Shown here piece by piece: positions 1 to 64,000 of a stretch of 64,000 nt of DNA. The DNA is from Candidatus Saccharimonadota bacterium (GTDB lineage: Bacteria > Patescibacteriota > Saccharimonadia > Saccharimonadales > UBA10212): NCBI GenBank assembly GCA_016187175.1, contig JACPKG010000022.1, forward strand, positions 11,989-75,988, given 5' to 3'. The position numbers and the translations under genes were made by a program. How positions within the stretch are numbered: position 1 is the stretch's first letter; each line of letters begins with the position of its first letter. The notes below the pieces were generated by a model, which saw only the letters and a list, made by a program, of their open reading frames with translations, was not told where the DNA came from and did no database searches.

Positions 1-1
1 C

Positions 2-421
2 GGCTCCGAGCAGGCGTATGTTGAGCCGCTGCAGCGTATTTCCAGCGATGTTTGGTTTAGGTTGGGAATTTCAGATTTTCCATCGGTGTACAACCAGATA
101 TCACCGAATCCAGTCGCTGCAGTGCCATCTCTGCACGTAGCTTGGGCAGTCCTTCTATTGATCTTTGTAGGCAAACTTTACGGCCGGCGTTGGGGAATGT
201 TGACTCTTTTTTATCCACTGCTACTCATTTTTGGGGTCGTATATCAAGGGGAGCATTATGTCTTTGACGTATTGGCCGGGATGGCCTACGCTCTGGGGGC
301 TTATGCCTCGGCACCTTATATTGTTCGTTTCAGCCACCGCAAGATTTCGCCGCTGCTGCAGCGCTATCGCCAGGCTAAACTGAAGGCCAAACAACGGATG
401 TACAGCGCTTCATCAAAATGA
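2..421 (+). CDS. PAP2-superfamily membrane phosphatase/phosphotransferase, C-terminal part (5' end outside window)
   Basis: The frame is open from base 2. PAP2-like motifs PSLHVAW and GEHYVFDVLAG sit in a hydrophobic context. Track ORF 62..421 is only the part after an in-frame TTG. Confidence 0.6.
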   Translation, partial: GSEQAYVEPLQRISSDVWFRLGISDFPSVYNQISPNPVAAVPSLHVAWAVLLLIFVGKLYGRRWGMLTLFYPLLLIFGVVYQGEHYVFDVLAGMAYALGAYASAPYIVRFSHRKISPLLQRYRQAKLKAKQRMYSASSK

Positions 422-427
422 CTGCTA

Positions 428-433
428 TACAAT
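428..433 (+). promoter_or_regulatory. -10 box TACAAT, 6 nt before the ATG of 440..1264 (leaderless-type)
   Basis: gcTATACAATgtcattATG; there is no room for a Shine-Dalgarno. Confidence 0.45.
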
Positions 434-439
434 GTCATT

Positions 440-1264
440 ATGCGCGTTCTTGATAAAAAAAGACTCCGAGCCATAACCCCAAAACGCTTATTGACATTAA
501 CAGTCATTTTAGTATTAATTGGGTTTATTTGGTGGATATTAGATGGTTGGTCGAAAAACAATTCGTCGCCGGACACTGATAGCCAATCAACTAGTTCGGC
601 TCAAACAAAATTGCCTAACTTGGTTCCTTTTAACAAACAGCAAAGATCGGTTAATGACCCAGGCAGCCTGTGGGTAGTGGTTAATAAGGGCAGAATTTTG
701 CCAATTGATTTTGCTCCATCGCAGGTATTGCCCAATGTATCCCTGCATTATGATGCTTCTGCCAATGATTCCCATCTTCAACCAGACGCGGCTCAGGCAT
801 TGGAGACTATGACCTCAGTCGCTAAAAAAGACGGTATTTTACTGAAGCTTTTTAGCGGCTACCGCTCCTACTCCCAACAACGTTCGGTTTACAGCAATTT
901 TGTGGCTAGCCAGGGACAAGCCTATGCCGATGTTACCAGTGCCCGACCGGGCCATAGCGAACATCAGACAGGCTTAGCGGCTGACGTAGCGGCAACATCA
1001 GGCGAGTGCGATATCGAAATATGTTTTGGCGATATGGCCGAAGGTAAGTGGGTGGCGGCGAATTCATACAAATATGGCTTCATTTTGCGCTATCCCAAGG
1101 ACAAACAAAACCTGACTGGCTATGAGTACGAACCATGGCACCTGCGGTTTGTTGGCATAGATCTGGCTAGCCAGCTGTATAAGACTGGTGAAACGCTTGA
1201 ACAATTCTTCAACCTACCAACCTACGCTGACTACCCGGCCCAACCGTATAAATTAAAGTTATAG
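440..1264 (+). CDS. D-alanyl-D-alanine carboxypeptidase, peptidase M15B (VanY-like) with N-terminal membrane anchor
   Basis: VanY/M15B motifs SGYRSY, SEHQTGLAADV and EPWHLRFVG; hydrophobic helix near the N-terminus. Confidence 0.85.
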   Translation: MRVLDKKRLRAITPKRLLTLTVILVLIGFIWWILDGWSKNNSSPDTDSQSTSSAQTKLPNLVPFNKQQRSVNDPGSLWVVVNKGRILPIDFAPSQVLPNVSLHYDASANDSHLQPDAAQALETMTSVAKKDGILLKLFSGYRSYSQQRSVYSNFVASQGQAYADVTSARPGHSEHQTGLAADVAATSGECDIEICFGDMAEGKWVAANSYKYGFILRYPKDKQNLTGYEYEPWHLRFVGIDLASQLYKTGETLEQFFNLPTYADYPAQPYKLKL

Positions 1265-1283
1265 GGTGAGAGGTATAGGCAAG

Positions 1284-2192
1284 TTAATCCTTAGGATTAA
1301 CTTCGTGGCCGCCAAACTTATTACGCATTGCTGATAATAGTTTTGTAGAAAAGTTCGTCTGGCCTTTTTGACTAGCTAAACGCACATCAAAAGAAGTTTG
1401 AATTGCAGGCAGTGGTATACCCAACTCTCTAGCTGTCTCTAGCGTCCAGCGGGTTTCACCACTTTCGGAAACTATACCATCAATACCCGTAAGACTGGAG
1501 TTTTCGGTTAGGACTTGGCGAGTGAGTTCATTGAGCCAGCTATTTATGACGCTGCCGTGTTGCCAGACCCCGCCAGCGGCGGCTAAATCGATATTCTGAT
1601 AAGGACCTTCCCTCAACATACGGTATCCCTCAGCCAACGACTCCATCATGCCGTACTCAATCGCGTTATGTACCATTTTTACATAATGACCTGCACCGTT
1701 TGGACCAAAATATTGATATGCTCCTGATGGTTTTGACAACGTTTTAAGTGCTGGTTCGATTGTTTGATAGGCTGATTTATCGCCGCCGACCATCATAGAA
1801 AAGCCGTTTTGATATCCCCACACTCCACCGCTAGTACCGACGTCAACTAATACGCAACCGTGGTCGGTAGCTTGTTCCGCTCGCTTCATAGTTAATCTAA
1901 AGTCTGAGTTTCCGCCGTCAATCAATATGCTGCCCGTCGGGACTATAGCTAGCCATTCGTTGAGCTGATCATCAACTACATCAGCTGGGAGCATGAACCA
2001 AAGTACCAATTGCTCGCCCGAAAATAGCTGCAGTACGTCTTGTTTCGCATATGCAGGTTTAGTCCCGTAAGCCATGACTTTGTCTATGGGTTCACGGCTT
2101 CGGTTATGGACAACCACTGCGTGTCTGCCCTCTGCCAGTTTGCGGGCGATTTGTACCCCCATACGGCCCAGGCCAGCAATTGCTATTTTCAC
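1284..2192 (-). CDS. gnd: 6-phosphogluconate dehydrogenase (decarboxylating), short Gnd/YqeC type
   Basis: N-terminal Rossmann motif AGLGRMG and 6PGDH-like sequence throughout; 4-nt overlap with the upstream pgl. Confidence 0.8.
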   Translation of the reverse strand: MKIAIAGLGRMGVQIARKLAEGRHAVVVHNRSREPIDKVMAYGTKPAYAKQDVLQLFSGEQLVLWFMLPADVVDDQLNEWLAIVPTGSILIDGGNSDFRLTMKRAEQATDHGCVLVDVGTSGGVWGYQNGFSMMVGGDKSAYQTIEPALKTLSKPSGAYQYFGPNGAGHYVKMVHNAIEYGMMESLAEGYRMLREGPYQNIDLAAAGGVWQHGSVINSWLNELTRQVLTENSSLTGIDGIVSESGETRWTLETARELGIPLPAIQTSFDVRLASQKGQTNFSTKLLSAMRNKFGGHEVNPKD

Positions 2193-2860
2193 ACTGGGTC
2201 ACCTCGCCGATCGTTATAGATAGTTAGTTTGCCGACTGCCTTTAAGCACTGAGCCGGTAGAACACTGACTGGTAAATGCTTGGCTAATCGGTCAAGCATC
2301 GGCCACTTGGCCTCGCCTAGAGCATATGACACTACTTCGTCAAGGCGGGCTATAGCTCGTGGTGTCAATGTCAAGCGGATAAAATCATCACTTTGGTACC
2401 CAACCGCTAGTTTAGCAGAATTCACAGCCGGGCTGTGAGGCTTGATGCCGCCAGCATGGCCGTCAGGGCCTATCCCAATGAAGCCTAGCTTAAAATCTGC
2501 TTGCGACAAAGCGTCTTCAACAATTGTGCAGTAATCTGATGCAGTTTGCTCTAAGTCCTTGCCTGATAGCACAGGATACAGCTTAGCGCCGGGCAGATTA
2601 AATCCAGCGTCTAGTAATTGCTGCCAATTAGAGTCCGGATGTCCGATCGGGCCATAACGCTCATCTGATAGGGTAACAATTAAATTTCTAAGGTTAGCTC
2701 GGTTGAGCTTTGAAGCAACTTCGACTGCCAGCGGGATAGAAGAACCGCCAGTCACTAGCCATAGAACTCTTTTATCTTTAGCCAGGTGCCTATCCAATGT
2801 GATCGCCAAGTGGGCAACGACAGGTTCAATAGATGAAATCTTGCAAAAATTTATCCCCAT
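2189..2860 (-). CDS. pgl: 6-phosphogluconolactonase (GlcN6P-isomerase/6PGL family)
   Basis: Family motifs GGSS and GIGPDGHAGG; operon partner of gnd. Confidence 0.75.
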   Translation of the reverse strand: MGINFCKISSIEPVVAHLAITLDRHLAKDKRVLWLVTGGSSIPLAVEVASKLNRANLRNLIVTLSDERYGPIGHPDSNWQQLLDAGFNLPGAKLYPVLSGKDLEQTASDYCTIVEDALSQADFKLGFIGIGPDGHAGGIKPHSPAVNSAKLAVGYQSDDFIRLTLTPRAIARLDEVVSYALGEAKWPMLDRLAKHLPVSVLPAQCLKAVGKLTIYNDRRGDPV

Positions 2861-2867
2861 AAAGGGA

Positions 2868-2873
2868 ATTATA
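2868..2873 (-). promoter_or_regulatory. -10 box TATAAT, 7 nt before the ATG of pgl (leaderless-type)
   Basis: Minus sense reads TATAATtccctttATG. Confidence 0.5.
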
Positions 2874-2908
2874 TAGTACGGCTAATACAAAAGATGTGAA
2901 TGTTAATG

Positions 2909-2938
2909 AAAAGGCGCTCTTTTTACGGAGCGCCTTTT
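2909..2938 (-). terminator. GC-rich hairpin with flanking A/T runs (bidirectional-looking intrinsic terminator)
   Basis: aaaaggcgctc-tttttac-gagcgcctttt; lies downstream of the tRNA-Gln/orf100 unit. Confidence 0.45.
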
Positions 2939-3083
2939 CGATAAAGAAGTCATTTCTGACATCTCTATCACCACCTCACGATGGCATAATATAATCTACT
3001 CTCCTCAAAGACGTTTGTCAACTAAGTAGGCTGTGATTTAATGTTGTAATTTAGTCAATGGCTGAGCATACGGGCCTACTAGT

Positions 3084-3386
3084 TTACTTGCCACGTTGAC
3101 CGCGTGTATAGATCTCGGAGCCGATAGAATGTTTATTCCACTCTTTGTCATTAAGAGCGCGCACGTTGCTCCATGAAAAATGTAAATCGGACATGGTTAG
3201 CGCGGAGGATATCCATCTTAGTTTTTTGTCCTTTAAGACGTGTAGTTCGCCTTTGTTTTTCAGATGAACTACTTCAAAAGCACTTCCTATATCACTAACT
3301 GGGAATTTATGTCGATAGTACACAGCTTTAATATGCGGCAGAAGTTTTGCGAGCGCCTGTAGCGCTACCTCCCGTCCTCTTTCCAA
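3084..3386 (-). CDS. hypothetical protein (100 aa, TTG start)
   Basis: ORF only; it starts 7 nt after the 3' end of tRNA-Gln; no recognisable motif or RBS. Confidence 0.35.
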   Translation of the reverse strand: MERGREVALQALAKLLPHIKAVYYRHKFPVSDIGSAFEVVHLKNKGELHVLKDKKLRWISSALTMSDLHFSWSNVRALNDKEWNKHSIGSEIYTRGQRGK

Positions 3387-3393
3387 TTCTTAC

Positions 3394-3467
3394 TGGCTTC
3401 GGGACTTGGATTCGAACCAAGATTGCTGGGACCAAAACCCAGTGTCCTACCGTTAGACGATCCCGAA
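3394..3467 (-). tRNA. tRNA-Gln (anticodon UUG), CCA encoded
   Basis: Hand-folded cloverleaf: acceptor TTCGGGA/TCCCGAA, anticodon arm CTGGG-TTTTGGT-CCCAG, T arm CTTGG-TTCGAAT-CCAAG. Confidence 0.9.
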
Positions 3468-3549
3468 TTATTTAGTGCTGGACAGGCAAAACCCGTGACT
3501 TATTGTAACAGTTTAACGTCCACAGTTTTACAGACTAGACTAAACACCT

Positions 3550-3555
3550 TATAAT
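3550..3555 (+). promoter_or_regulatory. -10 box TATAAT, 14 nt before the ATG of 3570..4502
   Basis: ccTTATAATctgagctagagtttATG; implies a very short 5' UTR without an SD. Confidence 0.4.
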
Positions 3556-3569
3556 CTGAGCTAGAGTTT

Positions 3570-4502
3570 ATGTCGAAAACCGCCAAAAATGCGGCAGAGT
3601 ATATCCTGCCTCTTTATATGAATGGTCTTTCTGGCCGCATGCTACGCTTGCCGCCCAAGAAAAATAAACAGCGGGAGATGTTGCTAGTGTACGGGCACCA
3701 TACAAGTATAGAACGGATGATAGGCATGGCCGAGTACCTGAACCGCTACGGCGGTGTAACTATGCCGGATTTACCCGGTTTTGGCGGCATGGAAGCGTTT
3801 TATAAAATTGGCGAAAAACCGACACTGGACAACTTAGCGGATTATTTGGCTGCTTTTATCAAACTGCGCTATCGAAACAGGCGTATAACTATTGCTGGAT
3901 TTAGCCTGGGCTTCCCTATAGTGACCCGCATGCTGCAAAAATACCCCGAACTAGTTAATAAGGTCGATATGCTTGTAAGTATCGTTGGGTTTGTGCACAA
4001 AGACAATTTTGTTTTTAGCAAACAACGCTACTTGTTTTATCGATTGGGCTCCAAATTTTTTTCGTATAGATTACCAGCAACTTTTTATAAACATCTTATT
4101 TTAAGGCCGATATTCATTCGCTACATTTATCGTCACCTATTTAATGCTAAGCAGAAGTTCGAAGGCAAAAAGGCCCAAGAACTCCAAGAAGCTATTGATA
4201 TGGAGATCTATCTTTGGCGCTGCAATGACCCAAGAACCTATATGTCTACGGGCCATATAATGTTTACGCTTAACTTGTTAGGTTCGCATGTCGATCTGCC
4301 CGTCTATCATGTGGCCGTAAGCAACGACCGCTATTTTAATAATCTGAGGGTAGAACAACACATGCGAACCATATTCAAAGACTTTTATTTAATTAAAACT
4401 AGGATGCCAAGCCATATGCCATCTGTGATTGCAACTGCTTATCAGGCAGGTTCGTTTGTTCCGGAAGCCATGCGTCGGATGCTGCGGAAAGATCCAAAAT
4501 AA
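3570..4502 (+). CDS. alpha/beta-fold hydrolase
   Basis: Nucleophile elbow GFSLG after an HG-type oxyanion region (VYGHH); length and pattern typical of the alpha/beta hydrolase fold. Confidence 0.7.
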   Translation: MSKTAKNAAEYILPLYMNGLSGRMLRLPPKKNKQREMLLVYGHHTSIERMIGMAEYLNRYGGVTMPDLPGFGGMEAFYKIGEKPTLDNLADYLAAFIKLRYRNRRITIAGFSLGFPIVTRMLQKYPELVNKVDMLVSIVGFVHKDNFVFSKQRYLFYRLGSKFFSYRLPATFYKHLILRPIFIRYIYRHLFNAKQKFEGKKAQELQEAIDMEIYLWRCNDPRTYMSTGHIMFTLNLLGSHVDLPVYHVAVSNDRYFNNLRVEQHMRTIFKDFYLIKTRMPSHMPSVIATAYQAGSFVPEAMRRMLRKDPK

Positions 4503-4504
4503 CC

Positions 4505-4510
4505 TATAAT
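4505..4510 (+). promoter_or_regulatory. -10 box TATAAT, 12 nt before the ATG of 4523..5779
   Basis: cCTATAATgcaactaacgagATG. Confidence 0.4.
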
Positions 4511-4522
4511 GCAACTAACGAG

Positions 4523-5779
4523 ATGAAAATAGGATTAGTTTGTCCGTACAACATGTTCGACCGGCCGGGCGGTGTGCCACAGGTGGTTATGCATCTGCAC
4601 GAGGGCTTAAAGAAAAGGGGTCATAGCGTAAAAGTTATTACCCAAAGACCGTCTAGTTTTAAGGGAGAAGTACCAGAAGACTATCTCCTCTTTGGCGTCA
4701 GCCGAACATTTAAGGGTGGTTTTGGTACTGAAGGCAACTGGGGTATGCCGTCAGATAGTGAAGAAATTGCCAAGGTGCTACAACAAGAACAATTCGATGT
4801 TATTAATTTCCACGAACCCTGGATGCCTATGCTGGCATGGCAAATGGTTAAACATTCTCAAGCTGCCCATATAGGTACGTTTCACGCTAACCTGATTGAT
4901 ACTGTCGCTGGTAAATCTTGGACAAGCACCATTTTTAAACCTTATGGCCGCCCCCTGCTTAGAAAGATGGATATTTTTACCGCTACCTCTCCTGCTTCCT
5001 CAGCTATGTTAATTAGTCGAGCTAACATGCATTCACCAATAGAGAGAGAATTGATTGAAAGTCTGCAATATATACCCTGCGGTGTAGATTTAAAAGTATT
5101 TAAGCCACTCAAAAAAAGACAGGCTTTAAGTGGACCAAACACTAAAACCATAGTCTATGTAGGCAGGCTTGAAAAACGCAAAGGGGTTGATTTCTTACTT
5201 TCAGCTTTTGCCGAGCTTCTTAAAACAATGCCGGAGACTCATTTAATTATTGCTGGATCGGGCTTGAGGGCCAATAAACTGAAAAAGCTCGCCGAGACTG
5301 AAAGCATTAAAAACGTCTACTTTCCAGGATACGTAACCGATGAGGAAAAACGACGCTTACTGGCTAACGCTGACTTGGCTTGCTTTCCCTCTACCTACGG
5401 AGAAGGCTTTGGAATTGTACTGCTAGAGGCCATGGCGATGGGTACACCATTGCTGGCTGGTAACAATCTTGGTTATATCAATGTCATGAAAGGTCATGGC
5501 CGAATTGGTCTGGTTGATCCCCAGGCCACTACTGATTTTGCCAATCGTATGGCTGTTTTTCTGTCCGACAATGAGTTACGAAAACTAATAACGGTCTGGG
5601 CCTTAAGTGAGGTGAAAAAATATGACTACCCGAAGATCATCAATCAATACGAGGATGTCTACAAAAAAGCTGTTCTTAAATGGCGTAAGAAACGGCACCT
5701 GAATGGAGAAAATGCCAGGAATGAGAAAAAATTCTGGAAAATTAAGCGTCGCTTTTTGTTACGACGACAGCCTAGATAA
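4523..5779 (+). CDS. glycosyltransferase family 4 (GT-B)
   Basis: C-terminal GT4 signature EGFGIVLLEAMAMGTP and GRLEKRKG. Confidence 0.85.
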   Translation: MKIGLVCPYNMFDRPGGVPQVVMHLHEGLKKRGHSVKVITQRPSSFKGEVPEDYLLFGVSRTFKGGFGTEGNWGMPSDSEEIAKVLQQEQFDVINFHEPWMPMLAWQMVKHSQAAHIGTFHANLIDTVAGKSWTSTIFKPYGRPLLRKMDIFTATSPASSAMLISRANMHSPIERELIESLQYIPCGVDLKVFKPLKKRQALSGPNTKTIVYVGRLEKRKGVDFLLSAFAELLKTMPETHLIIAGSGLRANKLKKLAETESIKNVYFPGYVTDEEKRRLLANADLACFPSTYGEGFGIVLLEAMAMGTPLLAGNNLGYINVMKGHGRIGLVDPQATTDFANRMAVFLSDNELRKLITVWALSEVKKYDYPKIINQYEDVYKKAVLKWRKKRHLNGENARNEKKFWKIKRRFLLRRQPR

Positions 5780-6866
5780 ATATGATGGGGTAGCCCAGTA
5801 CGTTAAGATTTTGGGTCAGTGGCTGAACTCTAATGGCCACAAGGTCGTGTATTTTGTAGGCGAAACTAAAATGCGTGAATGGGTTGGCGATCCAGTTTTT
5901 AGCATGTCTAAAAATAAAGAAGTTGTTTTTAACAGAAACTACGTTACTATCCCCTTGCCTGCCAGCAAGGAGTATATCAACAGAGTGCTAGCCAAGCACA
6001 ATATAGATATTCTACACGTTCAGATGCCTTACTCTCCATTTATGACTGGCAGGATTATCAACCGCATTAAACCGCAAACAGCAGTAGTCGGCACTTTTCA
6101 TATTTACCCGGCTGGTTTTCTAGCTAGCTTCGGTACCCGACTATTACGACAACTTTGCCGACGATCATTACGGCGTTTTTCGACCGTTCTAGCGGTCAGT
6201 CCTGCGGCCGCGGACTTTGCCAAAAAGACCTTTGGTATCGATGCGGCTGTCTCGTCCAATGTAGTTGAACTGGCAAGATTTAAAACGGTAGACGTCAAAC
6301 CGCAAAAGAATCACATAGTTTTTCTGGGCCGGCTCGTTAAGCGCAAGGGTTGCAGAGAACTACTGATGGCCTTTCGCCTTTTAAGGCTCCGTGTACCTGG
6401 CGTCAGGTTAACTATTGCCGGCGATGGTCCTCAGCGGCGTCGATTAGAGAAGTTAGTCAAACGATACAAGTTAGGCGAGTCAGTAAAGTTCACCGGATTT
6501 GTTAGCGAGAAGGATAAGCCAGACTTGTTGGCGACAGCCGACATTGCTTGCTTTCCATCACTGGGTGGTGAGAGCTTTGGCGTAGTCTTGGTTGAAGCCA
6601 TGGCCGCCGGCGCCGGTGTGGTAGTTGGCGGCAATAACCCCGGATATGCAACAGTGCTGTCGGGGCGGCCAAAAACCTTAGTTGATCAACGTAACATATC
6701 TAATCTGGCGCGGCAGCTAGAGTTATTTCTAACTGACCGAAAGCTTACCCAAGACGTACACGCCTGGCAGCAGAAACTTGTTCAACGATACGATGTAGAT
6801 TTGGTCGGTAAGCAAGTCGTTGAAGTTTACCGCCACGCGCGATTGCTAAAGCTGCAAGAAAGATAG
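5703..6866 (+). CDS. glycosyltransferase family 4 (GT-B); start uncertain (5703, 5712 or 5721)
   Basis: GT4 signature ESFGVVLVEAMAAG and GRLVKRKG; overlaps the 3' end of the upstream GT4 gene. Confidence 0.8.
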   Translation: MEKMPGMRKNSGKLSVAFCYDDSLDKYDGVAQYVKILGQWLNSNGHKVVYFVGETKMREWVGDPVFSMSKNKEVVFNRNYVTIPLPASKEYINRVLAKHNIDILHVQMPYSPFMTGRIINRIKPQTAVVGTFHIYPAGFLASFGTRLLRQLCRRSLRRFSTVLAVSPAAADFAKKTFGIDAAVSSNVVELARFKTVDVKPQKNHIVFLGRLVKRKGCRELLMAFRLLRLRVPGVRLTIAGDGPQRRRLEKLVKRYKLGESVKFTGFVSEKDKPDLLATADIACFPSLGGESFGVVLVEAMAAGAGVVVGGNNPGYATVLSGRPKTLVDQRNISNLARQLELFLTDRKLTQDVHAWQQKLVQRYDVDLVGKQVVEVYRHARLLKLQER

Positions 6867-6871
6867 ATAAT
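6866..6871 (+). promoter_or_regulatory. -10 box GATAAT, 7 nt before the ATG of 6879..7976 (leaderless-type)
   Basis: taGATAATtaagcccATG; overlaps the stop codon of the upstream gene. Confidence 0.4.
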
Positions 6872-6878
6872 TAAGCCC

Positions 6879-7976
6879 ATGGAGTCTGGCCAAAAAGTTA
6901 CGGTTAGTGTTGCCAACCGAACAATTGTCCGAGCAATCTTGTGGGTTGTAGCAGCTATACTTATTTATCGGTTTATCGGACAAATCTCTCATGTACTGAC
7001 TCTTATTCTGGCGGCCATATTCTTAGCTTTGGCGCTTAATCCGGTTGTTGCCTGGATTCGTCGTCGCCTGCACATTGACAGCCGCATCAGAGCTACCGCT
7101 GTGGCTTATTTATTGGTTGTAGTATTTTTGAGCGCTTTCGTGGCCCTGATAGTTCCGCCATTAGTCCGCCAGACCAGAGATTTTATTAAGGACGTTCCGA
7201 CAACTGTTGAGAACTTTCAAAAACAGAATTCCTCGCTGGCAGCAGCAGCCAAACGTTACAACCTAGACGAGAAGCTAAGTCAAGCGGCTAAGGATTTTAC
7301 ATCTAACTACGGCAACTTTGGCACTACTTTGCTGGATACTGGACGAAGGGTAGCTGAAGCAGTGATTTCATTCTTCGTGGTCTTGGTTTTGACATTTATG
7401 ATGCTTGTCGAGGGGCCGCGGTGGCTAACTTGGTATTTGGAAACACTACCCGAAAAACAGCGTAGCCGTCACAAAAAAGTATTGAATAGAATATATAAAG
7501 CCGTCAGCGGCTTCGTGAATGGACAAGTCATATTAGCGGCCGTGGCTGGTTTTTTTGCATTTATTGCTCTAGAAATCGCCAGCCAAATTCTAGATGTTAG
7601 CGTCAATGCTGTGGCTCTAGCCGGCATTGTGGCAGTATTTGGCATTATTCCACTTTTCGGTAATCCTATCGCTGCCGCAGTGGTAGTACTTGTTAGTTTG
7701 CTCAGCTCTGTCAGTTTAGGCATTACTATGGCTATATATTTTACGATTTACTTTTTTATCGAAAACCATACTTTTCAACCCTATATACAGGCCCGGCTCA
7801 ATGAGTTGTCGCCACTGCTGGTACTTATTTCGGCTTTAGTAGGCGTGGGCTTTGGTGGCATACTTGGGGCAATAATTGCCATCCCAGCCGCTAGTACAGT
7901 CAAGATTATATTAGAGGATCAGTTACTGCAGCGCGGTATTAACACTAGCCGTAGCACCCGTAGCGCGTCAGGCTAA
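6879..7976 (+). CDS. AI-2E family transporter (PerM/YhhT-like permease)
   Basis: Multi-pass membrane protein with the typical AI-2E C-terminal region GGILGAIIAIPAA. Confidence 0.8.
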   Translation: MESGQKVTVSVANRTIVRAILWVVAAILIYRFIGQISHVLTLILAAIFLALALNPVVAWIRRRLHIDSRIRATAVAYLLVVVFLSAFVALIVPPLVRQTRDFIKDVPTTVENFQKQNSSLAAAAKRYNLDEKLSQAAKDFTSNYGNFGTTLLDTGRRVAEAVISFFVVLVLTFMMLVEGPRWLTWYLETLPEKQRSRHKKVLNRIYKAVSGFVNGQVILAAVAGFFAFIALEIASQILDVSVNAVALAGIVAVFGIIPLFGNPIAAAVVVLVSLLSSVSLGITMAIYFTIYFFIENHTFQPYIQARLNELSPLLVLISALVGVGFGGILGAIIAIPAASTVKIILEDQLLQRGINTSRSTRSASG

Positions 7977-9352
7977 TAGGTACGAGACCAGACGGGTCCG
8001 TGGGGTGTATCATTGATTTCAATGTCCTGGAGCTCTAACTGTTTGCGCAGCTGATCGGCCCTTTTCCAATTACTGTTCTTTCTAGCTTGCTCACGACGGA
8101 CTATGATGTCTCTAACGTGATTGGTGATATCACTGCGACCAGATAACGCCAGGCCGAAAAGCGCGTCAAGGTCGCTCAGCAGAGAGCTTTGCTTGTCAAT
8201 GTCAATGCCCTCTTGTTCGGCCAGTGAAACTAAACCAGATAACTCCGCCAGACCCAGACCAGTGTTCAGGTCATCGGAGAGCGCTTGTATGATCTTAGCC
8301 AGCGATTGCCCATAGCTTTGGCCGGCACCTTTTTTGCGGCCTAACTCTGGTTGAAACTTTAAATCAGCCCACGCTTGCAGGCGCCTCAAGAAAGCCTGGG
8401 CGGCAGCTAGACTTTCCCACGTGAAGTTCAGTTGGCTTCGATAGTGTGCCTGTAGGACTAAGAGACGAAAAGCTAGAGGGTCAAATTGCTTTTTAGTAAT
8501 ATCGTTTAGTGTATAGAAATTTTTTAGACTCTTGCTCATTTTGCGCCCATCAACCAACAGATGCTCACTATGCAAAAAGTAGTTAGCCAGCGGCTTACCG
8601 AAAGCAGCCCGACTTTGAGCTATCTCATTTTCATGGTGCGGAAAGATTAGGTCAACACCACCGGTATGTATATCGAAAGGTTGACCCAGATATTTGACTG
8701 ACATGGCAGAGCATTCAATATGCCAGCCGGGACGGCCCGTCATATCCCGGCCTTCTATAGCAAAATCCCATGACGGCTCATCGCCAGCCTTGACTTTCCA
8801 AAGAGCGAAATCGGCTACGTGGTCCTTATCATATTCGTCATTGTTGATCCGGTGGTGTGTATGTGTCCGGTCGAGCTTTATTAGTACGCCGTAATTTGAG
8901 TCATTGGTAATATCAAAATATACTCCGTCCTCGCTAAGGTATTTATTGGGAATATTTTTGATGAGGACTTGCATATCATTAATGTGTTGGGTGGCGCGGA
9001 CAATTTTAGAATCTGAAAAATCAATTCCAATTTTTTGGGCATCGTTAAAAAAAATCTTTTCGTAGTGTTCGGTTAGCCTCGACAAGGCCTCTGCTGGATT
9101 TAAATTAGGATATTTTTGGTGACTACGCTTGATCGTCTTATCGTCAATGTCAGTAATATTCATAACGTGGTTTAGGCGGTAATTGTTCCTTTTTAGGATG
9201 CGCCGCAGTGTGTCTTCAAAGATATACGTTCGCAGGTTACCAATATGCACATGGTCATAGACAGTCGGACCACAGGTGTAAAGAGTCACCTGGCCGGGCT
9301 TAATTGGCCTAAAATCTTCGAGTTGGCGAGTTAGTGAATTATAAAATTTCAT
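7973..9352 (-). CDS. cysS: cysteine--tRNA ligase
   Basis: Class I motifs HIGNLRTY and KMSKS. I trimmed the start to MKFYNS (9352), because the track ORF extends upstream into the DHH gene. Confidence 0.92.
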   Translation of the reverse strand: MKFYNSLTRQLEDFRPIKPGQVTLYTCGPTVYDHVHIGNLRTYIFEDTLRRILKRNNYRLNHVMNITDIDDKTIKRSHQKYPNLNPAEALSRLTEHYEKIFFNDAQKIGIDFSDSKIVRATQHINDMQVLIKNIPNKYLSEDGVYFDITNDSNYGVLIKLDRTHTHHRINNDEYDKDHVADFALWKVKAGDEPSWDFAIEGRDMTGRPGWHIECSAMSVKYLGQPFDIHTGGVDLIFPHHENEIAQSRAAFGKPLANYFLHSEHLLVDGRKMSKSLKNFYTLNDITKKQFDPLAFRLLVLQAHYRSQLNFTWESLAAAQAFLRRLQAWADLKFQPELGRKKGAGQSYGQSLAKIIQALSDDLNTGLGLAELSGLVSLAEQEGIDIDKQSSLLSDLDALFGLALSGRSDITNHVRDIIVRREQARKNSNWKRADQLRKQLELQDIEINDTPHGPVWSRTY

Positions 9353-10367
9353 CCGCTCTCTCCTGTTCAAGCTTATCGAGTAGTTGAGCGGCTGTTTTGA
9401 TAGTTTCGCTCTTGATCTCTTCATAGCTGCGACCATCGGTAATTTTAAAACCGCTGGCCAGCGGATGGCCACCGCCACCAAAATGCTCGGACAGTTTATC
9501 GGCGATGCCATAGCCATAGTTGCAGCGGATTTTAGCCGTTACTTTACCTTCCTTATATATTTTAAAAGCGATAGCTACATCGGTGCCTTTGGCTAGGCGC
9601 ATATCGTCAATGACCAACATTGACGGGTTATAAAGCGGACTGTATTGCTCTATTTCTTCCCAAGGAATACTAACAATAGCCACACGATTATCACTGTAAA
9701 ACTCTACTCGTTGAAGTAGCCGACCCTTGTAGTGGATTAGCTCGGCATCGCGTCGTAAGGTTTCACGGCGCAGACTCTCAAGCTCTGCCAAATCTACGCC
9801 TGTCTCTACTAGTTCAGCAATGATATGGATAGAGCGGGCGTTGGTTGATTGGCTCATCAGTCCCAAGCTATCGCTCAAAATACCCATGGCTAATAGCTCG
9901 TTAGTTTCCTGATTGAGTTGCCAATTAAGTTGGCTCGCTAACTCGTAAATAATCTCGGCAGTAGCTACGGCCGGATAATGACAAAGTACAGTAGCGAAAC
10001 CAATAGTTGTGTCTGTGGCGTGGTGATCGACGACGATTACCGGCTTAGCAGCTAGCCAGGACTTAGCCCCGAATTTATCCAGCTGTTCTAATAAGCTATC
10101 GCTACTGGTATCAACAATGATGGAGGCGTCAAATTTTTTTGGCAGGTCTTTAACCACCCTGCCCCAGCCCGGCAAATAGTGTAAATAACCGGGCAGATCA
10201 ACTCCGCAGTAAAGTGTAACTTGCTTGTCCTGGTTTTCTAGGATTGCCTCAATTGCCAGCGAGCTAGCTAAGCTATCAACGTCGGGGTTGTCGGCCTGCA
10301 CTACCACAATATGCTTGGCCTCATCTAGTATCTCCTTAATCTTTTTAGCTTCAGGGTATCTAGTCAT
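9339..10367 (-). CDS. DHH/DHHA1 phosphoesterase (NrnA-like oligoribonuclease/pAp phosphatase)
   Basis: DHH-family layout with DHHA1 motif GGGGHPLASG. Confidence 0.8.
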   Translation of the reverse strand: MTRYPEAKKIKEILDEAKHIVVVQADNPDVDSLASSLAIEAILENQDKQVTLYCGVDLPGYLHYLPGWGRVVKDLPKKFDASIIVDTSSDSLLEQLDKFGAKSWLAAKPVIVVDHHATDTTIGFATVLCHYPAVATAEIIYELASQLNWQLNQETNELLAMGILSDSLGLMSQSTNARSIHIIAELVETGVDLAELESLRRETLRRDAELIHYKGRLLQRVEFYSDNRVAIVSIPWEEIEQYSPLYNPSMLVIDDMRLAKGTDVAIAFKIYKEGKVTAKIRCNYGYGIADKLSEHFGGGGHPLASGFKITDGRSYEEIKSETIKTAAQLLDKLEQERADEIL

Positions 10368-10373
10368 TGCTTA

Positions 10374-10979
10374 TTACCACCTCTGGCGGCCCTCCAGGGC
10401 TTTGGTTAAGGTAATTTGATCCGCATATTCTAAATCAACTCCCACGGGCAATCCACGGGCTAGCCGGGTTACTTTAAGTCTCTTATTTTCAACGGCTTGC
10501 GTGATAAGTAGCGCTGTACTTTCTCCTTCGACGCTCGCGTTAGTTGCTAGGATTAACTCCTTGACCCTGTCATCATCTATCCGCTTGATAAGTTCTGATA
10601 TACGCAAATTTTCTGGACCAATTCCCTCAATCGGTGACACCAAACCGCCTAATACATGATAGGTGCCACGAAAAACGTTGGTTTTTTCCAGGGCGACTAT
10701 ATCAAAAGGGTCAGCTACTACTGCAACCAGCTTTTTGTCACGCTTGGGATTGGTGTAAAGAGGACTTAGCTTCTGTCCTGACTCCATTAATGCAAAAGTT
10801 TTGGGGCAGTAAGCAACACTCTTGTGTAGTCTACCCAGAGTTTCAGCCACATTGACTGCTTTACTGGGGTCGCTTCGCAGCAAATAATAAGCATAGCGTT
10901 CGGCCGTTCGAGGTCCGACTCCCGGCAGTTGGCCAAAAGCCTCAATCACTCCTTGTAATGCTCGAGGTATCATAGCCAT
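10374..10979 (-). CDS. recR: recombination protein RecR
   Basis: Full-length RecR-like sequence with a Toprim region. Confidence 0.93.
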   Translation of the reverse strand: MAMIPRALQGVIEAFGQLPGVGPRTAERYAYYLLRSDPSKAVNVAETLGRLHKSVAYCPKTFALMESGQKLSPLYTNPKRDKKLVAVVADPFDIVALEKTNVFRGTYHVLGGLVSPIEGIGPENLRISELIKRIDDDRVKELILATNASVEGESTALLITQAVENKRLKVTRLARGLPVGVDLEYADQITLTKALEGRQRW

Positions 10980-10985
10980 ACTTGC

Positions 10986-11279
10986 CTACAGACCTAAACT
11001 GCTAAGGGCTCCCATCATCGGCTTCATCTTTTCGGCAGCTAACCTTTGACTAGCAGCAATTGCTTCTTTAACAGCTTCTTCTACCCAGTTTTCCAGCTGA
11101 CCGATATCACTAAGGTCTACGGCCTTCGGGTCTATATGGATTGCTTTAATTTTTTGCTCACCGGATATTTCCACTTTTACGGCTCCATCGCCGGCTTCTG
11201 CGACAATTATTTCCTTCTGCAACTCCTTTTGCAGCTTACGAGCTCTCATAAGCAATCTGGCTTGGTCAAATTTACTCAC
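10986..11279 (-). CDS. ybaB: nucleoid-associated protein YbaB/EbfC
   Basis: 97-aa YbaB-family sequence in the conserved ybaB-recR pair; GTG start with SD GAGGGGA. Confidence 0.88.
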   Translation of the reverse strand: MSKFDQARLLMRARKLQKELQKEIIVAEAGDGAVKVEISGEQKIKAIHIDPKAVDLSDIGQLENWVEEAVKEAIAASQRLAAEKMKPMMGALSSLGL

Positions 11280-11379
11280 CTAAAACTCCCCTCGTTACTT
11301 AAAAAACCAAGAACAATGCACAAAAAGCAGTCAGCTTGAGACATTTTGCCTTTGTTCTCTGCTCATTGCTCACTGATTT

Positions 11380-12561
11380 TTATTTTAGCACGTAGGTAAC
11401 CCGAGTTTCTTTAGTGTTAGGCCAAGCCGACAGACTATACCTGAGTCCATAAAAAATATGCAGTCCAACTACACCAAGCAGCAACACTAGCGCTAAGTAT
11501 TTGGGTATAGGATTCTTGGGAAATACGCTGCGCCATTCCATATACAAATAGCGTAACCCGGCGGCAACTAAAACTGCGGTTGCCGGTAAGGCCAGCGTCA
11601 AAAGTACTGGGTTTTTGTTTATGCCAGCGCCGATTACAGATACTATTATCAGCCCCATTAGTATGTACAACTTATTTCTAGCTAGTCTATAAAGTGCAAA
11701 GCCTCCGAAGAAAGCTAGAATTATCTGTACGTAATCTAAAATCGGTAAGCGGCCTATCAGAATGTCGATATGGGCAGGCGTCCGCCAAATCAGGCTAAGT
11801 GTACTCCAGGCGATAGATTTAATAGTCTCTGTTACCTGTGGCCATGCGTCCGGTAAAAAGAACAAGGGTTTAAGTAATGATGGACTTTTGGCGCTGCCAT
11901 ATATTAAGGGAGCCAGTAAGATTAACCCTAAAACAGTAGCTAACGATTTGCGGCCTTTACTTAAATGAGAGGCGGCTTTAGCTATATTGCTTTTAGCGGC
12001 CACTGCGCCTATCACAACTAGCCAGACCATACCGGGAACGTAAAGGCTAAGAGCGCTGGCAGCCACTAGCCCGATGAGGGATAGGCTACTCTTAGATTTA
12101 GTTAGCCAATAGTAACAGGCTAAAATGACGGCTGGAGCAAGTAATAGAATGTCCGCCGAGGCGTTTCTGGAAAGAAGGACAACCCACGGTGTGGCGCCAA
12201 GGATTAAAGTAGCCAAAAAACCTATCTGTCGCCCAAACCAGCCCTTTACCAAAACATAAAAACAGAACAATATACCGATGGCAAAAACCGACGACACGAT
12301 TCTTAAATTTGCAGCCGTGGGGCTAGCAGCCTTTTGGGTAGCGTACTGGACAATTTTATGGGGAGCATAGACAGGGTTGTCGATAATTGATTGCAGGGAT
12401 GAAGATGCCATTCTGGCCGAAACTTCTGCCGGACTTAAACCCTTAGTTAGATTACCGATATGCCAAAAGTAAAGAGGGAAAATAATAAGGCTGAAGAAAA
12501 CTATCGCCAACAAAGTTTTGACCGGTTGGAACTTCCTGCCATAGAGCAACCTTGTCAACAT
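11380..12561 (-). CDS. polytopic membrane protein, possibly a GT-C (ArnT/PMT-like) glycosyltransferase
   Basis: About 10 predicted TM helices; the family assignment is only by general resemblance. Confidence 0.5.
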   Translation of the reverse strand: MLTRLLYGRKFQPVKTLLAIVFFSLIIFPLYFWHIGNLTKGLSPAEVSARMASSSLQSIIDNPVYAPHKIVQYATQKAASPTAANLRIVSSVFAIGILFCFYVLVKGWFGRQIGFLATLILGATPWVVLLSRNASADILLLAPAVILACYYWLTKSKSSLSLIGLVAASALSLYVPGMVWLVVIGAVAAKSNIAKAASHLSKGRKSLATVLGLILLAPLIYGSAKSPSLLKPLFFLPDAWPQVTETIKSIAWSTLSLIWRTPAHIDILIGRLPILDYVQIILAFFGGFALYRLARNKLYILMGLIIVSVIGAGINKNPVLLTLALPATAVLVAAGLRYLYMEWRSVFPKNPIPKYLALVLLLGVVGLHIFYGLRYSLSAWPNTKETRVTYVLK

Positions 12562-12568
12562 GAATATA

Positions 12569-12574
12569 AGTATA
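12569..12574 (-). promoter_or_regulatory. -10 box TATACT, 7 nt before ATG 12561 (leaderless-type)
   Basis: Minus sense reads TATACTtatattcATG. Confidence 0.4.
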
Positions 12575-12613
12575 ACGGACTTGGTCCGATTGTAGCGTAC
12601 TCTTTATTGGTTG

Positions 12614-13978
12614 CTAGGTGTCGAAGGGTTGATCGTGTTTAGTGTCCAAATCATGGAACCTTTGACGAGTCCGGTCAAAATACAACTCAACCTTTCCTAC
12701 CGGGCCGTTACGATGTTTTTTAATGAACACATCGGTGATATTTTGTCGATCGGTTTCAGGATTATAGTAATCCTCGCGGTACAAGAACATAACCACATCG
12801 GCATCTTGCTCAATAGAGCCGGACTCACGCAGATCAGCTAACTGTGGTATCTGAGGTGAGCGGTTTTCGACCGAGCGGCTAAGCTGCGAAAGAGCGACCA
12901 CAGGCACATTTAACTCACGAGCTAAAATTTTTAGACTACGGCTAATTTCGGAAATTTCTTGGACGCGGTTGGCTACTGTTGCAAACCGAGAACCACCGCT
13001 CATTAGTTGTAAATAATCGACCATGATGACTGCTAGTGGTGAGCTATGATGTAGCCGGCGGGCCTTTGTCCTAAGGTCGCTAACGGTAATGCCGGAAGTG
13101 TCGTCTATAAAAATTGGCGCCTCGGCTAGTTCGCCCATGGCCGCGCTGATACGTTCGAAATCGTTATCGCTCAGCCCCTCACCGGTTCTAAGGCTCCAAG
13201 CATCTACGCCGGCTTCGGCTGCTAGTAACCGGTCCACCAATTGCTCCTTGCTCATCTCCAGACTAAAAATCAACACAGCCCCCTGCTTGGCTTTAATGGC
13301 GATGTCAAGTGCGATATTAAGCATCAGAGCGGTCTTACCCATAGACGTACGGGCAGCGATAATATCGAGGTCGGATCGCTGCAAACCAGCCAGCATTTTA
13401 TCCAAATCCTTGAGGCCCGTCGGTATACCCCTAATGCCGCCCTTGCGTCGGTGAAGCTCGTCTAGCCGGTCAAAACTTTCGCCAAGTATAGACTCTAAAC
13501 TGGTTATGTCCTGTCTGACATGTTGTTCGCTAACCTCAAAAAGACGAGTTTCAGCCTCCTCTATTAACGCCTGAAGCGATTTATTTTCCTCAGACCCAAT
13601 GGCTGCTATATCCTGGGAGGCTTTTATGAGACGTCGGCGAATAGACTTGTCGGCCACAATCTCCGCATATTGTTCGAGATGGGCCGCAGTTGGCACAAAA
13701 TTAGTCAGTTCGGTTAAGTAACTGGCTCCGCCAATCTGATCCAGCTCACCCCTGCTTTTTAGCTGTTCGCTAAGTGTTAGAATGTCTATTGGACTACGCT
13801 TGTCGTGTAATGCACGCATAGCTGTGAATATAATTTTGTGCTGTTCGTTATAAAAGTCGTCAGGTTTTATCAAATCGGCGATTTTAACAAATGCATCACT
13901 ATCAATCATCAAACTGCCAAGCAAGGATGCCTCAGCGTCTAGGCTTTGAGGTGGACTAGTAGCTATGGGGGAGTCCAT
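12614..13978 (-). CDS. dnaB: replicative DNA helicase DnaB
   Basis: DnaB N- and C-domains; Walker A ARTSMGKT; typical C-terminus. Confidence 0.95.
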   Translation of the reverse strand: MDSPIATSPPQSLDAEASLLGSLMIDSDAFVKIADLIKPDDFYNEQHKIIFTAMRALHDKRSPIDILTLSEQLKSRGELDQIGGASYLTELTNFVPTAAHLEQYAEIVADKSIRRRLIKASQDIAAIGSEENKSLQALIEEAETRLFEVSEQHVRQDITSLESILGESFDRLDELHRRKGGIRGIPTGLKDLDKMLAGLQRSDLDIIAARTSMGKTALMLNIALDIAIKAKQGAVLIFSLEMSKEQLVDRLLAAEAGVDAWSLRTGEGLSDNDFERISAAMGELAEAPIFIDDTSGITVSDLRTKARRLHHSSPLAVIMVDYLQLMSGGSRFATVANRVQEISEISRSLKILARELNVPVVALSQLSRSVENRSPQIPQLADLRESGSIEQDADVVMFLYREDYYNPETDRQNITDVFIKKHRNGPVGKVELYFDRTRQRFHDLDTKHDQPFDT

Positions 13979-13979
13979 T

Positions 13980-15323
13980 TTACGATTCTACCAATTCGGC
14001 CTTACCGAATATATTACTAATAGTTGTTAACTGCGCAGGTTCCTTGGGCAAAACACCCAGCGTGCATTTAATCTCGACTTTTGCGCCGCTCAACTCTTCT
14101 ATGACCTCACCGATTAACTTAATGTTGTGCGATCCACTGACCTTATTCTTGTGTAGAGGAAACTGAAACGTCAACTTCAGTACATTGCCATCAACTTCAG
14201 GCTCGGCCAGGCGAAGAGCTGTATAAAGCGCTGCGGCGCGGCCTTTTATAACAGCAACTACCTGAGGCCATAGATCCAGGTTAAAACCTGACCTAGCTGG
14301 ACCCTTTGCCTCATCGGTACTGACTTCATCACCAAACTTTTCATTTAGTGGCTTAGCTTTTGACTGACTATTGCCGATAGCGGTCTCTATAAGGGCTATT
14401 TCTAGGACTTCATATGGTTGTTTGGCAGCACTTATATCCAATAATTTTCTAAGCAAATCTGCCATCCAATTGGCTGATTGGCTGCTGTCAATAATCATTT
14501 TCCGCAGGTTCTTAGACAGTTGCGAAGCTACCTCGACGGCGTTAGTGCCTTGCTGACGCAAGTTATCAAGCAGTGATACTATGACTCTCGGATCTCCCTG
14601 GCTAACACTCTTAAATAGTTGCTGGATGATATTTACAGCCGGCAGGCCTAACAGTTCACGAGCGGACTGCTCGGTGATTATTCTACTCTTACCACCAAGT
14701 TGGTCTAGCATACCGATACTGTCTCTCAGACTGCCATCAGCGTGTTCGGCCAGAAGTTCCAGGACAGCTGATTCAATTTCAATAGCCTCTTTTTGGGCTA
14801 TATTTTTAAGGTGAGCGATGGCCTGGCTTTTTTCGGTTGGCTTAAAGTTAAAGCGCTGCGTGCGGCTGATGATAGTTTCGGGCAATTTATGGACTTCGGT
14901 AGTAGCTAAAATGAAGATGCAGTGGTCCGGTGGTTCCTCTAGGGTTTTTAAAAGAGCATTAAAGGCCTCCCGGGTCAGCATATGGACTTCATCTATAATA
15001 TAGACTTTGTATTTAGCAGAAGTCGGAGCGATGTGTACGCGTTCGCGAAGATCCCGTATTTCATCAATTCTTCGGTTGCTGGCAGCATCAATTTCAATAA
15101 TATCTAAATGGACAGACTCGTCCTTGTAGGCCAAGTTATTAACTGCGTGGGCTAAGATTCTGGCGACACTGGTTTTACCCACGCCACGCGGTCCGCTAAA
15201 TAGATAAGCATGGCTAATACGTCCACTTCTGATGGCTTTTTGCAAAGTCTGGGTTATTGGTTCCTGACCAACTACCTCACTAAATGACCTCGAACGATAC
15301 TTTCTGTATAAAGCCTGACCCAC
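13980..15323 (-). CDS. dnaX: DNA polymerase III subunit gamma/tau
   Basis: AAA+ clamp-loader motifs GPRGVGKT, DEVHML and SRTQ; GTG start. Confidence 0.9.
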   Translation of the reverse strand: MGQALYRKYRSRSFSEVVGQEPITQTLQKAIRSGRISHAYLFSGPRGVGKTSVARILAHAVNNLAYKDESVHLDIIEIDAASNRRIDEIRDLRERVHIAPTSAKYKVYIIDEVHMLTREAFNALLKTLEEPPDHCIFILATTEVHKLPETIISRTQRFNFKPTEKSQAIAHLKNIAQKEAIEIESAVLELLAEHADGSLRDSIGMLDQLGGKSRIITEQSARELLGLPAVNIIQQLFKSVSQGDPRVIVSLLDNLRQQGTNAVEVASQLSKNLRKMIIDSSQSANWMADLLRKLLDISAAKQPYEVLEIALIETAIGNSQSKAKPLNEKFGDEVSTDEAKGPARSGFNLDLWPQVVAVIKGRAAALYTALRLAEPEVDGNVLKLTFQFPLHKNKVSGSHNIKLIGEVIEELSGAKVEIKCTLGVLPKEPAQLTTISNIFGKAELVES

Positions 15324-15327
15324 GTAC

Positions 15328-15376
15328 TAGATTATAGACGTTTGATGCTTGAGTTTCGAGTGTATAAATTACAAAG
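15328..15376 (-). repeat. 49-bp promoter cassette, copy 1 (upstream of dnaX)
   Basis: 46/49 identical to 19904..19952. It contains TATAAT (15331..15336) 7 nt before the dnaX GTG and overlaps the last 2 codons and stop of orf170. Confidence 0.8.
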
Positions 15377-15881
15377 CAGCTTCTAAAGCGGCCCACTCGG
15401 CATCCACATTCTCGTCCTCTGGAATATTGACACTGACTTGGTCACCCGGCTTTGCCTTAAAGTAAGTAACACTTGCCAACAGCACCCGATATTGCTTGTC
15501 ACCGACATCTACAAAATAATGGCCATCCTTTTGGTTTAAAACACCCACGACCTGCTTACGTGGAATAGGTCCTATTTGCTTATACATAAAAGCGCCGTCG
15601 TCAGCAATTGTTAGTTTTAAAATATCGCCTTGGACCAGCTTTGACTTACTGGCGTAGTTGGCAGGTACGGGGTAAGTCTTGCCATCAGAGCCAACCATGT
15701 TTTGACCATCAAAAACGCCTTCTATAATTTTGCCAAGCGCCTTATCTTTGACCTTCTCGGTTAACACAGGATCTTCACCAACTAAACTAACCAGAAGTTC
15801 CTTAGCAGCTGCCAGACTGGTCTCGGCCTCGTTAATTAACGAGCGCAAGCGTTTTATTTGTTTCTCGGGTATATCTGTCAT
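15369..15881 (-). CDS. hypothetical protein (170 aa)
   Basis: Long ORF with coding-like composition between rplL and dnaX; no motif recognised. Confidence 0.55.
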   Translation of the reverse strand: MTDIPEKQIKRLRSLINEAETSLAAAKELLVSLVGEDPVLTEKVKDKALGKIIEGVFDGQNMVGSDGKTYPVPANYASKSKLVQGDILKLTIADDGAFMYKQIGPIPRKQVVGVLNQKDGHYFVDVGDKQYRVLLASVTYFKAKPGDQVSVNIPEDENVDAEWAALEAAL

Positions 15882-16068
15882 ATTTGTTCTTGACTCCAGT
15901 CTTTGGTCTTTGTTTGCTCCCAGCCGACTTATCCCAAACCTAACATAGATATGTGGCTAAGTCAAAAAGTCAAGTCAAGCGTTGTGGATAATTTTTTTAC
16001 TCTTGGTCGCAATTCTCAGGACATCCACATAACTGCGTACAAAAAAATTAGTCGGTGCTCTGGTAGAC

Positions 16069-16584
16069 TTATGTCAACTCAACTGACGCGCCGGCACCCT
16101 CCAGTGCTTTTTTAGCTTGTTCGGCTTCGTCCTTGCTAACCTTTTCTTTGACGGCTTTTGGTGCGCTGTCAACGATGGCTTTAGCTTCTCCGAGGCCTAA
16201 GCCGGTAACATCCTTAACGGCTTTAATAACTGCTACTTTTTGACTGCCAGGATCCTTGAGCATAACATTGTACTCACTTTTTTCATCAGCCGCCGGAACA
16301 CTGGCTTCACTGCCAGTCGACGCAGTGGCTACCGCAACTGTAGGCGCCGCAGCGGATACACCCCAATACTCCTCTAGGAATTTAACAAACTGGCTGATTT
16401 CAAGGGCTGACAGCTTATCAAGTTCCTTGACTAATGCTGAAAATGCTTTGGGCACATCTACGGCCTTCTTCTTTTCAGTTGTCGGTTTTCCTTCAGTCTT
16501 GGCCTCCGCTAAGACATCGGCTTTTGGTTCCTTTTTGACCGCCTCTACTTCTTTGTGACCAACCGCTTGATTATTGTCTGCCAT
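16069..16584 (-). CDS. rplL: 50S ribosomal protein bL12 (L7/L12) with ~45-aa Lys-rich N-terminal extension
   Basis: The core [24 protein letters not shown] ... [12 protein letters not shown] is canonical bL12. A strong SD (AAGGAGG) lies 5 nt before the listed ATG. Confidence 0.9.
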
Positions 16585-16602
16585 AGTTCCTCCTTGAATT
16601 AC

Positions 16603-17133
16603 TTAGCTTATAACCTCACTCCGCGCATTCAACACGTTCATCAAACTCCTGATGTTGCCGGCCAGAACGTTAACGAAACCACTGACTGGCGCGCTGATTG
16701 TACTGATTAGTTGGGCGCGAAGAACTTCTTTACTCGGTAGATTAGCCAGGCTTTTGAGCTCATCGGCGCTCAGCACAGTTCCATCTGGATTTAAACCAGC
16801 CACAAATTCAATGTGAGGGTTTGTTTTGGTGAATTCTGACAGGCTTCTAGCGGGCGCTACCTCGTCGTGATTATTGAAACCGTATAACAACTGGCCTTGA
16901 AATTGGCTGGTGTCGACATTCTTAAACCTGCCATCACTAGCCAGAGCTATTTTGAATAAGCGATTCTTAGCGACTTTCAGCAAGCTACCTTGGACAGCCG
17001 CACTGCTGCGTAATTGCTGCATAGATTTTACAGGCGTACCCTGATACTTAGCAATGACGGTTAGCTTAGAATCTGCTAGAAGCGCTTGTAGCTGTGCCAC
17101 CATTTGTTCTTTCTTTTCTCTGCTTAGTGCCAC
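16603..17133 (-). CDS. rplJ: 50S ribosomal protein uL10
   Basis: uL10-like sequence directly upstream of rplL. The start was moved to the GTG at 17133, which has GGAG 5 nt upstream (track ORF starts at 17151). Confidence 0.85.
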   Translation of the reverse strand: MALSREKKEQMVAQLQALLADSKLTVIAKYQGTPVKSMQQLRSSAAVQGSLLKVAKNRLFKIALASDGRFKNVDTSQFQGQLLYGFNNHDEVAPARSLSEFTKTNPHIEFVAGLNPDGTVLSADELKSLANLPSKEVLRAQLISTISAPVSGFVNVLAGNIRSLMNVLNARSEVIS

Positions 17134-17263
17134 TAAAACTCCTTTATACAAAAAATCCTTGGCCTAAAAATACCAAAGATCTATTACAAGCTAGTAGTTT
17201 GTAACCTCGGCGACATTATTAATCCGCCTCAGGCGGACGTCGCTGTCTTTGGCAACTAGCAAT

Positions 17264-17292
17264 AATCTAGCATATCTGCGGGGCGATGGCAA
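17264..17292 (-). promoter_or_regulatory. candidate sigma70-type promoter of rplJ-rplL (TTGCCA-17-TAGATT), followed by a ~125-nt leader
   Basis: Minus sense reads TTGCCAtcgccccgcagatatgcTAGATT. The leader contains the hairpin CCGCC-TGA-GGCGG and may be an L10-leader analogue. Confidence 0.4.
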
Positions 17293-17296
17293 GCTC

Positions 17297-19186
17297 TTAA
17301 GTAGTACTTTTTTTAACTTTCACAACCTCTGGCTTTGATTTTAACGTGGCCTGCTTTTTTGATGCACTCGACTGCATAAGTGCCCGCGCTATGTGTGGGT
17401 GCAACTCAGATACAGCTTCTATCAATAGCTGGCTAAAATGACGATATTTTACCGGCCATTTTTCCTTTACTGATAGAGCTAGTTGAGCACCCGTGACGCT
17501 GAATTGCCAGCGAGTCTTATGACCCAACAGGATAGTGTAAGCTCCGATGCTCTCTTTACCAGCCGATTGTAGCCTATTGTAAAGTTCCAGGCTATGGTCA
17601 AAGGCTTCTAGAAAATCATCATCAAGCTGAGTCTGCTCGATAATCTCCGGAACTTCATAACCGTACCTAGGCGTTACATTTTGAGCATGAATGGCTTTGG
17701 CTAGGTTATTTTTTAGCATGTGCCTCAAAGTGAGTCTATCAGACAGAACATCGAAGCGATATGACGTCAGTTCTAGGATGCTGTCGGGGTATTTATTGAG
17801 GGCTGTTTTAAGAGCTGCCTGTTTTTGAGCATAGGTCCAAATATCAATCTGCGCAGCAATCTCAGCCCGCGACAAATTACTGTAAGGGTACATACTCTCG
17901 ATTAACAGTTCAAATTCATTTCTTGGTCGAGGCTCAAGTAACTTGACGGTCTCGTCGGCATCAGCCAGATTTTGAGGTAAGCGAGTTTCGGCTAACCGTT
18001 TTATAATTTCCTCTACTGCTCTGGGTTCATTATCGGCAGTTCCAGGTTCAGCCAAAGCCTTAACTTCGGTGATATCACTTGAGGCTAATTTAGCCATTAG
18101 GCTGGGATTGGCTAAAACATTAGGAGCGATCTGGGACTCTACTAGAACTCCAAGCGGAATAACAGAGGCTAAGGCAGCATATAGCTCCGATTTATTAATA
18201 TTTTTTGCCAGGCCAGATACCCGGCGATGCATTTTCAAGTAAAGATTAAGAATCTCCTGCATTCCTTTCTGGTACTCTTTGCGTAGCCTGCCTCTTAACT
18301 CGTTAGGGGTATAGAATTTTAATTTGTCACGGCTTTCTAAGCTACTCCAAGCTTCGCTACTGCTCGGCGTGGTTTCGGACATGGCGGCAATAGTATCGGC
18401 AGCCAGTAGACTGAATCCACTCCTATTCTTTTGGCTTGGACTGGTTGAGGCTAGGGAGGAATCATCATGGCTAGACAGATTTAAAACCACGCCTTTGCCT
18501 TTTCGTGACGGCTCAGGCAGCAGCGGCTTCACAATGTCCCAGATCCGATCATTAATCTCGGTAATGTTCATAATTTGTCCATTATGAGCACATTCGACAG
18601 CCCGAAAATCCTTCGGGAATAACTTACACAACAAATCATATGTGGTAACTGCCTTTCTGATATGGTCGAGGTCGGCCTCATGCTGGTCACGTTGCTTATC
18701 TGTATAGCTGCGCGCTCCCTTTTGGGTTATGAGGGTATACGAAATCTCGGGGGGAACGCGGAGAAAAATGTTAATTGTTGGGCGTGGTATCCCAAGTAGT
18801 TCAAATTCTAGACTGTCAGCCCATATAAAAAAGCCACGCTGCTGTCCCAAAGAGCCAAATTTTGCGCCTTGATGCGCCATATTGGAGCCAACGTAACGGT
18901 TAGCCAGGACAATTTTATCAGCCTTTAGCGCCTCCCTAATTTGTGGAGCCGCCTCATAACGGTCAAGCGCATAAAACATCGAAGCAGTATACGGGCTAAT
19001 CTCGCTGGCAGGACCATAGTCACCGTTTAAATAACTCTTTACGAAATGACTGGAAGATTTCTCGTAACGTGGAAAGTCAAAGGTTACTACGTCGTGGCCA
19101 ACTGCTTTTAAACGCTCGTTTGTTAGGCGAAACTGAGTCTCTTTACCCGACCCATCGGCTCCTTCTATAACGATAAATAAGCTCAT
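17297..19186 (-). CDS. tmk: thymidylate kinase fused to a ~400-aa C-terminal region that ends in a degenerate ThyX-like domain
   Basis: The N-terminal ~210 aa are dTMP kinase (P-loop IEGADGSGKET, DRY-like LDRYE). The C-terminal segments YRFDVLSDRLTLRHMLKN...TPRYGY and ILLGHKTRWQFSVTGAQL resemble ThyX core blocks, but the RHRxxS motif is not intact. Confidence 0.8.
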   Translation of the reverse strand: MSLFIVIEGADGSGKETQFRLTNERLKAVGHDVVTFDFPRYEKSSSHFVKSYLNGDYGPASEISPYTASMFYALDRYEAAPQIREALKADKIVLANRYVGSNMAHQGAKFGSLGQQRGFFIWADSLEFELLGIPRPTINIFLRVPPEISYTLITQKGARSYTDKQRDQHEADLDHIRKAVTTYDLLCKLFPKDFRAVECAHNGQIMNITEINDRIWDIVKPLLPEPSRKGKGVVLNLSSHDDSSLASTSPSQKNRSGFSLLAADTIAAMSETTPSSSEAWSSLESRDKLKFYTPNELRGRLRKEYQKGMQEILNLYLKMHRRVSGLAKNINKSELYAALASVIPLGVLVESQIAPNVLANPSLMAKLASSDITEVKALAEPGTADNEPRAVEEIIKRLAETRLPQNLADADETVKLLEPRPRNEFELLIESMYPYSNLSRAEIAAQIDIWTYAQKQAALKTALNKYPDSILELTSYRFDVLSDRLTLRHMLKNNLAKAIHAQNVTPRYGYEVPEIIEQTQLDDDFLEAFDHSLELYNRLQSAGKESIGAYTILLGHKTRWQFSVTGAQLALSVKEKWPVKYRHFSQLLIEAVSELHPHIARALMQSSASKKQATLKSKPEVVKVKKSTT

Positions 19187-19899
19187 TAACCTGCCTTGTG
19201 GTCTTTTAGACCCTCAATTCTTATTGGAGCCAATCGTGTATCTTTATAGGCTCTTGGAAGCATTTGCTCGGGACGCCAATGGCGTACTAGCTTACTCAAG
19301 TCCGTGCTTGCGCTGGGCTGGTACTTACCGCTTAATTTTTTATACTCGCCCTCTACAGGTCCAGTTTCATAAAAGACCATCTGGGCAATCCGCTCACCGA
19401 CTGGCAAAACAACGCTTTCATGCTGGTTCATATTGTAGATTTCTAGTGTCCAGCGATTAATATAGCCTGGATCGCCCCAACCAGCATCTATGCATACGGC
19501 TACGCCGTTTCTTCCCCACGTACTACGGGCTTGCAAAGTACTTGTACCAGGCGCTTTAATACCGATAAATTCGTGGGTATGACCCAGAAGTCGCTCGCCT
19601 GGCCTGACAACAATAATTGGTTGGTTAGGGGGTATACCTTCAAAAAGTTGCCGACCGTTAGCTTTCGACCAATACTTATGAATTTCGGCCTTGTACGGGC
19701 CGTCAAAATAACGTGCTACATCGTTCCTGTCGAAGGGATTGTAAAAACCACTGACGCCTGTTCGCTCTGTACGGTAATACCAATTGCCCAAAGTAACATC
19801 CAGGCTGCTGCCGGCTATATTAGCTTTAATAAATGGATGACAAACGATATGTCCTTCCTTGACAGCTTTTCGTATCTGGACGTTACTATAAACAGACAT
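19186..19899 (-). CDS. dcd: dCTP deaminase / dUTPase-superfamily protein
   Basis: dCTP-deaminase-like N-terminus and beta-barrel core; its stop overlaps the tmk start by 1 nt. Confidence 0.8.
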   Translation of the reverse strand: MSVYSNVQIRKAVKEGHIVCHPFIKANIAGSSLDVTLGNWYYRTERTGVSGFYNPFDRNDVARYFDGPYKAEIHKYWSKANGRQLFEGIPPNQPIIVVRPGERLLGHTHEFIGIKAPGTSTLQARSTWGRNGVAVCIDAGWGDPGYINRWTLEIYNMNQHESVVLPVGERIAQMVFYETGPVEGEYKKLSGKYQPSASTDLSKLVRHWRPEQMLPRAYKDTRLAPIRIEGLKDHKAG

Positions 19900-19903
19900 T
19901 AAT

Positions 19904-19952
19904 TAGATTATAGACGTTCGATGCTCGAGCTTCGAGTGTATAAATTACAAAG
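19904..19952 (-). repeat. 49-bp promoter cassette, copy 2 (upstream of dcd)
   Basis: 46/49 identical to 15328..15376; TATAAT at 19907..19912 lies 7 nt before the dcd ATG. Confidence 0.8.
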
Positions 19953-19985
19953 TCTCACTTCTAGCATCAAACATCTAACGTCGAG

Positions 19986-20957
19986 TCATAAGGCGACTTT
20001 AATACTCGGGCCCATGGTGGTGGTGACGTACGCTGAGCTAATATAAGCACCTTTTAGACTTGACGGTTTAGCCGCCTTGATGCTAGCCAGCACGGCATCG
20101 GCATTTTGGCGTAGTTTATCTGGACCGAAACTGACTTTGCCGATCCCCAAATGGATTATGCCAGCCTGGTCCACACGGTACTCGACGCGCCCGGCTTTAG
20201 CCTCTTTAACAGCTTTAGGGATATCAGCAGAAATTGTACCGCTTTTAGGGTTAGGCATTAGACCTTTTGGCCCAAGCAGCTTAGCGTATTTACCAAGTCG
20301 AGGCATTAGATTTGGACTGGTTATCAAAACATCAAAATTAACTTCCTCCTTATCGAGCTTCGCTAGTAAATCTTCATTACCGGCGATATCTGCCCCGGCG
20401 GCTTTGGCTTTAGTAACCCCGTCGCCATCCGTAAACACAGCCACCCTGGTTGTTCTTCCTGTGCCTGAAGGCAAGGTCAAACTATCGCGAACGTTTTGGT
20501 CGGCCTGCTTAGGATCAACATTTAAGTTGACATGAATCTCTATACTCGCATCAAATTTAGTTGTCGAGGTTTTAACTGCCAAATCTAGTGCCTCGGCAAC
20601 TGTATACAGCCGGGCTTTGTCTATAAGTTTAGCTGCCTGACGGTATTTTTTGCCGGCTCGCTCTAATCGGCTGCGCGGTGGTTTTTGGATAACTTTTGGT
20701 ATCTCGTCCTTAACCTCTGCTGCAGCAGCTGCTTGTTTGCGTTCCTGACGGGCTTTCTCTGCCTCGACTTCCCTGATAGCCTTAGCGCTACGGCGACCAG
20801 CTTTAGCTTTAACATTGGGCTCTTCAATTGCAGTAGCTTCCTCAACTACTTTTTCAAGCTCAGGTTTAATTTCGTCTTTTTTAGTTATTTTTGGTTTTTT
20901 CGCATTAACTTCAGTTTTCTTAGCTTTAGGCTTGAGGCCTGTTTTCTTGTCTACCAT
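19986..20957 (-). CDS. rplA: 50S ribosomal protein uL1 with ~95-aa K/E/A-rich N-terminal extension
   Basis: The canonical uL1 core starts near GKKYRQAAKLIDK. There is no in-frame start codon near the core, so the extension appears to be translated. Confidence 0.9.
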   Translation of the reverse strand: MVDKKTGLKPKAKKTEVNAKKPKITKKDEIKPELEKVVEEATAIEEPNVKAKAGRRSAKAIREVEAEKARQERKQAAAAAEVKDEIPKVIQKPPRSRLERAGKKYRQAAKLIDKARLYTVAEALDLAVKTSTTKFDASIEIHVNLNVDPKQADQNVRDSLTLPSGTGRTTRVAVFTDGDGVTKAKAAGADIAGNEDLLAKLDKEEVNFDVLITSPNLMPRLGKYAKLLGPKGLMPNPKSGTISADIPKAVKEAKAGRVEYRVDQAGIIHLGIGKVSFGPDKLRQNADAVLASIKAAKPSSLKGAYISSAYVTTTMGPSIKVAL

Positions 20958-20959
20958 TG

Positions 20960-21385
20960 CTACTCAATCTCTACGCCCATGCTACGAGCGGTGCCGGCAA
21001 CCATTTTTTTAACAGCGTCAATATCCGGGGTGTTCATATCTGCCGCCTTAACTTGGGCAATCTCAGTTAGCTGTGAATCGCTTAATTTCTTTTCGAGTTT
21101 AGTTTTATTCGGCTCACCTGAACCCTTCTCTAGCTTCAAAGCCGACAGGATAAGTTCGTCAGTAGGCGTCCCAACAACCCGCCAATCCATTGTTCGGTCA
21201 TCGTAAATTCTGATGTGAACAGTTAAATTCTGGCCCATGCGGTCCTTGGTCTGTTCATTAAAGGGATTAATAAAATCCATCATGTTTACGCCGTACTGAC
21301 CTAGGGTTGAGCCTACCGGTGGTCCAGCGCTGGCCTGTCCGCCGCGGAGCTTCATCTTTAGTGTTGCCTTAACTTCTTTTGCCAT
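20960..21385 (-). CDS. rplK: 50S ribosomal protein uL11
   Basis: Canonical uL11. The ATG at 21385 is preferred (GGAGG 5 nt upstream); the track start 21388 is an adjacent TTG. Confidence 0.95.
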   Translation of the reverse strand: MAKEVKATLKMKLRGGQASAGPPVGSTLGQYGVNMMDFINPFNEQTKDRMGQNLTVHIRIYDDRTMDWRVVGTPTDELILSALKLEKGSGEPNKTKLEKKLSDSQLTEIAQVKAADMNTPDIDAVKKMVAGTARSMGVEIE

Positions 21386-21388
21386 CAA

Positions 21389-21535
21389 AACCTCCTTCAG
21401 TCGGTATAGTGAACAGTTGCCCGTTACCTGTTGTCTGTGGGTTATCGGTTATCAGTGACCAATTGGTAAATACTAAATGATAATTTATCGGTAATTGATA
21501 ATTGTAAATTGATAATCGGAGTGATTTTATCACGA
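21389..21535 (-). repeat. ~150-nt intergenic element X (nusG-rplK spacer), homologous to 35137..35288
   Basis: Alignable over its whole length with element Y (roughly 70% by eye), including CAATTGGTCACTG and GGCAACTGTT. It has a stop-proximal hairpin GTGAT-AAA-ATCAC. Confidence 0.7.
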
Positions 21536-22078
21536 CTAGACCCTCTTTACCTGTAGGCCGTCTAGCTCCACTGGGGTTTCGCGGCCAAACATATTAACCA
21601 ATACTTTAAGTTTACCCTTTTGGACGTCAATCTCGTTAATCGCGCCGTCAAAGCCCTTAAACGGACCATCAACTATATTGACTACTTCTCCGACCCGATA
21701 GTCAAATTTATGTTTGGGCTCTTCTCGACCCATGCGTTTCATGATTTTATTAATTTCGTCTTGCGATAATGGTGTTGGCTCGGTGCCTGTACCAACAAAA
21801 CCAGTGACGTTTGGGGTGTTGCGCACTATATACCAGGCATCTTCAGAAAGCTTCATTTCAACCAACACATAGCCTTGAAAGATGCGTTTCTCGACGATCT
21901 TACGCTTGCCATTTTTGATCTCAATCATTTTTTCCTTGGGCACTAAGACCTGAAAAATCTTGTCGCCCATGTCCAAAGAATCTGCCCGTTGACGGATACT
22001 CTCGGCCACCTTTTCTTCGTACCCACTATAGGTGTGAATAGCGTACCAATGCTTGGTCGAGTCGTATCGCTTAGCCAT
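21536..22078 (-). CDS. nusG: transcription termination/antitermination factor NusG
   Basis: NGN plus KOW domains (GEVVNIVDGPFKGFDG). The ATG at 22078 is preferred over the adjacent TTG at 22081. Confidence 0.95.
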   Translation of the reverse strand: MAKRYDSTKHWYAIHTYSGYEEKVAESIRQRADSLDMGDKIFQVLVPKEKMIEIKNGKRKIVEKRIFQGYVLVEMKLSEDAWYIVRNTPNVTGFVGTGTEPTPLSQDEINKIMKRMGREEPKHKFDYRVGEVVNIVDGPFKGFDGAINEIDVQKGKLKVLVNMFGRETPVELDGLQVKRV

Positions 22079-22136
22079 CAAACGCTCCTTCCAGTCGCTA
22101 TAGCTAAAAGTTGGAAGCCAAAAGCTAACTGGCTGT

Positions 22137-22478
22137 TCATTGTTTGAGTATTACTTTCTTAAATCCCTGATCAAGTACCCAGTCGACACCAGCAATCAGA
22201 GCGCCAAAGACGATAGCAAAGACGAATACGGCTAAGGTGAGACGCCACGTTTCTCGGCGGTTGGGCCAGCTTACTTGCTTTACTTCTCGCCATGAATTGA
22301 TGAAATAGGTAGGCATCAGCCAACCAATCGGACGTGCAAAAGGCCGTAGGAGACGCCACAAGAGTCTTTTTTTAGCGCTCAATCCTCTCGAGAGGCCGGA
22401 ACTAGCAGTGTTAGAAGTGATTGTTTCGGCTTGCTCCTGAGTAGTTGGGGCCTTACGAAGGCGCGGCTTTTTAGCCAC
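22137..22478 (-). CDS. secE: preprotein translocase subunit SecE (extended N-terminus)
   Basis: C-terminal SecE signature REVKQVSWPNRRET plus a TM helix; GTG start with SD AAGGAG. Confidence 0.8.
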   Translation of the reverse strand: MAKKPRLRKAPTTQEQAETITSNTASSGLSRGLSAKKRLLWRLLRPFARPIGWLMPTYFINSWREVKQVSWPNRRETWRLTLAVFVFAIVFGALIAGVDWVLDQGFKKVILKQ

Positions 22479-22523
22479 TTTTTCTCCTTTTACCCGCTTC
22501 AGCTTTAAAAAAACAGGCGGGAT

Positions 22524-22550
22524 AATTAAAGAACCTACTTGTTAAGTAGG
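22524..22550 (-). terminator. intrinsic terminator candidate after the DUF45 gene
   Basis: Minus sense reads CCTACTT-AAC-AAGTAGG followed by TTCTTTAATT. Confidence 0.5.
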
Positions 22551-22606
22551 CCGTCGCTGTCAATAATAGCACGATTGACCACTGTATGCAAGATGTAATA
22601 GTTAGA

Positions 22607-23323
22607 TTATAGGCTCCAGGGTTCAATTCGGGGTTTATGCGCGCGTACAATTTTTTGTTTTTTCTTAGCTTGCGGCGCAAGTGTCTCTAAGGTCTGCCAG
22701 AACTGAGGACTGTGGTTCAAATATTTAGTATGAACCAGCTCATGCAGTATCACGTAATCAATAAGCTCCCAAGGTAGCTGCATTAAAAAATAACTAAGGG
22801 TAATGCTGCGCTTACTGGAACAACTGCCCCAACGAGATGTTAATTTGCGGATTCTTAGACTGGAGTATTCAAAACCATATCTGTCGGCTAGCTCTTTCAA
22901 CCTGTAAGATAGAAGAACCAGTGCTTCATTCTTAAGTGCCTGCTCGCAGGCACTGCGAGCCTTGACCTGAACTTGTTCGTCAGTAGGAACTAAATTACTC
23001 TTTAGCAGTATTGCTGTCTTAGTCACTTGTGATTTGGGGGTGCTATTACTAGCTGACACAAAGTAGAGTGTGTGAGCTTTACCGATCCTCTGATTGTTTT
23101 TAAGCACGCTAGGGGGATTACCGGACATATGGGCAACTATCCAATTTCTTCGCTCCTTGGCATATGATATTGCTGAGTTATATGACGCCCAATAGGGTAG
23201 GCCAATCCTGACCTTACCGTCAGCACTGATGCTAATTCGTAGACTTCTGGAACCGCGGCGTTTTGTCAGGAACACATCACCAATGTCATCTATATGAACT
23301 TGATGAACTCGTTTTTGGGCCAT
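22607..23323 (-). CDS. DUF45/YgjP-like zinc metallohydrolase (M48/WLM-like HExxH)
   Basis: HELVHTKYLNH motif near the C-terminus; YgjP-like length. Confidence 0.72.
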   Translation of the reverse strand: MAQKRVHQVHIDDIGDVFLTKRRGSRSLRISISADGKVRIGLPYWASYNSAISYAKERRNWIVAHMSGNPPSVLKNNQRIGKAHTLYFVSASNSTPKSQVTKTAILLKSNLVPTDEQVQVKARSACEQALKNEALVLLSYRLKELADRYGFEYSSLRIRKLTSRWGSCSSKRSITLSYFLMQLPWELIDYVILHELVHTKYLNHSPQFWQTLETLAPQAKKKQKIVRAHKPRIEPWSL

Positions 23324-23328
23324 TTGTT

Positions 23329-23988
23329 TTAGGTGATCGAAATGTTACGACGGCTAAAATCTACGCGGCCGGCCTGCGGATTAGGGATCAGATTTATAAG
23401 ACCGGGTTTGATTATATTGCTTTGAACCATTTCGCTGGTTATTATACCTATTTGGTAAAGCCGGTTTACTATAGCGTTTTTTTGCGTTACAAAGGCATGT
23501 TTACCGCTAATCACTATGTAGTTCTCGTCTTTTGGATTTTGCATATCAGCTAGCTGTTGGTTAAAGGTTGAGCGCGTCTGGGGTTGTGCGTACTTGTCGT
23601 CAAAAGTACGCCTGTCGCGGCGCTGGGTGCGCATGTAAGCACTTTCTATGTCTATTTGCAGCCAGACTAGCAGGTAGACTGCCTTATGGTTAGTGGCCAG
23701 GCCACGCAGACGCTGCCGTTGGTTGATCCGCATAGCATTGGCGTCGTAAACTACGCTTACGCCAGCGCTTAGGAATTCTTCAGTCATATAATTCATCAAG
23801 TGTGTAATGATAGCGTTTTCTTGGGCGTCATAGCGGGGCTTGGCAAACAATTCATTGCGAATGCGATCTGCACTAACGTGCGCCGTCTGAATGTCTTGCG
23901 TCAAATTGCGGGCAAGAAAACTCTTGCCAGAACCTGGAAAACCATAAAGACAGATTAAAATGGGCTTGTTAAGCACGATTTTAGCCAT
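23329..23988 (-). CDS. P-loop kinase-like ATPase (AAA_33 / zeta-toxin / PNK-like fold)
   Basis: Walker A GFPGSGKSF at the N-terminus and DA (Walker B-like) at VVYDAN; no further specificity visible. Confidence 0.65.
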   Translation of the reverse strand: MAKIVLNKPILICLYGFPGSGKSFLARNLTQDIQTAHVSADRIRNELFAKPRYDAQENAIITHLMNYMTEEFLSAGVSVVYDANAMRINQRQRLRGLATNHKAVYLLVWLQIDIESAYMRTQRRDRRTFDDKYAQPQTRSTFNQQLADMQNPKDENYIVISGKHAFVTQKNAIVNRLYQIGIITSEMVQSNIIKPGLINLIPNPQAGRVDFSRRNISIT

Positions 23989-23995
23989 CTATCTG

Positions 23996-24001
23996 ATACT
24001 A
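23996..24001 (-). promoter_or_regulatory. -10 box TAGTAT, 7 nt before ATG 23988 (leaderless-type)
   Basis: Minus sense reads TAGTATcagatagATG. Confidence 0.4.
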
Positions 24002-24117
24002 TCACCTCTGATGGACTTCATAAAGTGATTGCGCTTATTGGTCCCTTGACGTCGCTTAGGACATGCCTCTCGGCCGTAGGCCATGAGCGAGGCTTAATTT
24101 GTTCGAGCCGAGTCGAA

Positions 24118-24192
24118 TGGCAGGGGCACGTGGAATTGAACCACGATCTAGAGTTTTGGAGACTCTTATACTAGCCGTTATACTATGCCCCT
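24118..24192 (-). tRNA. tRNA-Trp (anticodon CCA), CCA encoded
   Basis: Hand-folded: acceptor AGGGGCA/TGCCCCT, anticodon arm AGAGT-CTCCAAA-ACTCT, T arm CGTGG-TTCAATT-CCACG. Confidence 0.9.
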
Positions 24193-24244
24193 CTAAATGC
24201 ACTTTCTAATTCTACCCAATTTTGTGAAATCCCGCTCTGACGGT

Positions 24245-24448
24245 TTAGCGGCGGGTCGGGACGATGTTGCGGCCGAGGTTCTTGTTGGTCTCTGATTGCT
24301 TAGCTATGGTACGTTTGACCGGGCAGTACTTTTTAAGTTCAACTTTATCAGGCACGTTCATAATATTTTTGGTTGTGTAATAGTGGCGGGCGCCACAGGC
24401 GTCGCAAACCAAGCCAATAATTTTGCGCTTCTCGCTTTTCTTAGCCAC
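24245..24448 (-). CDS. rpmG: 50S ribosomal protein bL33 (C-terminally extended, 67 aa)
   Basis: bL33 pattern KIIGLVCDACGARHYYTTKN...KKYCP; GTG start. Confidence 0.88.
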   Translation of the reverse strand: MAKKSEKRKIIGLVCDACGARHYYTTKNIMNVPDKVELKKYCPVKRTIAKQSETNKNLGRNIVPTRR

Positions 24449-24455
24449 TTATCTT

Positions 24456-24461
24456 ACTCTA
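24456..24461 (-). promoter_or_regulatory. -10 box TAGAGT, 7 nt before the GTG of rpmG (leaderless-type)
   Basis: Minus sense reads TAGAGTaagataaGTG. Confidence 0.35.
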
Positions 24462-24525
24462 TGCGTACATGATCGTAGCCACATTCGTGCAATACTATCA
24501 AATAACAGATAAAAAAACAACACTA

Positions 24526-24554
24526 TTCAGCAATACTAAATTACGCGATATACT
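24526..24554 (+). promoter_or_regulatory. candidate promoter of tRNA-Thr(GGU): TTCAGC-17-TATACT
   Basis: The hexamers have 17-nt spacing and the -10 ends 14 nt before the tRNA 5' end. Confidence 0.4.
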
Positions 24555-24568
24555 GGTTTGGGCAAATT

Positions 24569-24644
24569 GCCGAGATAGCTCAGTTGGCAGAGCATGTCAA
24601 TGGTAATGACAAGGTCACGGGTTCGATTCCCGTTCTCGGCTCCA
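24569..24644 (+). tRNA. tRNA-Thr (anticodon GGU), CCA encoded
   Basis: Acceptor GCCGAGA/TCTCGGC, anticodon arm TGTCA-ATGGTAA-TGACA, T arm ACGGG-TTCGATT-CCCGT. Confidence 0.9.
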
Positions 24645-24670
24645 AAAAATCAGAAAAATAAGATTATCGC

Positions 24671-25711
24671 TTAGTTTTTTGATTCGTGGATAACGGCTTG
24701 GACTTTTTGTATGGCTTCGTGGACGTTACTGGCATGGATTTTGGCACCGGCAGCCTGCTTATGGCCTCCACCACCCAATTTGTGGGCCAGGTTTGCTACG
24801 TTAACCCCGCCTGTCACTGATCGAAAAGAGACAGCGTAAACACTTTGGCCAGCAGCTAGTTCGGGATAAACCACGAACCCCCAATCGTTATTTTCAAAAT
24901 TCCTAGCAAAATGACTGCTAAATATTTCAGTGGCAGCCTTGAATACCACGATTTTATTATCTTGACTCATCGGTTGATTTGTAAAATCTTGATCAATGAA
25001 TGAATACGTGTAGCCTCGGCCGCTATCTTGAATGTTGGCAATCAATGCCGCGATGGCTTGTACTTGATTGGTGCTGTAGCGTTCGATTTTATTTTCTAGG
25101 TGCTCTATGCTGGCGCCGGCATCGATCAGTTCGCTAACAATCTTAAATGTTTCCCGATGGCGTGGGTTGTCGTATTTGTGGCGGGCGGTGTCAGAAATTA
25201 TGCCGAGTAAAGTAGTCTGGGCGTAGCCTTCGGGCTTCTTTAGTCCTAGTTCGTAAAACAATATCTCGTAAAGTTCTTGAGAGGTAGCCGGGTTCTTTTT
25301 ATTAAAATATAGCGCTCCGGGTTCTACGTCTAACTCTTCATGGTGATCAATAACCACTATTTTTGTCTTTAATCCAATGACGGCTTCACGGACTTTTGTG
25401 CCACCCAAACGCGAGCAGCGTTCAAAGTTCATAGCGTCAACCATGATTAGTAAATCAGGCTGCAATTCCTGAATTATCTGGAGTAAGGGTTTAAATTCTA
25501 ATGCTGAGTAGTTATCTAGGAATGAAATGTCCTTCAATGGCTTTTCTTCCAGGACCATCTCAACTTTTTTATCTGGGAAATTGGCCTTTAGGGTTGTGCC
25601 TAACAATAAAACAGATGCTACAGCATCCGGATCCGGCGAAATATGCGAAGTTATAAGAATTCTTTTTGCACCTTTAATAAATAATCTAAATTGTTCGATT
25701 TGCCGTTCCAT
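24671..25711 (-). CDS. DHH/DHHA1 phosphoesterase (second NrnA-like paralogue)
   Basis: DHH-family layout with DHHA1 motif GGGGHKQAAG. Confidence 0.8.
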   Translation of the reverse strand: MERQIEQFRLFIKGAKRILITSHISPDPDAVASVLLLGTTLKANFPDKKVEMVLEEKPLKDISFLDNYSALEFKPLLQIIQELQPDLLIMVDAMNFERCSRLGGTKVREAVIGLKTKIVVIDHHEELDVEPGALYFNKKNPATSQELYEILFYELGLKKPEGYAQTTLLGIISDTARHKYDNPRHRETFKIVSELIDAGASIEHLENKIERYSTNQVQAIAALIANIQDSGRGYTYSFIDQDFTNQPMSQDNKIVVFKAATEIFSSHFARNFENNDWGFVVYPELAAGQSVYAVSFRSVTGGVNVANLAHKLGGGGHKQAAGAKIHASNVHEAIQKVQAVIHESKN

Positions 25712-25719
25712 TTAGGCCC

Positions 25720-25725
25720 ACTATA
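25720..25725 (-). promoter_or_regulatory. -10 box TATAGT, 8 nt before ATG 25711 (leaderless-type)
   Basis: Minus sense reads TATAGTgggcctaaATG. Confidence 0.4.
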
Positions 25726-25736
25726 TCATATGCTCG

Positions 25737-25765
25737 TTGAATCTCATCTGTTATTTTGCTAAAAT
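25737..25765 (+). promoter_or_regulatory. candidate promoter of the tRNA-Thr(UGU)-tRNA-Tyr unit: TTGAAT-17-TAAAAT
   Basis: The hexamers have 17-nt spacing and the -10 ends 12 nt before the tRNA 5' end. Confidence 0.5.
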
Positions 25766-25777
25766 AGGCAATGGTAC

Positions 25778-25853
25778 GCCACCTTAGCTCAGCTGGTAGA
25801 GCGCTACTTTTGTAAAGTAGATGTCGTCGGTTCGAATCCGTCAGGTGGCTCCA
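25778..25853 (+). tRNA. tRNA-Thr (anticodon UGU), CCA encoded
   Basis: Acceptor GCCACCT/AGGTGGC, anticodon arm CTACT-TTTGTAA-AGTAG, T arm TCGGT-TCGAATC-CGTCA region. Confidence 0.9.
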
Positions 25854-25952
25854 TAGTTCTCGGATCTCTTTCTCCGGAAAATACCCCGAGTGACGGATTT
25901 ATTCCGCACCCGGCGGTGATAAGAAACCGCGAAGGGGTGTCTTATAGTCCTA

Positions 25953-26039
25953 GCTGGGGTAGCGAAGCGGCCAAACGCATCTGACTGTAAATCAGACGGC
26001 TTAACGCCTTCGGGGGTTCGAATCCCTCCCCCAGCACCA
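25953..26039 (+). tRNA. tRNA-Tyr (anticodon GUA), long variable arm, CCA encoded
   Basis: Acceptor GCTGGGG/CCCCAGC, anticodon arm TCTGA-CTGTAAA-TCAGA, class II variable arm, T loop GGTTCGAATCC. Confidence 0.9.
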
Positions 26040-26067
26040 CAGATTAGAGCATTCAGTACGTTAGAAC
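26034..26067 (+). repeat. direct repeat DR-1 (3' end of tRNA-Tyr plus 28 nt), att-like
   Basis: 28/34 identical to 26669..26702; the two copies bracket the toxin-antitoxin pair. Confidence 0.6.
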
Positions 26068-26069
26068 CC

Positions 26070-26330
26070 TTATTTATACAATTGCGAGTGTGAACCAACA
26101 GCTATAAATAGAACGTTTTGGTCGTCGATAATTCTGTAATGTAACCGCAGATCCCCACCAGCACTCATTGAACGATATCCCCTCCACTCGCCTTTAAGTG
26201 GATGATTGCGTAATGAATGGTGGTTGGGATCTGTCAAAAATAAAGTAATTGCCTCTTTGATTTGTTTTCTCTGAGCTTCTTGTAGTTTTTCAAACTGTTT
26301 GTTAAATGTTTTGTGAAAATTAGCCTTCAT
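26070..26330 (-). CDS. type II toxin, RelE/YafQ/ParE-superfamily mRNA interferase
   Basis: 86 aa; pattern HPLKGEWRGYRSMSAGGDLRLHYRI...LFIAVGSHSQLY is typical of YafQ/RelE toxins; 4-nt overlap with the upstream antitoxin. Confidence 0.8.
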   Translation of the reverse strand: MKANFHKTFNKQFEKLQEAQRKQIKEAITLFLTDPNHHSLRNHPLKGEWRGYRSMSAGGDLRLHYRIIDDQNVLFIAVGSHSQLYK

Positions 26331-26605
26331 AGACTATTGAGATGATCTAAGGCTTCTTCTAATGAATTAGTTCTAGTAATGTTTTTGCCTGTTTTTAGGT
26401 CAGCTTCAACTTCTCTCATAATCTTTTCAAGATATGGGGTAGGTTCCAGCTCAGTGCTCAGTACAACTTTACGATCCCTAAGCATTTGTTTAATCTGGGC
26501 GTTCATAATGACACTAACGGGCACTCCCAGCTCAGCAGCAAATTCCTGAATCTGTTGCTTGGTTTGGGGGTCGGTCCTAATATTTAGTATTATGGTTTTA
26601 GTCAT
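26327..26605 (-). CDS. type II antitoxin, RelB/DinJ-like (ribbon-helix-helix)
   Basis: 92 aa; the N-terminal beta-strand/helix pattern ILNIRTDPQTKQQIQEFAAELGV resembles DinJ/RelB; it lies upstream of and overlaps the toxin. Confidence 0.72.
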   Translation of the reverse strand: MTKTIILNIRTDPQTKQQIQEFAAELGVPVSVIMNAQIKQMLRDRKVVLSTELEPTPYLEKIMREVEADLKTGKNITRTNSLEEALDHLNSL

Positions 26606-26611
26606 ACACCC

Positions 26612-26640
26612 ATTGTACTACCGTTGTATATACGTGTCAA
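26612..26640 (-). promoter_or_regulatory. promoter of the TA operon: TTGACA-17-TACAAT, 6 nt before the ATG; GTATATAC palindrome in the spacer
   Basis: Minus sense reads TTGACAcgtatatacaacggtagTACAATgggtgtATG. The palindrome is a plausible antitoxin operator. Confidence 0.6.
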
Positions 26641-26668
26641 TAATATTCTACTATCCTTATATCACGCT

Positions 26669-26702
26669 GCACCATAGATGAGAGCAAGCGGGACGTTAGA
26701 AC
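26669..26702 (+). repeat. direct repeat DR-2, att-like partial copy of the tRNA-Tyr 3' end region
   Basis: 28/34 identical to 26034..26067. Confidence 0.6.
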
Positions 26703-26778
26703 TTTGATTTTGCTCATGCTTGCATTTCTACTATAAAAACACATAATAAAAACACATAATAATTCATAAGGAGTAAGT

Positions 26779-27036
26779 ATGAGTGAAATACCTAAACCAG
26801 TAGGTCAACCAGGTGAAGGTGATGTTGGCTATGTTCTTAGCCCACTTGACATTGCTCGGGAACAGAGCGGAAGCATAGCGATTGCTCTGGCTTCACCCAC
26901 GTTTCCCGAAGAGGCAAAGGAAATAATACGGCAGGATACTGCCGAGAAACGGGACCGTTTAGTAGAGGCAGGAGAACTCGAAGCCGCAGATTGGTATGAT
27001 GCTGTACTTCAAGACAGATGGCTAGAAAAAGTCTGA
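26779..27036 (+). CDS. hypothetical acidic protein (85 aa)
   Basis: ATG preceded by AAGGAG at 6-nt spacing; no motif recognised; upstream tandem AAAACACATAATA x2. Confidence 0.5.
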   Translation: MSEIPKPVGQPGEGDVGYVLSPLDIAREQSGSIAIALASPTFPEEAKEIIRQDTAEKRDRLVEAGELEAADWYDAVLQDRWLEKV

Positions 27037-27151
27037 AGGATACAATCCGTTAGAGGCTAAACCGTAGAATAGCTTAGTAGTAGCATCCTAGCTTCGGCAA
27101 CTATGCTGCACCAAATTAATGTTTTTTGCTTTTTTGTTTATTGTTCTCTGT

Positions 27152-27832
27152 TTAGATAACAACACGGCGGGGTCGGAGGATTTTATTAGACTTGCTGGCC
27201 GGCAAGCTTCGTTTGTTAAGTTTTTTCCTGACAGTTGCAGCCTCTTCGATCATTCCAAGCGAGGCATAAGATTCTGCTAGCAGTGTGTATGTTTCGGCGT
27301 TAGGCTCCAGTTCGGCAGCCTTTTCGAGATGTTGCAGCATCAATTTATCGTTGCCGAGTTTTTCTTGAACTTTAGCGTAGGCTATGTGACGGGCAGCTAA
27401 ATTATCTTCCAATTTAATGGCCTGCTCAAAAGCGGTAGCGGCCTTTTGGTAATTCTCGGTTTCGTAGTAAATAAGCCCGAGATTGTGCAGGCTGGAGGCG
27501 CTAGGTTCAATACTGCTGGCGATCTCAAAACAATCAATAGCATCGCGGTATTCACGCTGTTTGGCATACAAGATACCAAGTCGGTTATAAGCCGCGGCGT
27601 TCTTCTCGTCAATTTTGAGGATAGTTAAAAGCGCCTTTTCGGCCCGCAGGAAACGGTTTTCGCGCATGCCATGGTGGGCAATTTCCCATAGCTTGGCCAA
27701 TCGGTCACCAAAACGTCGGGGTACAACTGATACGTTCTGCGATAATCGATAACCATGCTTGTAGACCAAAAAGGCAAATACTAAAAGCACTATAATAGCG
27801 TACATCCTGCTAGAGCTCCGATTGACTGCCAA
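27152..27832 (-). CDS. tetratricopeptide-repeat protein with N-terminal membrane anchor
   Basis: Several TPR-like 34-aa units (A..Y..LG..Y....Y..A...F..A); N-terminal hydrophobic helix; start codon uncertain (TTG 27832 or ATG 27805). Confidence 0.72.
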   Translation of the reverse strand: MAVNRSSSRMYAIIVLLVFAFLVYKHGYRLSQNVSVVPRRFGDRLAKLWEIAHHGMRENRFLRAEKALLTILKIDEKNAAAYNRLGILYAKQREYRDAIDCFEIASSIEPSASSLHNLGLIYYETENYQKAATAFEQAIKLEDNLAARHIAYAKVQEKLGNDKLMLQHLEKAAELEPNAETYTLLAESYASLGMIEEAATVRKKLNKRSLPASKSNKILRPRRVVI

Positions 27833-27897
27833 CAGTAAATCGGCAGATTTTATCTTTGATAAAATACTTAGCTCTAACGGGATACATCAGCCACTTA

Positions 27898-28791
27898 TTA
27901 TACCAGGTTAAGACTTAGCTCTAATGTGATGAGTTTAGGTGAAACGTTGGCTTTAAGCGCTTTCTGGAGGTCGTAAACCAATTTACGGCTGATGAGTAGC
28001 TTGTTTTGTTGAGCGGTATTGCTATGTTTTTGGCTAAGAGAGTTACGATGAAGCGCAGCCATTAGACGCGCTAAAGCCTCCAGGAAGATCGATAGTTGGA
28101 CTTTGTCACGGCTGAGAACATCTGCCAGCAACAACTTCCCGTATGTATCATTACGTAAAAAGGCTTTGGCCTGGTCAATGGCTAGCTTTAGGGGATGATT
28201 ATTATCCTGCGCCAAAATAGCGGCCATTAAACCAACACTACCCTGGCTGAGGCGCCAAGCACTTGCAATCTGTTCTTTTTTATATTTTTGCTCAAAAAAA
28301 AGCAGGGATTGCTGTAGATTAACGGAATAAACCACCAGACTCTGCATTCTTGAAGTTATTGTCGGTAGAAGATCGCCTTCGGATTCGACGCTCAGGATAA
28401 AAAAAGTTCCAAGCGGTGGTTCTTCCAACATTTTCAGCATGGCGTTTTGGGCTGGCTCACTTAAGTTCTGGGCGTCTTCTATCAGCACAATCCTGCTCGT
28501 GTCTTTCGCGTCAGGAACCTTAAGTTTCAGAAGTCTTGTTATTTGACGAATGCTGTCGATCGGTATGTCTTGTTGACCTTCCGCTAGTTTGATATGGATA
28601 AAATAGGCATAGGTGATTAGCTTCTTAATGGAGTCTAGCCCTAGCAATTCGATAGCAATGGCCTGAGCAATAGTCAGTTTACCACTACCACTCGGTCCAA
28701 TTATTACTAGGCCGTGTGAGGGCCTATTGATAATACTTAGTAACTGTTTTTTCGTCCGATTATTTAGCAATAGCTCGTCAAATGTCTTCAT
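27898..28791 (-). CDS. holB: DNA polymerase III subunit delta' (clamp-loader AAA+)
   Basis: GPSGSGKLT P-loop-like motif, DEAQ-like IEDAQNL and SRMQ sensor motif. Confidence 0.78.
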   Translation of the reverse strand: MKTFDELLLNNRTKKQLLSIINRPSHGLVIIGPSGSGKLTIAQAIAIELLGLDSIKKLITYAYFIHIKLAEGQQDIPIDSIRQITRLLKLKVPDAKDTSRIVLIEDAQNLSEPAQNAMLKMLEEPPLGTFFILSVESEGDLLPTITSRMQSLVVYSVNLQQSLLFFEQKYKKEQIASAWRLSQGSVGLMAAILAQDNNHPLKLAIDQAKAFLRNDTYGKLLLADVLSRDKVQLSIFLEALARLMAALHRNSLSQKHSNTAQQNKLLISRKLVYDLQKALKANVSPKLITLELSLNLV

Positions 28792-29687
28792 GGTTGTGCT
28801 AACATCTTAAAATAATTAGGCTCAGGCGCTTCAAATAAATGTTTTCGGCCGTCAGTTAAAATCAACTCCAACGATTTGGCGTGCAAATATAGGTGCTTGT
28901 CCGCCTGAAATCTCGGAGAAATTTTGGCGGGTGAACCATGCTTCCCATAAACATGGTCACCGATTATTGGATGGCCAATGTATTTCATATGGACACGTAG
29001 CTGATGTGTCCGGCCTGTCAACGGTTGCAGTTCTAAAAGAGCACCTTGGCTGATTGTTGTTAGAATTTTGTATCGCGTTTTAGCCGGCCTGCCGCCAGCA
29101 CCGACGCGGAACGATTGCGGTCTTTTTGGATTACGTTCAATAGGCGCATCAATTATGGCTTCGGCAGGTTGTGGGACTCCTTCTACAATAGCCTCATATA
29201 TCTTTTTAACTTTGCGGGTCGAGAATTGTTTTTGCAGCCACTGCAGTACTGATTCTTTTTTCGCGGCAATAATAACACCACTTGTCGCTCGATCGAGGCG
29301 GTGTACAATACCGGCTCTATTTCCCTTCAAATTCTTATCTGTCAGCTTGGGTTTGATAAAGCTAGCAACCGTGGCTTCCGTATTTAATGTCCCTTTGCTA
29401 TGTGTTAAAATCCCGGCTGGCTTATCAATTACAATCACATTCCCGTCTTCGTAAAGTACCGGCAGATCAATTTTTACTGGTCGTGTCGTCAGTGGGCTAG
29501 TGTTGGCTTGTAGCCTATCATGACGCTTGAGTTTGTAACTGGCCTTAATAGGTTTAGCGTTAACCAGTACAAAGCCTTGACGAAATAACTCTCCGAGGCT
29601 TGAGCGTGTAAATTCGGGAAGCTTTTCAGCTATGTAAACATCCGCTCGTTGGCCGATGTCGCTGACAGCTACCTGGACATCCAACAT
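28788..29687 (-). CDS. rluD: RluA-family 23S rRNA pseudouridine synthase (RluD-like, S4 domain)
   Basis: Catalytic motif HRLDRATSGVII and an N-terminal S4-like domain. Confidence 0.9.
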   Translation of the reverse strand: MLDVQVAVSDIGQRADVYIAEKLPEFTRSSLGELFRQGFVLVNAKPIKASYKLKRHDRLQANTSPLTTRPVKIDLPVLYEDGNVIVIDKPAGILTHSKGTLNTEATVASFIKPKLTDKNLKGNRAGIVHRLDRATSGVIIAAKKESVLQWLQKQFSTRKVKKIYEAIVEGVPQPAEAIIDAPIERNPKRPQSFRVGAGGRPAKTRYKILTTISQGALLELQPLTGRTHQLRVHMKYIGHPIIGDHVYGKHGSPAKISPRFQADKHLYLHAKSLELILTDGRKHLFEAPEPNYFKMLAQP

Positions 29688-29693
29688 CGAAAT

Positions 29694-30728
29694 TTAGGCC
29701 GGACGAAGTCCTACCACCTTCTGGACATTTAAGAGAGTCGCGCTAGCTACCTGGCGCATGGCCTCCTCATCAACTGCCAGTTTTCGCATTAGTTTGTGGT
29801 CATCGATAGTTAATAGCTTGGTTTGTAAATCAGCTAAGAAGTTCTTAACCGCATCAGCGACTTCTTCTTTAAGTTGGCTGTAGCTTAACTTGCCTACAAA
29901 CCGCCCATTAATTTCTGTCTGAGGTTTATTAGATAGATGCGCCAGAATTTGTAATAGGTTAGATACACCTGGTTGTTTATCGAAGTCAAGGTTTATGACA
30001 CCAACTGAATCGGTAGTAGCACTAATTACCTTATTAGCTGCCTCGTCGGGATTGTCGCTTAACATAATAGTACCGGCCGGATCCCCAATACTTTTACTCA
30101 TCTTTCTATCGGGGTTACGTAAACTGCGGATCCGCACCGGCTGACTGCGACCGGCAAACGCCATTTGCTTTTTGTTATCCTCCGGCACCACAAAGATATC
30201 GCCAAATTTCCTATTCATCCGAATAGCAATGTCTCTAGCAAACTCTACATGCTGCCGCTGATCCTCGCCAACCGGCACCCATTTAGCCCCGTAAAGCAGG
30301 ATATCCGAAGCCATAAGGATAGGGTAATTAAAAAGTCCAAGCGTGATGTGGGCAGCTCCGACAGTCTGCGCTTTATCTTTAAACTCTGTCATTCGGCTCA
30401 TTTCACCAAAGCCCGTAAAGCAGCCCAGTATCCAAGCCATTTCGCTGTGGGCTGGAATGAAGCTTTGACGATAAATAAAGGTATCCGGCTGGTCTATTTC
30501 TAGCCCGGCAGCTACAAATATTTTTAGATTTTGGTGTGTCTGCTCGTACAACTTTCCGTGCTCGACTGGAGTGGTAAAACTGTGAAGATCCGGCACAAAC
30601 ATATTAAGCTGATATTTGCCGGCGTGCTTTTTTTGTAGGTTCACCATAGGCGAGATCGCGCCCAAATAATTTCCTAGATGAAACTCGCTATTAGATCTAA
30701 GACCCGTCAAAATGACTTCTTTGTCCAT
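29694..30728 (-). CDS. trpS: tryptophan--tRNA ligase
   Basis: Class I motifs (HLGNYLG, KMSKS) and TrpRS-like sequence throughout. Confidence 0.95.
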   Translation of the reverse strand: MDKEVILTGLRSNSEFHLGNYLGAISPMVNLQKKHAGKYQLNMFVPDLHSFTTPVEHGKLYEQTHQNLKIFVAAGLEIDQPDTFIYRQSFIPAHSEMAWILGCFTGFGEMSRMTEFKDKAQTVGAAHITLGLFNYPILMASDILLYGAKWVPVGEDQRQHVEFARDIAIRMNRKFGDIFVVPEDNKKQMAFAGRSQPVRIRSLRNPDRKMSKSIGDPAGTIMLSDNPDEAANKVISATTDSVGVINLDFDKQPGVSNLLQILAHLSNKPQTEINGRFVGKLSYSQLKEEVADAVKNFLADLQTKLLTIDDHKLMRKLAVDEEAMRQVASATLLNVQKVVGLRPA

Positions 30729-30736
30729 TCAGTGGT

Positions 30737-30742
30737 ATTATA
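30737..30742 (-). promoter_or_regulatory. -10 box TATAAT, 8 nt before the ATG of trpS (leaderless-type)
   Basis: Minus sense reads TATAATaccactgaATG. Confidence 0.5.
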
Positions 30743-30744
30743 GC

Positions 30745-30972
30745 CTATTCTTCTGTTGATAAGCCACGCTCTACGGTAGAATTTAGGCCTAGACGACCTA
30801 TGCTCAAATCCTCGACTATTCTTGAAGGCGAACGCCGATCTTGAGGGTCAATTTCTACACTCCAGGCAGCTAAAACCTCCAGTGCAGTTGATGCATCACG
30901 TCTCGCTAGCATCCCCTCTCGTATAGCTGTACTTTCTTCTGGGGTTATGCCTAAATTTTCTGGCCCTGGCAT
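30745..30972 (-). CDS. hypothetical protein (75 aa)
   Basis: ATG preceded by AAGGAGAA at 6-nt spacing; no motif recognised. Confidence 0.5.
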   Translation of the reverse strand: MPGPENLGITPEESTAIREGMLARRDASTALEVLAAWSVEIDPQDRRSPSRIVEDLSIGRLGLNSTVERGLSTEE

Positions 30973-30998
30973 TGTTGATTCTCCTTGTCCTTAAATTT

Positions 30999-31024
30999 AA
31001 GAAACCGCCTTTTGGCGGTTTCTT
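30999..31024. terminator. perfect 11-bp hairpin AAGAAACCGCC-TTTT-GGCGGTTTCTT
   Basis: Located between rpsI and orf75; it is palindromic and so could act on either strand; the U-tract is partly inside the stem. Confidence 0.45.
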
Positions 31025-31166
31025 AAATATTCTCGAATTTTGATTTACGAACGCACAGAACAAACCGCCAAGCTGCTTGGTGTAAACCAATAGGCAAAAA
31101 CGGTCTGAAATTTACTCATTGAGAGAAGACTATATAGTTGGCTTGAAGTCTTGTCAATATTTTTGT

Positions 31167-31202
31167 GAGGTCCGACCTTTGCTTTTTCCTAGGTCGAACC
31201 TC
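31167..31202 (+). repeat. GAGGTCCGACC palindromic element, short (core-deleted) copy C
   Basis: GAGGTCCGACCTttgctttttcctAGGTCGAACCTC; lies 13 nt 3' of the rpsI stop. Confidence 0.65.
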
Positions 31203-31214
31203 AGGATAAAAAGG

Positions 31215-31613
31215 TTAGCGTTTGGTGAATTGGCGTTTCTTGCGGGCACTGCGAAGGCCGAATTTCTTGCGCTCCTTTTCACGAGGATCTCGCCCCAATA
31301 GTTCTGCCCGTTTCAGAGTACCCCGATAGTCCTCATTTAGTTCTACTAGAGCTTTAGCCACGCCAAGACGAATGGCGTCAACCTGGCTGGCGTGGCCGCC
31401 ACCAACAACCCGGACGCTAACATTATATATATCCGGATCTAATTCTAATGTTGTGAACGGTTTAATCAGCTCATGATGCAAGTATTTGCTACCAGCAAAA
31501 TACTCAGCCGCTGGTTTATCATTGATGATAAATGTACCCTTGCCACTAGACAAACGCACACGAGCTGTGGCGCTTTTGCGGCGACCGAGAGCATAAAAAT
31601 AATGATCAGCCAT
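31215..31613 (-). CDS. rpsI: 30S ribosomal protein uS9
   Basis: Canonical uS9 sequence ending KKRQFTKR. Confidence 0.95.
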   Translation of the reverse strand: MADHYFYALGRRKSATARVRLSSGKGTFIINDKPAAEYFAGSKYLHHELIKPFTTLELDPDIYNVSVRVVGGGHASQVDAIRLGVAKALVELNEDYRGTLKRAELLGRDPREKERKKFGLRSARKKRQFTKR

Positions 31614-32050
31614 TATTTACTACCCTTTCGTGAGATCGTAAAGTCAACTGGATTCTGAGCCGTATGGCTGTGCTGGGCACCGCTGTAGATCTTTAGCCGG
31701 GCCAAACGGCCTTGGCGTAGTTTATTGTCTGGCAGCATACCACGAATAGCATGTTCAATCACAGATACCATATTCATCTCACCAAGTGTTCGTTTATACA
31801 GCCCACCAGGAAAGCCGCTATGGCGATAGTAGATCTTTTTAGCCACCTTATTGCCGGTAGTAATTAAAGAGCTGGCATTGATAACAATTACGTAATCACC
31901 GACGTCAATATGGCGTGTGAAGCTGGGCTTATCTTTGCCTATGAGTAAACGGGCAGCAACGGTCGAGAGCCGTCCCAGCGGCGCCTTAGAAGCATCTAGA
32001 ACATGCCAGCTGCGGTTTACATTATTTGGTTTAGCACTGTATGTTTTCAT
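31613..32050 (-). CDS. rplM: 50S ribosomal protein uL13
   Basis: Canonical uL13 sequence; 1-nt overlap with rpsI. Confidence 0.95.
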   Translation of the reverse strand: MKTYSAKPNNVNRSWHVLDASKAPLGRLSTVAARLLIGKDKPSFTRHIDVGDYVIVINASSLITTGNKVAKKIYYRHSGFPGGLYKRTLGEMNMVSVIEHAIRGMLPDNKLRQGRLARLKIYSGAQHSHTAQNPVDFTISRKGSK

Positions 32051-32595
32051 TAACGGTTTCCTCTTCTGCCAGTGCGGCGGGCAGCTTGGGTGATAGCAGT
32101 CTTAATACTAATCTTTTGCTTATCTTCACGGAGCATTTTAGCGGGTTTTTCTGTAGTCTCTGGTTCTTTGGTATCAACTTGGGTTTCTTTAGTCTTCTTA
32201 GCTGCCTTAAGCTCTGTTTTGGCTGTTTTCTTGGCCAAATCATCGACAAAGCTGACCTTAGCCATCTGGGCGTTGTCGCCACGACGAGCAGTGGTTCGCA
32301 CAACCCGGAAATAGCCGCTGTTTCTGCCGGAGAGCTTAGGCGTTAGTTCATTTACCAGCTTATGGGCAGCTTCTAGCGTCGCAAGAGCAGATATTACTTG
32401 GCGGCGGTTATGTAAATCACCGACTTTAGCCTTGGTAATTAGTCTTTCGGTATAGCTAGCCACGGCTTTAGCTTTGGGTAGCGTAGTCTCTATAGACTCA
32501 CGCAAAATCAGTGAATCGGCCAAGGATTTGAGCAACGCCCGGCGCTGGTCGCGCTGTTTGCCAAATTTAGTCCCTTTGTAGCCGTGGCGGTGCAT
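32050..32595 (-). CDS. rplQ: 50S ribosomal protein bL17 with ~60-aa K/E/T-rich C-terminal extension
   Basis: Canonical bL17 N-terminal 120 aa followed by a low-complexity tail. Confidence 0.93.
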   Translation of the reverse strand: MHRHGYKGTKFGKQRDQRRALLKSLADSLILRESIETTLPKAKAVASYTERLITKAKVGDLHNRRQVISALATLEAAHKLVNELTPKLSGRNSGYFRVVRTTARRGDNAQMAKVSFVDDLAKKTAKTELKAAKKTKETQVDTKEPETTEKPAKMLREDKQKISIKTAITQAARRTGRRGNR

Positions 32596-32605
32596 GATTT
32601 ATCCC

Positions 32606-33553
32606 CTATAGCTCCAGTTCGGCCATTTTTTCTTTAACTTCGTCAAGCGCCTTGTTGCCAAAGCCTTTTAGATCGCGCAGCTCGGCCTCGCTGAGGCTGA
32701 GTAAATCTTTAATGGTATGAATATCGTTATTAACTAGCGCATTAGTGGTACGTGCGCTAAGGTTCAAGTCTTCTATCGAGGTCATTAGCTCAGCTGGCTC
32801 CTCAACCTCATCTGTTGAGCTCAAATGACTGTCATCTCCGCCAGGTGGCGTTCCTACATCCACCTTGGTCTGACCCGCCAGGGCCGTGTATTGATTAACC
32901 AAAATTGCTGCTGCCTCTTCAAAAGCCTCCCGAGGGGTAATCGAACCGTCGGTTTCGACAGTAATAAGCAGCCTATCTAGGTCGGTCATTTGTCCAACTC
33001 GAGTGTTTTCCACCTTATAGCGAACTCGCAAAACAGGTGTGAATAGGGCGTCCAGCATTATCATGTCGCTGACTTTTTTACCTATACCTTGTTCGTCAAG
33101 TGCACGATAACCACGACCTGTCTCAACCAGTAGTTCTAGTTCGATTGAGCCTTTAGGGTCATCAATTGTGGCTATCACTTGGCCAGGGTTAACGATCTCT
33201 ACGTCGGCATTTAACTTTAAATCTTTAGCCTTGACTACGCCTTTGCCTTTTTTACTAAGACTTAAGGTTTGCGGTTCATCTGCATAGACCTTGAATCGAA
33301 TATTTTTGAGATTTAACATGATTGCCACAACATCCTCTTTGACTCCGGGAATAGTTGTAAATTCATGACTTACACCAGTCATCCTAAAGCCCGTAATAGC
33401 GGCTCCAGCGATACTAGAAAGCAAAACACGCCTGAGGCTATTGCCTAATGTCATGCCATAGCCGGTATGAAGAGGTTCTATGACAAAAGTAGCACTAGTG
33501 TCGCTATGATCCGTTACGCTGGCTAAAGCGGGTGTGTGGATTAACTTACTCAT
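32606..33553 (-). CDS. rpoA: DNA-directed RNA polymerase subunit alpha
   Basis: NTD and CTD (helix-hairpin-helix LNLSARTTNAL) recognisable. Confidence 0.95.
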   Translation of the reverse strand: MSKLIHTPALASVTDHSDTSATFVIEPLHTGYGMTLGNSLRRVLLSSIAGAAITGFRMTGVSHEFTTIPGVKEDVVAIMLNLKNIRFKVYADEPQTLSLSKKGKGVVKAKDLKLNADVEIVNPGQVIATIDDPKGSIELELLVETGRGYRALDEQGIGKKVSDMIMLDALFTPVLRVRYKVENTRVGQMTDLDRLLITVETDGSITPREAFEEAAAILVNQYTALAGQTKVDVGTPPGGDDSHLSSTDEVEEPAELMTSIEDLNLSARTTNALVNNDIHTIKDLLSLSEAELRDLKGFGNKALDEVKEKMAELEL

Positions 33554-33575
33554 ATTTACCTTTCTCGTCGCATCC

Positions 33576-34190
33576 TTAGCGTGAGTAATACTCGACGATT
33601 AGCTGTTCTTTTATATCTGGTTCTGCGTCATCACGCGTCGGCAGCCCCTTGACTTTAACTTCAAATTTTCGACGATTAACACTCAGCCAGGCAGGAATGG
33701 CAGCCGGTGCTGGGCTTAGTGTGTCTATTTGTTTAAAATACTCGGTAGTTTTACCGTGATCACGAAGGATTATTACATCCCCAACGGCAACTCTTATAGA
33801 AGGTACGTCCGTACGGCGACCATTAAGCATGAAGTGTCCGTGAGTCACCAATTGTCTGGCAGCCCGTCGCGAGACGGCAAAACCAGCTCTGTATATGACG
33901 TTGTCAAGTCGTCGCTCCAAAAATTGCAGGAGAGTACTTCCGGATTGGCCACGGGTTCTGGCGGCATCGCTCATCAACTTGGAAAACTGTCTTTCTAGCA
34001 AACCGTAAAGCCGCTTAACTTTCTGTTTTTCACGCAACTGAAGGGAGTATTGACTTGCCTTAGACCGCCTACCGCCGGTTTGTTGGCCGGGTCGCCCCGA
34101 GCGTTTTACCAGCGCTTTATGGGCTTTGGGGTGCAGAGCATATTCTTCTCTTCGCGACCGCTTAACAATTGACTCTAAATCCCTAGCCAT
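33576..34190 (-). CDS. rpsD: 30S ribosomal protein uS4
   Basis: Canonical uS4. The start was trimmed to MARDLESIV (34190), which has GGAGG 6 nt upstream. Confidence 0.93.
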   Translation of the reverse strand: MARDLESIVKRSRREEYALHPKAHKALVKRSGRPGQQTGGRRSKASQYSLQLREKQKVKRLYGLLERQFSKLMSDAARTRGQSGSTLLQFLERRLDNVIYRAGFAVSRRAARQLVTHGHFMLNGRRTDVPSIRVAVGDVIILRDHGKTTEYFKQIDTLSPAPAAIPAWLSVNRRKFEVKVKGLPTRDDAEPDIKEQLIVEYYSR

Positions 34191-34289
34191 AAACAGCCTC
34201 CAGCTGTAGAATTGGGAATTGTGAAACACGAAATACGAATTCTTGTTTCATGTTTCTTGTTTCATGTTTCATGAAAATGTTACACACTT

Positions 34290-34748
34290 TTAGTTCCTTT
34301 TCGCCTTTCGAGGTCGGGTGCCTCCGTGCGGAACACCAGTTACGTCCTTAATACTGTCAACTTCAATCCGCTGGGCCACTAGTGTTCTAATGGCTGCTTC
34401 TCGTCCTAGGCCGACTCCTTGAACAAAGACATCGACCCTACTGACTCCGAATGTTTTAGCCGCTGCCAAAGCCTTTTCGGCAGCGACCTGCGCGGCATAG
34501 GCTGTACCTTTTTTAGATCCGCGAAATCCAATACTACCAGCGCTGGATGATGCGAGAGTGTTACCTTTATCGTCTGTCACGGTAATGATCGTGTTATTAA
34601 AGGTCGCCAAAACATGCACCTGGGCGCGGCTAACACTGCGACGGACTTTTTTTCGCTTGGTAGCTTTAGGCTTTATCTCGGTTATGGAGGCTTGTTCGTC
34701 AGTCGCAGTTGGTATCACCTCATTCTTCATTCTGCCAATGCCTTGCAT
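34290..34748 (-). CDS. rpsK: 30S ribosomal protein uS11 (N-terminally extended)
   Basis: Canonical uS11 core from VHVLATFNNT onward. Confidence 0.93.
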   Translation of the reverse strand: MQGIGRMKNEVIPTATDEQASITEIKPKATKRKKVRRSVSRAQVHVLATFNNTIITVTDDKGNTLASSSAGSIGFRGSKKGTAYAAQVAAEKALAAAKTFGVSRVDVFVQGVGLGREAAIRTLVAQRIEVDSIKDVTGVPHGGTRPRKAKRN

Positions 34749-34749
34749 T

Positions 34750-35136
34750 TTATGTTTTGGCCGCTACTTTCTTAGCTGTTCCGCCAACAGTTACCTTTTT
34801 GCCTCGTTTGGTGCGGGCGTTAGTACGGGTTCGCTGACCTCTAACTGGTAAGTTCGCTTTATGGCGTAGCCCACGGTAAGCATTGATATCCTTGAGACGT
34901 TTAATATTACTGGTCACTATACGTTGCAGTTCGCCTTCGGTTGTAAAATCACTGGTAATAGTTTCTTGGAGACGCGAAAGTTCAGCATCTGTTAGATCCT
35001 TGACTCTTAGGGTCGGCTCAATTTTAATCGCCGTCAAAATCTTAGAACTAGTACTCGGCCCAATCCCGTAGATATAAGTCAGGGCTACACGCACCTGTTT
35101 ATTATCCGGAATGTTAACTCCAGCAATCCTAGCCAC
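34750..35136 (-). CDS. rpsM: 30S ribosomal protein uS13
   Basis: Canonical uS13 (MARIAGVNIP); GTG start with SD AAGGAGG. Confidence 0.95.
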   Translation of the reverse strand: MARIAGVNIPDNKQVRVALTYIYGIGPSTSSKILTAIKIEPTLRVKDLTDAELSRLQETITSDFTTEGELQRIVTSNIKRLKDINAYRGLRHKANLPVRGQRTRTNARTKRGKKVTVGGTAKKVAAKT

Positions 35137-35288
35137 TAAACGCCTCCTTGTGTCGGCTCTGTTAACAGTTGCCTATTGCCGATTAGCTGTGAGTTATCTG
35201 TTACCAGTGACCAATTGATAAATGGAAAATGGTAATTTATAGGAAACGGTAAATTGATAACTGAGAATTGGAGCAATTTCATTGCGAC
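35137..35288 (-). repeat. ~150-nt intergenic element Y (rpmJ-rpsM spacer), homologous to 21389..21535
   Basis: Shares blocks TTATCAATTTAC, CAATTGGTCACTG and GGCAACTGTT with element X. The stop-proximal hairpin GCAAT-GAA-ATTGC shows compensatory changes relative to X. Confidence 0.7.
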
Positions 35289-35405
35289 TTAGCCCTGCCT
35301 TTGCTTATGCCTTGGCCTATTTTTATTGATGATATAAACACGGCCTTTACGGCGCACTACTTTATCATCCGGACTAATTTTTTTGACGCTAGCACGCACT
35401 TTCAT
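35289..35405 (-). CDS. rpmJ: 50S ribosomal protein bL36, Cys-less (C-minus) form, 38 aa (not in the ORF track)
   Basis: Hand translation gives [38 protein letters not shown], a clear bL36. The zinc-ligand Cys positions are replaced by S, D and N. Confidence 0.9.
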
Positions 35406-35513
35406 CCCGTTAGAACCTCACCCTTAGCTTGCGATTATCTTCAAACGCTGGCTGCCCAAAACGACTCCAACGCAAAATTAACTTTAGAGTTGCAGGCTGA
35501 GGTCTAACGGGAT
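35404..35513 (-). promoter_or_regulatory. long-range inverted repeat in the infA-rpmJ spacer that can sequester the rpmJ start codon
   Basis: In mRNA sense, AUCCCGUUAGACCUCA (35513..35498) is complementary to UGAGGUUCUAACGGGAU (35420..35404). The second arm includes the first bases of the rpmJ AUG. Confidence 0.4.
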
Positions 35514-35602
35514 TCATCCCAAAGCTCATTCTGATAACATTTGCACGCATTACCATGCGGATCATCACTCCTTTAGCGTGGTGACACACTGCTTCATTAA
35601 TT

Positions 35603-35824
35603 CTAATTTTCGCGGTAGGTTATCCGACCCTTCGTCAGATCGTAAGGTGTCAATTCAACCTTGACGCGGTCGCCAGGTACCAAGCGGATGTAGTGCTTCC
35701 GCATACGTCCAGCGACATGAGCTATAATTACATGGCCGTTTTCCAGTTCGACTCGAAACTGTGTCCCTGGCAGAGCCTCAACGATAGTGCCGACTAGCTC
35801 GATTACCTCTTTTTCACGGGCCAT
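35603..35824 (-). CDS. infA: translation initiation factor IF-1
   Basis: Canonical S1-like IF-1 sequence (73 aa). Confidence 0.95.
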
Positions 35825-35876
35825 AAATATAACCTGGACATCTTAACAAATTTATCATCTGTTGTAAAGCGTTGAT

Positions 35877-37406
35877 TTACTTGCTTTTTTTTCTAAGTCT
35901 TGGCCTGGGAATAAAACGCAGTCGCCGAGCACCCATGGCGGCTGTACCAGCCGGTCCTGGTTCATAAAAATAGTCTGGCTGTTCGTATTGATCGTACGTT
36001 ATCATCAAAGCTCGTGATTCGACTTGGCGCAGTGTGTCAAGCGAGACAGAAACCAAGATCAGGATACTGGTACCGCCAATGGCGATACTTTGACTAATAT
36101 ATACTTGGCCGACAACCGGCATCACAGCCAAAAGCCCCAGTGCAATGGCGCCAAATAGCGTCAAGCGATTAACAATTTGACTCAAGTACTTTTCGGTTTG
36201 CTTACCGCTTCTGACATTAGCAATAAAACCGCCCTGTTTTTGCAGGTTTTCGGCAATTTCCTTAGAGTTAAAAGTAACGCTGGTATAAAAATAGGTGAAA
36301 ATGAACACCAAAAAGAAATAGGTGGCCGGGTAAACCCAGGGTTTCCAACCACCAGCAGCAAAGCCCTGAGCGGTAGGATTTTGAAATAGCTCGCTTAAGG
36401 TGACCCCAAAATTTTCCCAGCCGGTTTGAGCAGCTAAGGCTACACCTTGTCCACGGGTCAATATTTGGCCCAAAAAGCCTGGAACGGACAAGAAAGCCAC
36501 AGCAAAGATAATGGGGATAACCCCTGCAGCAATCAGCTTAACCGGAAGAGTAGTTGTTATGCCACCGTAAGCACGATTGCCCTGGACACGCTTAGCGTAA
36601 TTGACGGTTAGCTTCCGGGAAGCTTCGTTCAGCTTGACTACTGCCCACGTGACGAAAATGGCAGCCGTCGTCATAATGCCGACGACGATTAATCCTCGTT
36701 TAGAAAATGCGTGACCCAAAATTGATAATTTGTCGCCAATTGGACTAGCTGGAACGTAGCTGGTAGAGCGAGCCAGATCGGATATCAAGGATGGCAGCAC
36801 GCTGACTATCCCTACGGTAATAAGAAGAGAAATGCCGTTGCCAATTGATCTTTCAGTTATGAGTTCGCCTAGCCACATTAAAACCATCGAACCGCCGGTA
36901 ATAGCTGCTATCATCAGCACCCACTCCATGGCTGACGTATTGGCCGTAATATCTCCCAGCCCGCCAATACTTTGAGCCGCCTGACGAATTAAGTAAATCA
37001 TGCCGATAGATTGAATAACGGCCAGTGGAAAGGTCAGTACGCGTGTATATTGGTTGATCTTCCTGCGTCCAAATTCGCCTTCTTTATTCATAGCTTCGAA
37101 TTTGGGAATAGCTTTAGTTAGCAACTGCATGATAATCGAAGCGTTAATGTAGGGACCCAAACCAACAAGCATGATGGAGAAGTTAGCTAAAGCGCCGCCA
37201 GAAAAAACATTCAGAAAGCCTAGCAATTGGTTAGCGCCAGTTTGGGTATATAAATTTTCTAGAACCTGGCGCAAGGTCTGGGGGTCGCTGAGCGGTACTG
37301 GTATATGGGCAAGGATACGAAAGACCAAAAGCATACCTAGTACAGCTAAAATGCGTTTGCGCATTTCGCTATGACCGAGCGATTTGACAATTATTCCCCA
37401 GTTCAT
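35877..37406 (-). CDS. secY: preprotein translocase subunit SecY (C-terminally extended)
   Basis: 10-TM SecY pattern; basic C-terminal tail. Confidence 0.95.
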
Positions 37407-37876
37407 CCGGTTCCAGTCGTTTTCGTGATAGGACGACCGATGCGTTCAGTTTTAGTGAAGCTACCGCCAGCTTTTTTTAAAGCCTCGATCGCCGAGCTGC
37501 TGGCCCTTGGCAATTTGACATCTTTTTTGGATCCCACCTCACCATTGAACAGTAGTTTTACATTCACATAAGGACTGCTTATTAGACCGGCTTCGGCCAA
37601 AGCAACTGTGTCAATAATGACTTTTTTAACATGATTAAGTTGACTGCTATCAATAATCTCTTGCTTTATTCTATGACTCCTAAAACCTCGTAGTTTTGGC
37701 AGGCGCATGTAAAGCGGCATTTGGCCACCTTCAAAGCCGGGTCGGACTCCGCCACTTTTTCTGGAGCCCTGTCCTTTGGTGCCTCTGCCGGCTGTTTTGC
37801 CTCGACCAGCCGCAATACCGCGACCTGAACGTCGCATTTTGGTCTGCTTGGCCACCGCAATTTCGTTGTACTTCAT
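37403..37876 (-). CDS. rplO: 50S ribosomal protein uL15
   Basis: Canonical uL15 Gly/Arg-rich N-terminus; 4-nt overlap with secY. Confidence 0.93.
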
Positions 37877-37931
37877 AAACAGCCTTCGGATATAGTCGTT
37901 AGTCTAGCGTCATTAGTCGATAGCTTACTCA

Positions 37932-38459
37932 TTAGTTTTTTCTCTCGAGCCGCCTTTGTGAAGTGTCTTGCTTCGCTTTGGTGACCCACCTGTTCGATGG
38001 TACCATTGTCTTCAAAGCCTCAATGGTAGCGTAAACCGTGTTTATACGGTTAGACGACCCGTGCGATTTAGACAGGGCGTTTTCGAAACCTGCCACTTCC
38101 AAGACCGTACGGACCACTCCCCCTGCTATCAAACCTGTACCTGGAGCTGCTGGTAGTATTAATATACGGGCACCGCCGATTTTAGCCTGAACTTCGTGGG
38201 TAAGCGTAGCTTTATAAATAGGTAGTTTAACAAGGTGCTTTTTGGCTACTTCTGTAGCTTTAGTAACAGCTGCCGTAACATCGGCACCCTTGCTGACACC
38301 TACGCCTACTTGACCTTGATGATCGCCAACTATAACAAGCGCTTGGAATCGGAAGCGGCGACCTCCCTTAACGACACGCGCTACGCGATTGACAAATACG
38401 ACTCGCTCATCAAACTCCTTAGCCTCTACGTGAATATTTTGGTGTCGTCCGTCAGCCAT
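37932..38459 (-). CDS. rpsE: 30S ribosomal protein uS5
   Basis: Canonical uS5. The ATG at 38459 is preferred (GGAGG 6 nt upstream) over the adjacent TTG at 38462. Confidence 0.95.
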   Translation of the reverse strand: MADGRHQNIHVEAKEFDERVVFVNRVARVVKGGRRFRFQALVIVGDHQGQVGVGVSKGADVTAAVTKATEVAKKHLVKLPIYKATLTHEVQAKIGGARILILPAAPGTGLIAGGVVRTVLEVAGFENALSKSHGSSNRINTVYATIEALKTMVPSNRWVTKAKQDTSQRRLERKN

Positions 38460-38471
38460 CAAGCGCCTCCA

Positions 38472-38825
38472 CTAAAACTCCAGACCTTTGGCTCTGGCAG
38501 CATCGGCTAATGTTTTAATCCGGCCATGATACCGCTTAGAGCCTCTATCGAATACTACTTTCTTGATCTTGGCAGCTTTCGCGGCTGTAGCGATTTCTTC
38601 GCCAACCAAGGCAGCCTTTTGAGTCATGTTGCCGTCCAACTTTCGACCAACCGTAGATACATAAACTAGTGTGGAGTCTTTAGCGTCGTCTATAATCTGA
38701 GCAGTAATATTCAGATTACTGAGATGGATACTTAGACGAGGTCGGCCAGCCGAGCCAGACAAACTAGCGCGTACCCGACGGGCCCTGCGGATTTGACTCT
38801 TTTTGTTGTGCATCAACCTATCCAT
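38472..38825 (-). CDS. rplR: 50S ribosomal protein uL18
   Basis: Canonical uL18. Confidence 0.95.
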   Translation of the reverse strand: MDRLMHNKKSQIRRARRVRASLSGSAGRPRLSIHLSNLNITAQIIDDAKDSTLVYVSTVGRKLDGNMTQKAALVGEEIATAAKAAKIKKVVFDRGSKRYHGRIKTLADAARAKGLEF

Positions 38826-38830
38826 AATCC

Positions 38831-39370
38831 TTAAGTCTCCTTACTGCTCTTACCGCTTTTACGGATAACTCGTTCATGTTCGTACTTAATACCTTTACCT
38901 TTATAGGGTTCGGGTTTTTTAAGCGCCCGGATTTCGGCGGCTACTTGACCTACTTGCTGCTTATCAATACCGGCAACGGTTATAGTGTTTTGTTCCACAA
39001 ACACCTGTACGCCAGCTGGTACTTTATACACTACATCATGCGAAAATCCAAGATTGAATTTTAGATCAGAGCCTTGAGCCTCTACGCGGTAACCCACACC
39101 GTGAATCTCTAACCTACGCTCGAATCCACGGCTGACACCAATAACCATATTATTAATAAGCGACCGCATAAGGCCATGATTGGAGCGTACGCTCCGCAGA
39201 TCGTTTTTTCGTTCCACTATCACTTGGTTATTATTAACAGATACCCTGATTCCGGGCATCGTAAACTGAGAAAGCAAGCCTTTTGGTCCACTAACGTTAA
39301 TTTTATTGTTATCAACAGCAACTGATACACCGCTAGGCAGATCAATTGGTAGTTTGCCTATACGACTCAT
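38831..39370 (-). CDS. rplF: 50S ribosomal protein uL6
   Basis: Canonical uL6 (MSRIGKLPI). Confidence 0.95.
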   Translation of the reverse strand: MSRIGKLPIDLPSGVSVAVDNNKINVSGPKGLLSQFTMPGIRVSVNNNQVIVERKNDLRSVRSNHGLMRSLINNMVIGVSRGFERRLEIHGVGYRVEAQGSDLKFNLGFSHDVVYKVPAGVQVFVEQNTITVAGIDKQQVGQVAAEIRALKKPEPYKGKGIKYEHERVIRKSGKSSKET

Positions 39371-39488
39371 TAGACGCTTCCCCTGGTCGCTCCGTTAGCA
39401 ATTAGCCATTGACCACTTACCCTACATTTACCATTAACCATTAACCATTGATCACGGATAACAGGTAACGGGAATGGCGTAGTCATGA
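39371..39488 (+). repeat. rpsH-rplF spacer containing a partial, inverted copy (Z) of the X/Y element
   Basis: In mRNA sense, CCCGTTACCTGTTATCCGTGATCAATGGTTAAT matches the antisense strand of X (CCCGTTACCTGTTGTC...CAGTGACCAATTGGTAAAT). It also has a CCATTAA tandem and the 12-nt palindrome TAGTCATGACTA at the rpsH stop. Confidence 0.5.
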
Positions 39489-39878
39489 CTAGTAGACCTC
39501 GCAGATTAGCTCACCACCCAGCTTTTTAACTCTGGCTTCTTCGCCAGTCATTATGCCAGCCGAAGTCGAAATCACAACTAAACCTCGACCACGCCTAACC
39601 CTAGGTATATCCTTGGCTGTAACATATTGGCGACGGCCAGGGCGACTCAATCGACTAATCTCAGTGATATTGGCTGAAGCGTCTTCGTCGTTGATTGTGA
39701 TGACTAATGCATTGAGACTGTTTTTCTTAGACGATTTAACGTCTTTCAAAAAGCCGTTCCTGAGCAAGATTTGGGCCACTTTTTCCTTAGTTTTCGAATG
39801 CGGTAAGCTAACTACTGCCTTATTCACAGCAATGGCGTTTTTGATACGGCTTAACATGTCAGCTATAGGATCGGTCAT
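39489..39878 (-). CDS. rpsH: 30S ribosomal protein uS8
   Basis: Canonical uS8 (MTDPIADMLSRIKNA). Confidence 0.95.
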   Translation of the reverse strand: MTDPIADMLSRIKNAIAVNKAVVSLPHSKTKEKVAQILLRNGFLKDVKSSKKNSLNALVITINDEDASANITEISRLSRPGRRQYVTAKDIPRVRRGRGLVVISTSAGIMTGEEARVKKLGGELICEVY

Positions 39879-39952
39879 AAAAAATCCTCCGGAGTCGCTA
39901 GAATTCGACTGTAAAACTGTTGAGCGTTGACTATTGACTGTTGACTCATGTT

Positions 39953-40222
39953 TTACCAGCTACTCTTAGTTACGCCTGGAATTTCGCCCTTGCTGGCATG
40001 CTCCCGAAAAGCGATTCGCGATAGTCCAAACTGTCGCATATAAGCCCTAGGTCGGCCAGTTTCGGTACAACGATTCTTCTGCCTGGTAGGGCTGCTGTTC
40101 CTAGGTAAACGCGCCAAACCTTCTAAGTCGCCGGTAGCCTTAAGCTCCGCCCGCCTGCGGGCGTACTTTTCAATCAGTTTTTGGCGTTTAGCATCTCTAG
40201 CCAACACCGATTTTTTAGCCAT
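39953..40222 (-). CDS. rpsN: 30S ribosomal protein uS14 (long, non-zinc form, 89 aa)
   Basis: Canonical uS14 ending GVTKSSW. Confidence 0.93.
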
Positions 40223-40318
40223 AGATGCTCCTTCCAGTCGCTTCAGGTACTAGTTTATAGGTGCTAGGTGCTAGAACCACGAACCTAGAATCTAAAACCT
40301 TATGATTTACGCAGTGAA

Positions 40319-40885
40319 TCATTGGGTCTCCTTTTCGAAGGGCACGCCTAACTTTTCTAGTAATGCGCGGGCATGCTGTGAATTCTTGGCTTTAATTGCA
40401 AAGGTAATTTGCAGGCCGTGAGGCGTCGCCGTATCTTCGTACGTCAGTTCGGGAAAAACCGACTGATCGGCCAGCCCGATAGAGTAATTGCCTTGCCTGT
40501 CAAAAGATCTAGCCGAAACACCATGAAAGTCTCGCAGCCGTGGTAATACTAAATTAATGAACCGATCAGCGAACTCATACATACGAGCGTCACGAAGTGT
40601 AACCATTAGTCCAATCTTGCTGCCCTGTCGTAGCTTAAAGCTGGCAATCGATCGCTTAGCGGTCGTCTGCACTGGCTTTTGACCTGTTATTTTAGACAGG
40701 GTATTTTCGGCCACCTCCAATAAGCGTTTGTCATCCTTAGCCCGGCCCAAACCGACATTGACTACAATTGCCTCAAGTCTTGGTGTCTCATGTAAGTTAG
40801 CCAAACCCAGCTCATCTTTTAGCTGCTTCATCCAGCTCTCGAAGTATAGCTGTTTGAGTCGTGACCGATAACTTCTGACTTCCAC
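40319..40885 (-). CDS. rplE: 50S ribosomal protein uL5
   Basis: Canonical uL5. Confidence 0.95.
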   Translation of the reverse strand: MEVRSYRSRLKQLYFESWMKQLKDELGLANLHETPRLEAIVVNVGLGRAKDDKRLLEVAENTLSKITGQKPVQTTAKRSIASFKLRQGSKIGLMVTLRDARMYEFADRFINLVLPRLRDFHGVSARSFDRQGNYSIGLADQSVFPELTYEDTATPHGLQITFAIKAKNSQHARALLEKLGVPFEKETQ

Positions 40886-41241
40886 TATTTGATCTCCCTC
40901 CCGGAGGTCTTTAAGATTCGGGATCTAGTGCCATCTTTTGAGATTGTCATACCAACTCTAGAAGGCCTTTTTGCAACTGGATCCAATAAACCAACCTTGC
41001 TGACCCAGATGGGCTTTGTCAGTTCTAAAATGCCGCCTTGAGGATTTGTCTTAGTCGGCTTTTGATGTTTCTTGACTACATTTACACCCTCGACAGTAAT
41101 CTTGTTGAGTGTCGGATACACTCCCAAAACCTTACCTGTATGGCCTTTATACTTTCCAGACCTCACCATTACCACATCACCGACCTTCAAACGTACCTTG
41201 AAGGGTTTGATCTTTGATCCTTGATCTTTGATCCTTGTCAT
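40885..41241 (-). CDS. rplX: 50S ribosomal protein uL24
   Basis: KOW motif [18 protein letters not shown]; the N-terminal codons are a GATCAAAGATCAAG tandem. Confidence 0.93.
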
Positions 41242-41609
41242 AGCACCTCCGGAGCTAGCGAGATAATACGACTGTACCCTTTTTCGCGAAGTTCACGAGG
41301 TACTGGGCCAAAAATACGCGTGCCTAGGGGAGAGCGATTATCCTCAGATAAAACGACTGCGGCGTTATCGTCAAATTTGATTAGGGAACCGTCGTTACGT
41401 CGAATAGGGGTACGAGTTCGCACAACCACTGCTTTGACAATACTTTTACGCTTAAGTGTACCTGCCGGATTAGCTGTTTTGACACTCGCTACTATCACAT
41501 CTCCCACACGCGCATAGCGGCGGCCGCTTCCGCCGAGCACCCTGATACAAAGCAGCTGGCGGGCGCCACTGTTATCGGCGGCGATTAAGCGTGATTCCTG
41601 CTGGATCAT
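41238..41609 (-). CDS. rplN: 50S ribosomal protein uL14
   Basis: Canonical uL14 (MIQQESRL). Confidence 0.95.
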
Positions 41610-41989
41610 GTAACGCTCCCTTCGGTCACTTTAGCTGAAAGCTGAGAGCTGGAAGCCGAAAGCTTACCTGAAGCGGCTTTGGGCTTTTGGCTTGGGACTT
41701 TTGGCTCTTGTGGCATGTCGGCCGTGGCATCCGTTTCTCTGAAGGCTACGCGGGCTTTTTCGATAATCTTATACAATACAAAACGTTTGCGAGCACTTAA
41801 AGGTCTAGATTCCCGTATTACCACTAAATCACCCACGCTAGCTTCATTTTTCTCGTCATGAGCCATAAACTTGGCCTTTACGGCGTACTGCTTTTTATAG
41901 ATAGGGTGTGTTTTGCGCTTGACGACAGAAATTACGATAGTTTTATCTGGACTACTGCTTAGGACTCTACCTGTCAATAAACGAGCCAT
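41606..41989 (-). CDS. rpsQ: 30S ribosomal protein uS17 with ~45-aa C-terminal extension
   Basis: Canonical uS17 core followed by a Ser/Lys/Pro-rich tail. Confidence 0.93.
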
Positions 41990-42189
41990 CAGATACTCTC
42001 CTTATGTAATTGTTCACCCAATACAGTCATAACGCGAGCAAGGTCTTTACGTTTAGCGCGGATGGCCCGGCTATTAGTAACTTCACCACTATATAGCCTG
42101 CGACGCATTTCAGTGATTTCTTCACGCAGCTTGGTGCTTTCACGAGCTAAATCGTCAGTGCTTTTTTTGCGGATATCAGCAATTTTCAT
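41989..42189 (-). CDS. rpmC: 50S ribosomal protein uL29
   Basis: Canonical uL29. Confidence 0.93.
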   Translation of the reverse strand: MKIADIRKKSTDDLARESTKLREEITEMRRRLYSGEVTNSRAIRAKRKDLARVMTVLGEQLHKESI

Positions 42190-42191
42190 AA

Positions 42192-42608
42192 TTACTGTTC
42201 TTCCTTAACGCTAAATGACGTTTTAACGGGCAATTTGTGTCCGGCTAGCCGCATAGCTTCTTTGGCGGTCTCTTCAGAAACTCCGTCCATTTCAAAAAGA
42301 ACTGTTCCTGGTTTTACTTTGGTAATGAATAACTCAGGGTTACCCTTACCGCTACCCATCTTGGCACCTAATGGTTTTTGGCTGACAGGCGTATGCGGAA
42401 ATACCCTGATCCAAATCTGGCCACCGCGTTTTATATAGCGAGTCATAGCTTGACGGGCAGCTTCAATTTGACGGCTAGATACGCGTTCGGCTTGCTGACT
42501 GACTAGACCGTAGCGACCATACGTCAGTTCGTTTAACGACGTGGCGCTACCACCATGCACCCGTCCCTTACGGACCTTACGGTACTTGGTGCGTGATGGC
42601 ATCAACAT
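42192..42608 (-). CDS. rplP: 50S ribosomal protein uL16
   Basis: Canonical uL16. The start was trimmed to MLMPSRTKYRK (42608), which has AAGGAG 6 nt upstream. Confidence 0.95.
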   Translation of the reverse strand: MLMPSRTKYRKVRKGRVHGGSATSLNELTYGRYGLVSQQAERVSSRQIEAARQAMTRYIKRGGQIWIRVFPHTPVSQKPLGAKMGSGKGNPELFITKVKPGTVLFEMDGVSEETAKEAMRLAGHKLPVKTSFSVKEEQ

Positions 42609-42695
42609 AAGAAGCTCCTTACAGTCGAGGAGAATGGAGCATGCAGAATGTAGGATGGGCAGAACCCACACTTCATACTTCTTACTTCATACTTC

Positions 42696-42717
42696 TGAAA
42701 AATGATGACATTTTTCA
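42696..42717. repeat. AT-rich stop-codon palindrome TGAAAAATG-n4-CATTTTTCA (rpsC stop)
   Basis: 9-bp perfect inverted repeat that includes the rpsC TGA. Confidence 0.6.
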
Positions 42718-43347
42718 TTGGGTTTCTCCTCGGTATATCCAGACTTTAACACCTATAATGCCAGCACCTGGGTATTGAGCCTTGGCACTAGCAAAGTCTA
42801 TATCGGCCCTAATCGTGTGCAACGGCACACTGCCCTGAACTTCTTTTTCACGCCGTGACATCTCATTACCGCCCAGGCGTCCGGCAATCTCGACACGAAC
42901 CCCTTTGGCTCCAGCCCGCATCGTGGCGGCGGCGGCGGATTTCATAGCTCGACGAAAAGCGATGCGTCGCTCTAGTTGGTGGGCAATATTTTCAGCAACC
43001 AATTTGGCTTGTAGTTCGGGGCGTTTGATTTCTTCGATATTTATCCTAACTGGTACCCCGTAAAGTCTTTCTATCTGCTCTTTCAGCTCAGTCGCGCCTG
43101 TACCGCCACGCCCAATCACTACACCGGCTTTAGCCGTCTGAATAGTAATCGTCACTAGGTTAGGCGACCGCTCAATGTCAACTTTACTGACCGCAGCTCT
43201 TGAGCCAAGTTTATTAAGAATTAATCTGCGAGCGGCAAGGTCGGCCGTCAGGTAGTTGGCATACTCTTTCTTATTGGCAAACCATTTACTGCGCCAGTCT
43301 TTGTTAACTTGGAGTCGCATACTGATGGGATTAATTTTCTGACCCAT
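42715..43347 (-). CDS. rpsC: 30S ribosomal protein uS3
   Basis: Canonical uS3. The start was trimmed to MGQKINPIS (43347), which has AAGGAG upstream. Confidence 0.95.
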   Translation of the reverse strand: MGQKINPISMRLQVNKDWRSKWFANKKEYANYLTADLAARRLILNKLGSRAAVSKVDIERSPNLVTITIQTAKAGVVIGRGGTGATELKEQIERLYGVPVRINIEEIKRPELQAKLVAENIAHQLERRIAFRRAMKSAAAATMRAGAKGVRVEIAGRLGGNEMSRREKEVQGSVPLHTIRADIDFASAKAQYPGAGIIGVKVWIYRGETQ

Positions 43348-43423
43348 CACACACTCCTTGCAGTCGCTTGAGGTGACAGGTTGTAGGTGACAGGTGACAG
43401 CTCGAACAGTGTTATAGGATAAA

Positions 43424-43810
43424 TCATTCTTGAGTCTCCACAGGCTTCGCTTTTGATACAGTCTTTTTTGTAACTCTTTGCTCGCCATCAACGAGAACTC
43501 TTATGTTGCTAGTACCTCGAGTAAAGCGTCGGGTCCGGCCGAAAGCAGCTGCCCGATAGCGCTTATAGCGAACGCCTGGAGTCACGCTGATTTCGGAAAT
43601 AAATAGCGTAGCAGGTTTGTAGTTATGATTATGTTCTGCGTTAGCCCTAGCACTGACGACTACTTGCTTGACGGCTTGGGCAGCCCGCCTAGGTGTATGA
43701 TCCAGAATTGTCACCGCATCAGTAACCATGCGCCCGCGGACTAAGGCCGCCACCACATCGACTTTGCGCGGACTCATACGGACACCTTTATATAGGGCTA
43801 GGACAGCCAT
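43424..43810 (-). CDS. rplV: 50S ribosomal protein uL22
   Basis: Canonical uL22 (RMSPRKVDVVAALVRG). Confidence 0.93.
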   Translation of the reverse strand: MAVLALYKGVRMSPRKVDVVAALVRGRMVTDAVTILDHTPRRAAQAVKQVVVSARANAEHNHNYKPATLFISEISVTPGVRYKRYRAAAFGRTRRFTRGTSNIRVLVDGEQRVTKKTVSKAKPVETQE

Positions 43811-43812
43811 GA

Positions 43813-44130
43813 TTACACCTTTGCCTCCGCCCTTGGGGTAGAGCTGGATGCACCAGTCTCCTGGCTTTTAGCCAGCTTGCCACCATGACCCCGGAATTTT
43901 CTAGTCGGCGAAAACTCACCTAGTTTGTGGCCGACCATGTTTTCGGTAATAAAAACTGGCACATGGACTTTACCATTATGAACAGCAATGGTTCGACCAA
44001 CAAATTCTGGTGCAACTACGGATGCCCGCGCCCAAGTCTTTATAACAGAGCGGTCGTGTGGCCCAAGTGCTGCAATCTTCTTGGCCAGTTTAGGGTCTAC
44101 AAACGGCCCTTTTTTCAATGAACGACTCAT
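43813..44130 (-). CDS. rpsS: 30S ribosomal protein uS19 (C-terminally extended)
   Basis: Canonical uS19. The start was trimmed to [10 protein letters not shown] (44130), which has AAGGAG upstream. Confidence 0.95.
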
Positions 44131-44239
44131 CTCTTCGCTCCTTCGTCGTTCGGTAACAAGTAACAAACAATAAGTAACAAGTTATATTTGATGAAATTAT
44201 GCAGCAGTCCTTGTTGCATGTTACATGTTGCCTGTTGCT

Positions 44240-44260
44240 TAAAAATGCTTTGCATTTTTA
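44240..44260. repeat. AT-rich stop-codon palindrome TAAAAATGC-n3-GCATTTTTA (rplB stop)
   Basis: 9-bp perfect inverted repeat that includes the rplB TAA. The same arms occur at 45496..45516. Confidence 0.65.
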
Positions 44261-45094
44261 TTTCCTTTTTCCTTGGTGTCGACTACGGACAATAAATTTA
44301 TTACTTGCCTTTCGGCGACGTGTTTTGTAGCCAAGAGTCTTTTGGCCCCAAGGTGTTGTGGGTGGGCGGGCCATCCTATGTCTACCACCATCACCACCGC
44401 CATGCGGATGGTCGGCGGCTGCCATTACCACACCACGCACAGTCGGACGGATACCCATGTGACGCTTACGGCCGGCTTTGCCTATTTGGACGTTCTGGTG
44501 TTGCTCATTGCCAACTTGACCAACTGAAGCCAGGCATTCGACACTGACCAGACGAACTTCACCACTTGGCAACCTTATTTGAGCCCATTCATGATCTTTA
44601 GCCACCAGTTGGGCTACGGCGCCGGCAGTGCGAGCCAGTTGTGCGCCTTTGCCAGGTTGTAGTTCAACAGCGTGAATTACCGTACCGTTAGGTATATTTT
44701 TAAGCGGTAGACGATTACCCCGTACAACAGGCGCTTCCTCCTCAACTACCAGTTTTCTACCCGGCTTCATCCCTTTAGTGGCCAGAATATAGTGGTATCG
44801 GCCATTTTGGTCCTTGATTCGGGCAATTCGCGCGCTGCGATTAGGATCATATTCTATATGCTCGACAACCGCTGATGTGCCTGATTCTAGCTTGAAGTCA
44901 ATCAGTCTTAAGTAGCGTCTCGCTCCGCCGCCGCGGTGGCGCGTGGTAATGCGGCCTTGATTATTACGGGCCACCGGACCTTTTTTAATTACCACCAGGC
45001 CTTTCAAAGGTTTCTTGACCGTAATAGCATCAAAGTCCTGACTGCTCATGCCGCGCCGCGCCGCTGTAACTGGTTTGTACTCTCTGACAGCCAT
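44258..45094 (-). CDS. rplB: 50S ribosomal protein uL2
   Basis: Canonical uL2. Confidence 0.96.
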   Translation of the reverse strand: MAVREYKPVTAARRGMSSQDFDAITVKKPLKGLVVIKKGPVARNNQGRITTRHRGGGARRYLRLIDFKLESGTSAVVEHIEYDPNRSARIARIKDQNGRYHYILATKGMKPGRKLVVEEEAPVVRGNRLPLKNIPNGTVIHAVELQPGKGAQLARTAGAVAQLVAKDHEWAQIRLPSGEVRLVSVECLASVGQVGNEQHQNVQIGKAGRKRHMGIRPTVRGVVMAAADHPHGGGDGGRHRMARPPTTPWGQKTLGYKTRRRKASNKFIVRSRHQGKRK

Positions 45095-45417
45095 TATATG
45101 GTTTCCTTAGCTTTATCATCTGTGCCAGCAAAAAGCGGGATACGCTCACCCTCTTTTAGAGTTACGTAGGCTTTACGAATACCAGCGCGTAACGCTGTTA
45201 CATGACGGCCTCGTTTCCTATAAGCCCGCAGGGGTTTAGGCGCGGTATTGGCAATCTTAACAGACACAACGTTGACTTTGTACTGGTCGGTTATAGCACT
45301 AGCAACTGTGTGGCGATTGGTGTTCGTTGGCACGTCAAACACATAAGTATTACGCTGTTCACTCAAGGCATAGGCTTTTTCTGACAATCTGGGCTTCAGA
45401 ATCAATGTTTTAGACAT
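45094..45417 (-). CDS. rplW: 50S ribosomal protein uL23
   Basis: Canonical uL23; 1-nt overlap with rplB. Confidence 0.93.
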   Translation of the reverse strand: MSKTLILKPRLSEKAYALSEQRNTYVFDVPTNTNRHTVASAITDQYKVNVVSVKIANTAPKPLRAYRKRGRHVTALRAGIRKAYVTLKEGERIPLFAGTDDKAKETI

Positions 45418-45495
45418 CAGCTCTCTCCTTTCGCTGTAACAGGTAGCTAGTAATAAGTAACAAGCTATGTTGCCCGTTGCGTTTTACATGTTGCT

Positions 45496-45516
45496 TAAAA
45501 ATGCTACGCATTTTTA
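45496..45516. repeat. AT-rich stop-codon palindrome TAAAAATGC-n3-GCATTTTTA (rplD stop)
   Basis: Arms identical to 44240..44260. The rplD TAG lies in the loop, and the flanking AGCAACATGTAA is also shared. Confidence 0.65.
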
Positions 45517-46145
45517 GCTCCCAGCCATTCGTGGACAATATCAAGTGCTTTTTTGCTAATAACTATCTGGTCAGAGTTCAAGATGTCATAAACGCTCAGA
45601 AACTTGGCAGGAACAGCTTTAACTCGACTGATATTGCGGGTTGCACGTTCAACTAAGCTGTCTTTTTGGCTCACAACTAACAAAACGCTGCCATTGGCAC
45701 CAATCCTATTAAGTAGAGCAAGAGTTGGCTTAACCTTCCCATCGGGGCAGGCAAATGTTTCGATAACTATCAGTTTGTTTGAATCGGCCGCCAAGGTCAA
45801 TGCTTGGCGAATAGCCAGTCGCTTAGCCTGGGTACTAATTTTCCGACTGTAATTTTCCTTCCCACTCGGACCAAAAGCCACGCCACCCCCTGTCCAAATA
45901 GGATTACGAGACGAACCAAAGCGGGCCCGGCCGGTACCTTTTTGGCGCCATGGTTTAGCACCACCACCGCGAACATCGCCGCGCGTTCTAGCCTTAGCGA
46001 TATTCTTACGAGCGTTAGCCAGATGCGCTAAGTAGGCGTCCTTTAGTAATTGGTGGCTTTTAGCCTCCACACCAAAAATAGTCTTATCCAGCTTGACAGG
46101 AGATGACGCTTTAGCACCGGATTTTGTATATGTTGCCACAGCCAT
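45504..46145 (-). CDS. rplD: 50S ribosomal protein uL4
   Basis: Canonical uL4. The start was trimmed to [10 protein letters not shown] (46145), which has GAGGAG upstream. Confidence 0.95.
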
Positions 46146-46207
46146 CAGAGAACTCCTCGGTTCATGTTCTGGCTGCGGTAGAGGCTCGAAGCCTTGTGCG
46201 TAGTGCC

Positions 46208-46843
46208 TCATTTTTCTACTCCTCTGAGTAAGACAACTCCTTTTCTGGGACCTGGTACGGCGCCTTTGACGCCAATAACATTGAGGTCCGTATCGACAAT
46301 GGCGATCTTAAGGTTGCGGGTAGTTATTTGTGTGTGGCCCATCTGGCCAGCCATTTTCTTACCTGGAAAGATACGCTGTGGGAACATCGAACCAATTGAA
46401 CCAGGCCGGCGATAGCTTCGACCACCATGAGTTTTGCGTCCGCGGTGGAAATTATGGCGTTTAATCGTGCCGGCAAAACCCTTGCCCTTACTGATACCTG
46501 TCACTTTGACAACATCGCCGACGGAAAAAGAATCGGCGGCCAATTGGTCGCCGACTTTCAGGCTTAAGCCATCACCTTCCGCAATGCGAAATTCGCGTAC
46601 AATCTTCGGTGATCCGCCAACTGGCGGATTTGAGGCTTTAAAATGACCAGCTTGTGGCTTAGCTGGTCGTTTGTTGGCTTCGAAACCGAGTTGCAGGGCG
46701 CGATAACCGTCTGTGTCAGCGTTCTTAATCTGCGTAACCACATTGGAGCTGGCCGAAAGCAGGGTCACAGGCGTAGCTGCACCCTTCTCGTCCAGGATGC
46801 TGGTCATGCCAAGTTTTCTGGTGATCAGCGCTTTCACTGACAA
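46208..46843 (-). CDS. rplC: 50S ribosomal protein uL3
   Basis: Canonical uL3; TTG (46843) or GTG (46837) start. Confidence 0.95.
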   Translation of the reverse strand: MSVKALITRKLGMTSILDEKGAATPVTLLSASSNVVTQIKNADTDGYRALQLGFEANKRPAKPQAGHFKASNPPVGGSPKIVREFRIAEGDGLSLKVGDQLAADSFSVGDVVKVTGISKGKGFAGTIKRHNFHRGRKTHGGRSYRRPGSIGSMFPQRIFPGKKMAGQMGHTQITTRNLKIAIVDTDLNVIGVKGAVPGPRKGVVLLRGVEK

Positions 46844-46972
46844 TTCGCCCCTTCAAATAGTTATTGATAGTTAATACTACTGTCATATTTGACTATAAAT
46901 ACACATTAGGATAAGTCTGCATTTAGGTGGCAACCCAAAGCAGGACCCAGCTCCAAATGCTGTATCCATAAC

Positions 46973-47002
46973 AGATTACCACAAATAGCTGACAAGTGTC
47001 AA
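46973..47002 (-). promoter_or_regulatory. candidate promoter for rplC and downstream genes: TTGACA-18-TGgTAATCT (extended -10)
   Basis: Minus sense reads TTGACActtgtcagctatttgTGgTAATCT, about 130 nt upstream of rplC. The leader contains the hairpin GCATTTGG...CCTAAATGC. Confidence 0.45.
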
Positions 47003-47506
47003 TCCGCTGTAAAAATCACTCCAGTCGCAAAAATACCGAACGCGACCCCACCGTGAATAGCTGATTGTCAAAAATAAGTTTGGTCTTGGCACTCCTCGTA
47101 ATTCAGCCACTGGCTAATTTACTCGTCAAACAGCCAATGCCAGCCAAGCTCATTTATTTATTGACAACATCTAATCAGGGCTCGGCAGATGTTCGGATAT
47201 TTTGCGACTCTCGTTCAACAAAATACTTGACTAGTTAAGGATCTATATGCTCTTCTGGTCACAAGGCTAATCAGTGAGTACTCAAGGTAAATAAATCCTG
47301 GGTAAAACATAACTCAAGGTTAACAAGCGAGCCCTATCTTTCTTCTGGGCACCGGAGACAACATGAGTAGATGTTGTTTATAAAGAGGCGTACTTGGTCA
47401 CTAAAGCATGTTCGACGAAGCAAAGTTGCCAGTGGCAACTTTGTGAGGAGTTCTTTAGCGAGCCTGTTTTAAACAACAGATACATCAAGTTGGTCGACGC
47501 GTCCGG

Positions 47507-47555
47507 AAAAAGATAGGGCGAGCGACCCCTCACATTTTGATTTCGGCGCTTGCCC
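47507..47555 (-). terminator. possible terminator after rpsJ
   Basis: Minus sense reads GGGCAAGCG-loop-CGCTCGCCC (8/9 pairs), followed by TATCTTTTT. The loop is large (~22 nt), so this call is weak. Confidence 0.3.
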
Positions 47556-47632
47556 CGCACTAAAACCTGAGCGGAACAGTCTGCAATCAGATTGTGGAGC
47601 TTCAAGTTTTAGTACTGGGGTCGCAGCCGTGT

Positions 47633-48157
47633 TCACATCTTAATCTCAGCGTCGCAGCCAGCGGGTAGACTGAGATTCATAAGAGAGTCGACGGTTTTCG
47701 GGGTTGGATCGCTAATATCAATCAGGCGCTTGTGGACACGCATTTCGAACTGCTCGCGACCCTTTTTGTAAACGTGCGGGCTTTTAACAACTGTAAACGT
47801 ACTTTTACGTGTCGGTAAAGGAATCGGCCCAGCTATGGTGGCACCCGTACGCAAGGCTGTCTCTACGATTTGTTTAGCCGACTGGTCAATAACCTTATGG
47901 TCATAAGCCTTAAGACGGATTCGTATTCTTTGTTTGGGCTCATCAGATGATTGCCGCTCTCTAGAAGTAGAAGCCTTTGGCTTCACTACGGGACTCCGCC
48001 GCCCACCCTTCGAGCCATTCGACTCGTCAGTTGCAGGCTCAGGGTCGCCCTGTCTTCGACTCCGAGGTTGCTCAGACTCGAGGAGAGTCTGTCGAATGGG
48101 CGACGAGCTCAGGGTTTTGCTTCGCTTGATTGCCGACTGTTTTTTTGTGTCTGCCAT
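47633..48157 (-). CDS. rpsJ: 30S ribosomal protein uS10 with ~70-aa basic/Ser-rich N-terminal extension
   Basis: The canonical uS10 core starts at [12 protein letters not shown]. There is no in-frame ATG, GTG or TTG near the core. Confidence 0.9.
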
Positions 48158-48194
48158 GTGAGTTAGCTATTAGCCGTTAGCTTTAAGCTTATAG

Positions 48195-49376
48195 CTACTT
48201 TACGATTTTAGTGACGACGCCGGCGCCAACGGTCCGGCCGCCTTCGCGGATAGCAAAACGCAGACCTTGTTCCATAGCAATCGGAGCCTGTAATTTAACC
48301 TTAAAGGTCACGGTGTCACCCGGCATAACCATTTCTTTGTCGGCCGGTAGCTCGACTTCGCCAGTTACGTCCGTGGTGCGAAAGTAAAACTGCGGTTTGT
48401 AGCCTTTGAAAAATGGGGTGTGGCGCCCGCCTTCTTCCTTGGTCAGAATGTAGACTTCGCTGTCAAACTCGGTGTGCGGCGTGATGGTGCCCGGCTTGGC
48501 CAATACCTGTCCGCGTTCGATATCCTCACGTTCAACACCGCGCAGCAGGACTCCAACATTATCGCCAGCCTGGCCTTGGTCGAGATTCTTTTTAAACATC
48601 TCAACACCTGTAACCACGCTTTTGGTGGTCGGGCGGATACCAACAATTTCCACTTCTTCGTTAACCTTGACCACGCCCGTTTCAATACGGCCGGTAGCCA
48701 CCGTGCCGCGGCCCTTAATGGAAAAGACATCTTCAATAGCCATCATGAAAGGCTTATCGAGGTCACGCTTTGGCTCGGGAATGTATTCGTCCATGGCTTT
48801 AACCAATTCCATAATGGCGTCTTCGTTAGCCGTATCACCTTCCAGCGCCTTAGTAGCAGAACCCTTAATGATTGGCGCGTTTTCGTCGAATTCGTATTTC
48901 TTTAACAATTCGCGGACATCAGACTCAACCAACTCGACAAGTTCGGGGTCGGCCAAGTCCATTTTGTTTAGAAAAACAAGAATGGATGGCACGCCAACCT
49001 GCTTAGCCAGCAAAACATGTTCGCGTGTTTGCGGCATAGGACCGTCAGCCGCCGATACGACCAAGATAGCGCCGTCAATCTGGGCGGCACCGGTAATCAT
49101 ATTTTTGATGTAGTCGGCGTGGCCGGGCATGTCAACATGCGCGTAGTGGCGTTTCTCACTCTCATATTCCTGGTGCGAGGTCGCAATAGTAATGCCGCGG
49201 GCTTTTTCCTCAGGAGCGTTATCAATCTGATCATAAGTTACTGGCTTGTTAATATCACTCGGGAGTTTCTTAGCTAAGACGTGCGTAATTGCAGCTGTCA
49301 GTGTTGTTTTCCCGTGGTCAACATGGCCCATGGTGCCAACATTAAGATGCGGCTTGCTGCGATCAAAATCTGCCAT
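48195..49376 (-). CDS. tuf: elongation factor Tu
   Basis: Canonical EF-Tu ([15 protein letters not shown]-like [12 protein letters not shown]). Confidence 0.98.
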
Positions 49377-49451
49377 AAAAAATAACTCCTTTAAAAGATT
49401 AGTTGTAGTTTAGCATGGCAAGCAATAGCCACCCCATGCGATTACCAAAGC

Positions 49452-49481
49452 ATTATAGGATAAATCGTAGACTTTTGTAAA
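49452..49481 (-). promoter_or_regulatory. candidate tuf promoter TTTACA-18-TATAAT with a ~75-nt leader and SD AAAGGAG
   Basis: Minus sense reads TTTACAaaagtctacgatttatccTATAAT, immediately after the fabD-like stop. Confidence 0.5.
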
Positions 49482-49485
49482 GGGG

Positions 49486-50391
49486 TTATCGCTTGAGACA
49501 ATCTTCGGCATGTTCGACATGCACACCTTTATCTTTCAATTGCCTCTTTACCATACTAGACAAAACATCTCCATGGCCAAATTCGCGAAATTGCCTTACT
49601 CCGGCTTCATAAAGTTCTTCAACACTTTGGCTCCATCTAACAGGTAGCTTTAACTGATTAGGATAAGCATCCTTAAGCTGGTCCGCTAGTGTGATAATCC
49701 TTCCAATGTTTGCGGCTATGGGAACTGAAGGATCTTTAACCCTAATACTGTTCATAAATCGCGCAACTCTCTCGATACCTCCTGACATAAGTGGCGAGTG
49801 TGCCGGTATCGTTACGCCTAACACTACAGTTCGCCTGGCTCCTTCTTCGTTTGCCTCTTCTATAGTTCTGTCAACTTCGTCATTTCCTCCAGAAACTACA
49901 ATTTGTTGGTCGGGAATATTATAATTTGCTACAACCGAACCGTTATTTGCGGTAATCCGTTCAACTACTGCATCTTTTAAGCCAAGGATTGCTGCCATTT
50001 TCCCGGGATGACGTTTGCCTTCCTCCTCCATTGTTAAGCCGCGCTCATTAACCCATGCAAGCGCGTCTTCTTCATCTATTGCATCGGCGGCTACAGCAGC
50101 CGCTCCTTCGCCGACGCTGTGACCTATTACATAATCTGGGATTTCAGCCTTGTGTCGTTTTCTGTAGACAGCCAATAGGCCGAGAGAGACGGCGACTACG
50201 GCGATCTGAGTGTTAGAAGTTCGGTCCAGGAATTCTTTTGGCCCGTTCCGCATCATTCCACTTATAGGTCTGCCCGTAATGCGATCGGCTCTTGTAATTA
50301 CTGCTAAGAATTCAGGAAATGCATCCATCAGTTCTCTAGCCATACCAACTTCCTGCGTTCCCTGCCCTGAGAACATCCATGCTTTTTTCAT
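49486..50391 (-). CDS. FabD-like acyltransferase (malonyl-CoA:ACP transacylase family)
   Basis: Family blocks FSGQGTQ, GHSVGE (active-site Ser), MAAILGL, ANYNIPDQQIVVSG, PAHSPLM and VRWSQSVE. It starts 14 nt after the fusA stop. Confidence 0.8.
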   Translation of the reverse strand: MKKAWMFSGQGTQEVGMARELMDAFPEFLAVITRADRITGRPISGMMRNGPKEFLDRTSNTQIAVVAVSLGLLAVYRKRHKAEIPDYVIGHSVGEGAAAVAADAIDEEDALAWVNERGLTMEEEGKRHPGKMAAILGLKDAVVERITANNGSVVANYNIPDQQIVVSGGNDEVDRTIEEANEEGARRTVVLGVTIPAHSPLMSGGIERVARFMNSIRVKDPSVPIAANIGRIITLADQLKDAYPNQLKLPVRWSQSVEELYEAGVRQFREFGHGDVLSSMVKRQLKDKGVHVEHAEDCLKR

Positions 50392-50405
50392 ATGTTGACC
50401 TTAAT

Positions 50406-52493
50406 TTACTTACCGGATTTGGCAATGATACCTTCAGCGACGTTTGATGGCACATCGGCGTAATGATCCAGTTCCATGCTACTGCTGGCCCTACCCTGCG
50501 TAGAGCTACGCAAAGATGTGGTGTAGCCAAACATTTCGCCAAGTGGGACATAGGCGGTAATTTCTTTGATGCCGGATGAAAGATCTTCCATAGACTCCAC
50601 CCGGCCACGCTTGGAATTAAGATCGCCGATTACGTCGCCCATAAAGGCTTCGGGCACCACCACGACGATTTTCATGATGGGCTCAAGAAGCACCGGAGCA
50701 GACTTTTTAAAAGCATCTTGAAAGGCCATAGACCCGGCAATTTTAAAGGCTACTTCGCTACTGTCCACGTCGTGGTAGCTGCCGTCATACAGTTCAACTT
50801 TGACGTCTACGACTGGATAGCCAGCAATTACGCCGTTAGCCATGGCCTCTTCAATACCAGTCCGCGCCGCCGGGATAAATTCGCTGGGGATGGCGCCGCC
50901 TTTAATTCTGTTGATGAACTCAAAGCCGGCGCCGGTTTCGTTTTGGAAAAGCCTTAGCCAGACATGGCCGTATTGGCCACGGCCTCCAGTCTGGCGAATG
51001 TACTTACCTTCGGCTTCAACTCCGTCTTTACGGATGGTTTCACGATAAGCCACTTGTGGCTGACCGACGTTAGCCTCAACTGCAAATTCACGTTTCATGC
51101 GGTCGACAATGATTTCCAGGTGCAGCTCACCCATGCCGGAAATTATAGTTTGGCCTGTTTCGGTGTCTGACTTAATCCTAAAGGTCGGATCTTCTTCGGC
51201 TAGACGTGATAGAGCTATGGCCATTTTTTCTTGATCGGCTTTAGTCTTCGGCTCAATAGCGATACTAACTGGCGGTTCCGGAAAAGTGATGCTTTCTAGC
51301 AGTATCGGATGCGTTGGATCACAAAGAGTATTGCCAGTGGTTGTGCCTTTTAGGCCGACTATGGCCGCTATGTCGCCGGCGTCCACATGAGAAACGTCCT
51401 CGCGCTTGTCGGCATGCAGGCGTACGATACGGCCGACACGCTCTTTATCGCCAGTCGAACTGTTTAAGATATAGCTACCGGCTGTGATCTTGCCAGAGTA
51501 AACTCGGAAAAAGGCCAGCTTACCAACAAAGGGATCAGTTGCTATCTTGAAGGCTAGCGCGGCAAACGGTTCGGCGGGATCGGGCTGGCGTTCGATTTCA
51601 TCTCCGTTTTTAGGATTGGTTCCCCAAGTCGATCCTCTGTCCAGCGGTGAAGGTAGGAAATCAGTAATAGCATCCAGTAATTTTTCAGCAATCACGCCGC
51701 GGCCATCTCCTCCCGAAACGACAAAAAACTTACCCGTCAGAACAGCTGTTCGAATAGCCTGTTTAACTTCTTCTTCGCTCAACCCGTCCTCGCCGACTTC
51801 AAAATACTTCTCAAGGGTTTTTTCGTCCTCGGCGACAGCGTTTTCGACAAGCAGCGAGCGATATTTTTTGACTTTATCGATCATTTCGGCCGGAATTTCT
51901 CCTTCAACTAAATTCTTATCCGTGAAGTCTTTGTAGGAATAGGCTTTCATCGTGATCAGATCTACCACGCCTGTAATAGATTGTTCAAAACCAATTGGCA
52001 GATGGATTGGGAACGCGCGCTTGGAAAGCCGGTGGTGAATAGAATCTAAACTTTTATAAAAATCACCGCCGGTTTGGTTAATCTTATTTATAAAGCAAAT
52101 ACGCGGTACTCCGTATCTATCGGCCTGCCGCCAGACGGTTTCAGATTGACTCTCCACGCCCATCTTACCATCAAAAACCACAACCGCGCCATCTAGTACA
52201 CGTAAGCTGCGCTCAACCTCAACCGTGAAGTCAATGTGGCCCGGCGTATCAATAATGTTAATTTTTTTATCTTTCCAAAAACAAGTCACAGCAGCAGCCG
52301 TAATGGTGATGCCGCGTTCTTTCTCCTGGGCCATCCAGTCGGTTGTGGTATCGCCAGCATGGACTTCGCCAATTTTGTGCTTTAAGCCCGTGCGGTAAAG
52401 AATAGCTTCGGTGGTTGTCGTCTTGCCAGCATCAATATGGGCAATAATCCCGATGTTTCTAACCTTCTCTAGTTCGTATTTTTTATCTGCCAT
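50406..52493 (-). CDS. fusA: elongation factor G
   Basis: Canonical EF-G ([17 protein letters not shown], domains I-V). Confidence 0.98.
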
Positions 52494-52528
52494 AAATTAG
52501 CTCCTAGCTATTAGCTCATAGCTATTAG

Positions 52529-52765
52529 CTATTGCATCCTTTGTCGTAAACTTGCAGCCGTAGTATAAATAGCAAAAATGGCGGTTCTACCAACACAGCT
52601 CCCAAATGCTTTGTAAAATTCCCATTGACTACCTAGAACCCCTTTATCTGCAAATCGTTTATGTTCAGTTTTCCATCTTTCTACTTCGTCGTGGTATCTG
52701 AAATACGATGTGTCCATACGAGTCCCACTTGCCAACATTCTTTGTCGCCTTTCTTCCAAATTCAT
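52529..52765 (-). CDS. hypothetical 78-aa protein, translationally coupled to rpsG (TGATG overlap)
   Basis: The ATG shares its A with the rpsG TGA stop; no motif recognised; hydrophobic C-terminal segment. Confidence 0.5.
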   Translation of the reverse strand: MNLEERRQRMLASGTRMDTSYFRYHDEVERWKTEHKRFADKGVLGSQWEFYKAFGSCVGRTAIFAIYTTAASLRQRMQ

Positions 52766-53244
52766 CAGGTCCTCGCGAAATGGGCGAAGGCCCTGTTGGC
52801 TTCGGCCATTTTATGGACGTCTTCCTTTTTCTTCACGGCCGCACCGGTGTTGTTATAAGCGTCAACTAATTCTTGGGCTATACGATCTTCCATGCTCATA
52901 CCCTTACGGTCACGCGCGGCAGCAACGAACCACAAAATTGTCAGGTGCTGCTGGCGCTGGCCTTTAACCTCAAAAGGAATCTGGTAGTTAGCGCCGCCAA
53001 CCCGCCGCGAACGTGTTTCTAGATAGGGTTGAACATTTTTGAAAGCTTGATCAAGAACTTCTAATGGATTTTGAACTTTGAGTTTATTGGCCGCCTTTTG
53101 CATACCACCGTATACCAGTCGTTCAGCTAGTTGTTTTTTGCCGCCCAGCATAACACGATTAATCAATTTAGCAATTTGCTGGCTGTTATACAGCCGGTCT
53201 GGCTCAACATCCCGTACAAGCGACTTGGTAGTTTTTCTAGGCAC
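52765..53244 (-). CDS. rpsG: 30S ribosomal protein uS7
   Basis: Canonical uS7; GTG start with AAGGAG upstream. Confidence 0.96.
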   Translation of the reverse strand: MPRKTTKSLVRDVEPDRLYNSQQIAKLINRVMLGGKKQLAERLVYGGMQKAANKLKVQNPLEVLDQAFKNVQPYLETRSRRVGGANYQIPFEVKGQRQQHLTILWFVAAARDRKGMSMEDRIAQELVDAYNNTGAAVKKKEDVHKMAEANRAFAHFART

Positions 53245-53307
53245 CGGACGCTCCTTGCAGTCGCTTAAAATTCAAATACCAAACATCAAGCATCAGATCA
53301 CGCTTAA

Positions 53308-53387
53308 GAGGTCCGACCTGGTAAAAAGATAGGTAAAATCTAGTGATTTTGCCTAAAATCTCTTTGCTTTTTACAAGGTCGGACCTC
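53308..53387 (+). repeat. GAGGTCCGACC palindromic element, copy A (80 bp, rpsL-rpsG spacer)
   Basis: 21-nt arms GAGGTCCGACCTGGTAAAAAG / CTTTTTACAAGGTCGGACCTC. The core GTAAAATCTAGTGATTTTGC is shared with copy B. Confidence 0.8.
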
Positions 53388-53447
53388 CCGCAAAGAAAGC
53401 TGCTTGAAGTTTGAAATTTGAAGTTTGAAATTTGAGTATGGGACATC

Positions 53448-53858
53448 CTATTTTCCTTTTTTGGCCCCATACTTTGAGCGCCCTTGCTTACGGTCAGAAA
53501 CACCTTGTAGATCAAGATTGCCGCGGACAATATGATAGCGCACACCAGGCAAATCCTTAACTCGTCCGCCACGCACTAATACAACGGCGTGTTCTTGTAA
53601 GTTATGGCCTTCACCACCAATATAGGCCCAGACTTCGTGGCCGTTAGTCAAGCGCACGCGGGCAACTTTACGCAGCGCTGAGTTCGGTTTTCTAGGAGTC
53701 TTGGTAGTTACGCGAATACAAACTCCGCGTTTAAAAGGTGACGCTTTTTCGTAACTCTTAGTCTTGAGATTGTTGACCACGCGCTGCAAAGCCGGCGACT
53801 TGGTTTTGCCTCGGGAAATGGTTCTTGGCTTTCGGACTAGTTGATTAACTGTTGGCAA
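53448..53858 (-). CDS. rpsL: 30S ribosomal protein uS12
   Basis: Canonical uS12; TTG start with GGAGG 7 nt upstream. Confidence 0.96.
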
Positions 53859-53970
53859 AAAGCAACCTCCGGTTGCGAAATTAGAAAATAGAAATTAGAA
53901 AATAGCTTTGCGATCTGGTTTCTTCTAATGCCTAATTGCTGATTATTCATTGCTGATCTGAAGGAGTTTA

Positions 53971-56900
53971 TCACCTATCTGCCTCTGTTGCAACGCTTTT
54001 GGTTGCTTTTCGGGCACCGGTACCAACGGGAATCAAACGCCCTAGAATGACATTTTCTTTTAGACCGTAAAGCTTATCAACCTTACCGCTGGTCGCAGCC
54101 GCAATTAACACGCGGGTAGTGTCCTGGAATGAGGCAGCTGATAAGAATGAGTCTGTACTTAAAGAGGCCTTAGTAATCCCAAGTAACAGTTGGTTGTACT
54201 TAATTAGCTTTTTCTTCTTCTTGGCAAGCTCCTCGTTAGCTTCGACGACTGCCAGCTTACTAACGATATCACCAGTAATGAACTCACTATCACCCGAGTC
54301 TTCAACTTGAACTCGGCTAAACATCTGATGAACGATGACTTCCAGATGTTTATCGGCAATAGTCTGACCTTGACTGGCAAAAATATAGAGAATTTCGTTC
54401 ATGATATAGCGTTGAGTAGCTTCGATACCCTGCAAGCGCATAAGTTCATGTAAATTAATCGAACCGTTAGATAATCGCTGTCCGGCTTCTACCGTGTCCC
54501 CGTCTTTGACCACAAGCTGTTTGAAGCCTGGAATCTCATAACGGACTACGCTCTTGCTGGTCGGTGAGATTGTAATTTGGCTGTCTTTAACTTTAACTTT
54601 ACCAACCATAGTGGCAGTCAGCGGGTCACCACCATCTTCGTTGGCAGCAATTACATCACCGATACTAATTTCATCGCCGTCTTTAATCTTGGGTTGGCGC
54701 TCTCCGATTGATATCTGTACCGGCTTTTGCTTCTTGGCGGTAACTTGGACGACATACTGGTCACCCTCGTCCCAGGCACTGACCGTACCAGTTATATCAC
54801 TCAGATAGGCCTGACCTTTTGGTGTACGGACTTCCAAAAGCTCTTCCACGCGTGTCAGGCCTTGTGTCACGTCATCCCTAGCAGTGACAGCGCCGGCGCG
54901 GTGCTTGGAGTCCAAGCTTAACTGAGTGCCAGGTTCACCAATACTCTGGGCAGCAATAACACCAATTGGATAGTCGCTAGCTACTAGCTCACCGGTTGCC
55001 AGGTCGATACCGTAAGATTTTTGACTAACTCCTCGTACAGAAGTGCAGGACAATGCGCTCATAATACTTACGCCACGAATCTGCTCGTCTTCATCAATAG
55101 CCTTAGCAATTTCGGGTGTGATTAGCTGGCCAGCCTTGACATACCTTTTGACATTTTCGGCTGCAAAACGGCCAACTAAACGCTGCCCAAGGCTAACACT
55201 TATTATGTCCGAGTCGGATCTCATGATCATGTAACCTGGGTCTTCAGCTTCATACTCAACAGTGAATACATCTTGGGCAACATCCACCAACCGGCGAGTC
55301 AAATAACCAGAATCGGCTGTCCGAAGAGCGATATCGATCAGTGACTTTCTAGTACCGCGCGTAGCCGTAAAATACTCCAGCGGCGTCAAACCGTATTTAT
55401 AGTTAGACCTAACGGGTAACTCGATAGCTCGGCCGGTAGCGTCGGCGAACATACCCAGCATACCGACGCTCTTTTTCATCTGAGATATATTGCCGCGGGC
55501 ACCAGAGGCGATAGCAATCGACATAGTGTTATCCTCTGCGGCAAATTGTTCGGCCAGAGCCTGTTCTACCTTGGTATCAATATCAGTCCATGTGTCGACT
55601 GTCAAGCGATAGCGCTCATCATCGGTGATGAAACCAGCGGCATATTGCTTAGATATTTTAGTAGCTCTGTCTTCGCCCTCTTCAACAATGGCCGGCAGTT
55701 TATGCAGGTCGGTAAAGTCATCCATACCAATAGATAAACCAGAGTATGTGGCATAGCGAAAGCCGAGATCTTTTAGGTCGTCGGCTATGATGGCTGTGGC
55801 GTCCTGGCCATAACGCTGATAAATCATAGCCATAACAGCATGTATTTTTTTATTAGTCATGGCTTGATTTTGATAAGGAAAATCTTCAGGAAAAATTTCA
55901 TTAAACATTAGCCTACCGAGTGTTGTGTCACGAACCTCGCCACGAAAAGGTACCAAAATATGACTCTGGAGTGACGTTGATCCACGATCTAGCGCCAGTA
56001 TTGCCTCCGCCAGACTACTGAACGGCTTGGCTGCTTGATTCTCGGTACCCGGACGCTGGTAAGTAAGATAGTAGCAGCCTAGTACGATGTCTTGCTCAAC
56101 ATGTAAGATTGGTGAGCCATCGGCCGGCTTTAAAAGGTTTTTATTACTGACCATAATTTCGCGGGCTTCGGCCTGTGCTGCAGCACCAAGAGGAAGATGA
56201 ACAGCCATTTGGTCGCCGTCAAAATCAGCATTAAAACCCTTGCAAACAAGCGGATGCAACTGGATAGCTTTGCCTTCGATAAGGACCGGTTGAAAGGCTT
56301 GGATACTTAAGCGATGCAGACTTGGTGCACGGTTAAGTAGCACGTATTTTTCTTTGATAACTTCATCTAACGCGTCCCAAACAACAGAGTCGCCGGCTTC
56401 AAGCATCCTGGTAGCACTTCTGATATTGTGCGCCAACTCCTGGTCAATTAAGCGACCGATAACAAACGGCTTAAAGAGTTCCAGGGCCATGGTCTTTGGC
56501 AGACCACACTGGTGCATTTTAAGATCCGGCCCAGCTACAATCACCGAGCGTCCTGAATAGTCTACACGCTTCCCAAGCAGGTTTTGGCGGAAACGTCCCT
56601 GTTTGCCTTTAAGCATATCCGAAAGCGATTTTAAGCGACGGCGTTGACCAGTGGCAGCAACAGCCCGTCCGGAACGAGCATTATTGTTATCGATGAGAGC
56701 ATCAACTGCTTCTTGCAGCATACGTTGTTCGTTCCGCCGTATCACTTCTGGTGCGTGAAGTTCCATCAATTTCTTTAGACGGTTATTACGATTTATAACG
56801 CGGCGGTATAGGTCGTTGAGATCAGACGTTGCAAAACGACCGCCCGTCAGTTGTACCATCGGTCTTAGGTCCGGAGGGATAACTGGTAGAACAGACACGC

Positions 56901-57780
56901 ACAGGCTTGATGGTTTAATGCCCGCACGCTGCATGCTTTCCAAAAGACGCAGGCGCTTCATGATTTTTTTCTTACGCTGGCCTTTGGCTACATCAGCCTC
57001 CTTAGTTAAATCAGCGATCAATTGGCTAAGGTCGACTTCTTCTAGTAAATCTTTCAAGGCAGCACCCCCCATACCGACAGAAAGTAAAGACTGAAGCTCG
57101 CCAGACAGATTGCGATAGTCGGTCTCAGAAAGAAGTCCAAATTTAACAAGGCCGGAAACTTGGTTTCGGAAAGCATCGACTTCCCTAGCCAGCTCCTCAA
57201 GTTCCTTACTTTTAGACTCTGATAATGTCTTAATAAACGTCGGGGCTTTCTTGGCCTCTATCTCGTAACGGGCTTTGATAGCTGCTTCCGAAGCGCTAAA
57301 GCTTGCTTCGCGGTCAGCTACAACTTTATTAAGTTTCTCGATGTCGACTCCCGTAATGATGTAGCTGGCAAAATAGGCTACCCGCTCTAAATTCTTCACG
57401 GTCATACCCAGTAGTAGACCAATGGCGCTAGGCGTACCGCGCAGAAACCAGATGTGAGCCACCGGACTAGCTAGGCTGATATGAGCCATACGTTCACGGC
57501 GGACTATGCTACGCGTAACTAACTCGCCATTTTTGTCTACAGCTGCCTCGCGTGAACGGACCCCTTTATACTTGGCATCATGCGGGTTGATATCTTTAAC
57601 CGGCCCAAAAATACGTTCACAAAAGAGACCGTCACGTTCTGGCTTTTGAGTACGGTAATTGATAGTTTCTGGCTTGGTAACCTCGCCGTAACTCCATTCT
57701 AAAATGTCATCAGGGCTAGCGATAGCTAACCGGACAGCATCGAAATCTGAAATGTTAGCACTGGATCTGTAGTGCCTCAC
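53971..57780 (-). CDS. rpoC: DNA-directed RNA polymerase subunit beta'
   Basis: Canonical beta' (NADFDGD). The start is set at GTG 57780, which has GGGAGG 6 nt upstream. The track ORF begins at an upstream GTG (57807) inside rpoB. Confidence 0.96.
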   Translation of the reverse strand: MRHYRSSANISDFDAVRLAIASPDDILEWSYGEVTKPETINYRTQKPERDGLFCERIFGPVKDINPHDAKYKGVRSREAAVDKNGELVTRSIVRRERMAHISLASPVAHIWFLRGTPSAIGLLLGMTVKNLERVAYFASYIITGVDIEKLNKVVADREASFSASEAAIKARYEIEAKKAPTFIKTLSESKSKELEELAREVDAFRNQVSGLVKFGLLSETDYRNLSGELQSLLSVGMGGAALKDLLEEVDLSQLIADLTKEADVAKGQRKKKIMKRLRLLESMQRAGIKPSSLCVSVLPVIPPDLRPMVQLTGGRFATSDLNDLYRRVINRNNRLKKLMELHAPEVIRRNEQRMLQEAVDALIDNNNARSGRAVAATGQRRRLKSLSDMLKGKQGRFRQNLLGKRVDYSGRSVIVAGPDLKMHQCGLPKTMALELFKPFVIGRLIDQELAHNIRSATRMLEAGDSVVWDALDEVIKEKYVLLNRAPSLHRLSIQAFQPVLIEGKAIQLHPLVCKGFNADFDGDQMAVHLPLGAAAQAEAREIMVSNKNLLKPADGSPILHVEQDIVLGCYYLTYQRPGTENQAAKPFSSLAEAILALDRGSTSLQSHILVPFRGEVRDTTLGRLMFNEIFPEDFPYQNQAMTNKKIHAVMAMIYQRYGQDATAIIADDLKDLGFRYATYSGLSIGMDDFTDLHKLPAIVEEGEDRATKISKQYAAGFITDDERYRLTVDTWTDIDTKVEQALAEQFAAEDNTMSIAIASGARGNISQMKKSVGMLGMFADATGRAIELPVRSNYKYGLTPLEYFTATRGTRKSLIDIALRTADSGYLTRRLVDVAQDVFTVEYEAEDPGYMIMRSDSDIISVSLGQRLVGRFAAENVKRYVKAGQLITPEIAKAIDEDEQIRGVSIMSALSCTSVRGVSQKSYGIDLATGELVASDYPIGVIAAQSIGEPGTQLSLDSKHRAGAVTARDDVTQGLTRVEELLEVRTPKGQAYLSDITGTVSAWDEGDQYVVQVTAKKQKPVQISIGERQPKIKDGDEISIGDVIAANEDGGDPLTATMVGKVKVKDSQITISPTSKSVVRYEIPGFKQLVVKDGDTVEAGQRLSNGSINLHELMRLQGIEATQRYIMNEILYIFASQGQTIADKHLEVIVHQMFSRVQVEDSGDSEFITGDIVSKLAVVEANEELAKKKKKLIKYNQLLLGITKASLSTDSFLSAASFQDTTRVLIAAATSGKVDKLYGLKENVILGRLIPVGTGARKATKSVATEADR

Positions 57781-57781
57781 T

Positions 57782-60700
57782 TTAAGCCTCCCGTCCCATA
57801 TCTTCACTTATGCTAATCATATCGGTCTCGTTCTCTACCCCTACGCCGCCTTCTGTCAGCGCTAGCTCGTCAGACACAGGATTCTCTAATACGTCGCTAT
57901 CCTGTAAGCTTTGATCCGGATTGGTGATGGTTGGCAGATGTTTAGCCTCGTCCTTAATATTACGCGCTAATATTTCTTCAGCATCTATTATTTTGTTGTC
58001 AGAAGTCAGTAAGTCAACTTTAAGACCCAGACCCTGGAGTTCTTTAACCAAAACATTAAAGCTTTCCGGTACCTTTGGACCCTGAATGGTCGTGCCCTTG
58101 ATAATTGACTCGTAAGCCTTGGCTCGACCGTAGACGTCATCAGATTTAATGGTCAGCATTTCCTGCAATGTATGCGCGGCTCCGTAAGCTTCCAGCGCCC
58201 AAACTTCCATCTCGCCAAAGCGCTGACCGCCGTTTTGAGCCTTTCCACCCAAAGGCTGTTGGGTCACCATAGTGTATGGTCCGGTGGAGCGGGCGTGGAT
58301 TTTGTCGCTGACCATGTGGTTAAGCTTAATGATGTACATGCTGCCGACGGTGGTGCGTTCGATAAATGGTTCGCCGCTGCGGCCGTCATAAAGCTGTTGC
58401 TTACCGTCCGCAGGCAAACCAGCTTGTTTTAGCAAATCCTGAATTTTATCAATCGGCACCCCGTTAAATGCCGGGCTGGCAACTTTGATACCGAGCGCCT
58501 GGGCTGCCATGCCAAGGTGTGTTTCGAACAACTGACCGATGTTCATTCTGGATGGAACTCCAAGCGGGTTGAGGATAATGTCGATCGGCGTGCCTTCTTC
58601 GTTAAACGGCATATCTTCTACCGGCAAGATACGAGCAATGACTCCTTTGTTGCCGTGACGACCGCCCAGTTTATCACCAACGGATATTTTTCGCATCTGG
58701 GCCACAAACACTTGGATCTGCATAATGACACCGGCTTTCAATTCATGGCCGGAGGCGCGGGAAAAGATTTTAACCCCAACAACTTTGCCATGCCGGCCAG
58801 TACTCATCCGCTGCGAAGTATCACGAACCTCTTTGGCCTTTTCGCCAAAGATAGCCCGCAGTAGACGCTCTTCGCTAGACAGTTCCTGCTCGCCCTTGGG
58901 CGTGATTTTGCCAACTAGAATATCGCCGGGGTGGACTTCGGCGCCAATTCTGACAATCCCGTCTTCGTCCAAGTGACGTAGCGATTCTTCGGACACATTA
59001 GGAATATCCCGGGTGACAATTTCCGGTCCCAACTTGGTTTCGCGAACCTCGGTCATATAATCGACAATGTGGATAGAGGTCAGGGTATCGTCCTCAACCA
59101 ATTTGCGCGAAATGATAATTGCGTCTTCAAAGTTATAACCAGCCCAGGGCATAAATGCTACTAGCAGATCTTTACCTAAGGCTAGTTCGCCACTCTCAAT
59201 GCTCATACCTTCAATTAAGGACATACCGGCTTTAACCTTGTCGCCACTGTCGACTACAACTACCTGATTAATAGAACTGCCCTCGTTGCTGCGCATAAAA
59301 TGCACTGGATTATAAGTCACTTTTCTGCCGTTCTTATACTTAACTACGACCTCATCGGCCGTAGCTTTCAAGACTGCACCATCGGCTTCGGCCTTAATCA
59401 GCTGACCGGTATTTTCGGCGACGACTGATTCCATGCCAGTGCCCACAATTGGACTACTGGGTTTAATTAGCGGCACGGCTTGACGCTGCTGGTTAGATCC
59501 CATCAAGCTACGAAGAACGTAGTTTTTTTCAACAAAAGGGATCAGTCCAGCACTGGAGCCAATACTTTGAGCTCGGCCAGCATCCATGTGTGTAACTGCA
59601 TTGGCATCGACTTCACCAGGCTCCAACCGGTTGCGCACACTGAGGCGATCTTCTTTAAAATAACCATTTCGATCGACTTCACTACCCGCACCGGCAATCA
59701 CAGCTTGTTCTTCCTCGGCGGCATCCAAATAGACGACTTGGCTAGTAACTCTAGCTTTTACAGGCCATGTCTTTTGGGTTTTAACGGCTGCCAGACGCTT
59801 AGCGGCGGCTGAGGTAATAGTGGCGCCGGCTTTGACTATAACTTTGCCCTTTTCATCTTCTAAGTTCAGCGCAGCAATATGGCCTAGTGCTTCCTTGGCA
59901 GTCACGGCGTTGATGACTTTTCGATAGGGAGTTTCTATAAAGCCGTATTCGTTAATCCGAGCGTAACTGGCAAGATTTAATACCAAGCCAATATTGGCGC
60001 CCTCAGGCGTTTCTACCGGACAAATTCGGCCATAATGGGTGGCATGAGCGTCGCGGACTTCAAAGCCGGCCCGCTCCCGACTTAAACCGCCAGGACCCAT
60101 AGATGACAATCGTCGTTTGTGGGCTAACTCAGAAAGAGGGTTAATTTGATCCATAAACTGGCTAAGTTGTGAACTAGCAAAAAATTCCCGCACAGCCGCA
60201 ACTACCGGACGTGCATTGATTAACTGAGCCGGTGTTACTGTCTCGATATCGGACATGCTCATACGGTCTTTAGCGTTCCGCTCCATCCTCAGCAATCCAA
60301 TACGAAACTGTCTCTGTACTAACTCGCCAACCAACTTTACCCGGCGGTTAGCCAGCGAGTCTATTTCATCGGCTGGTTCTTGTGTGGCATTTAAGCGGAT
60401 AATCTCGGCAATGATAGCCGTCAGATCCTCAATGCGCATCACCCGATTGGCGGGTATGTTGGGAGCTTTTAGATCGAGTCGTTTATTAATCTTATAACGG
60501 CCGACTTTGCCAAAGTCAAAACGCTTAAAGTTATAGAGCATGTTTTCAATCAGTGAGCGGGCGTTCTCTACAGTAGCTAAATCACCCGGACGCAATCGCC
60601 GATAGACTTCGATCAACGCCTCGCTTGTACCTTGGGCCGGGTCCTTTTCAAGCGTGGCATCAATATAACTGATTTCAGCTTGGTCAACGTGTTTAAAAGC

Positions 60701-61318
60701 AGCCTTTATCTGCTCGACGCTCATACCTAGCGCCCGCAGCAGCGTGGTAACTGGGATCTTACGTTTACGGTCAATCTTGACATATAACGCTCCGCCACTT
60801 GTCGTTTCAAATTCCAGCCAAGCACCACGAACCGGAATGACCTTGGCGCCATACAGTGAAATTGTGCCATGTGGTTCAGAAGTAAAAAATACACCGCTAC
60901 TTCTAATTAATTGACTAACCACAGCCCGCTCGGCACCATTAATTACAAAAGTACCCCTGGATGTCATCCACGGGTAGTCGCCTAAATAAATTTCTTGTTC
61001 TTTGACCTCGCCGGTAACCTTGTTGGTAAGCTCAATCACCGCCTTCAGCGGCGCTTCAAAGCTGACATTGTTGTCGCGGGCTTCGGCCTCAGTCAGTTTT
61101 GTCGCTTCAAAGTGATATTTCTTGAAGCGTAGCGACAACTTGGTGCCAGTATAGTCTTCGATAGGACTAACCTCCTCAAGCAGCTCACCTAAACCTTCGT
61201 CAACAAACCACTTGAACGAAGAGTTCTGATGATCTACCAGATTGGGCGGTCTTAAAATATCATCTTGCTTCGTAAAGTACTGGCGTGCTGGCGCTACGCC
61301 TGTTTTTTTTGCGCTCAA
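57782..61318 (-). CDS. rpoB: DNA-directed RNA polymerase subunit beta
   Basis: Canonical beta subunit; TTG start with GGGAG upstream. Confidence 0.97.
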   Translation of the reverse strand: MSAKKTGVAPARQYFTKQDDILRPPNLVDHQNSSFKWFVDEGLGELLEEVSPIEDYTGTKLSLRFKKYHFEATKLTEAEARDNNVSFEAPLKAVIELTNKVTGEVKEQEIYLGDYPWMTSRGTFVINGAERAVVSQLIRSSGVFFTSEPHGTISLYGAKVIPVRGAWLEFETTSGGALYVKIDRKRKIPVTTLLRALGMSVEQIKAAFKHVDQAEISYIDATLEKDPAQGTSEALIEVYRRLRPGDLATVENARSLIENMLYNFKRFDFGKVGRYKINKRLDLKAPNIPANRVMRIEDLTAIIAEIIRLNATQEPADEIDSLANRRVKLVGELVQRQFRIGLLRMERNAKDRMSMSDIETVTPAQLINARPVVAAVREFFASSQLSQFMDQINPLSELAHKRRLSSMGPGGLSRERAGFEVRDAHATHYGRICPVETPEGANIGLVLNLASYARINEYGFIETPYRKVINAVTAKEALGHIAALNLEDEKGKVIVKAGATITSAAAKRLAAVKTQKTWPVKARVTSQVVYLDAAEEEQAVIAGAGSEVDRNGYFKEDRLSVRNRLEPGEVDANAVTHMDAGRAQSIGSSAGLIPFVEKNYVLRSLMGSNQQRQAVPLIKPSSPIVGTGMESVVAENTGQLIKAEADGAVLKATADEVVVKYKNGRKVTYNPVHFMRSNEGSSINQVVVVDSGDKVKAGMSLIEGMSIESGELALGKDLLVAFMPWAGYNFEDAIIISRKLVEDDTLTSIHIVDYMTEVRETKLGPEIVTRDIPNVSEESLRHLDEDGIVRIGAEVHPGDILVGKITPKGEQELSSEERLLRAIFGEKAKEVRDTSQRMSTGRHGKVVGVKIFSRASGHELKAGVIMQIQVFVAQMRKISVGDKLGGRHGNKGVIARILPVEDMPFNEEGTPIDIILNPLGVPSRMNIGQLFETHLGMAAQALGIKVASPAFNGVPIDKIQDLLKQAGLPADGKQQLYDGRSGEPFIERTTVGSMYIIKLNHMVSDKIHARSTGPYTMVTQQPLGGKAQNGGQRFGEMEVWALEAYGAAHTLQEMLTIKSDDVYGRAKAYESIIKGTTIQGPKVPESFNVLVKELQGLGLKVDLLTSDNKIIDAEEILARNIKDEAKHLPTITNPDQSLQDSDVLENPVSDELALTEGGVGVENETDMISISEDMGREA

Positions 61319-61424
61319 ATACTAAACTCCCTACTCAATTAGTTTGCCGCGCGAAGCCCACTACGTTAGGCGTAACAATACTGTCATACACAGCAACGCC
61401 AAAGTACACTACTTCTTGCATACT

Positions 61425-61453
61425 AGAGTACAGAGTTAAGAGTTACGAGTCAA
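61425..61453 (-). promoter_or_regulatory. candidate rpoBC promoter TTGACT-17-TACTCT
   Basis: Minus sense reads TTGACTcgtaactcttaactctgTACTCT, about 100 nt upstream of rpoB and just downstream of repeat copy B. Confidence 0.4.
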
Positions 61454-61469
61454 GAGTTTTCTCATTCAT

Positions 61470-61551
61470 GAGGTCCGACCTTGTAAAAAGATGTGTAAAA
61501 TCTGGTGATTTTGCAAAAAAATCACTCTTGCTTTTTGCAAGGTCGGACCTC
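61470..61551 (+). repeat. GAGGTCCGACC palindromic element, copy B (82 bp, clpP-rpoB spacer)
   Basis: 21-nt arms GAGGTCCGACCTTGTAAAAAG / CTTTTTGCAAGGTCGGACCTC; inner hairpin GTGATTTT-n5-AAAATCAC; starts 8 nt after the clpP stop. Confidence 0.8.
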
Positions 61552-61558
61552 CCAAGAA

Positions 61559-62161
61559 CTATCTATGCTGGATGACTTTGTCGACCAAACCATATTTTTT
61601 GGCCTCTTCGGCAGTCATCCAATAATCACGGTCCACATCTTTTTCTATCCTACTGACTGGTTGGCCAGTGTTTTTAGCTAGAATTTCATTTAACAGTCTC
61701 TTGACCCTTATACCCTCCCGCAAGTCAATCTCCAGATCAGTTATTTTGGCCCGCTCAGCCGCCGCGCTGGGCTGGTGGATCATAACTGTAGCGTGCGGCA
61801 AAAGCAGCCGCTTGCCTTTGGTACCGGAGCTTAATAAAAAGGCGGCAGCACTGGCATTCACGCCAATGCCAACTGTTTGAACGTCGCACTTTACGTACTG
61901 CATGGTGTCGTAAATGGCAAAGGCGTTATAAACACTGCCACCTGGACTATTGATGTAAAAGATGATGTCTTTATCTGGATCCTGGTTTTCCAAGAAAAGC
62001 ATCTGAGCGACAACAATATTGGCTGTATGCTCGTTTACTTCATCGCCTAAAAAGATTACCCTGTCCTTTAGCAGACGACTGTAGATGTCATAAGCCCGCT
62101 CGTACCTACCTTCTTGCTCGATAACGGTAGGCACCAGAATCTGGCTAGTTGGTTTAATCAT
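61559..62161 (-). CDS. clpP: ATP-dependent Clp protease proteolytic subunit
   Basis: Canonical ClpP (catalytic Ser in GxSxA-like context, His and Asp present). The start was trimmed to MIKPTSQ (62161), because the track GTG (62191) would lie inside the promoter/terminator. Confidence 0.93.
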
Positions 62162-62170
62162 ATAAGCTTG

Positions 62171-62198
62171 ATTATAATCAAAAATTAGCACTCGTCAA
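62171..62198 (-). promoter_or_regulatory. clpP promoter TTGACG-16-TATAAT, 9 nt before the ATG
   Basis: Minus sense reads TTGACGagtgctaatttttgatTATAATcaagcttatATG. Confidence 0.55.
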
Positions 62199-62211
62199 CC
62201 CAGAGTGCTAA
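62179..62211 (-). terminator. intrinsic terminator of tig
   Basis: Minus sense reads TTAGCACTC-n9-GAGTGCTAA followed by TTTTTG. It overlaps the clpP promoter. Confidence 0.6.
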
Positions 62212-62269
62212 TTTGTTGGCTCAATTTCTTCAGTAGGTATATCTACATCTCGACGGTAGACTTCAAATT

Positions 62270-63580
62270 TCAAGATTTTTGGGCAAACTCAACCAATCTG
62301 GCGACGGTTTTTTCGGTCATCAGGCGGGCAGCAATCTCGCGTTGGTTTTCTGGCTTATCCAGCTCGGCCTGCATTTGCGGATCTTGATATTGCCCTTTCA
62401 ATATCTGGATTCGGATTTCTAGCTCTTCTGGAGTCACAAAAATATTTTCCCGCTCGGCAATTTCGCTAAGCACTAATCCAGCTTTGACGCGTTGCTGCGC
62501 CTCCGGACGTTGCCTCTCAAAATGTCCTTCTGCCGTTATGCCTTCGGCATCCAGATGTTCTTGCCAAGTCTGACCGCGATACGCAAGATCGCGCTTTTCG
62601 TCCTCTTCGCCTCGGGCAATCTGCTCGTCAACCAAACTTTTGGGTACTTCTACCTCTGTTTTTTCGGAGATTTGTATAATTAGTTCGTTTTCGTATTCGC
62701 GGTCGGCTGGCATTTGTTTTTCGGCTTTCAGCTGCTTCTTGATATCAGCCTCTAGATCGGCCATTGTTTTAAACAGCCCAACTTTAGCAGCGAAGGCATC
62801 ATCTAATTTTGGCCTAGTAACTTCATTGACTTTTTTGACGCCAACTGTAAAGGTGACCTCCTTATTCCGAAGACCGACAGCGCCATAATCGTTTGGAAAA
62901 GTAATCGTGAAGTCATATTTACCACCAGCTTTGGTGCCTATTAGATTTTCTTCAAAGCCTGGAATAAACTTGCCGCTGCTACGTACCGTCTGGTGCGTGG
63001 CGCCGCCAAGCATGAGTGGATAGTCCTTGCCATCTGCTCCGGCAATTGGATCGCCCATTTTATCCTTACCTTCAAAGTCAATTACTACTTCATCGCCATC
63101 TTTAGCGGCTCGCTCAACTGCTTTGCGATCAGCTAGGCGCAGCCGCAAAGACTCGATCACACTGCTTATTTCTTCGGCCCTAATTTCAACCGGTTTTTTG
63201 ACCAATTTAATTTTTTTATAATCAGGTAGTTTGATCGGGCCAATAATTTCTAATTCTGCTTCGAATTCCAGATCTGTGAATGGTACAAACTTTTTTAGAT
63301 GAACTTCCGGCCGGCTGGCTGGCCGTAGTTTTTCTTGGTCAATTGCCCGCCCATATAGACTATTGAGAGCATGTTCGATAAACTCATCAGCCAGCGCTCT
63401 TTGATCAACGTGTTTTTCGATCAGCGCCACCGGCGCCGTACCAACGCGGAAGCCCGGCACTTTGACTTTGCTAGCAAAGTGTTTCAGCACATGGTCTTTG
63501 ATTGGCGTCAAATCAAACTGGTCAGCCGTAATAAGCAATTTCAGTCGCGTCGCGGATTCTTCGGTTTTCGAAATTCGCAT
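62270..63580 (-). CDS. tig: trigger factor
   Basis: Ribosome-binding N-domain with a GFRxGxxP-type motif (PGFRVGTAP), an FKBP-like middle domain and a C-terminal domain. Confidence 0.93.
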   Translation of the reverse strand: MRISKTEESATRLKLLITADQFDLTPIKDHVLKHFASKVKVPGFRVGTAPVALIEKHVDQRALADEFIEHALNSLYGRAIDQEKLRPASRPEVHLKKFVPFTDLEFEAELEIIGPIKLPDYKKIKLVKKPVEIRAEEISSVIESLRLRLADRKAVERAAKDGDEVVIDFEGKDKMGDPIAGADGKDYPLMLGGATHQTVRSSGKFIPGFEENLIGTKAGGKYDFTITFPNDYGAVGLRNKEVTFTVGVKKVNEVTRPKLDDAFAAKVGLFKTMADLEADIKKQLKAEKQMPADREYENELIIQISEKTEVEVPKSLVDEQIARGEEDEKRDLAYRGQTWQEHLDAEGITAEGHFERQRPEAQQRVKAGLVLSEIAERENIFVTPEELEIRIQILKGQYQDPQMQAELDKPENQREIAARLMTEKTVARLVEFAQKS

Positions 63581-63588
63581 ACCGCCAG

Positions 63589-63594
63589 ATTATA
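63589..63594 (-). promoter_or_regulatory. -10 box TATAAT, 8 nt before the ATG of tig (leaderless-type)
   Basis: Minus sense reads TATAATctggcggtATG. Confidence 0.5.
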
Positions 63595-63601
63595 GCTCAG
63601 A

Positions 63602-64000
63602 CTAACTTATTTCCGTAACTACTTCTTCTATACCAAGATTCTTTTCGTCGCCTGACTCGAGATTTTTGAGTTTGAATTTTCCAGTTTTGATTTCCTGCTC
63701 GCCAATAAAAATGGCGTATTTCATGCCAGATTTGGCGGCGTTTTTGATCTTAGCGTCGAGTTTTCGATCGGTACCGTCTACAGCAATCCTTAAGCCTTTG
63801 GCGCGCATAGTGGACAAAACTTTCTGAGCTGCATCGTAAACACCGCCAATTAAAATCACGACAGCGTCAGTCTCGGATTTTAGCTTCGGTAGCAATTTGT
63901 GTAGTTCCAGAAAGTTTTGCAGCGTTACATCGCCCATGCCAAAACCGACAGTCGGTACCGGCTCCACGCCGAAAGCACCAACTAGACCATCATAGCGACC
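63602..64000 (-). CDS. hisS: histidine--tRNA ligase, C-terminal part (5' end outside window)
   Basis: The frame is open to the window edge. It contains RYDGLVGAFG, the motif-3 region GFGMGD and a class IIa anticodon-binding domain. Confidence 0.85.
   Translation of the reverse strand, partial: GRYDGLVGAFGVEPVPTVGFGMGDVTLQNFLELHKLLPKLKSETDAVVILIGGVYDAAQKVLSTMRAKGLRIAVDGTDRKLDAKIKNAAKSGMKYAIFIGEQEIKTGKFKLKNLESGDEKNLGIEEVVTEIS

Follow-up and report, generated by a model that had tools for sequence, protein, structure and literature searches.

A 64,000-nt stretch of contig JACPKG010000022.1 from a Candidatus Saccharimonadota bacterium (hereafter the window) raises the question of whether genes that carry a promoter-like hexamer right before their start codons are transcribed as leaderless mRNAs. 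An earlier note on this DNA had listed 12 such genes, with hexamers 6-8 nt before the start codon, and had described clpP (9 nt), a GT4 glycosyltransferase gene (12 nt) and a hydrolase gene (14 nt) as near-leaderless. All of these sites were recovered at the positions and spacers it gave, and sites upstream of dnaB and infA, which it had missed, were added. Gene identities at the sites listed below are backed by Pfam, and the spacer is the number of nucleotides between the -10 hexamer and the start codon.

428..442 (+), VanY: TACAAT at 428-433, 6-nt spacer, ATG at 440; Pfam match, no Shine-Dalgarno (SD) motif.
2858..2873 (-), pgl (6-phosphogluconolactonase-like): TATAAT at 2868-2873, 7-nt spacer, ATG at 2860; 223-nt upstream gap.
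3527..3572 (+), alpha/beta hydrolase: TTTACA-17-TATAAT (3550-3555), 14-nt spacer, ATG at 3570; 11/12 consensus match, expected leader of about 7 nt.
4505..4525 (+), GT4 glycosyltransferase: TATAAT at 4505-4510, 12-nt spacer, ATG at 4523.
6866..6881 (+), AI-2E transporter: GATAAT at 6866-6871 (TTGCTA-17-GATAAT), 7-nt spacer, ATG at 6879.
12559..12574 (-), PMT_2-like membrane protein: TATACT at 12569-12574, 7-nt spacer, ATG at 12561.
13976..13993 (-), dnaB: TGgTAGAAT (hexamer 13985-13990), 6-nt spacer, ATG at 13978; newly added.
15321..15376 (-), dnaX: TATAAT at 15331-15336, 7-nt spacer, GTG at 15323.
19897..19952 (-), dcd: TATAAT at 19907-19912, 7-nt spacer, ATG at 19899; second copy of a 49-nt repeat.
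23986..24004 (-), AAA_33 kinase: TGaTAGTAT (hexamer 23996-24001), 7-nt spacer, ATG at 23988.
24446..24461 (-), rpmG (L33): TAGAGT at 24456-24461, a weak hexamer, 7-nt spacer, GTG at 24448.
25709..25728 (-), DHH/DHHA1 phosphoesterase: TGaTATAGT (hexamer 25720-25725), 8-nt spacer, ATG at 25711.
26603..26640 (-), antitoxin of a YafQ/ParE-type toxin-antitoxin pair, its partner toxin recognised by Pfam: TTGACA-17-TACAAT (26612-26617), 6-nt spacer, ATG at 26605.
30726..30742 (-), trpS: TATAAT at 30737-30742, in a 16-nt intergenic gap, 8-nt spacer, ATG at 30728.
35822..35871 (-), infA: TTTACA-17-TGtTAAGAT (hexamer 35840-35845), 15-nt spacer, ATG at 35824; short leader, newly added.
62159..62198 (-), clpP: TTGACG-16-TATAAT (62171-62176), 9-nt spacer, ATG at 62161.
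63578..63594 (-), tig (trigger factor): TATAAT at 63589-63594, 8-nt spacer, ATG at 63580.

About 14 genes in the window have a -10 hexamer ending 6-9 nt before the start codon, with three more at 12-15 nt, and most of the genes with a start-adjacent -10 are non-ribosomal, housekeeping genes. Such a list could arise by chance or from composition when a permissive pattern is matched to DNA of moderate AT richness, with stop codons supplying the TA or with start codons wrongly chosen. Under the TAnnnT rule of the earlier note, 14 of the 69 window genes matched at spacers of 6-8 nt, compared with 4.9±2.0 in dinucleotide shuffles. Because this rule yields about five chance matches, the TAGAGT of rpmG and the GATAAT of AI-2E are individually doubtful and may be chance matches; the latter does not begin with T and shares bases with the preceding gene's stop codon. 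A generic consensus promoter scan gave no excess (34 vs 31.9). When the motif was restricted to TATAAT with at most one mismatch, however, 11 of the 69 genes matched at spacers of 6-8 nt, compared with 0.9±0.9 in the shuffles (maximum 4 in 300). Of all 37 TATAAT hexamers that the window contains, seven have a long open reading frame starting 7-9 nt downstream. The chosen start codons are themselves constrained, because Pfam domains begin at residues 1-20 of the reading frames (tig at 1, where the Trigger_N alignment starts, dcd at 4, trpS at 6, L33 at 9 and the remaining genes at 11-20) and no alternative start codons were found near the listed starts.

The enrichment extends to relatives, in which spacers of 6-10 nt were scored. 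A strict-type hexamer was present in 92 of 762 genes from 43 non-redundant related loci, against about 18 expected, and the enrichment was replicated in a second, independent set of dnaB-anchored loci. In the pooled set, comprising the window and 121 non-redundant related loci, 210 of 1836 genes (11%) carried the hexamer. All 80 trpS-anchored genome loci were labelled Saccharibacteria or Saccharimonadales. Reverse-complement and permuted-hexamer controls were flat, and E. coli, passed through the identical pipeline, gave no peak. An artefact of chance or composition is thus largely refuted for the ensemble and is extremely improbable as a general explanation, applying at most to individual weak sites such as those of rpmG and AI-2E.

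The bases flanking the hexamers speak to their identity. At positions that had not been used in selection, T at -17 (64%), T at -15 (62%) and G at -14 (73%) spell TnTGn. In the pooled set, TGn was found in 33-50% of cases at spacers of 6-10 nt only, compared with 0-19% at other spacers. Of the strong TGn+TATAAT motifs near genes, 52 of 128 lay at spacers of 5-11 nt, a density of 7.4 per nt against a background of about 0.3 per nt; the full TGn is present in just 4 of the 17 window sites. Taken together, the sequence context strongly suggests that the start-adjacent hexamers are sigma-70-type -10 elements, often of the extended class. An AT-rich motif at the usual distance of a ribosome-binding site might instead serve SD-independent translation of an mRNA that has a leader, as an AU-rich enhancer or as the ribosome-binding motif of the Bacteroidetes type ("group B"), and the lack of any detectable -35 enrichment at the start-adjacent -10 sites fits such a reading. 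TnTGn, however, is found specifically in extended -10 promoters of the sigma-70 type and is confined to the 6-10-nt spacers, and good -35 hexamers stand 16-17 nt from the -10 at the antitoxin (6/6), clpP, hydrolase and infA (5/6 each) genes as well as at rpmG orthologues. Moreover, motifs of group B stand before every gene (PMC6028130), whereas the hexamer is at background level (4/171) in genes that overlap their upstream neighbor and are thus truly internal, and canonical AAGGAGG sites are clearly in use elsewhere in the genome. A translation signal is therefore very unlikely, and a promoter function is preferred.

If these hexamers are promoters, little sequence is left for ribosome binding, and none of the 12 originally listed genes was found to have an SD-like motif. 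An SD motif was present in only 6 of 103 genes with a start-adjacent -10 (odds ratio 0.07, p = 5e-18), and the start codons of start-adjacent -10 genes were 94% ATG and 1% TTG. Ribosomal-protein and internal genes use strong, canonical AAGGAGG sites, again in agreement with the note. Its suggestion that leaderless initiation is the dominant mode for first cistrons is not established by the counts: with first cistrons defined automatically in the 43 related loci as divergent genes or those with an upstream gap of at least 60 nt, 44 were -10-proximal and 93 SD-like, and SD-led initiation is the commoner arrangement overall. By hand count, the start-adjacent pattern in the window covers about 9 of the 13 non-ribosomal genes that lead a unit, while the translation-apparatus operons are SD-led.

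The description of all 12 genes as operon-leading held only in part, as for several it derived from the hexamer itself. Same-strand upstream gaps are 12 nt at AI-2E, 16 at trpS, 18 at VanY, 21 at tig and 1 at dnaB; they leave no room for a terminator, and read-through transcripts therefore surely also exist. These promoters could thus be real, at least in part, with protein made mainly from longer read-through transcripts by coupling, re-initiation or SD-independent binding to an unstructured AU-rich region, and with leaderless transcripts a minor product. Consistent with this, other internal genes of the window also lack an SD motif (rplA, a YgjP-like gene, recR and the toxin gene), and where the spacer of a relative is about 10 nt long, a GGAG can fall between the -10 and the ATG, which blurs the leaderless reading for those relatives. 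On the other hand, the arrangement is also found at the pgl, dcd, kinase, DHH, antitoxin and clpP genes, whose upstream regions are large or divergent. The overlapping genes, which are the clearest coupled cistrons, are unenriched, and the strict 6-10-nt spacing and ATG bias are predicted by leaderless initiation and not by coupling. Protein synthesis mainly from read-through transcripts is therefore considered unlikely.

The likely explanation is that Saccharibacteria share a two-mode layout in which start-adjacent sigma-70-type promoters, often TnTGnTAnnnT and largely independent of a -35 element, give leaderless or near-leaderless mRNAs. Transcription starts center 7 bp downstream of the -10 (PMC12641261). 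With the -10 located 6-9 nt from the start codon, the expected 5' end of the transcript is thus the first base of the ATG or GTG or a base 1-3 nt before it, which leaves no room for an SD sequence. Such mRNAs would presumably be translated through direct ribosome binding to the 5'-terminal AUG, while ribosomal-protein operons and most internal cistrons would use AAGGAGG sites, their transcripts being leadered or polycistronic. Of the earlier leaderless reading, the presence of real -10 elements beside the start codon is strongly supported by TnTGn, SD exclusion, ATG bias, orthologues and replication; the positions of transcription starts and leaderless translation at these genes are what we infer from them. 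For Nanosynbacter lyticus, 188 transcription starts have reportedly been derived from RNA-seq.

The closest known systems are the leaderless-rich genomes of GeneMarkS-2 "group C" (Actinobacteria such as Mycobacterium tuberculosis, and Deinococcus-Thermus), whose Pribnow boxes stand 6-8 nt away from the gene start (PMC6028130). As in group C, the Pribnow box here adjoins the start codons of genes that lead a transcription unit and lack an SD, the start would be a 5'-terminal ATG or GTG, and SD sites are kept for internal and other genes (PMC6028130). Unlike those high-GC Actinobacteria and Deinococcus, Saccharibacteria (Patescibacteria) have reduced genomes of ~1 Mb, and the sampled loci span roughly 36-57% GC; their sites show a strong TnTGn and no detectable -35 enrichment, the spacer reaches 10 nt in relatives, and the arrangement involves ~11% of genes by the strict motif. 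Archaeal leaderless transcripts ("group D") similarly combine first cistrons that have no 5' UTR or SD with SD-bearing internal cistrons, but their promoter box precedes the gene start by ~26 nt and is read by a different transcription machinery (PMC6028130). The TnTGnTAtaaT pattern with a dispensable -35 resembles the extended -10 (TGn/TRTGn) sigma-70 promoters of Gram-positives and E. coli. Firmicutes and E. coli extended -10 promoters normally lie upstream of an SD-carrying leader, whereas those of Saccharibacteria abut the start codon, forming one compact promoter and translation-start module. While the mechanism is already known from other bacteria, a literature search found no description of start-adjacent -10 elements or leaderless genes for the phylum Saccharibacteria.

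Several of the sites are conserved in orthologues, those of trpS, dnaX and rpmG across Saccharibacteria. A -10 lies 6-11 nt before trpS in 36 of 42 non-redundant loci, and dnaX orthologues carry TATAAT, TACAAT or TATACT at 6-10 nt. Individual related loci keep the spacer as well: TATAAT with 12 nt at GT4 (locus L087), TGaTATACT with 7 nt and ATG at the PMT_2-like gene (L088) and TGgTATAGT with 8 nt and ATG at the DHH gene (L001). At dnaB, the coding sequence of dnaX confounds any conservation of the -10, as the hexamer sits within its final codons. At rpmG, a better match than the weak TAGAGT, TGaTAGTAT, is located about 41 nt upstream, and in many orthologues TTTACA-17-TGTTAnAAT precedes the ATG by 9-10 nt. 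Orthologues may change mode through small indels that alter the distance from the -10 to the ATG. In locus L001 the kinase promoter is kept, but a 14-nt indel places it 21 nt away from the ATG, and a GGAAGG SD is inserted. Within the window, the TATAAT boxes of dnaX and dcd each lie in a copy of one 49-nt repeat.

The window, with a GC content of 44–49%, carries a large ribosomal-protein cluster, rpoB, rpoC, tuf, fusA, secE, nusG, rplK, rplA, rplJ and rplL, together with dnaX, dnaB, trpS, cysS, tig, clpP and five tRNAs. An earlier note had listed 12 genes with a -10-like hexamer 6–8 nt before the start codon (VanY, pgl, AI-2E, a PMT_2 membrane protein, dnaX, dcd, a kinase, rpmG, DHH, an antitoxin, trpS and tig). 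The positions and spacers (nucleotides between the end of the -10 hexamer and the start codon) of all 12 were found exactly as it had given them, as were the longer spacers of clpP (9 nt), GT4 (12 nt) and a hydrolase (14 nt). Also as claimed, a Shine-Dalgarno (SD)-like motif was present at none of the 12 within the 20 nt searched. Two sites had been missed, at dnaB and infA, for a total of 17. Individual features of these sites are as follows.

dnaB: TGgTAGAAT, 6-nt spacer, ATG at 13978; absent from the earlier list
infA: TTTACA-17-TGtTAAGAT, 15-nt spacer, ATG at 35824; absent from the earlier list
antitoxin: -35 TTGACA, 17 nt from the -10
clpP: -35 TTGACG, 16 nt from the -10
hydrolase: -35 TTTACA, 17 nt from the -10
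rpmG: TAGAGT, a weak hexamer; better TGaTAGTAT about 41 nt upstream
AI-2E: GATAAT, a weak hexamer that overlaps a stop codon

Pfam agreed with the identities given to the hexamer-bearing genes. Alignments began at residue 1 for Trigger_N of Tig, 4 for dCTP deaminase, 6 for TrpS, 9 for both L33 and DnaB, and 11–20 in the remaining proteins. Since these domains begin near residue 1 and the nearest alternative in-frame starts of the listed genes lie far downstream, the start codons are well constrained.

The hexamers were compared with chance using a mechanical gene set (longest ORFs ≥80 aa, n = 69). TATAAT with at most one mismatch was found at spacer 6–8 in 11 of the 69 genes, as compared to 0.9 ± 0.9 in dinucleotide shuffles (maximum 4 in 300). 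The looser TAnnnT rule used in that note returned 14 genes against 4.9 ± 2.0. While the ensemble is real, this rule alone yields about five chance hits, so the weakest sites, rpmG and AI-2E, are doubtful and could be accidental. Counted from the motif, 7 of the 37 TATAAT occurrences on both strands of the window lie 7–9 nt upstream of the ATG or GTG of an ORF with ≥80 codons. Reverse-complement hexamers gave a flat profile in the window with no start-proximal peak, and the same pipeline applied to E. coli K-12 (150 kb, 135 genes) returned 0, 0 and 0 at spacers 6, 7 and 8 with a normal SD peak. A Deinococcus radiodurans MP1 plasmid, taken as a positive control, is high in GC, provided just 42 ORF-called genes and yielded no usable signal. 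A generic sigma-70 consensus scan of positions 1–20000 found no excess (34 sites vs 31.9 in shuffles), but it is uninformative, since it demands a -35, and this element is mostly missing from these promoters. The start-proximal -10 ensemble in the window is beyond chance.

Related genomes showed the same pattern. A TrpS search of one-genome-per-species contigs returned 80 loci with a best identity of 70%, the labelled ones all being Candidatus Saccharibacteria, Saccharimonadales or Nanosynbacter; a contig search with the window TrpS matched a single 1.3-kb Logan contig. By these labels the window is from a Saccharibacterium (TM7, Patescibacteria/CPR), in line with the reduced genome that the earlier note had suspected. 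A first set comprised 43 non-redundant Saccharibacteria loci (678 kb); of its 762 genes, 92 carry a near-consensus -10 at spacer 6–10, where about 18 were expected. A second, independent set of DnaB-anchored metagenome contigs (78 loci, 1.03 Mb once overlaps were removed) replicated this, with 21 of 97 genes fitting among closer relatives. In its more distant loci, whose DnaB is 47–57% identical, TGnTAnnnT peaks clearly, with counts of 20, 7, 7, 7 and 6 at spacers 6–10 against a background of about 2.5; the pattern is claimed here for Saccharibacteria alone. Pooling all loci, 210 of 1836 genes (11%) carry a near-consensus -10 at these spacers.

To read these hexamers as promoters, 103 start-proximal examples were aligned and only positions without a role in their selection were considered. 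T occurs at -17 in 64%, T at -15 in 62% and G at -14 in 73%, and this TnTGn is, by its sequence, the signature of a sigma-70 extended -10 element. As the signature positions were not used for selection, the promoter reading is not circular. No -35 enrichment was found upstream of the 103 hexamers, with a -35 being present at some sites (the window antitoxin, clpP, hydrolase and infA, and many rpmG orthologues as TTTACA-17-TGTTAnAAT). TG at -15/-14 precedes 50% of proximal hexamers vs 11% of the same class at spacer 15–40; across pooled loci its frequency is 33–50% at spacers 6–10 vs 0–19% at spacers 0–5 and ≥12. The full TGn is found in only 4 of the 17 window sites. When the region from -200 to +60 of gene starts was searched for strong TGn plus TATAAT-like motifs, 52 of 128 fell at spacer 5–11, a density of 7.4 per nt vs about 0.3 per nt elsewhere, gene interiors included. 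The predicted extended -10 promoters that can be recognized in these genomes overwhelmingly abut start codons.

Genes with a proximal -10 (TATAAT, at most one mismatch, shortly before the start codon) also differ in how they begin. An SD-like motif is present in only 6 of 103 (odds ratio 0.07, p = 5e-18), and their start codons are 94% ATG, 5% GTG and 1% TTG, as compared to 76%, 12% and 12% in the whole gene set. This ATG bias fits a purine-initiated transcript with a 5′-terminal AUG. Genes that overlap their upstream neighbor, and are true internal cistrons, have a -10 at background frequency (4 of 171).

An mRNA is usually defined as leaderless when its 5′ UTR is ≤5 nt. Because transcription starts center 7 bp past the -10 (PMC12641261), window spacers of 6–9 nt would have transcripts begin at the A/G of the start codon or 1–3 nt before it, making them leaderless under this definition, while sites at 12–15 nt (GT4, hydrolase and infA) would produce leaders of about 5–8 nt without an SD. 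Predicted leaderless operons of M. tuberculosis have a Pribnow box 6–8 nt from gene starts (PMC6028130). Both the transcription-start positions and the leaderless translation of the window genes are what we infer from sequence.

Orthologues retain this arrangement to differing degrees. TATAAT or TATACT lies 6–11 nt before the conserved trpS ATG in 36 of 42 non-redundant loci, where the bases in between differ, and dnaX orthologues have TATAAT, TACAAT or TATACT 6–10 nt from the start. The DHH orthologue in the related locus L001 reads TGgTATAGT, 8 nt, ATG. The kinase promoter CAGAGGTGATAGTATCAG is also common to the window and L001, where a 14-nt insertion with GGAAGG lengthens the spacer from 7 to 21 nt and makes it an SD leader; this promoter-start arrangement is evolutionarily labile. 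Similarly, rpmG has a start-adjacent -10 in many lineages and is leadered with AAAGG in others, and dnaB has a start-adjacent -10 in the window and in the related locus L091 and is leadered in L086, L089 and L090. Conservation of the dnaB -10 was discounted as independent promoter evidence, as the motif falls within the last, conserved C-terminal codons of dnaX. GGAG occurs between the -10 and the ATG in 14 of 42 trpS loci, which belong to relatives whose spacers are about 10 nt long, and in 10–18% of genes at spacers 9–10 in the pooled loci; such genes may be dual-mode or have very short leaders. Unlike them, the window's own sites with 6–9-nt spacers have no SD motif. Upstream of trpS, at about 9980–10000 in the related loci L058, L059, L043, L068, L064, L072 and L075, the -10 runs directly into the SD-like GGAG, an overlapping promoter/SD composite exemplified by TATAATAAGGAGGAAT-ATG.

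How many units use this mode depends on how they are counted. By hand, about 9 of 13 non-ribosomal window genes whose upstream neighbor is divergent or ≥45 nt away have a start-adjacent -10 (pgl, membrane protein, dnaX, dcd, kinase, DHH, antitoxin, clpP and hydrolase); at five further sites, those of VanY, AI-2E, trpS, tig and dnaB, the gap is short. Units of the translation apparatus are leadered and SD-led: rplJ, which is preceded by an Rfam L10 leader, rplK, nusG, secE, tuf, rpsL, rpsG and rpoB. As the earlier note had described for ribosomal-protein and internal genes, AAGGAG(G) is found upstream of rplL, rplK, nusG, secE, rpsM, tuf, fusA and rpsG, and Saccharibacteria loci show an SD-like peak at spacer 5–12. 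Automatic counts are tabulated below.

Start context of genes whose upstream neighbor is divergent or ≥60 nt away, from longest-ORF starts; the -10-proximal counts are lower bounds, because the motif is strict and the start calls are crude
Set; -10-proximal; SD-like; neither
Window; 5; 15; 15
43 related loci; 44; 93; 179

The suggestion that leaderless initiation is the dominant mode for first cistrons is unsupported by the 44 -10-proximal vs 93 SD-like genes of the 43 loci, which are biased to the ribosomal-protein region. It is possible, though we put it at somewhat less than an even chance, that leaderless initiation from start-fused extended -10 promoters is a phylum-wide Saccharibacteria strategy, possibly extending to the wider Patescibacteria/CPR, that serves most non-ribosomal units and toggles readily to SD-led initiation by small indels, as in the kinase, dnaB and rpmG orthologues.

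Among known systems, GeneMarkS-2 group C is common among Actinobacteria (90%) and Deinococcus-Thermus (97%); Proteobacteria and Firmicutes rarely belong to it (PMC6028130). The Saccharibacteria pattern resembles it in the -10 about 6–8 nt before the start (11/69 window genes; 210/1836 pooled at spacer 6–10), in the lack of an SD at -10-proximal genes with SD kept at others, and in the start codons, which for an expected 5′-terminal AUG/GUG are 94% ATG and 5% GTG here. It differs in lineage, in having a strong extended -10 and a weak -35, and in a slightly wider spacer range. As in the extended -10 sigma-70 class, TG is present at -15/-14, here with enrichment confined to spacers 6–10 and with promoter activity predicted. 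Group B, with its Bacteroidetes-type non-SD motif before all genes, is not matched, as overlapping genes have the -10 in only 4/171 cases and canonical SD motifs are abundant. Full-text searches of an article collection found no paper tying Saccharibacteria, Patescibacteria or CPR to leaderless mRNAs. Earlier implicit knowledge is possible; the NCBI annotation pipeline runs GeneMarkS-2 internally. A study of CPR ribosomes detected the anti-SD motif less often only in one Parcubacteria subgroup (48%) (PMC9297842), and a promoter study with 188 RNA-seq-derived N. lyticus transcription starts did not comment on leaders (PMC12641261). The mechanism is well known elsewhere, and its extension to a new lineage introduces no new principle.

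Gene starts in CPR metagenome-assembled genomes are mostly called with SD-trained tools; such calling would have to include a model of leaderless genes, and annotated N-termini may be wrong. Leaderless mRNAs are often regarded as an ancestral initiation mode, and their common use in a lineage that branches deeply and has both reduced genomes and small ribosomes would add an evolutionary data point. If the phylum-wide reading holds, promoter and AUG would together form one compact module that suits extreme genome reduction, and leaderless use would echo that of the Actinobacteria on which these epibionts live, which are rich in leaderless mRNAs. The system is testable, since strains in culture (TM7x and Southlakia) exist. 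Saccharibacteria became genetically tractable only recently, via tuf and rpsJ promoter cassettes (PMC10633639), and modules that pack promoter and ATG closely together would be of direct use in designing such tools.

Several further features were noted in the window.

15328–15376, minus strand: 49-nt repeat, entire promoter region of dnaX
19904–19952, minus strand: second copy, entire promoter region of dcd
17297–19186, minus strand: 629-aa ORF directly downstream of dcd
53308–53389 and 61470–61553: element of about 85 nt; partial copy at 31179–31204
47633–48157, minus strand: S10, 174 aa
19986–20957, minus strand: uL1, 323 aa
25841–26098, minus strand: mechanical ORF overlapping tRNA-Thr and tRNA-Tyr on the plus strand
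3084–3386, minus strand: mechanical ORF beginning immediately past tRNA-Gln

The two copies of the 49-nt repeat (CTTTGTAATTTATACACTCGAA..CGTCTATAATCTA) are 94% identical, differing by 3 transitions. Close to the -35 position the repeat has the palindrome TGTA-N5-TACA, and the dcd copy has a near-palindrome, CGAAGCTCGAGCATCG, between -35 and -10. Close relatives showed no copy of the repeat upstream of dnaX. The repeat may be a shared operator of replication and nucleotide-metabolism genes; an NrdR box, judged by eye against the NrdR consensus, was rejected for mismatched half-site orientation. The 629-aa ORF has a thymidylate kinase domain at 7–168 and a weak ThyX (Thy1) match at 451–569, and may be a fused dTMP-pathway protein.

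Copies of the ~85-nt element (88–96% identity; repeat families D5 and D6) lie, on the minus strand, upstream of the rpsL-rpsG region and of rpoB. The element's arms are long and inverted, GAGGTCCGACCTTG ... CAAGGTCGGACCTC, and it may be a large hairpin that acts as a terminator, attenuator or processing site, or else a small repeated element. A box that includes the SD, AGCGACTGGAAGGAGCG (families D2 and D4), precedes six ribosomal-protein/nusG genes on the minus strand, at about 21390, 22084, 40227, 41615, 43353 and 53250, and is conserved well past the SD core. Odd short word repeats, such as catgaaacatgaaacaagaaacatgaaac, gtaacaagtaacaaacaataagtaacaag and tagctaatagctatgagctaatagctaggagctaa, fill ribosomal-protein operon spacers at about 34230–34297, 44153–44265, 45436–45521, 52494–52530 and 53860–53900.

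The S10 domain covers only residues 79–173 of its protein, following a basic, low-complexity N-terminal extension of 78 aa in which the sole alternative start is a GTG at codon 58. The S10 ATG is preceded by no SD motif and no -10, and the rplC-rpsJ interval of about 790 nt holds only a doubtful 75-aa ORF. Both mechanical ORFs are probably spurious. uL1 is about 90 aa above its usual length, and its ATG lies 2 nt past rplK without an SD motif; this length fits the N-terminal uL1 extension reported in Saccharibacteria (PMC9297842).

Follow-up and report, generated by a model that had tools for sequence, protein, structure and literature searches.

Modular palindromic repeats, probably translated relay cassettes, between the stop and start codons of ribosomal-protein genes in some Saccharimonadales

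Few bacterial gene arrays are as tightly packed and as conserved as the operons encoding ribosomal proteins. Several described systems of small repeats, and one engineered device, bear on the spacers examined here. First, the mycobacterial interspersed repetitive units, or MIRUs (Supply et al., 1997), are, according to two sources (PMC12548453; PMC3184786), repeats of 40-100 bp located inside polycistronic operons in gene orientation; start codons are their sites of insertion, and each has a small internal ORF whose ends overlap the flanking stop and start codons, thereby preserving coupling. Second, as recounted in PMC10969869, Rickettsia palindromic elements (RPEs; Ogata et al., 2000) are palindromic repeats of about 100-150 bp in the reduced genome of a host-dependent bacterium, and the Correia, ERIC, RUP and BOX repeats are MITE-like, some of them containing small ORFs. 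Finally, in the synthetic bicistronic design, cited in PMC12548453, the stop codon of a short leader ORF overlaps the start of the gene and the Shine-Dalgarno sequence lies within the leader ORF; such cassettes deliver ribosomes and remove the effects of mRNA structure.

The window analyzed here is a stretch of 64,000 nucleotides (contig JACPKG010000022.1) from a Candidatus Saccharimonadota bacterium. Three of its spacers, termed X, Y and Z, belong to one modular palindromic repeat, X and Y as paralogues and Z as a relative with an inverted core, which probably serves as a translated relay cassette at stop/start junctions. This repeat is restricted to a subset of Saccharimonadales and lies mostly in tightly packed, co-transcribed ribosomal-protein operons. 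Our literature search returned no description of such elements in Saccharibacteria.

Sequence and architecture of X, Y and Z

X occupies the whole nusG-rplK spacer (150 nt, 21386..21535) and is a copy of the 'MKLLQ/VIKSL' repeat family. Its paralogue Y occupies the whole rpmJ-rpsM spacer (152 nt, 35137..35288), and Z, which has a 'MTTSF'-type 5' module, the whole rpsH-rplF spacer (118 nt, 39371..39488). All three lie on the minus strand, as do their parts given below. An earlier note on this DNA had estimated by eye that X and Y align over their whole length at roughly 70% identity, and the computed alignment agrees: 113 of 154 positions match (73% identity without gaps), and no other direct repeat of the window is as long. 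The local alignment score of 103 lies about 32 standard deviations above, and clearly exceeds, those of 1000 dinucleotide shuffles (16.9 ± 2.7, maximum 29). As had been noticed, each of the two begins immediately downstream of the stop codon of the preceding gene. The sequence blocks listed as common to X and Y are all present; the 3' block CGAC..AAGGAGG, however, is not specific to them and occurs at many genes, and GCGACYGRAGGRAG is a general ribosome-binding context of many genes in the source genome and its relatives. Six independent assemblies of the species contain X with 100% identity, one of them ending inside it (133 of 147 nt), and an assembly artefact is thereby excluded.

The reverse complement of Z aligns to positions 11-95 of X (score 47 versus 15.9 ± 2.5 in shuffles) and to Y (41 versus 15.5 ± 2.3). 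In sense orientation, Z yields no alignment with X (score 14) and a weak one with Y through the 3' ribosome-binding block (23 versus 14.7 ± 2.2, maximum 25), and a profile of the X/Y family finds Z on the opposite strand (E = 1e-5) and, less significantly, on the same strand (E = 5e-3). The palindromic core of Z is inverted relative to X and Y, and the inverted match, first put at about 45 nt, is real and longer, covering about 85 nt of the X/Y core. Among relatives, locus L007 holds an orthologous copy of Z (80% over 85 nt), and copies related to Y are present at the same rpmJ-rpsM junction in L135 and L007.

Each element comprises four parts: a short 5' hairpin that holds a start codon and sits 0-5 nt downstream of the preceding stop codon; two decayed arms that are complementary to each other and made of stutters of 7-9 nt; a 3' module carrying a strong Shine-Dalgarno sequence; and a final stop codon that overlaps the start of the next gene or falls a few bases beyond it (TAATG, TAGTG, TGATG). 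In X, the hairpin GTGAT-AAA-ATCAC (21521..21533) starts 2 nt after the nusG stop TAG (21536-21538), contains the GTG start of a mini-ORF (21531-21533) and is followed by CTCC (21518-21521). This mini-ORF of 54 codons (21369..21533; VIKSLRLSIYNYQLPINYHLVFTNWSLITDNPQTTGNGQLFTIPTEGGFDGKRS) is the sole stop-free frame of six. A single base found near the 3' end of the other family members is missing from X, so that the frame runs on to a stop 14 nt inside rplK; with this stop, which does not overlap the downstream start, and with its GTG start, X is an imperfect example. The 3' module of X provides the GGAGG Shine-Dalgarno sequence of rplK (21391..21395; ATG at 21383-21385).

In Y, the hairpin GCAAT-GAA-ATTGC (35273..35285) contains the ATG of the mini-ORF (35280-35282) and is followed by TCC (35270-35272); the resulting string of 16 nt recurs in L135 (twice) and L143, and the hairpin itself also in L174. 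The mini-ORF of Y (48 codons, 35136..35282; MKLLQFSVINLPFPINYHFPFINWSLVTDNSQLIGNRQLLTEPTQGGV) stops at a TAG (35136-35138) that overlaps the rpsM start GTG (35134-35136) as TAGTG, and the GGAGG Shine-Dalgarno sequence of rpsM (35143..35147) lies within the 3' module of Y. In Z, the mini-ORF (38 codons, 39370..39486; MTTPFPLPVIRDQWLMVNGKCRVSGQWLIANGATRGSV) has its ATG in the hairpin ATGAC-TAC-GCCAT (39474-39486), and its stop codon TAA overlaps the ATG of rplF as TAATG. The stop-free sense frame, linking the element to both neighbouring genes, had been overlooked in the earlier note.

Filled and empty junctions and the origin of the repeat

Twelve of the 31 junctions in the window carry such elements, the same class being found at no fewer than 10 junctions besides X and Y, and many of the junctions occupied have no known autoregulator. 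At least one expanded junction was found in 31 of 122 sampled genomic loci, namely the window and loci of relatives, whose gene boundaries were set from tblastn matches and not by a gene caller. The elements measure 60-240 nt and replace junctions that are normally 0-3 nt long. Over 134 relatives the median length of the rpmJ-rpsM (L36-S13) junction is 2 nt, most of these junctions being 2-5 nt long and only 13 reaching 50 nt or more; the nusG-rplK junction measures 6-9 nt in three of five readable relatives (L010, L171/L172), and the rpsH-rplF junction 2-19 nt in most. Medians in relatives are 2 nt for S11-S4, 15 nt for S8-L6, 1 nt for RpoA-L17 and 0 nt for L13-S9, and across these four junctions and L36-S13 the expanded fraction is 7-28%. 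The element is mostly absent from orthologous positions in relatives, where the junctions span 2-9 nt. Side-by-side comparison reveals both filled and empty sites, even among close relatives. The elements are absent from the oral genomes of Nanosynbacter type that were sampled. A metagenome scan anchored on S13 found no relative closer than 77%, and for TrpS the closest homologue from beyond the species has 76% identity.

Related elements are found at non-orthologous places. Paralogues within one genome are 76-98% identical at different junctions (94% in L135, 98% in L010, 76% for X/Y), and further copies of the X/Y type lie at L24-L5 (locus L173), at L5-S14 (locus L174) and at one holB junction. 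Full-length homologues occupy four different junctions in three genomes, and an identical 5' module is found at L36-S13, S11-S4, L5-S14 and NusG-L11 in genomes that share only 73-77% identity in S13. Matches to the 5'-module pattern are in gene sense in 21 of 22 cases, including all 20 that are not attributable to chance; these 20 start between -7 and +5 nt of the upstream stop codon, mostly at +2 to +5. The suggestion that a repeat family has colonized the spacers of ribosomal-protein operons is borne out by the filled and empty sites, the paralogues within genomes and the core found in both orientations, and can be extended. From this distribution we infer that the elements are mobile, and copies may have spread by transposition or by recombination from junction to junction.

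The ends and the core of the elements bear on how they arose. A profile search matches X and Y to their own reverse complements, identifying the core as a decayed palindrome, with an internal inverted repeat in X at 21442-21483. Of the two end modules, the 5' hairpin and the 3' Shine-Dalgarno block, neither is an inverted copy of the other, and the predicted end-to-end helix has 6 bp only. Filled and empty sites, when compared, revealed neither a flanking direct repeat nor a target-site duplication, the original spacer of 2-19 nt having apparently been replaced rather than split. Each junction holds one element, in which only the internal stutters of 7-9 nt repeat. The elements are modular: their 5' hairpin types, cores and 3' modules recombine, and cores of either orientation exist.

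Growth of the spacers in place, through replication slippage and hairpin-templated repair, with the likeness of X and Y due to gene conversion and no mobility involved, would agree with arms built of short imperfect tandem units, with the failure to find a target-site duplication and with the microhomology between the flanks of different junctions (gene ends AGG..TAA, starts ATGGCNAR). Such growth would not repeatedly produce the same end modules, however, and both the identical 5' module shared by divergent genomes and the full-length homologues at four junctions speak against it; we hold it to be very improbable.

Bridging frames, peptides and RNA structure

The sense frame is free of stop codons in 84 of 92 expanded spacers, versus 26 of 92 on the antisense strand. 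Bridging ORFs, which by definition start within 8 nt of the upstream stop codon and stop between -5 and +14 relative to the start that follows, occur in 72 of 84 unique spacers, versus 3.5 ± 1.7 in shuffles (maximum 9 in 200) and 2 in the reverse-complement control. Since elements of one family share ancestry, these counts are not fully independent; at the level of independent sequence clusters, which addresses relatedness, a bridging ORF is found in 46 of 55. The mini-ORF starts cluster at offsets of -4, -1, +1, +2 and +3 (62 of 86), which are the offsets of gene starts at tight junctions, and their stops at -2, +1, +4 and +5 (63 of 86), with 35 of 86 overlapping the downstream start by 1 nt. 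Bridging ORFs have their own start and stop and a frame that differs from that of the downstream gene, and the 42-nt insertion in the L174 copy keeps the reading frame. Judging from these sequence features, the mini-ORFs are presumably translated.

Frames so strongly maintained and, by their sequence, apparently coupled to translation of their neighbours might specify small proteins with a function, for example micro-proteins associated with the ribosome, the likeness of X and Y then being that of a duplicated small gene. A few homologues have indeed been called as proteins of 49-62 aa in other assemblies, and some long inserts resemble ordinary non-repetitive small genes (L167, 70 aa; L056; L087; L163). 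The crude pN/pS, 0.35-0.77 on peptide-based alignments that bias pN downward, is below 1 and may leave room for some selection at the peptide level. The peptides nevertheless look weakly constrained: differences are spread almost evenly over codon positions, and those between X and Y (10/11/19 by position; 8 synonymous and 24 nonsynonymous codon changes) are not decisive. Moreover, peptide sequence is set by the palindromic stutters and by the hairpin and Shine-Dalgarno modules, core inversion, as in Z, yields an unrelated peptide, and the many unrelated families (55 clusters) have only their architecture in common. Pfam returned no match for seven mini-ORF peptides, and no word-sharing homologue was found for the peptide of Y. 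The X/Y profile search gave only 7 matches among 1.84 billion representatives, and the two small ones that were looked up sit at stop/start junctions of ribosomal-protein genes. Together with the sporadic presence of the elements even in close relatives, these results make small proteins with a function of their own quite unlikely.

In model bacteria, the L1/rplK leader and Alpha_RBS (uS4) occupy the positions of X and Y, and X and Y could accordingly be read as a shared cis-regulatory leader RNA, for instance an autoregulatory protein-binding site, controlling rplK and rpsM. The compensatory stem changes pointed out earlier between their first hairpins are confirmed, and pairing is kept over 12 related elements from six genomes: 93% of cells are paired and four of five pairs change on both sides, a covariation value reached in 0 of 500 shuffles, with several of the sequences having been found by a pattern that required pairing. 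Covariation is confined to this 5-bp hairpin. The sense strand of X folds like its shuffles (z -0.09 to +0.26) and that of Y at z -1.3 to -2.4, the antisense strand is the more stable in both, and no excess stability over shuffles was detected for the RNAs of X, Y and Z. Four family members taken together give a weak consensus fold (-13.6 kcal/mol).

A scan of the window at Rfam gathering thresholds returned five tRNA matches and the L10 leader, with nothing at X, Y or Z, and a permissive scan of X (E up to 10) gave chance snoRNA matches only (best E = 3.6). Y comes close to Alpha_RBS (RF00140), with 35.5 bits against a gathering score of 38, but most matched columns fall in the coding start of rpsM, and a relative without the spacer still scores 14.1 bits; a substantial part of the score of Y is thereby traced to the rpsM coding start. 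The 10-bp stem of this match is not kept in X, as judged from a base-by-base comparison of the aligned sequences. No Rfam ribosomal-protein leader model reaches its threshold for either element. Known leader RNAs of this kind are structured, protein-binding and conserved at orthologous sites, unlike X and Y, which most relatives lack and whose class of element fills so many other junctions of the window. The shared regulatory RNA envisaged in the earlier note is hardly credible on this evidence.

Other signals were also considered. X contains one weak promoter-like site (9 of 12; 21508-21480) and Y none, a shared promoter is not supported, and terminator-like sites were found in neither. The resemblance of the GATAAC/TTATC motifs to DnaA boxes amounts to a single exact TTATCCACA in the window, which is within chance.

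The elements may act as intercistronic RNA hairpins, which would serve in processing by double-strand-specific RNases, in mRNA stabilization or as attenuators tuning protein ratios, the open frame being secondary. The 84 expanded spacers have a median folding z of -1.6, with 39% below -2; a 5' hairpin containing the start codon recurs in different sequences; and in other bacteria RNases cut co-transcribed Correia and ERIC repeats (PMC10969869). Of the 84 spacers, 52 have a perfect hairpin of at least 5 bp close to the preceding stop codon (counted without shuffle control), and this hairpin includes the start codon in the main families. Against this role, sense and antisense folding energies show no asymmetry over the 84 spacers (p = 0.23), X (z = +0.3) and several other elements of the window are unstructured in sense, and neither the frame-specific avoidance of stop codons nor the stop/start overlaps would be accounted for. 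A primary role as RNA hairpins is unlikely.

Two finer proposals were likewise discarded. Strand-specific selection on the RNA through G-U pairs, suggested by eye in relatives, disagrees with the equal sense and antisense energies of the 84 spacers. Sequestration of the Shine-Dalgarno sequence by the CUCC that follows the first hairpin disagrees with predicted folds, which pair it about half of the time (mean 52%) and do not consistently sequester it, so that structure-gated coupling is not supported.

A translated relay and its known counterparts

The reading that we favour is that of a translated relay. A ribosome ending the upstream gene would reinitiate at the start codon of the mini-ORF, which occupies the place taken at empty junctions by the start of the downstream gene itself. 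It would then translate through the insert, melting its structure, terminate on the next start codon and reinitiate there. Translational coupling and equimolar output would be preserved, and the insert would therefore be tolerated. The cassette would be of selfish or neutral origin, neither a regulator nor a protein with a function of its own. More tentatively, we propose that the elements are previously undescribed, self-propagating 'translational relay cassettes' of some Saccharimonadales, members of the candidate phyla radiation, and possibly a pool of constantly translated random peptides from which new small genes might be seeded. By bringing their own start codon, frame, Shine-Dalgarno sequence and stop/start overlap, such cassettes could colonize essential stoichiometric operons with coupling unbroken.

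Up to 12 of 31 junctions in a single genome are split by inserts of 60-200 nt that, as far as their sequence tells, would be kept ribosome-readable. Should the relay mechanism hold, it would show how selfish repeats are able to persist within essential operons. The elements also amount to dozens of natural tests of termination-reinitiation, with varied spacings, start codons and hairpins, and their presence or absence is a possible fine-scale marker among Saccharimonadales genomes. Annotation of such spacers as ribosomal-protein leaders or hypothetical proteins should be avoided.

Like the Correia, ERIC, RUP and BOX repeats, the present elements are small, non-autonomous intergenic palindromes that are often co-transcribed and can form hairpins. 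The former have defined terminal inverted repeats and target-site duplications, insert in either orientation and, unlike the elements described here, are not positioned to the nucleotide between a stop and a start codon. Here no target-site duplication and no clear terminal inverted repeat was identified. With RPEs the elements share the existence of several families and an open frame, and both may be tolerated because they are translated and do not interrupt expression. RPEs, however, are in-frame insertions within host genes and are incorporated into the protein product, whereas the elements described here are separate intergenic mini-cistrons with their own start, stop and Shine-Dalgarno sequence. 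Bicistronic design cassettes are engineered and contain neither repeat nor palindrome, whereas the present elements are natural.

The closest known analogue is the mycobacterial MIRU. Both MIRUs and the present elements lie in operons, in gene orientation and at the downstream start codon; both carry an internal ORF that overlaps or abuts the flanking stop and start codons (72 of 84 here, X ending 14 nt downstream of the rplK start), contain internal inverted repeats and occupy filled and empty sites among relatives. Unlike MIRUs, which form tandem arrays of variable copy number, the elements are present as single copies per junction. They are also longer (60-240 nt) and modular, with AT-rich stutters of 7-9 nt arranged as a decayed palindrome and a core found in both orientations; no tetranucleotide direct repeats were seen, and the elements are concentrated in ribosomal-protein and transcription/translation operons. 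No sequence relationship is evident, and since the hosts of MIRUs belong to an unrelated phylum, we claim a functional likeness, not membership of the same sequence family. To our knowledge, the phenomenon is otherwise known only from mycobacterial MIRUs, and the present elements carry it into an unrelated, genome-reduced phylum as a second, independent case.

Paralogous repeats at ribosomal-protein gene junctions

The source genome belongs to the Saccharimonadales (Saccharibacteria/TM7, Patescibacteria; 46% G+C), and the genes concerned all lie on the minus strand, running from the rpoBC-rpsL-rpsG-fusA-tuf-S10-spc-alpha cluster through trpS and others to secE-nusG-rplKA and rplJL; the earlier gene assignments around the three spacers were correct. 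The nusG-rplK spacer (X, 21386..21535) and the rpmJ-rpsM spacer (Y, 35137..35288) form the longest direct repeat of the window, with 113 matches over 154 nt (73% ungapped identity); their local alignment scores 103, where 1000 dinucleotide shuffles give 16.9 ± 2.7. This agrees with the full-length likeness of about 70% that the earlier note had judged by eye. As it had also claimed, both start directly 3' of the upstream stop codon with 5-bp hairpins related by compensatory changes (GTGAT-AAA-ATCAC in X, GCAAT-GAA-ATTGC in Y), and the rpsH-rplF spacer (Z, 39371..39488) holds a partial inverted copy, its reverse complement scoring 47 against positions 11-95 of X (15.9 ± 2.5) and 41 against Y (15.5 ± 2.3). 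In sense orientation, the likeness of Z to Y is confined to the 3' ribosome-binding block. In a family-profile search, X and Y each resemble their own reverse complement (E = 1e-7 and 4e-7), and Z matches inverted at 1e-5 and in sense at 5e-3. Fold energies mirror this core inversion, Z being stabler in sense, X and Y in antisense. X is 100% conserved across six independent assemblies of the species. The 3' block reported as shared by X and Y is present but not specific to them, GCGACYGRAGGRAG also lying 5' of many genes here and in relatives.

Spacers of 55-200 nt with 7-9-nt stutter repeats also occupy many other junctions of the window (S12-S7, rpoC-S12, L4-L23, L2-S19, L22-S3, S3-L16, L5-S14, S14-S8, S5-L15, S11-S4 and secE-nusG). 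Relatives were gathered by protein anchors (trpS in species-representative genomes, S13 in metagenomes, and TrpS-homologue look-ups), with gene ends set by tblastn. They carry like inserts at other junctions, in sets differing genome by genome: locus L169 at L36-S13, S11-S4, S5-L15, RpoA-L17 and L13-S9, locus L171 at S14-S8, L18-S5, S11-S4, RpoA-L17 and secE-nusG, whereas locus L167 has no inserts of this repeat type. The peptides of the mini-ORFs within the spacers, and their DNA, sort into recurrent families: "MTTSFPL...ANGATGRSV" (including Z), "MLRIKKLVISNQKL...", "...REKSSQS...RDEKNRKVCL", "MIHCIH...", "MQSIFKQ..." and "MKLLQLSIINYQ..." (including X and Y). The last is found at L36-S13 (window, L135, L007), S11-S4 (L135), L5-S14 (L143, L174), L24-L5 (L173) and nusG-rplK (window), and L171 and L169 have a related 3' half at a holB junction. 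Within a genome, copies often resemble one another more closely than they do same-junction copies elsewhere (94% in L135, 98% in L010, 86-89% in L007, 76% for X/Y). The proposal of a repeat family in ribosomal-protein operon spacers is thus upheld and extended, with paralogous copies sporadically present among relatives. All 20 non-chance matches to the 5' module are in gene sense and begin -7 to +5 nt around the upstream stop codon, mostly 2-5 nt 3' of it. Comparison of filled and empty sites revealed no target-site duplication; the original short spacer seems to have been replaced by the element.

Other repeats occur as well. The rplB-rpsS (44131-44257) and rplD-rplW (45418-45503) spacers share 88% identity over 83 nt, each opens with an AAAATGC-NNN-GCATTTT hairpin around the stop/start, and their mini-ORFs are homologous (MQSIFKQ.. 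and MRSIFKQ..); they constitute the window's second paralogous pair of this class of elements. The S5-L15 (180 nt) and L17-L13 (177 nt) spacers of L010 (97.7% identity, z about -4.7, without a stop-free frame) appear to be a different repeat, possibly conventional MITE-like, in the same operons. In the S10 operon, the rpsJ-rplC gap (46844-47632) spans about 790 nt without a convincing gene, a 75-codon ORF at 47378-47605 looking spurious; its motif ..CACAATCTGATTGCAGACTG.. (peptide LHNLIADCSAQ) recurs in both orientations in the junction elements of L143 and in L007, and the gap may represent several degenerate elements stacked together. Finally, a 49-nt repeat (94% identity) lies 5' of two unrelated genes (15328-15376 and 19904-19952), and since both copies end in TATAAT 7 nt 5' of the start codon, it suggests a duplicated promoter for leaderless mRNAs.

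Modular anatomy and the regulatory-leader alternative

The elements are modular. First, at the stop codon of the upstream gene, comes a small hairpin (e.g., ATGAC-NNN-GTCAT, GCAAT-GAA-ATTGC, AAAATGC-AAA-GCATTTT), usually followed by TCC; then two arms, the left one composed of short units in tandem and the right one roughly complementary to it; and finally a 3' block bearing the Shine-Dalgarno sequence. The 84 unique expanded spacers fold with a median z of -1.6 (39% below -2), and since neither sense nor antisense is favored (p = 0.23), the palindrome seems to be a feature of the DNA. Of the conserved RNA structure suggested by the earlier note, the first hairpin does covary, with 93% pairing, four of five pairs altered on both sides and none of 500 shuffles equaling it (some sequences having been found by a pairing-requiring pattern), whereas mRNA-sense folding of X, Y and Z is unremarkable (z -0.09 to -1.46). 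X folds at -20.6 kcal/mol in sense versus -33.1 in antisense, and Y at -28.4 versus -36.7.

The alternative of a regulatory leader shared by rplK and rpsM is rejected on several grounds, these unremarkable sense folds among them. Junctions in relatives are normally tight: rpmJ-rpsM has a median of 2 nt over 134 loci (at least 50 nt in 13), so that most relatives have no long spacer at the position of Y; S11-S4 has 2 nt over 140 loci (at least 50 nt in 9), S8-L6 15 nt over 39 loci (at least 50 nt in 11), and nusG-rplK measures 6-9 nt in L010 and L171/L172. Neither spacer matches an Rfam ribosomal-protein leader model at threshold: X has no match, and Y reaches 35.5 bits with Alpha_RBS, below the gathering score of 38. 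This match (35104-35210) extends over Y's 3' half into the start of rpsM, its matched columns being mostly conserved rpsM coding start; part of the score comes from coding sequence, since L171, with a 2-nt junction, still reaches 14 bits. Moreover, no promoter or terminator signal common to X and Y was found. The sole above-threshold Rfam ribosomal-protein leader of the window is an L10 leader 5' of rplJ (17141-17270; 50.7 bits, gathering score 44), and this genome therefore has at least one classical autoregulatory leader.

A reading frame coupled to both neighboring genes

X, Y and Z each have one stop-free frame of six, a sense frame. Almost every stutter spacer in the window shares this pattern, which is not seen in promoter-like spacers (fabD-tuf, L1-dcd, 5' of rpoB, 3' of S9). 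The statistics cover the window, which spans 64 kb of the source genome, and 170 loci of other genomes; members of one family do not count as independent cases. Where a junction that is normally tight has expanded, the spacer is open in a sense frame in 84 of 92 cases, versus 26 of 92 in antisense. Bridging ORFs were defined as starting at most 8 nt from where the upstream stop codon ends and stopping at -5 to +14 relative to the downstream start; 72 of the 84 unique spacers (46 of 55 sequence clusters) contain one, compared with 3.5 ± 1.7 in shuffles (maximum 9) and 2 in reverse-complemented spacers. Start offsets peak at -4 (ATGA), -1 (TAATG), +1, +2 and +3, which is the gene-start distribution at tight junctions; stops fall at -2 (TAATG/TAGTG/TGATG) in 35/86, then at +1, +4 and +5. 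GTG is the downstream start at 12/85 expanded junctions versus 19/764 tight ones. The Y mini-ORF runs from an ATG within the hairpin to TAGTG on the rpsM start. That of Z likewise has its ATG in the hairpin and finishes as TAATG at the rplF start. That of X starts with GTG and stops 14 nt inside rplK, because X is one base short near the 3' end compared with the other family members.

Selection seems to act mainly on the open frame and the end modules, given that mini-ORF differences are spread near-evenly across codon positions (crude pN/pS 0.35-0.77), that a Pfam search of the peptides returned no match, and that an X/Y profile search of 1.84 billion protein representatives gave seven matches in all. 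Two small proteins among these were looked up, and both lie at ribosomal-protein-gene stop/start junctions.

Non-repetitive junction ORFs of 60-120 codons occur in some relatives (L167 18808-19006, L051 14273-14527, L171 19787-20073, L056 673-886, L087 and L163) at nusG-rplK, rplK-rplA, S8-L6, L2-S19 and L5-S14; they have coupled starts and stops, none has a Pfam match, and they may represent either genuine small genes or older elements with decayed repeats. In the window, the 203-nt rpsL-rpsG spacer (53245-53447) is open in a single sense frame, its mini-ORF of 69 codons starting with ATG 1 nt past the rpsL stop and ending 5 nt inside rpsG. The frame is open despite a long nested hairpin repeat (GAGGTCCGACC..GGTCGGACCTC, 53303-53389), and the spacer has the strongest folding z of the data set (-6.2). 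This hairpin repeat (GAGGTCCGACCTTGTAAAAAGC ... CTTTTTACAAGGTCGGACCTC) has two further copies (61470-61556 and about 31179-31204), in spacers closed in all frames (5' of rpoB and 3' of rpsI), and looks like a separate REP- or terminator-like family. The infA-rpmJ spacer (35406-35602) holds a 197-nt insert with a 48-codon ORF (MVMRANVIRMSF...) ending 4 nt before the present rpmJ ATG. Its start position is that of rpmJ in L007, with the same AAGGAG..GATGATCCGC context 5', and its opening codons are similar to those of rpmJ (MKVRASV), which suggests that the insert landed just 3' of the original start codon, duplicating the gene start.

A putative translational relay and its parallels

The elements combine a fixed position, a modular anatomy and an open coupled frame with sporadic distribution and paralogous copies. 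We infer from their sequences that a ribosome terminating on the upstream gene would reinitiate at the mini-ORF start, which would sit where the ancestral downstream start once sat, behind the same Shine-Dalgarno-like sequence. It would then translate across the insert, end on the next start codon and reinitiate there, so that operon output would be almost unaltered. Structure-gated coupling is unsupported, since predicted folds leave the Shine-Dalgarno sequence unpaired about half the time.

A full-text literature search for earlier accounts of these elements in Saccharibacteria or Patescibacteria found none. Passages in PMC12548453 and PMC3184786 already propose the same coupled-translation mechanism for mycobacterial MIRUs. 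The proposed relay also resembles synthetic bicistronic designs, and the elements parallel, at junctions, the Rickettsia palindromic elements, which passages in PMC10969869 describe as translated inside genes. Like MIRUs, the elements would be coupled intercistronic repeats, but with a distinct palindromic and modular build and in an unrelated phylum.

Follow-up and report, generated by a model that had tools for sequence, protein, structure and literature searches.

The 795-nt gap between rpsJ and rplC in the analysed window (the whole 64,000-nt stretch of Candidatus Saccharimonadota DNA) is a mosaic of at least five modules whose evolutionary histories differ. These are module A, a weak terminator, two rod-like palindromes (W2 and W1), the rplC promoter, and a leader of about 130 nt. 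On balance, we read the gap, with modest confidence, as an operon boundary where 3'-UTR or terminator hairpins are followed by an autonomous, attenuator-regulated rplC operon. The tuf-rpsJ transcript would enter a hairpin-rich 3' region consisting of the stem-loop of module A, the terminator-like site T1, and W2, with W1 as an inverted duplicate, and these hairpins would most likely stop, insulate, or stabilise that transcript. A conserved sigma-70-type promoter with an extended -10 would then start the rplC-rplD-rplW-rplB... operon. Its leader is predicted to fold as a hairpin and probably acts as a ribosomal-protein-responsive (L4-type) attenuator, by analogy with the covarying, terminator-like leader that precedes rplC in most Saccharibacteria. 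A sequence-only reading of the window had proposed a single insert, possibly one undescribed ncRNA, and the modular composition of the gap contradicts this. The features are listed in Table 1.

Table 1. Features of the rpsJ-rplC region, in window coordinates.
Feature	Position	Strand	Basis or remarks
rpsJ (uS10) ORF	47633..48157	-	tblastn 85-98% identity to relatives
Module A, ~103-nt insertion at the rpsJ 3' end	47530..47632	-	filled and empty sites of relatives
Module A two-level hairpin, 72 nt	47548..47619	-	z -5.2; RNAalifold, 28 pairs
T1, weak terminator-like hairpin and U-run (GGGGTCGCTCGCCCTATCTTTTTCC)	47505..47529	-	terminator scan, 5 pairs
W2, rod-like imperfect palindrome, ~205 nt	47318..47523	- (operon orientation)	z -7.2
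Inter-rod linker	47229..47317		z -0.4, no excess structure; short direct repeat ACTCAAGGT
W1, inverted second palindrome copy	47020..47228	+	+ strand aligns to L093 + strand
Opposite-strand promoter-like site	46989..47016	+	CTGACA-16-AAAAAT preceded by TG; consensus match only
rplC-operon promoter	46973..47002	-	TTGACA-18-TGgTAATCT, extended -10
rplC leader (5' UTR), ~130 nt	46838..46966	-	MFE fold, clade identity
rplC (uL3)	46208..46837	-	start GTG 46837

Gap boundaries and the split of rpsJ from rplC

The rpsJ and rplC genes are adjacent in the textbook S10 operon. The rpsJ ORF of the window ends with ...GGC TGC GAC GCT GAG ATT AAG ATG TGA, and the conserved S10 domain of uS10 is its C-terminal ~104 aa. 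The gap had been given as 789 bp with a TTG start of uL3 at 46843. The gap is present, and that start is probably 6 nt too far upstream. The start region (A/G)TGAAAGC is kept in all relatives, and uL3 from GTG 46837 is the product recorded in the assembly gene calls; rplC is therefore taken to start there, and the gap spans 46838-47632 (795 nt). Neither the TTG-start uL3 nor the 174-aa uS10 was on record in an exact-protein look-up.

The gap is real. The window agrees with three Logan contigs at 100% identity over the whole gap. These contigs stem from different sequencing runs, and because three independent assemblies reproduce the gap base for base, it is not the assembly artefact that had been considered possible.

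The split is the rule in Saccharibacteria and is not peculiar to the window genome. The gap between rpsJ and rplC is 155-3874 bp (median 1212) in 82 Saccharibacteria loci, rpsJ is inverted in nine further loci, and the median gap in the outgroups is ~34 bp. Accessory genes usually lie inside the gaps of relatives, so the fully non-coding 0.8 kb of the window is still on the unusual side. Its retention had been called remarkable; this holds to the extent that a wholly non-coding gap is somewhat unusual, but the split itself is lineage-wide. A literature search found no described Saccharibacteria S10-operon split or leader.

The promoter and leader of rplC

The promoter that had been noticed facing rplC (TTGACA, 18-nt spacer, and TGgTAATCT) is present and is the best-conserved piece of the gap. 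Its TTGACA lies at 47002-46997 and its -10 at 46978-46973, about 18 nt past W1. The operon had been described as split both physically and transcriptionally. The physical split stands, and the transcriptional part is favoured by this predicted rplC-proximal promoter, whose pattern TTGACN-N17-20-TGnTANNNT is matched in 84 of the 126 distinct rplC upstream regions from Saccharibacteria. The promoter and leader together form the part of the gap that is kept in all close relatives (76-79% identity). The MFE fold of the leader exhibits one 71-nt hairpin (46967-46897) followed by AUAG, and the SD (AAGGGG) is found at 46853-46848.

Most Saccharibacteria have a covarying, terminator-like leader before rplC. 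The covariance model R1 was defined in this work for that leader and describes the motif CUUGG...GGU-hairpin-AACAGRGGUAGAAACC...CCAAG-CAUUUUUAU, which is found in ~85 loci, always on the operon strand and immediately 5' of rplC. P1 of this motif is CUUGG/CCAAG, and GG/CC pairs and a downstream U-run also belong to it. In the R1 alignment, 94% of the cells are paired, both-side changes are found in 100 cells compared with 30 in shuffles, and the covariation signal collapses in the slid-partner controls. The motif is absent from Rfam 15.

The clade of the window has a divergent version of this leader. The window leader occupies the same position as R1, directly downstream of TTGACA/TGnTAATCT and 5' of rplC on the operon strand, and its likeness to R1 is a hand-made analogy only, where GUC(C)UGC/GCAGAC is set against UCUGC/GUAGA. 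R1 did not match the window leader with filters off, nor the window-clade loci (L087, L093, and L164-L180) at E <=1. The best window match of R1 is the core of W1 (14.5 bits), which we read as generic terminator likeness and not homology. RNAalifold of 11 window-clade leaders exhibited no covariation, the window disrupts 7 of the 12 consensus pairs, and the folding z-score of the window-clade leader is only -1.9. The missing R1 match, the missing covariation, and this z-score count against the regulatory-leader reading. We suggest that the divergent leader may still regulate, with L4 as the likely binding protein.

The E. coli-type S10 leader acts through L4/NusA-dependent attenuation and translational repression. 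Like the L4 leader of E. coli and Gammaproteobacteria, the rplC leader is structured, includes a terminator-like hairpin with a U-run, and stands at the head of rplC-rplD-rplW-rplB..., and since the operon encodes L4, autoregulation would be a natural function. The E. coli leader lies ahead of rpsJ, forms five hairpins, and is found only in Gammaproteobacteria (PMC3616713). In contrast, the predicted leader and promoter in this work lie between rpsJ and rplC, rpsJ is outside the unit, and no sequence or Rfam similarity to the E. coli leader is exhibited. The L4 r-leader candidate of Archaeoglobi lies directly upstream of rplC, rplD, rplW, and rplB, and both this candidate and the S10 r-leader of Firmicutes were found by comparative genomics (Eckert & Weinberg, 2020; PMC7247131). 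R1 likewise adjoins rplC and was likewise found by comparative genomics, but the r-leaders belong to other lineages, have other structures, and are not matched through Rfam 15 in the window or in 10 relatives. A term search of the main text of PMC7247131 found no mention of a Saccharibacteria motif.

Hairpin modules between rpsJ and the promoter

The description of the region as non-coding and structure-rich was borne out. The only ORF of at least 60 aa on the operon strand of the gap is a 75-aa TTG ORF, which had already been judged random-looking, and the opposite strand holds a 57-aa ORF. A Pfam search with four gap ORFs found no match, and no credible ORF is present in the gap. The gap folds far better than dinucleotide shuffles, with z-scores of -7.6 (operon sense) and -9.3 (antisense) for the whole gap. 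The coding controls have z-scores of -1.6 (rplC CDS) and -0.4 (795 nt of tuf). The folding signal is concentrated in three modules (z -5.2, -7.2, and -5.5). A tRNA/tmRNA scan found none within the gap, and an Rfam scan under gathering and E-value thresholds found no family there. The Rfam search that had been suggested earlier gave nothing at E <=10 in 46600-47900 with Rfam 15, and nothing at E <=0.1 in 10 relatives.

Module A consists, in order, of ACAC, the fossil GGCTGCGAC (47620-47628), the 72-nt hairpin, and the fossil GCC GAA ATC AAA ATG TGA (47530-47547). The last rpsJ codons are thus present a second time, as a 'fossil' copy that the hairpin interrupts. Module A is 84-90% identical in L164, L168, L177, L085, and L178, and it is absent from L093, L179, L169, and L172, where the site is empty and uninterrupted. 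The reading frame across module A is not kept in relatives. The upstream rpsJ end has its own codon usage, which is common to all carriers of module A, and the downstream fossil end resembles the alleles of empty sites; the two ends differ at synonymous sites only. Compensatory changes are found in 2 of the 28 pairs predicted by RNAalifold for the hairpin, and U.G wobbles are conserved on the operon strand.

These features of module A bear on an alternative that we regard as rather unlikely, where module A, W1, and W2 are non-autonomous mobile or selfish palindromes (MITE-, ERIC-, or REP-like, or miniature integrative elements) that accumulated because this operon boundary tolerates them, and any terminator effect is incidental. 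It is favoured by the patchy presence of module A among close relatives with precise empty sites, and by the replacement rpsJ end that module A brings, since its synonymous-only differences from the fossil are those of att-type duplications. It is also favoured by the unrelated hairpins of L133 and L134, which are flanked by the same kind of rpsJ-end duplication, and by a multi-copy family of ~95-nt inserts in other Saccharibacteria, whose copies occupy various ribosomal-protein gene junctions and come with junction duplications of 22-24 nt. Integrative elements at tRNA and tmRNA genes target the 3' end of the gene and bring a replacement end (att duplication). Module A resembles them in the doubled rpsJ end and the empty sites of close relatives. 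Unlike them, it is an insert of only ~100 nt without an integrase, no attL/attR is defined, and its fossil end is split by a hairpin, which a simple attL/attR model does not predict. No integrase or recombinase ORF (Pfam) and no transposase were found in the gap.

In L093 and L172, the ortholog of T1 immediately follows the real rpsJ stop. The U-rich part of T1 doubles as the 5' arm of the W2 closing stem. The weak terminator that had been proposed after rpsJ is found as this terminator-like site (47529-47505), which passes a simple terminator scan with 5 pairs, but scan sites are no commoner in the gap than in shuffles.

By position, W2 corresponds to L093 1454-1664, its ortholog. The long-range complementarity pointed out earlier, an 11-nt perfect pair at 47331-41/47509-19, closes the stem of W2, and the perfect hairpin, an 11-nt perfect inverted repeat at 47421-47431/47433-47443, is its terminal hairpin (47421-47443). 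The two 7-bp hairpins were likewise found in the sequence. W1 is 80% identical to the L093 copy and ~60% identical to W2, with a terminal hairpin at ~47098-47122. The 19-nt inverted-repeat pair at 47023-41/47191-209 is present (84% complementary), but it is simply the closing stem of this long palindrome. The rods fold as long hairpins on either strand (z -5.3 to -8.3), and the three rod copies exhibit compensatory changes in 25 of 65 pairs, among them a full exchange of A-run and U-run in the closing stem.

After rpsJ, one and the same site carries W2, the L093 rod, and the shorter rods of L164 and L172, and the flanks of these rods are homologous (CGCTCGCnCC ... GnGCTCGCTT). The strong compensatory evolution and the homologous flanks at one site clade-wide suggest vertical inheritance under structural selection, which argues against mobile palindromes. 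In L178 and L179, the promoter is closely preceded by a long hairpin of another kind (z -5.0 and -7.5). A long hairpin thus lies between the preceding gene and the promoter in every clade member examined in detail, where the folding of the promoter-upstream region covered all of them but L169. Over Saccharibacteria as a whole, only 8% of the loci have z < -3 in the 200 nt upstream of the promoter, and long hairpins at this position are thus not universal, which counts against the operon-boundary reading.

The mobile reading draws further on the inverted orientation of W1 and W2, on W1 being nearer to the L093 copy than to W2, and on GCTCGC on both flanks of the W2-type rods, a possible target-site duplication for which no W empty site was found. 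ERIC/IRU, REP/BIME, and Correia elements are palindromic repeats that are co-transcribed with operons, and families of the ERIC, REP, Correia, and MITE types have tens to hundreds of dispersed copies. The W rods resemble these elements as rod-like, non-coding, intergenic imperfect palindromes of 100-200 nt that occur in either orientation and are patchy among relatives. They differ in having two copies in 64 kb at one site, with neither a clear TIR/TSD signature nor a cognate transposase. The MITE-type features that were found are terminal inverted repeats of 19 nt (84%) and 11 nt (100%), a length of ~200 nt, and no Pfam match; dispersed copies were not found in the 64 kb and 180 related loci. 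The window holds only W1, W2, and one copy of module A, all within this gap, and blastn and nhmmer searches of the window and the 180 loci found no further W copies apart from L093. The collections of phages, plasmids, and viruses also gave no match (blastn and viral-contig pattern scans). The term 'decayed or MITE-like mobile element' describes part of the gap.

A further suggestion, which we consider unlikely and put forward tentatively, is that Saccharibacteria may harbour miniature (~50-200 nt), integrase-less hairpin elements that are site-specific at the 3' ends or junctions of ribosomal-protein genes. Such elements would duplicate or replace ~18-27 nt at the end of the gene, and the encoded protein would be intact whether a site is filled or empty. 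Module A, the hairpins of L133 and L134, and the multi-copy ~95-nt junction inserts would be members, and the W rods may be related. The rpsJ/rplC gap would then be a nest of elements, some of them co-opted as terminators.

The terminator function preferred above for the hairpins also meets contrary evidence. The A-rich/U-rich tracts beside the inner rod hairpins resemble bidirectional intrinsic terminators, where A-tract/U-tract pairing extends the stem, and the rods likewise lie between two transcription units. However, the rod stems have ~70-90 pairs, are AT-rich, and contain many bulges, and the U-rich tails do not directly adjoin a GC-rich stem. No rod terminates in a canonical GC stem with a U-run directly behind it, which counts against the terminator reading. 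The closer relationship of W1 to L093, though W2 has the 'right' orientation, is unexpected if the rods function as sense terminators only.

It is improbable that W1 encodes a stable, rod-shaped small RNA, with W2 as a second possible gene of this kind. On this reading, divergent transcription from 46989-47016 would yield W1, processing of the rpsJ 3' UTR would release W2 and the L093 copy, and the conserved unpaired ACUCCUC and UCGUCAAACA beside the terminal hairpin would form a binding surface. The ~190-nt rod has pairing 5' and 3' ends that are maintained by compensatory changes, conserved single-stranded blocks lie in the internal loop, and the L093-sense strand exhibits 11 G.U cells compared with 6 A.C cells. 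The promoter-like site places the predicted transcription start at the first base of W1 and of its closing stem, but this site is a consensus match inside a region conserved for the rplC promoter/UP element. In addition, no Rfam family matches (6S and SRP included), the rods do not have a 6S-type central bubble, they do not keep one orientation with respect to the genes around them, the identity of W2 has fallen to ~60% through decay, and the two strands fold about equally well.

Other candidates were considered, and most were rejected. For 6S RNA, there is no Rfam match and the one internal loop of appreciable size (8/11 nt) lies directly against the terminal hairpin. For an inverton, three independent assemblies have one orientation, the promoter lies outside the palindrome, and the inversion relative to L093 takes in the entire palindrome with its stems. 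CRISPR-like and retron structures were rejected on architecture or context. An integron attC would leave the target duplications unexplained, and the rods are longer than a typical attC.

It is highly improbable that the gap is a decayed protein gene or one vastly enlarged L4 leader. In the closest relatives, whose uL3 is 82-87% identical, a Peptidase_M29 gene and a small ORF do lie between rpsJ and rplC, and an intact gene in relatives had been named as the finding that would indicate a pseudogene remnant, but tblastn with these proteins and with all gap ORFs from 80 loci returned noise only and no M29 remnant, tblastx of the gap matched the promoter alone, and the promoter is ~165 nt from rplC, so that the leader is at most ~130 nt and 620 nt of the gap lie upstream of the transcription start. 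The leader part of the earlier proposal of a greatly expanded autoregulatory leader is plausible, but at ~130 nt and not 0.8 kb.

Meaning for Saccharibacteria

The textbook S10 operon is routinely broken after rpsJ in Saccharibacteria and perhaps in CPR more widely. Annotation calls for caution, and the 0.8 kb in the window should be labelled neither a pseudogene nor a single ncRNA. The hairpin inserts, if mobile, would represent an undescribed route for tiny elements to enter essential operons without harm, and would explain why the junction is a hot spot of accessory genes. In this lineage, a conserved promoter serves rplC...rpsQ alone. The covarying, terminator-like leader in front of these genes has no entry in Rfam and can be tested as a candidate for autoregulation by ribosomal proteins in a phylum whose regulatory repertoires are minimal.

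Limits and content of the rpsJ-rplC gap

The genes run on the minus strand in the order fusA, a fabD-like gene, tuf, rpsJ, the gap, rplC, rplD, rplW, rplB, rpsS, and onward. The rpsJ gene (uS10) ends at 47633. The rplC gene (uL3) most likely starts at GTG 46837 rather than at TTG 46843, the start chosen in the sequence-only reading, since (A/G)TGAAAGC at the rplC start is kept in all relatives and the product from 46837 is the one recorded in the assembly gene calls. The gap therefore covers 46838-47632 (795 nt).

The earlier observation that the gap is non-coding and structured is confirmed. The ORFs of the gap gave no match to Pfam. The gap folds much more stably than dinucleotide shuffles, with z = -7.6 in operon sense and -9.3 in antisense, while the coding controls gave -1.6 (rplC) and -0.4 (tuf). 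The gap sequence recurs with 100% identity in three Logan contigs of different sequencing runs, thus an assembly artefact is rejected. The previously listed inverted repeats (I3, I9, and I10), both 7-bp hairpins, the promoter, and the weak terminator-like site after rpsJ were all found in the window.

The Acyl_transf_1 (FabD-like) gene is a further departure from the classical str-operon order. The same arrangement of fusA, Acyl_transf_1, and tuf is found in L178, and L169 has the Acyl_transf_1 gene immediately 5' of tuf. The uS10 ORF (174 aa in total) has a basic, low-complexity N-terminal extension of ~70 aa. In relatives, the S10 of the gene calls has 111 aa, and another ORF of 72-133 aa, unrelated to the extension, lies between tuf and rpsJ.

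The uL3 relatives are without exception Candidatus Saccharibacteria/Saccharimonadales. The rpsJ gene lies upstream on the same strand in 82 Saccharibacteria loci (gap 155-3874 bp, median 1212 bp), is inverted in nine, and is not present within at least 1.5 kb in 19. The median gap of 24 outgroup loci is 34 bp. The physical split of rpsJ from rplC is thus a lineage trait. The gaps of relatives usually contain small genes of variable kind that are encoded on the operon strand. The split operon that had been proposed is hence confirmed, but as typical for the phylum and not as an oddity of this genome. The closest relatives (uL3 82-87% identical) have a Peptidase_M29 gene and a small ORF in the gap, and another relative has a cupin-like ORF. 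This junction acts like a hot spot where accessory genes insert. The peculiarity of the window itself is that its gap is non-coding throughout. A pseudogene is rejected, as no remnant of the Peptidase_M29 gene, the small ORF, or the cupin-like ORF was detectable in the window gap.

Hairpin modules of the gap

The gap, which had been taken as one element, consists of several modules (module A, T1, W2, W1, the promoter, and the leader). Their coordinates are shown in the table together with those of related features.

Coordinates of features in the window and in the loci of relatives (L numbers)
Feature	Locus	Coordinates	Strand or orientation	Description
Module A	window	47632-47530	operon sense	directly after rpsJ stop; ACAC + GGCTGCGAC, 72-nt two-level hairpin, then GCC GAA ATC AAA ATG TGA
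T1	window	47529-47505	operon sense	weak terminator-like hairpin + U-run
W2	window	47523-47318	operon sense	copy of ~200-nt imperfect palindrome
W1	window	47228-47020	opposite to W2	palindrome copy
rplC promoter	window	47002-46973	operon sense	TTGACA-18-TGgTAATCT
Leader	window	~46966-46838		MFE: single 71-nt hairpin from predicted +1, then AUAG..., Shine-Dalgarno-type AAGGGG, GTG
Inter-cistronic inserts	window	45419-45516, 44174-44260; weak 34234-34292	-	rplD/rplW, rplB/rpsS; weakly rpsK/rpsD
uS10 N-terminal extension	window	47946-48157		
Acyl_transf_1 gene	window	49486-50391	-	between fusA and tuf
Rfam L10_leader	window	17141-17270	-	50.7 bits
R1 matches (examples)	L101; L032	3357-3439; 930-1012		
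Peptidase_M29 (aminopeptidase) gene	L164; L168; L169; L172; L177; L043	523-1671; 1297-2508; 2226-3437; 1254-2465; 1316-2527; 2287-3498		382-403 aa, between rpsJ and rplC
rpsJ-end duplication	L133; L134	2089-2150; 2139-2205		around unrelated hairpins
M29 gene-end duplication	L169	3437-3606		hairpin-forming insert between
~95-nt insert family	L020; L112; L128; L025; L018	4629-4725; 4129-4225; 4097-4188 and 5303-5380; 5338-5422; 4816-4897 and 5947-6045		
~95-nt insert family	L108; L029; L139			

Module A is an insertion of ~103 nt at the 3' end of rpsJ. It repeats the final 9+18 nt of the gene (G C D ... A E I K M stop) as a second copy, or fossil, that is interrupted by the hairpin. The block recurs with 84-90% identity in L164, L168, L177, L085, and L178. 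It is missing in L093, L179/L180, L169, and L172, where the gene end GAC GCC GAA ATA AAr ATG TAr is uninterrupted. L093 and L172 have the ortholog of T1 directly behind the true stop of their contiguous rpsJ end. The fossil is similar to these empty-site alleles, and the functional rpsJ end of all module A carriers has a distinct codon usage (GCT GAG/GAA ATT AAR). Differences between the fossils of different genomes are confined to synonymous positions and stop-codon swaps. No conserved ORF was found across module A. Its hairpin (z = -5.2) has 28 predicted pairs, two of them with compensatory changes, and U.G wobbles are conserved on the sense strand. Both kinds of gene-end duplication in other loci (see the table) repeat the last ~18-22 nt of the gene 40-150 nt downstream.

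W1 and W2 are separated by an unstructured linker of 89 nt. L093 (uL3 82% identical, entire gap ~400 bp) has a homologous rod in the position and orientation of W2. W1 matches the L093 copy at 80% identity in inverted orientation, and W2 is ~60% identical. The copies fold as rods on both strands (z -5.3 to -8.3). RNAalifold of the three copies gave 65 pairs, of which 25 have compensatory double changes. The terminal hairpin (10-11 bp) has three unrelated sequences among the three copies, the closing stem exhibits an A-run/U-run swap between copies, and ACUCCUC and UCGUCAAACA beside the terminal hairpin are unpaired and conserved. The 19-nt inverted repeat that had been described as MITE-like is the closing stem of W1. 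The 10-bp perfect hairpin and the CCCTATCTTT/AAAGATAGGG complementarity do exist, as the tip and the closing stem of W2, respectively. No additional W copies were found in the 64-kb window, the 180 related loci, or viral, phage, and plasmid collections.

Shorter rods in L164, L168, L177, and L172 occupy the same site and have these flanks in common (CGCTCGCnCC... / ...GnGCTCGCTT). In L178 and L179, a long hairpin of another kind lies immediately 5' of the promoter (z -5.0 and -7.5). The retained position of a long hairpin among clade members and the many compensatory changes both speak for selection on the structure. Short-read contigs of relatives stop 240-370 nt 5' of rplC (L175 1-30, L176 1-160, and L170 and L171 with rplC at 369), and the ends of L175 and L176 fall inside a long inverted repeat. 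These breaks are consistent with palindromes at that site.

A repeated insert of ~60-100 nt is also present at other ribosomal-protein junctions of the window. The copies have the block TAAAAATGCnnAGCATTTTTAAGCAACA in common. Each of the two strong copies contains a mini-ORF of 33-42 aa (M[RQ]SIFKQ...), which begins at the stop of the upstream gene, and its end overlaps the start of the next gene in the L081 gene calls.

Promoter and leader of rplC

Of the whole gap, only the promoter and the leader can still be recognised in more distant relatives, and they are 76-79% identical within the clade. Among 126 distinct upstream regions of rplC in Saccharibacteria, 84 contain a match to TTGACN-N17-20-TGnTANNNT, and TAATCT is the commonest -10. 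The -35 region (46989-47002) and its equivalents in L093, L164, and L179 form a conserved palindrome, TTGACAcTTnTCAr, with a -35-like hexamer on either strand. It may serve as a divergent promoter or as an operator.

Relatives with uL3 56-70% identical exhibit a conserved motif between promoter and rplC, in the order CUUGG, covarying stem, GGU, short hairpin, AACAGRGGUAGAAACC, covarying stem again, CCAAG, and CAUUUUUAU. The covariance model built from it (R1) matched ~85 loci (within L001-L163), every time on the operon strand and immediately 5' of rplC. Among 61 distinct hits, 94% of cells are paired. Cells changed on both sides numbered 100 compared with 30 in shuffles (0/500 shuffles reached 100), and pairing fell to 30-54% when the partners were slid. 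The motif is absent from Rfam 15. As modelled, it resembles a terminator hairpin whose internal loops are conserved, i.e., an attenuator with a putative protein-binding site. It is a candidate for a new ribosomal-protein leader and possibly responds to L4. The L4 leaders of Gammaproteobacteria lie before rpsJ (PMC3616713), whereas the Saccharibacteria motif precedes rplC. In the literature searched, an L4 candidate likewise before rplC is described for Archaeoglobi alone and an S10 leader for Firmicutes (PMC7247131), and no Saccharibacteria leader of the S10-operon kind was found. The L10_leader match exceeds the gathering score and thus demonstrates at least one detectable classical ribosomal-protein leader in the genome.

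R1 did not match the leaders of the window's clade, and an alignment of 11 clade sequences exhibited no covariation. Membership of the window leader in the R1 family is therefore not established. The clade leader retains the position and a hairpin, and an inner-stem analogue was identified by hand (GUC(C)UGC/GCAGAC in the window, GGUUUUG/CAAAACC in clade relatives, UCUGC/GUAGA in R1). By analogy with R1 and with L4 control in E. coli, the window leader is probably an autoregulatory attenuator.

Probable operon boundary and possibly mobile hairpins

The best-supported reading of the gap is an operon boundary between two transcription units. The tuf-rpsJ transcript would be ended or insulated by several hairpins in a row (the stem-loop of module A, T1, W2, and the inverted duplicate W1), and the operon that begins with rplC would be expressed from its own strong promoter beneath a structured leader. 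Three observations speak against a simple terminator role: the ends are not canonical (GC-stem and U-run), W1 is preserved better than W2, and only a minority of all Saccharibacteria have long hairpins 5' of the promoter.

In the main rival reading, the hairpin modules would be selfish or mobile mini-elements. Three observations speak for it: module A is patchy, with precise empty sites and a replacement gene end; unrelated small hairpins elsewhere are flanked by similar gene-end duplications; and the ~95-nt insert family of other Saccharibacteria is multi-copy at different ribosomal-protein junctions, in or near the operons and always on the operon strand. At rplC/rplD in L020/L112 and L128, the insert is bordered by a duplicated stretch of the junction, 22-24 nt in length. 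The operon-boundary and mobile-element readings are compatible with each other. W1 may also be an sRNA gene, for which there is a promoter-like site at 46989-47016. A single giant leader is rejected. The split operon, structured region, mobile-like pieces, and leader of the sequence-only interpretation are retained, but not the single element.

The two most valuable by-products of this work are the fossil rpsJ end that is split by a hairpin and the rplC leader motif that is found across Saccharibacteria.
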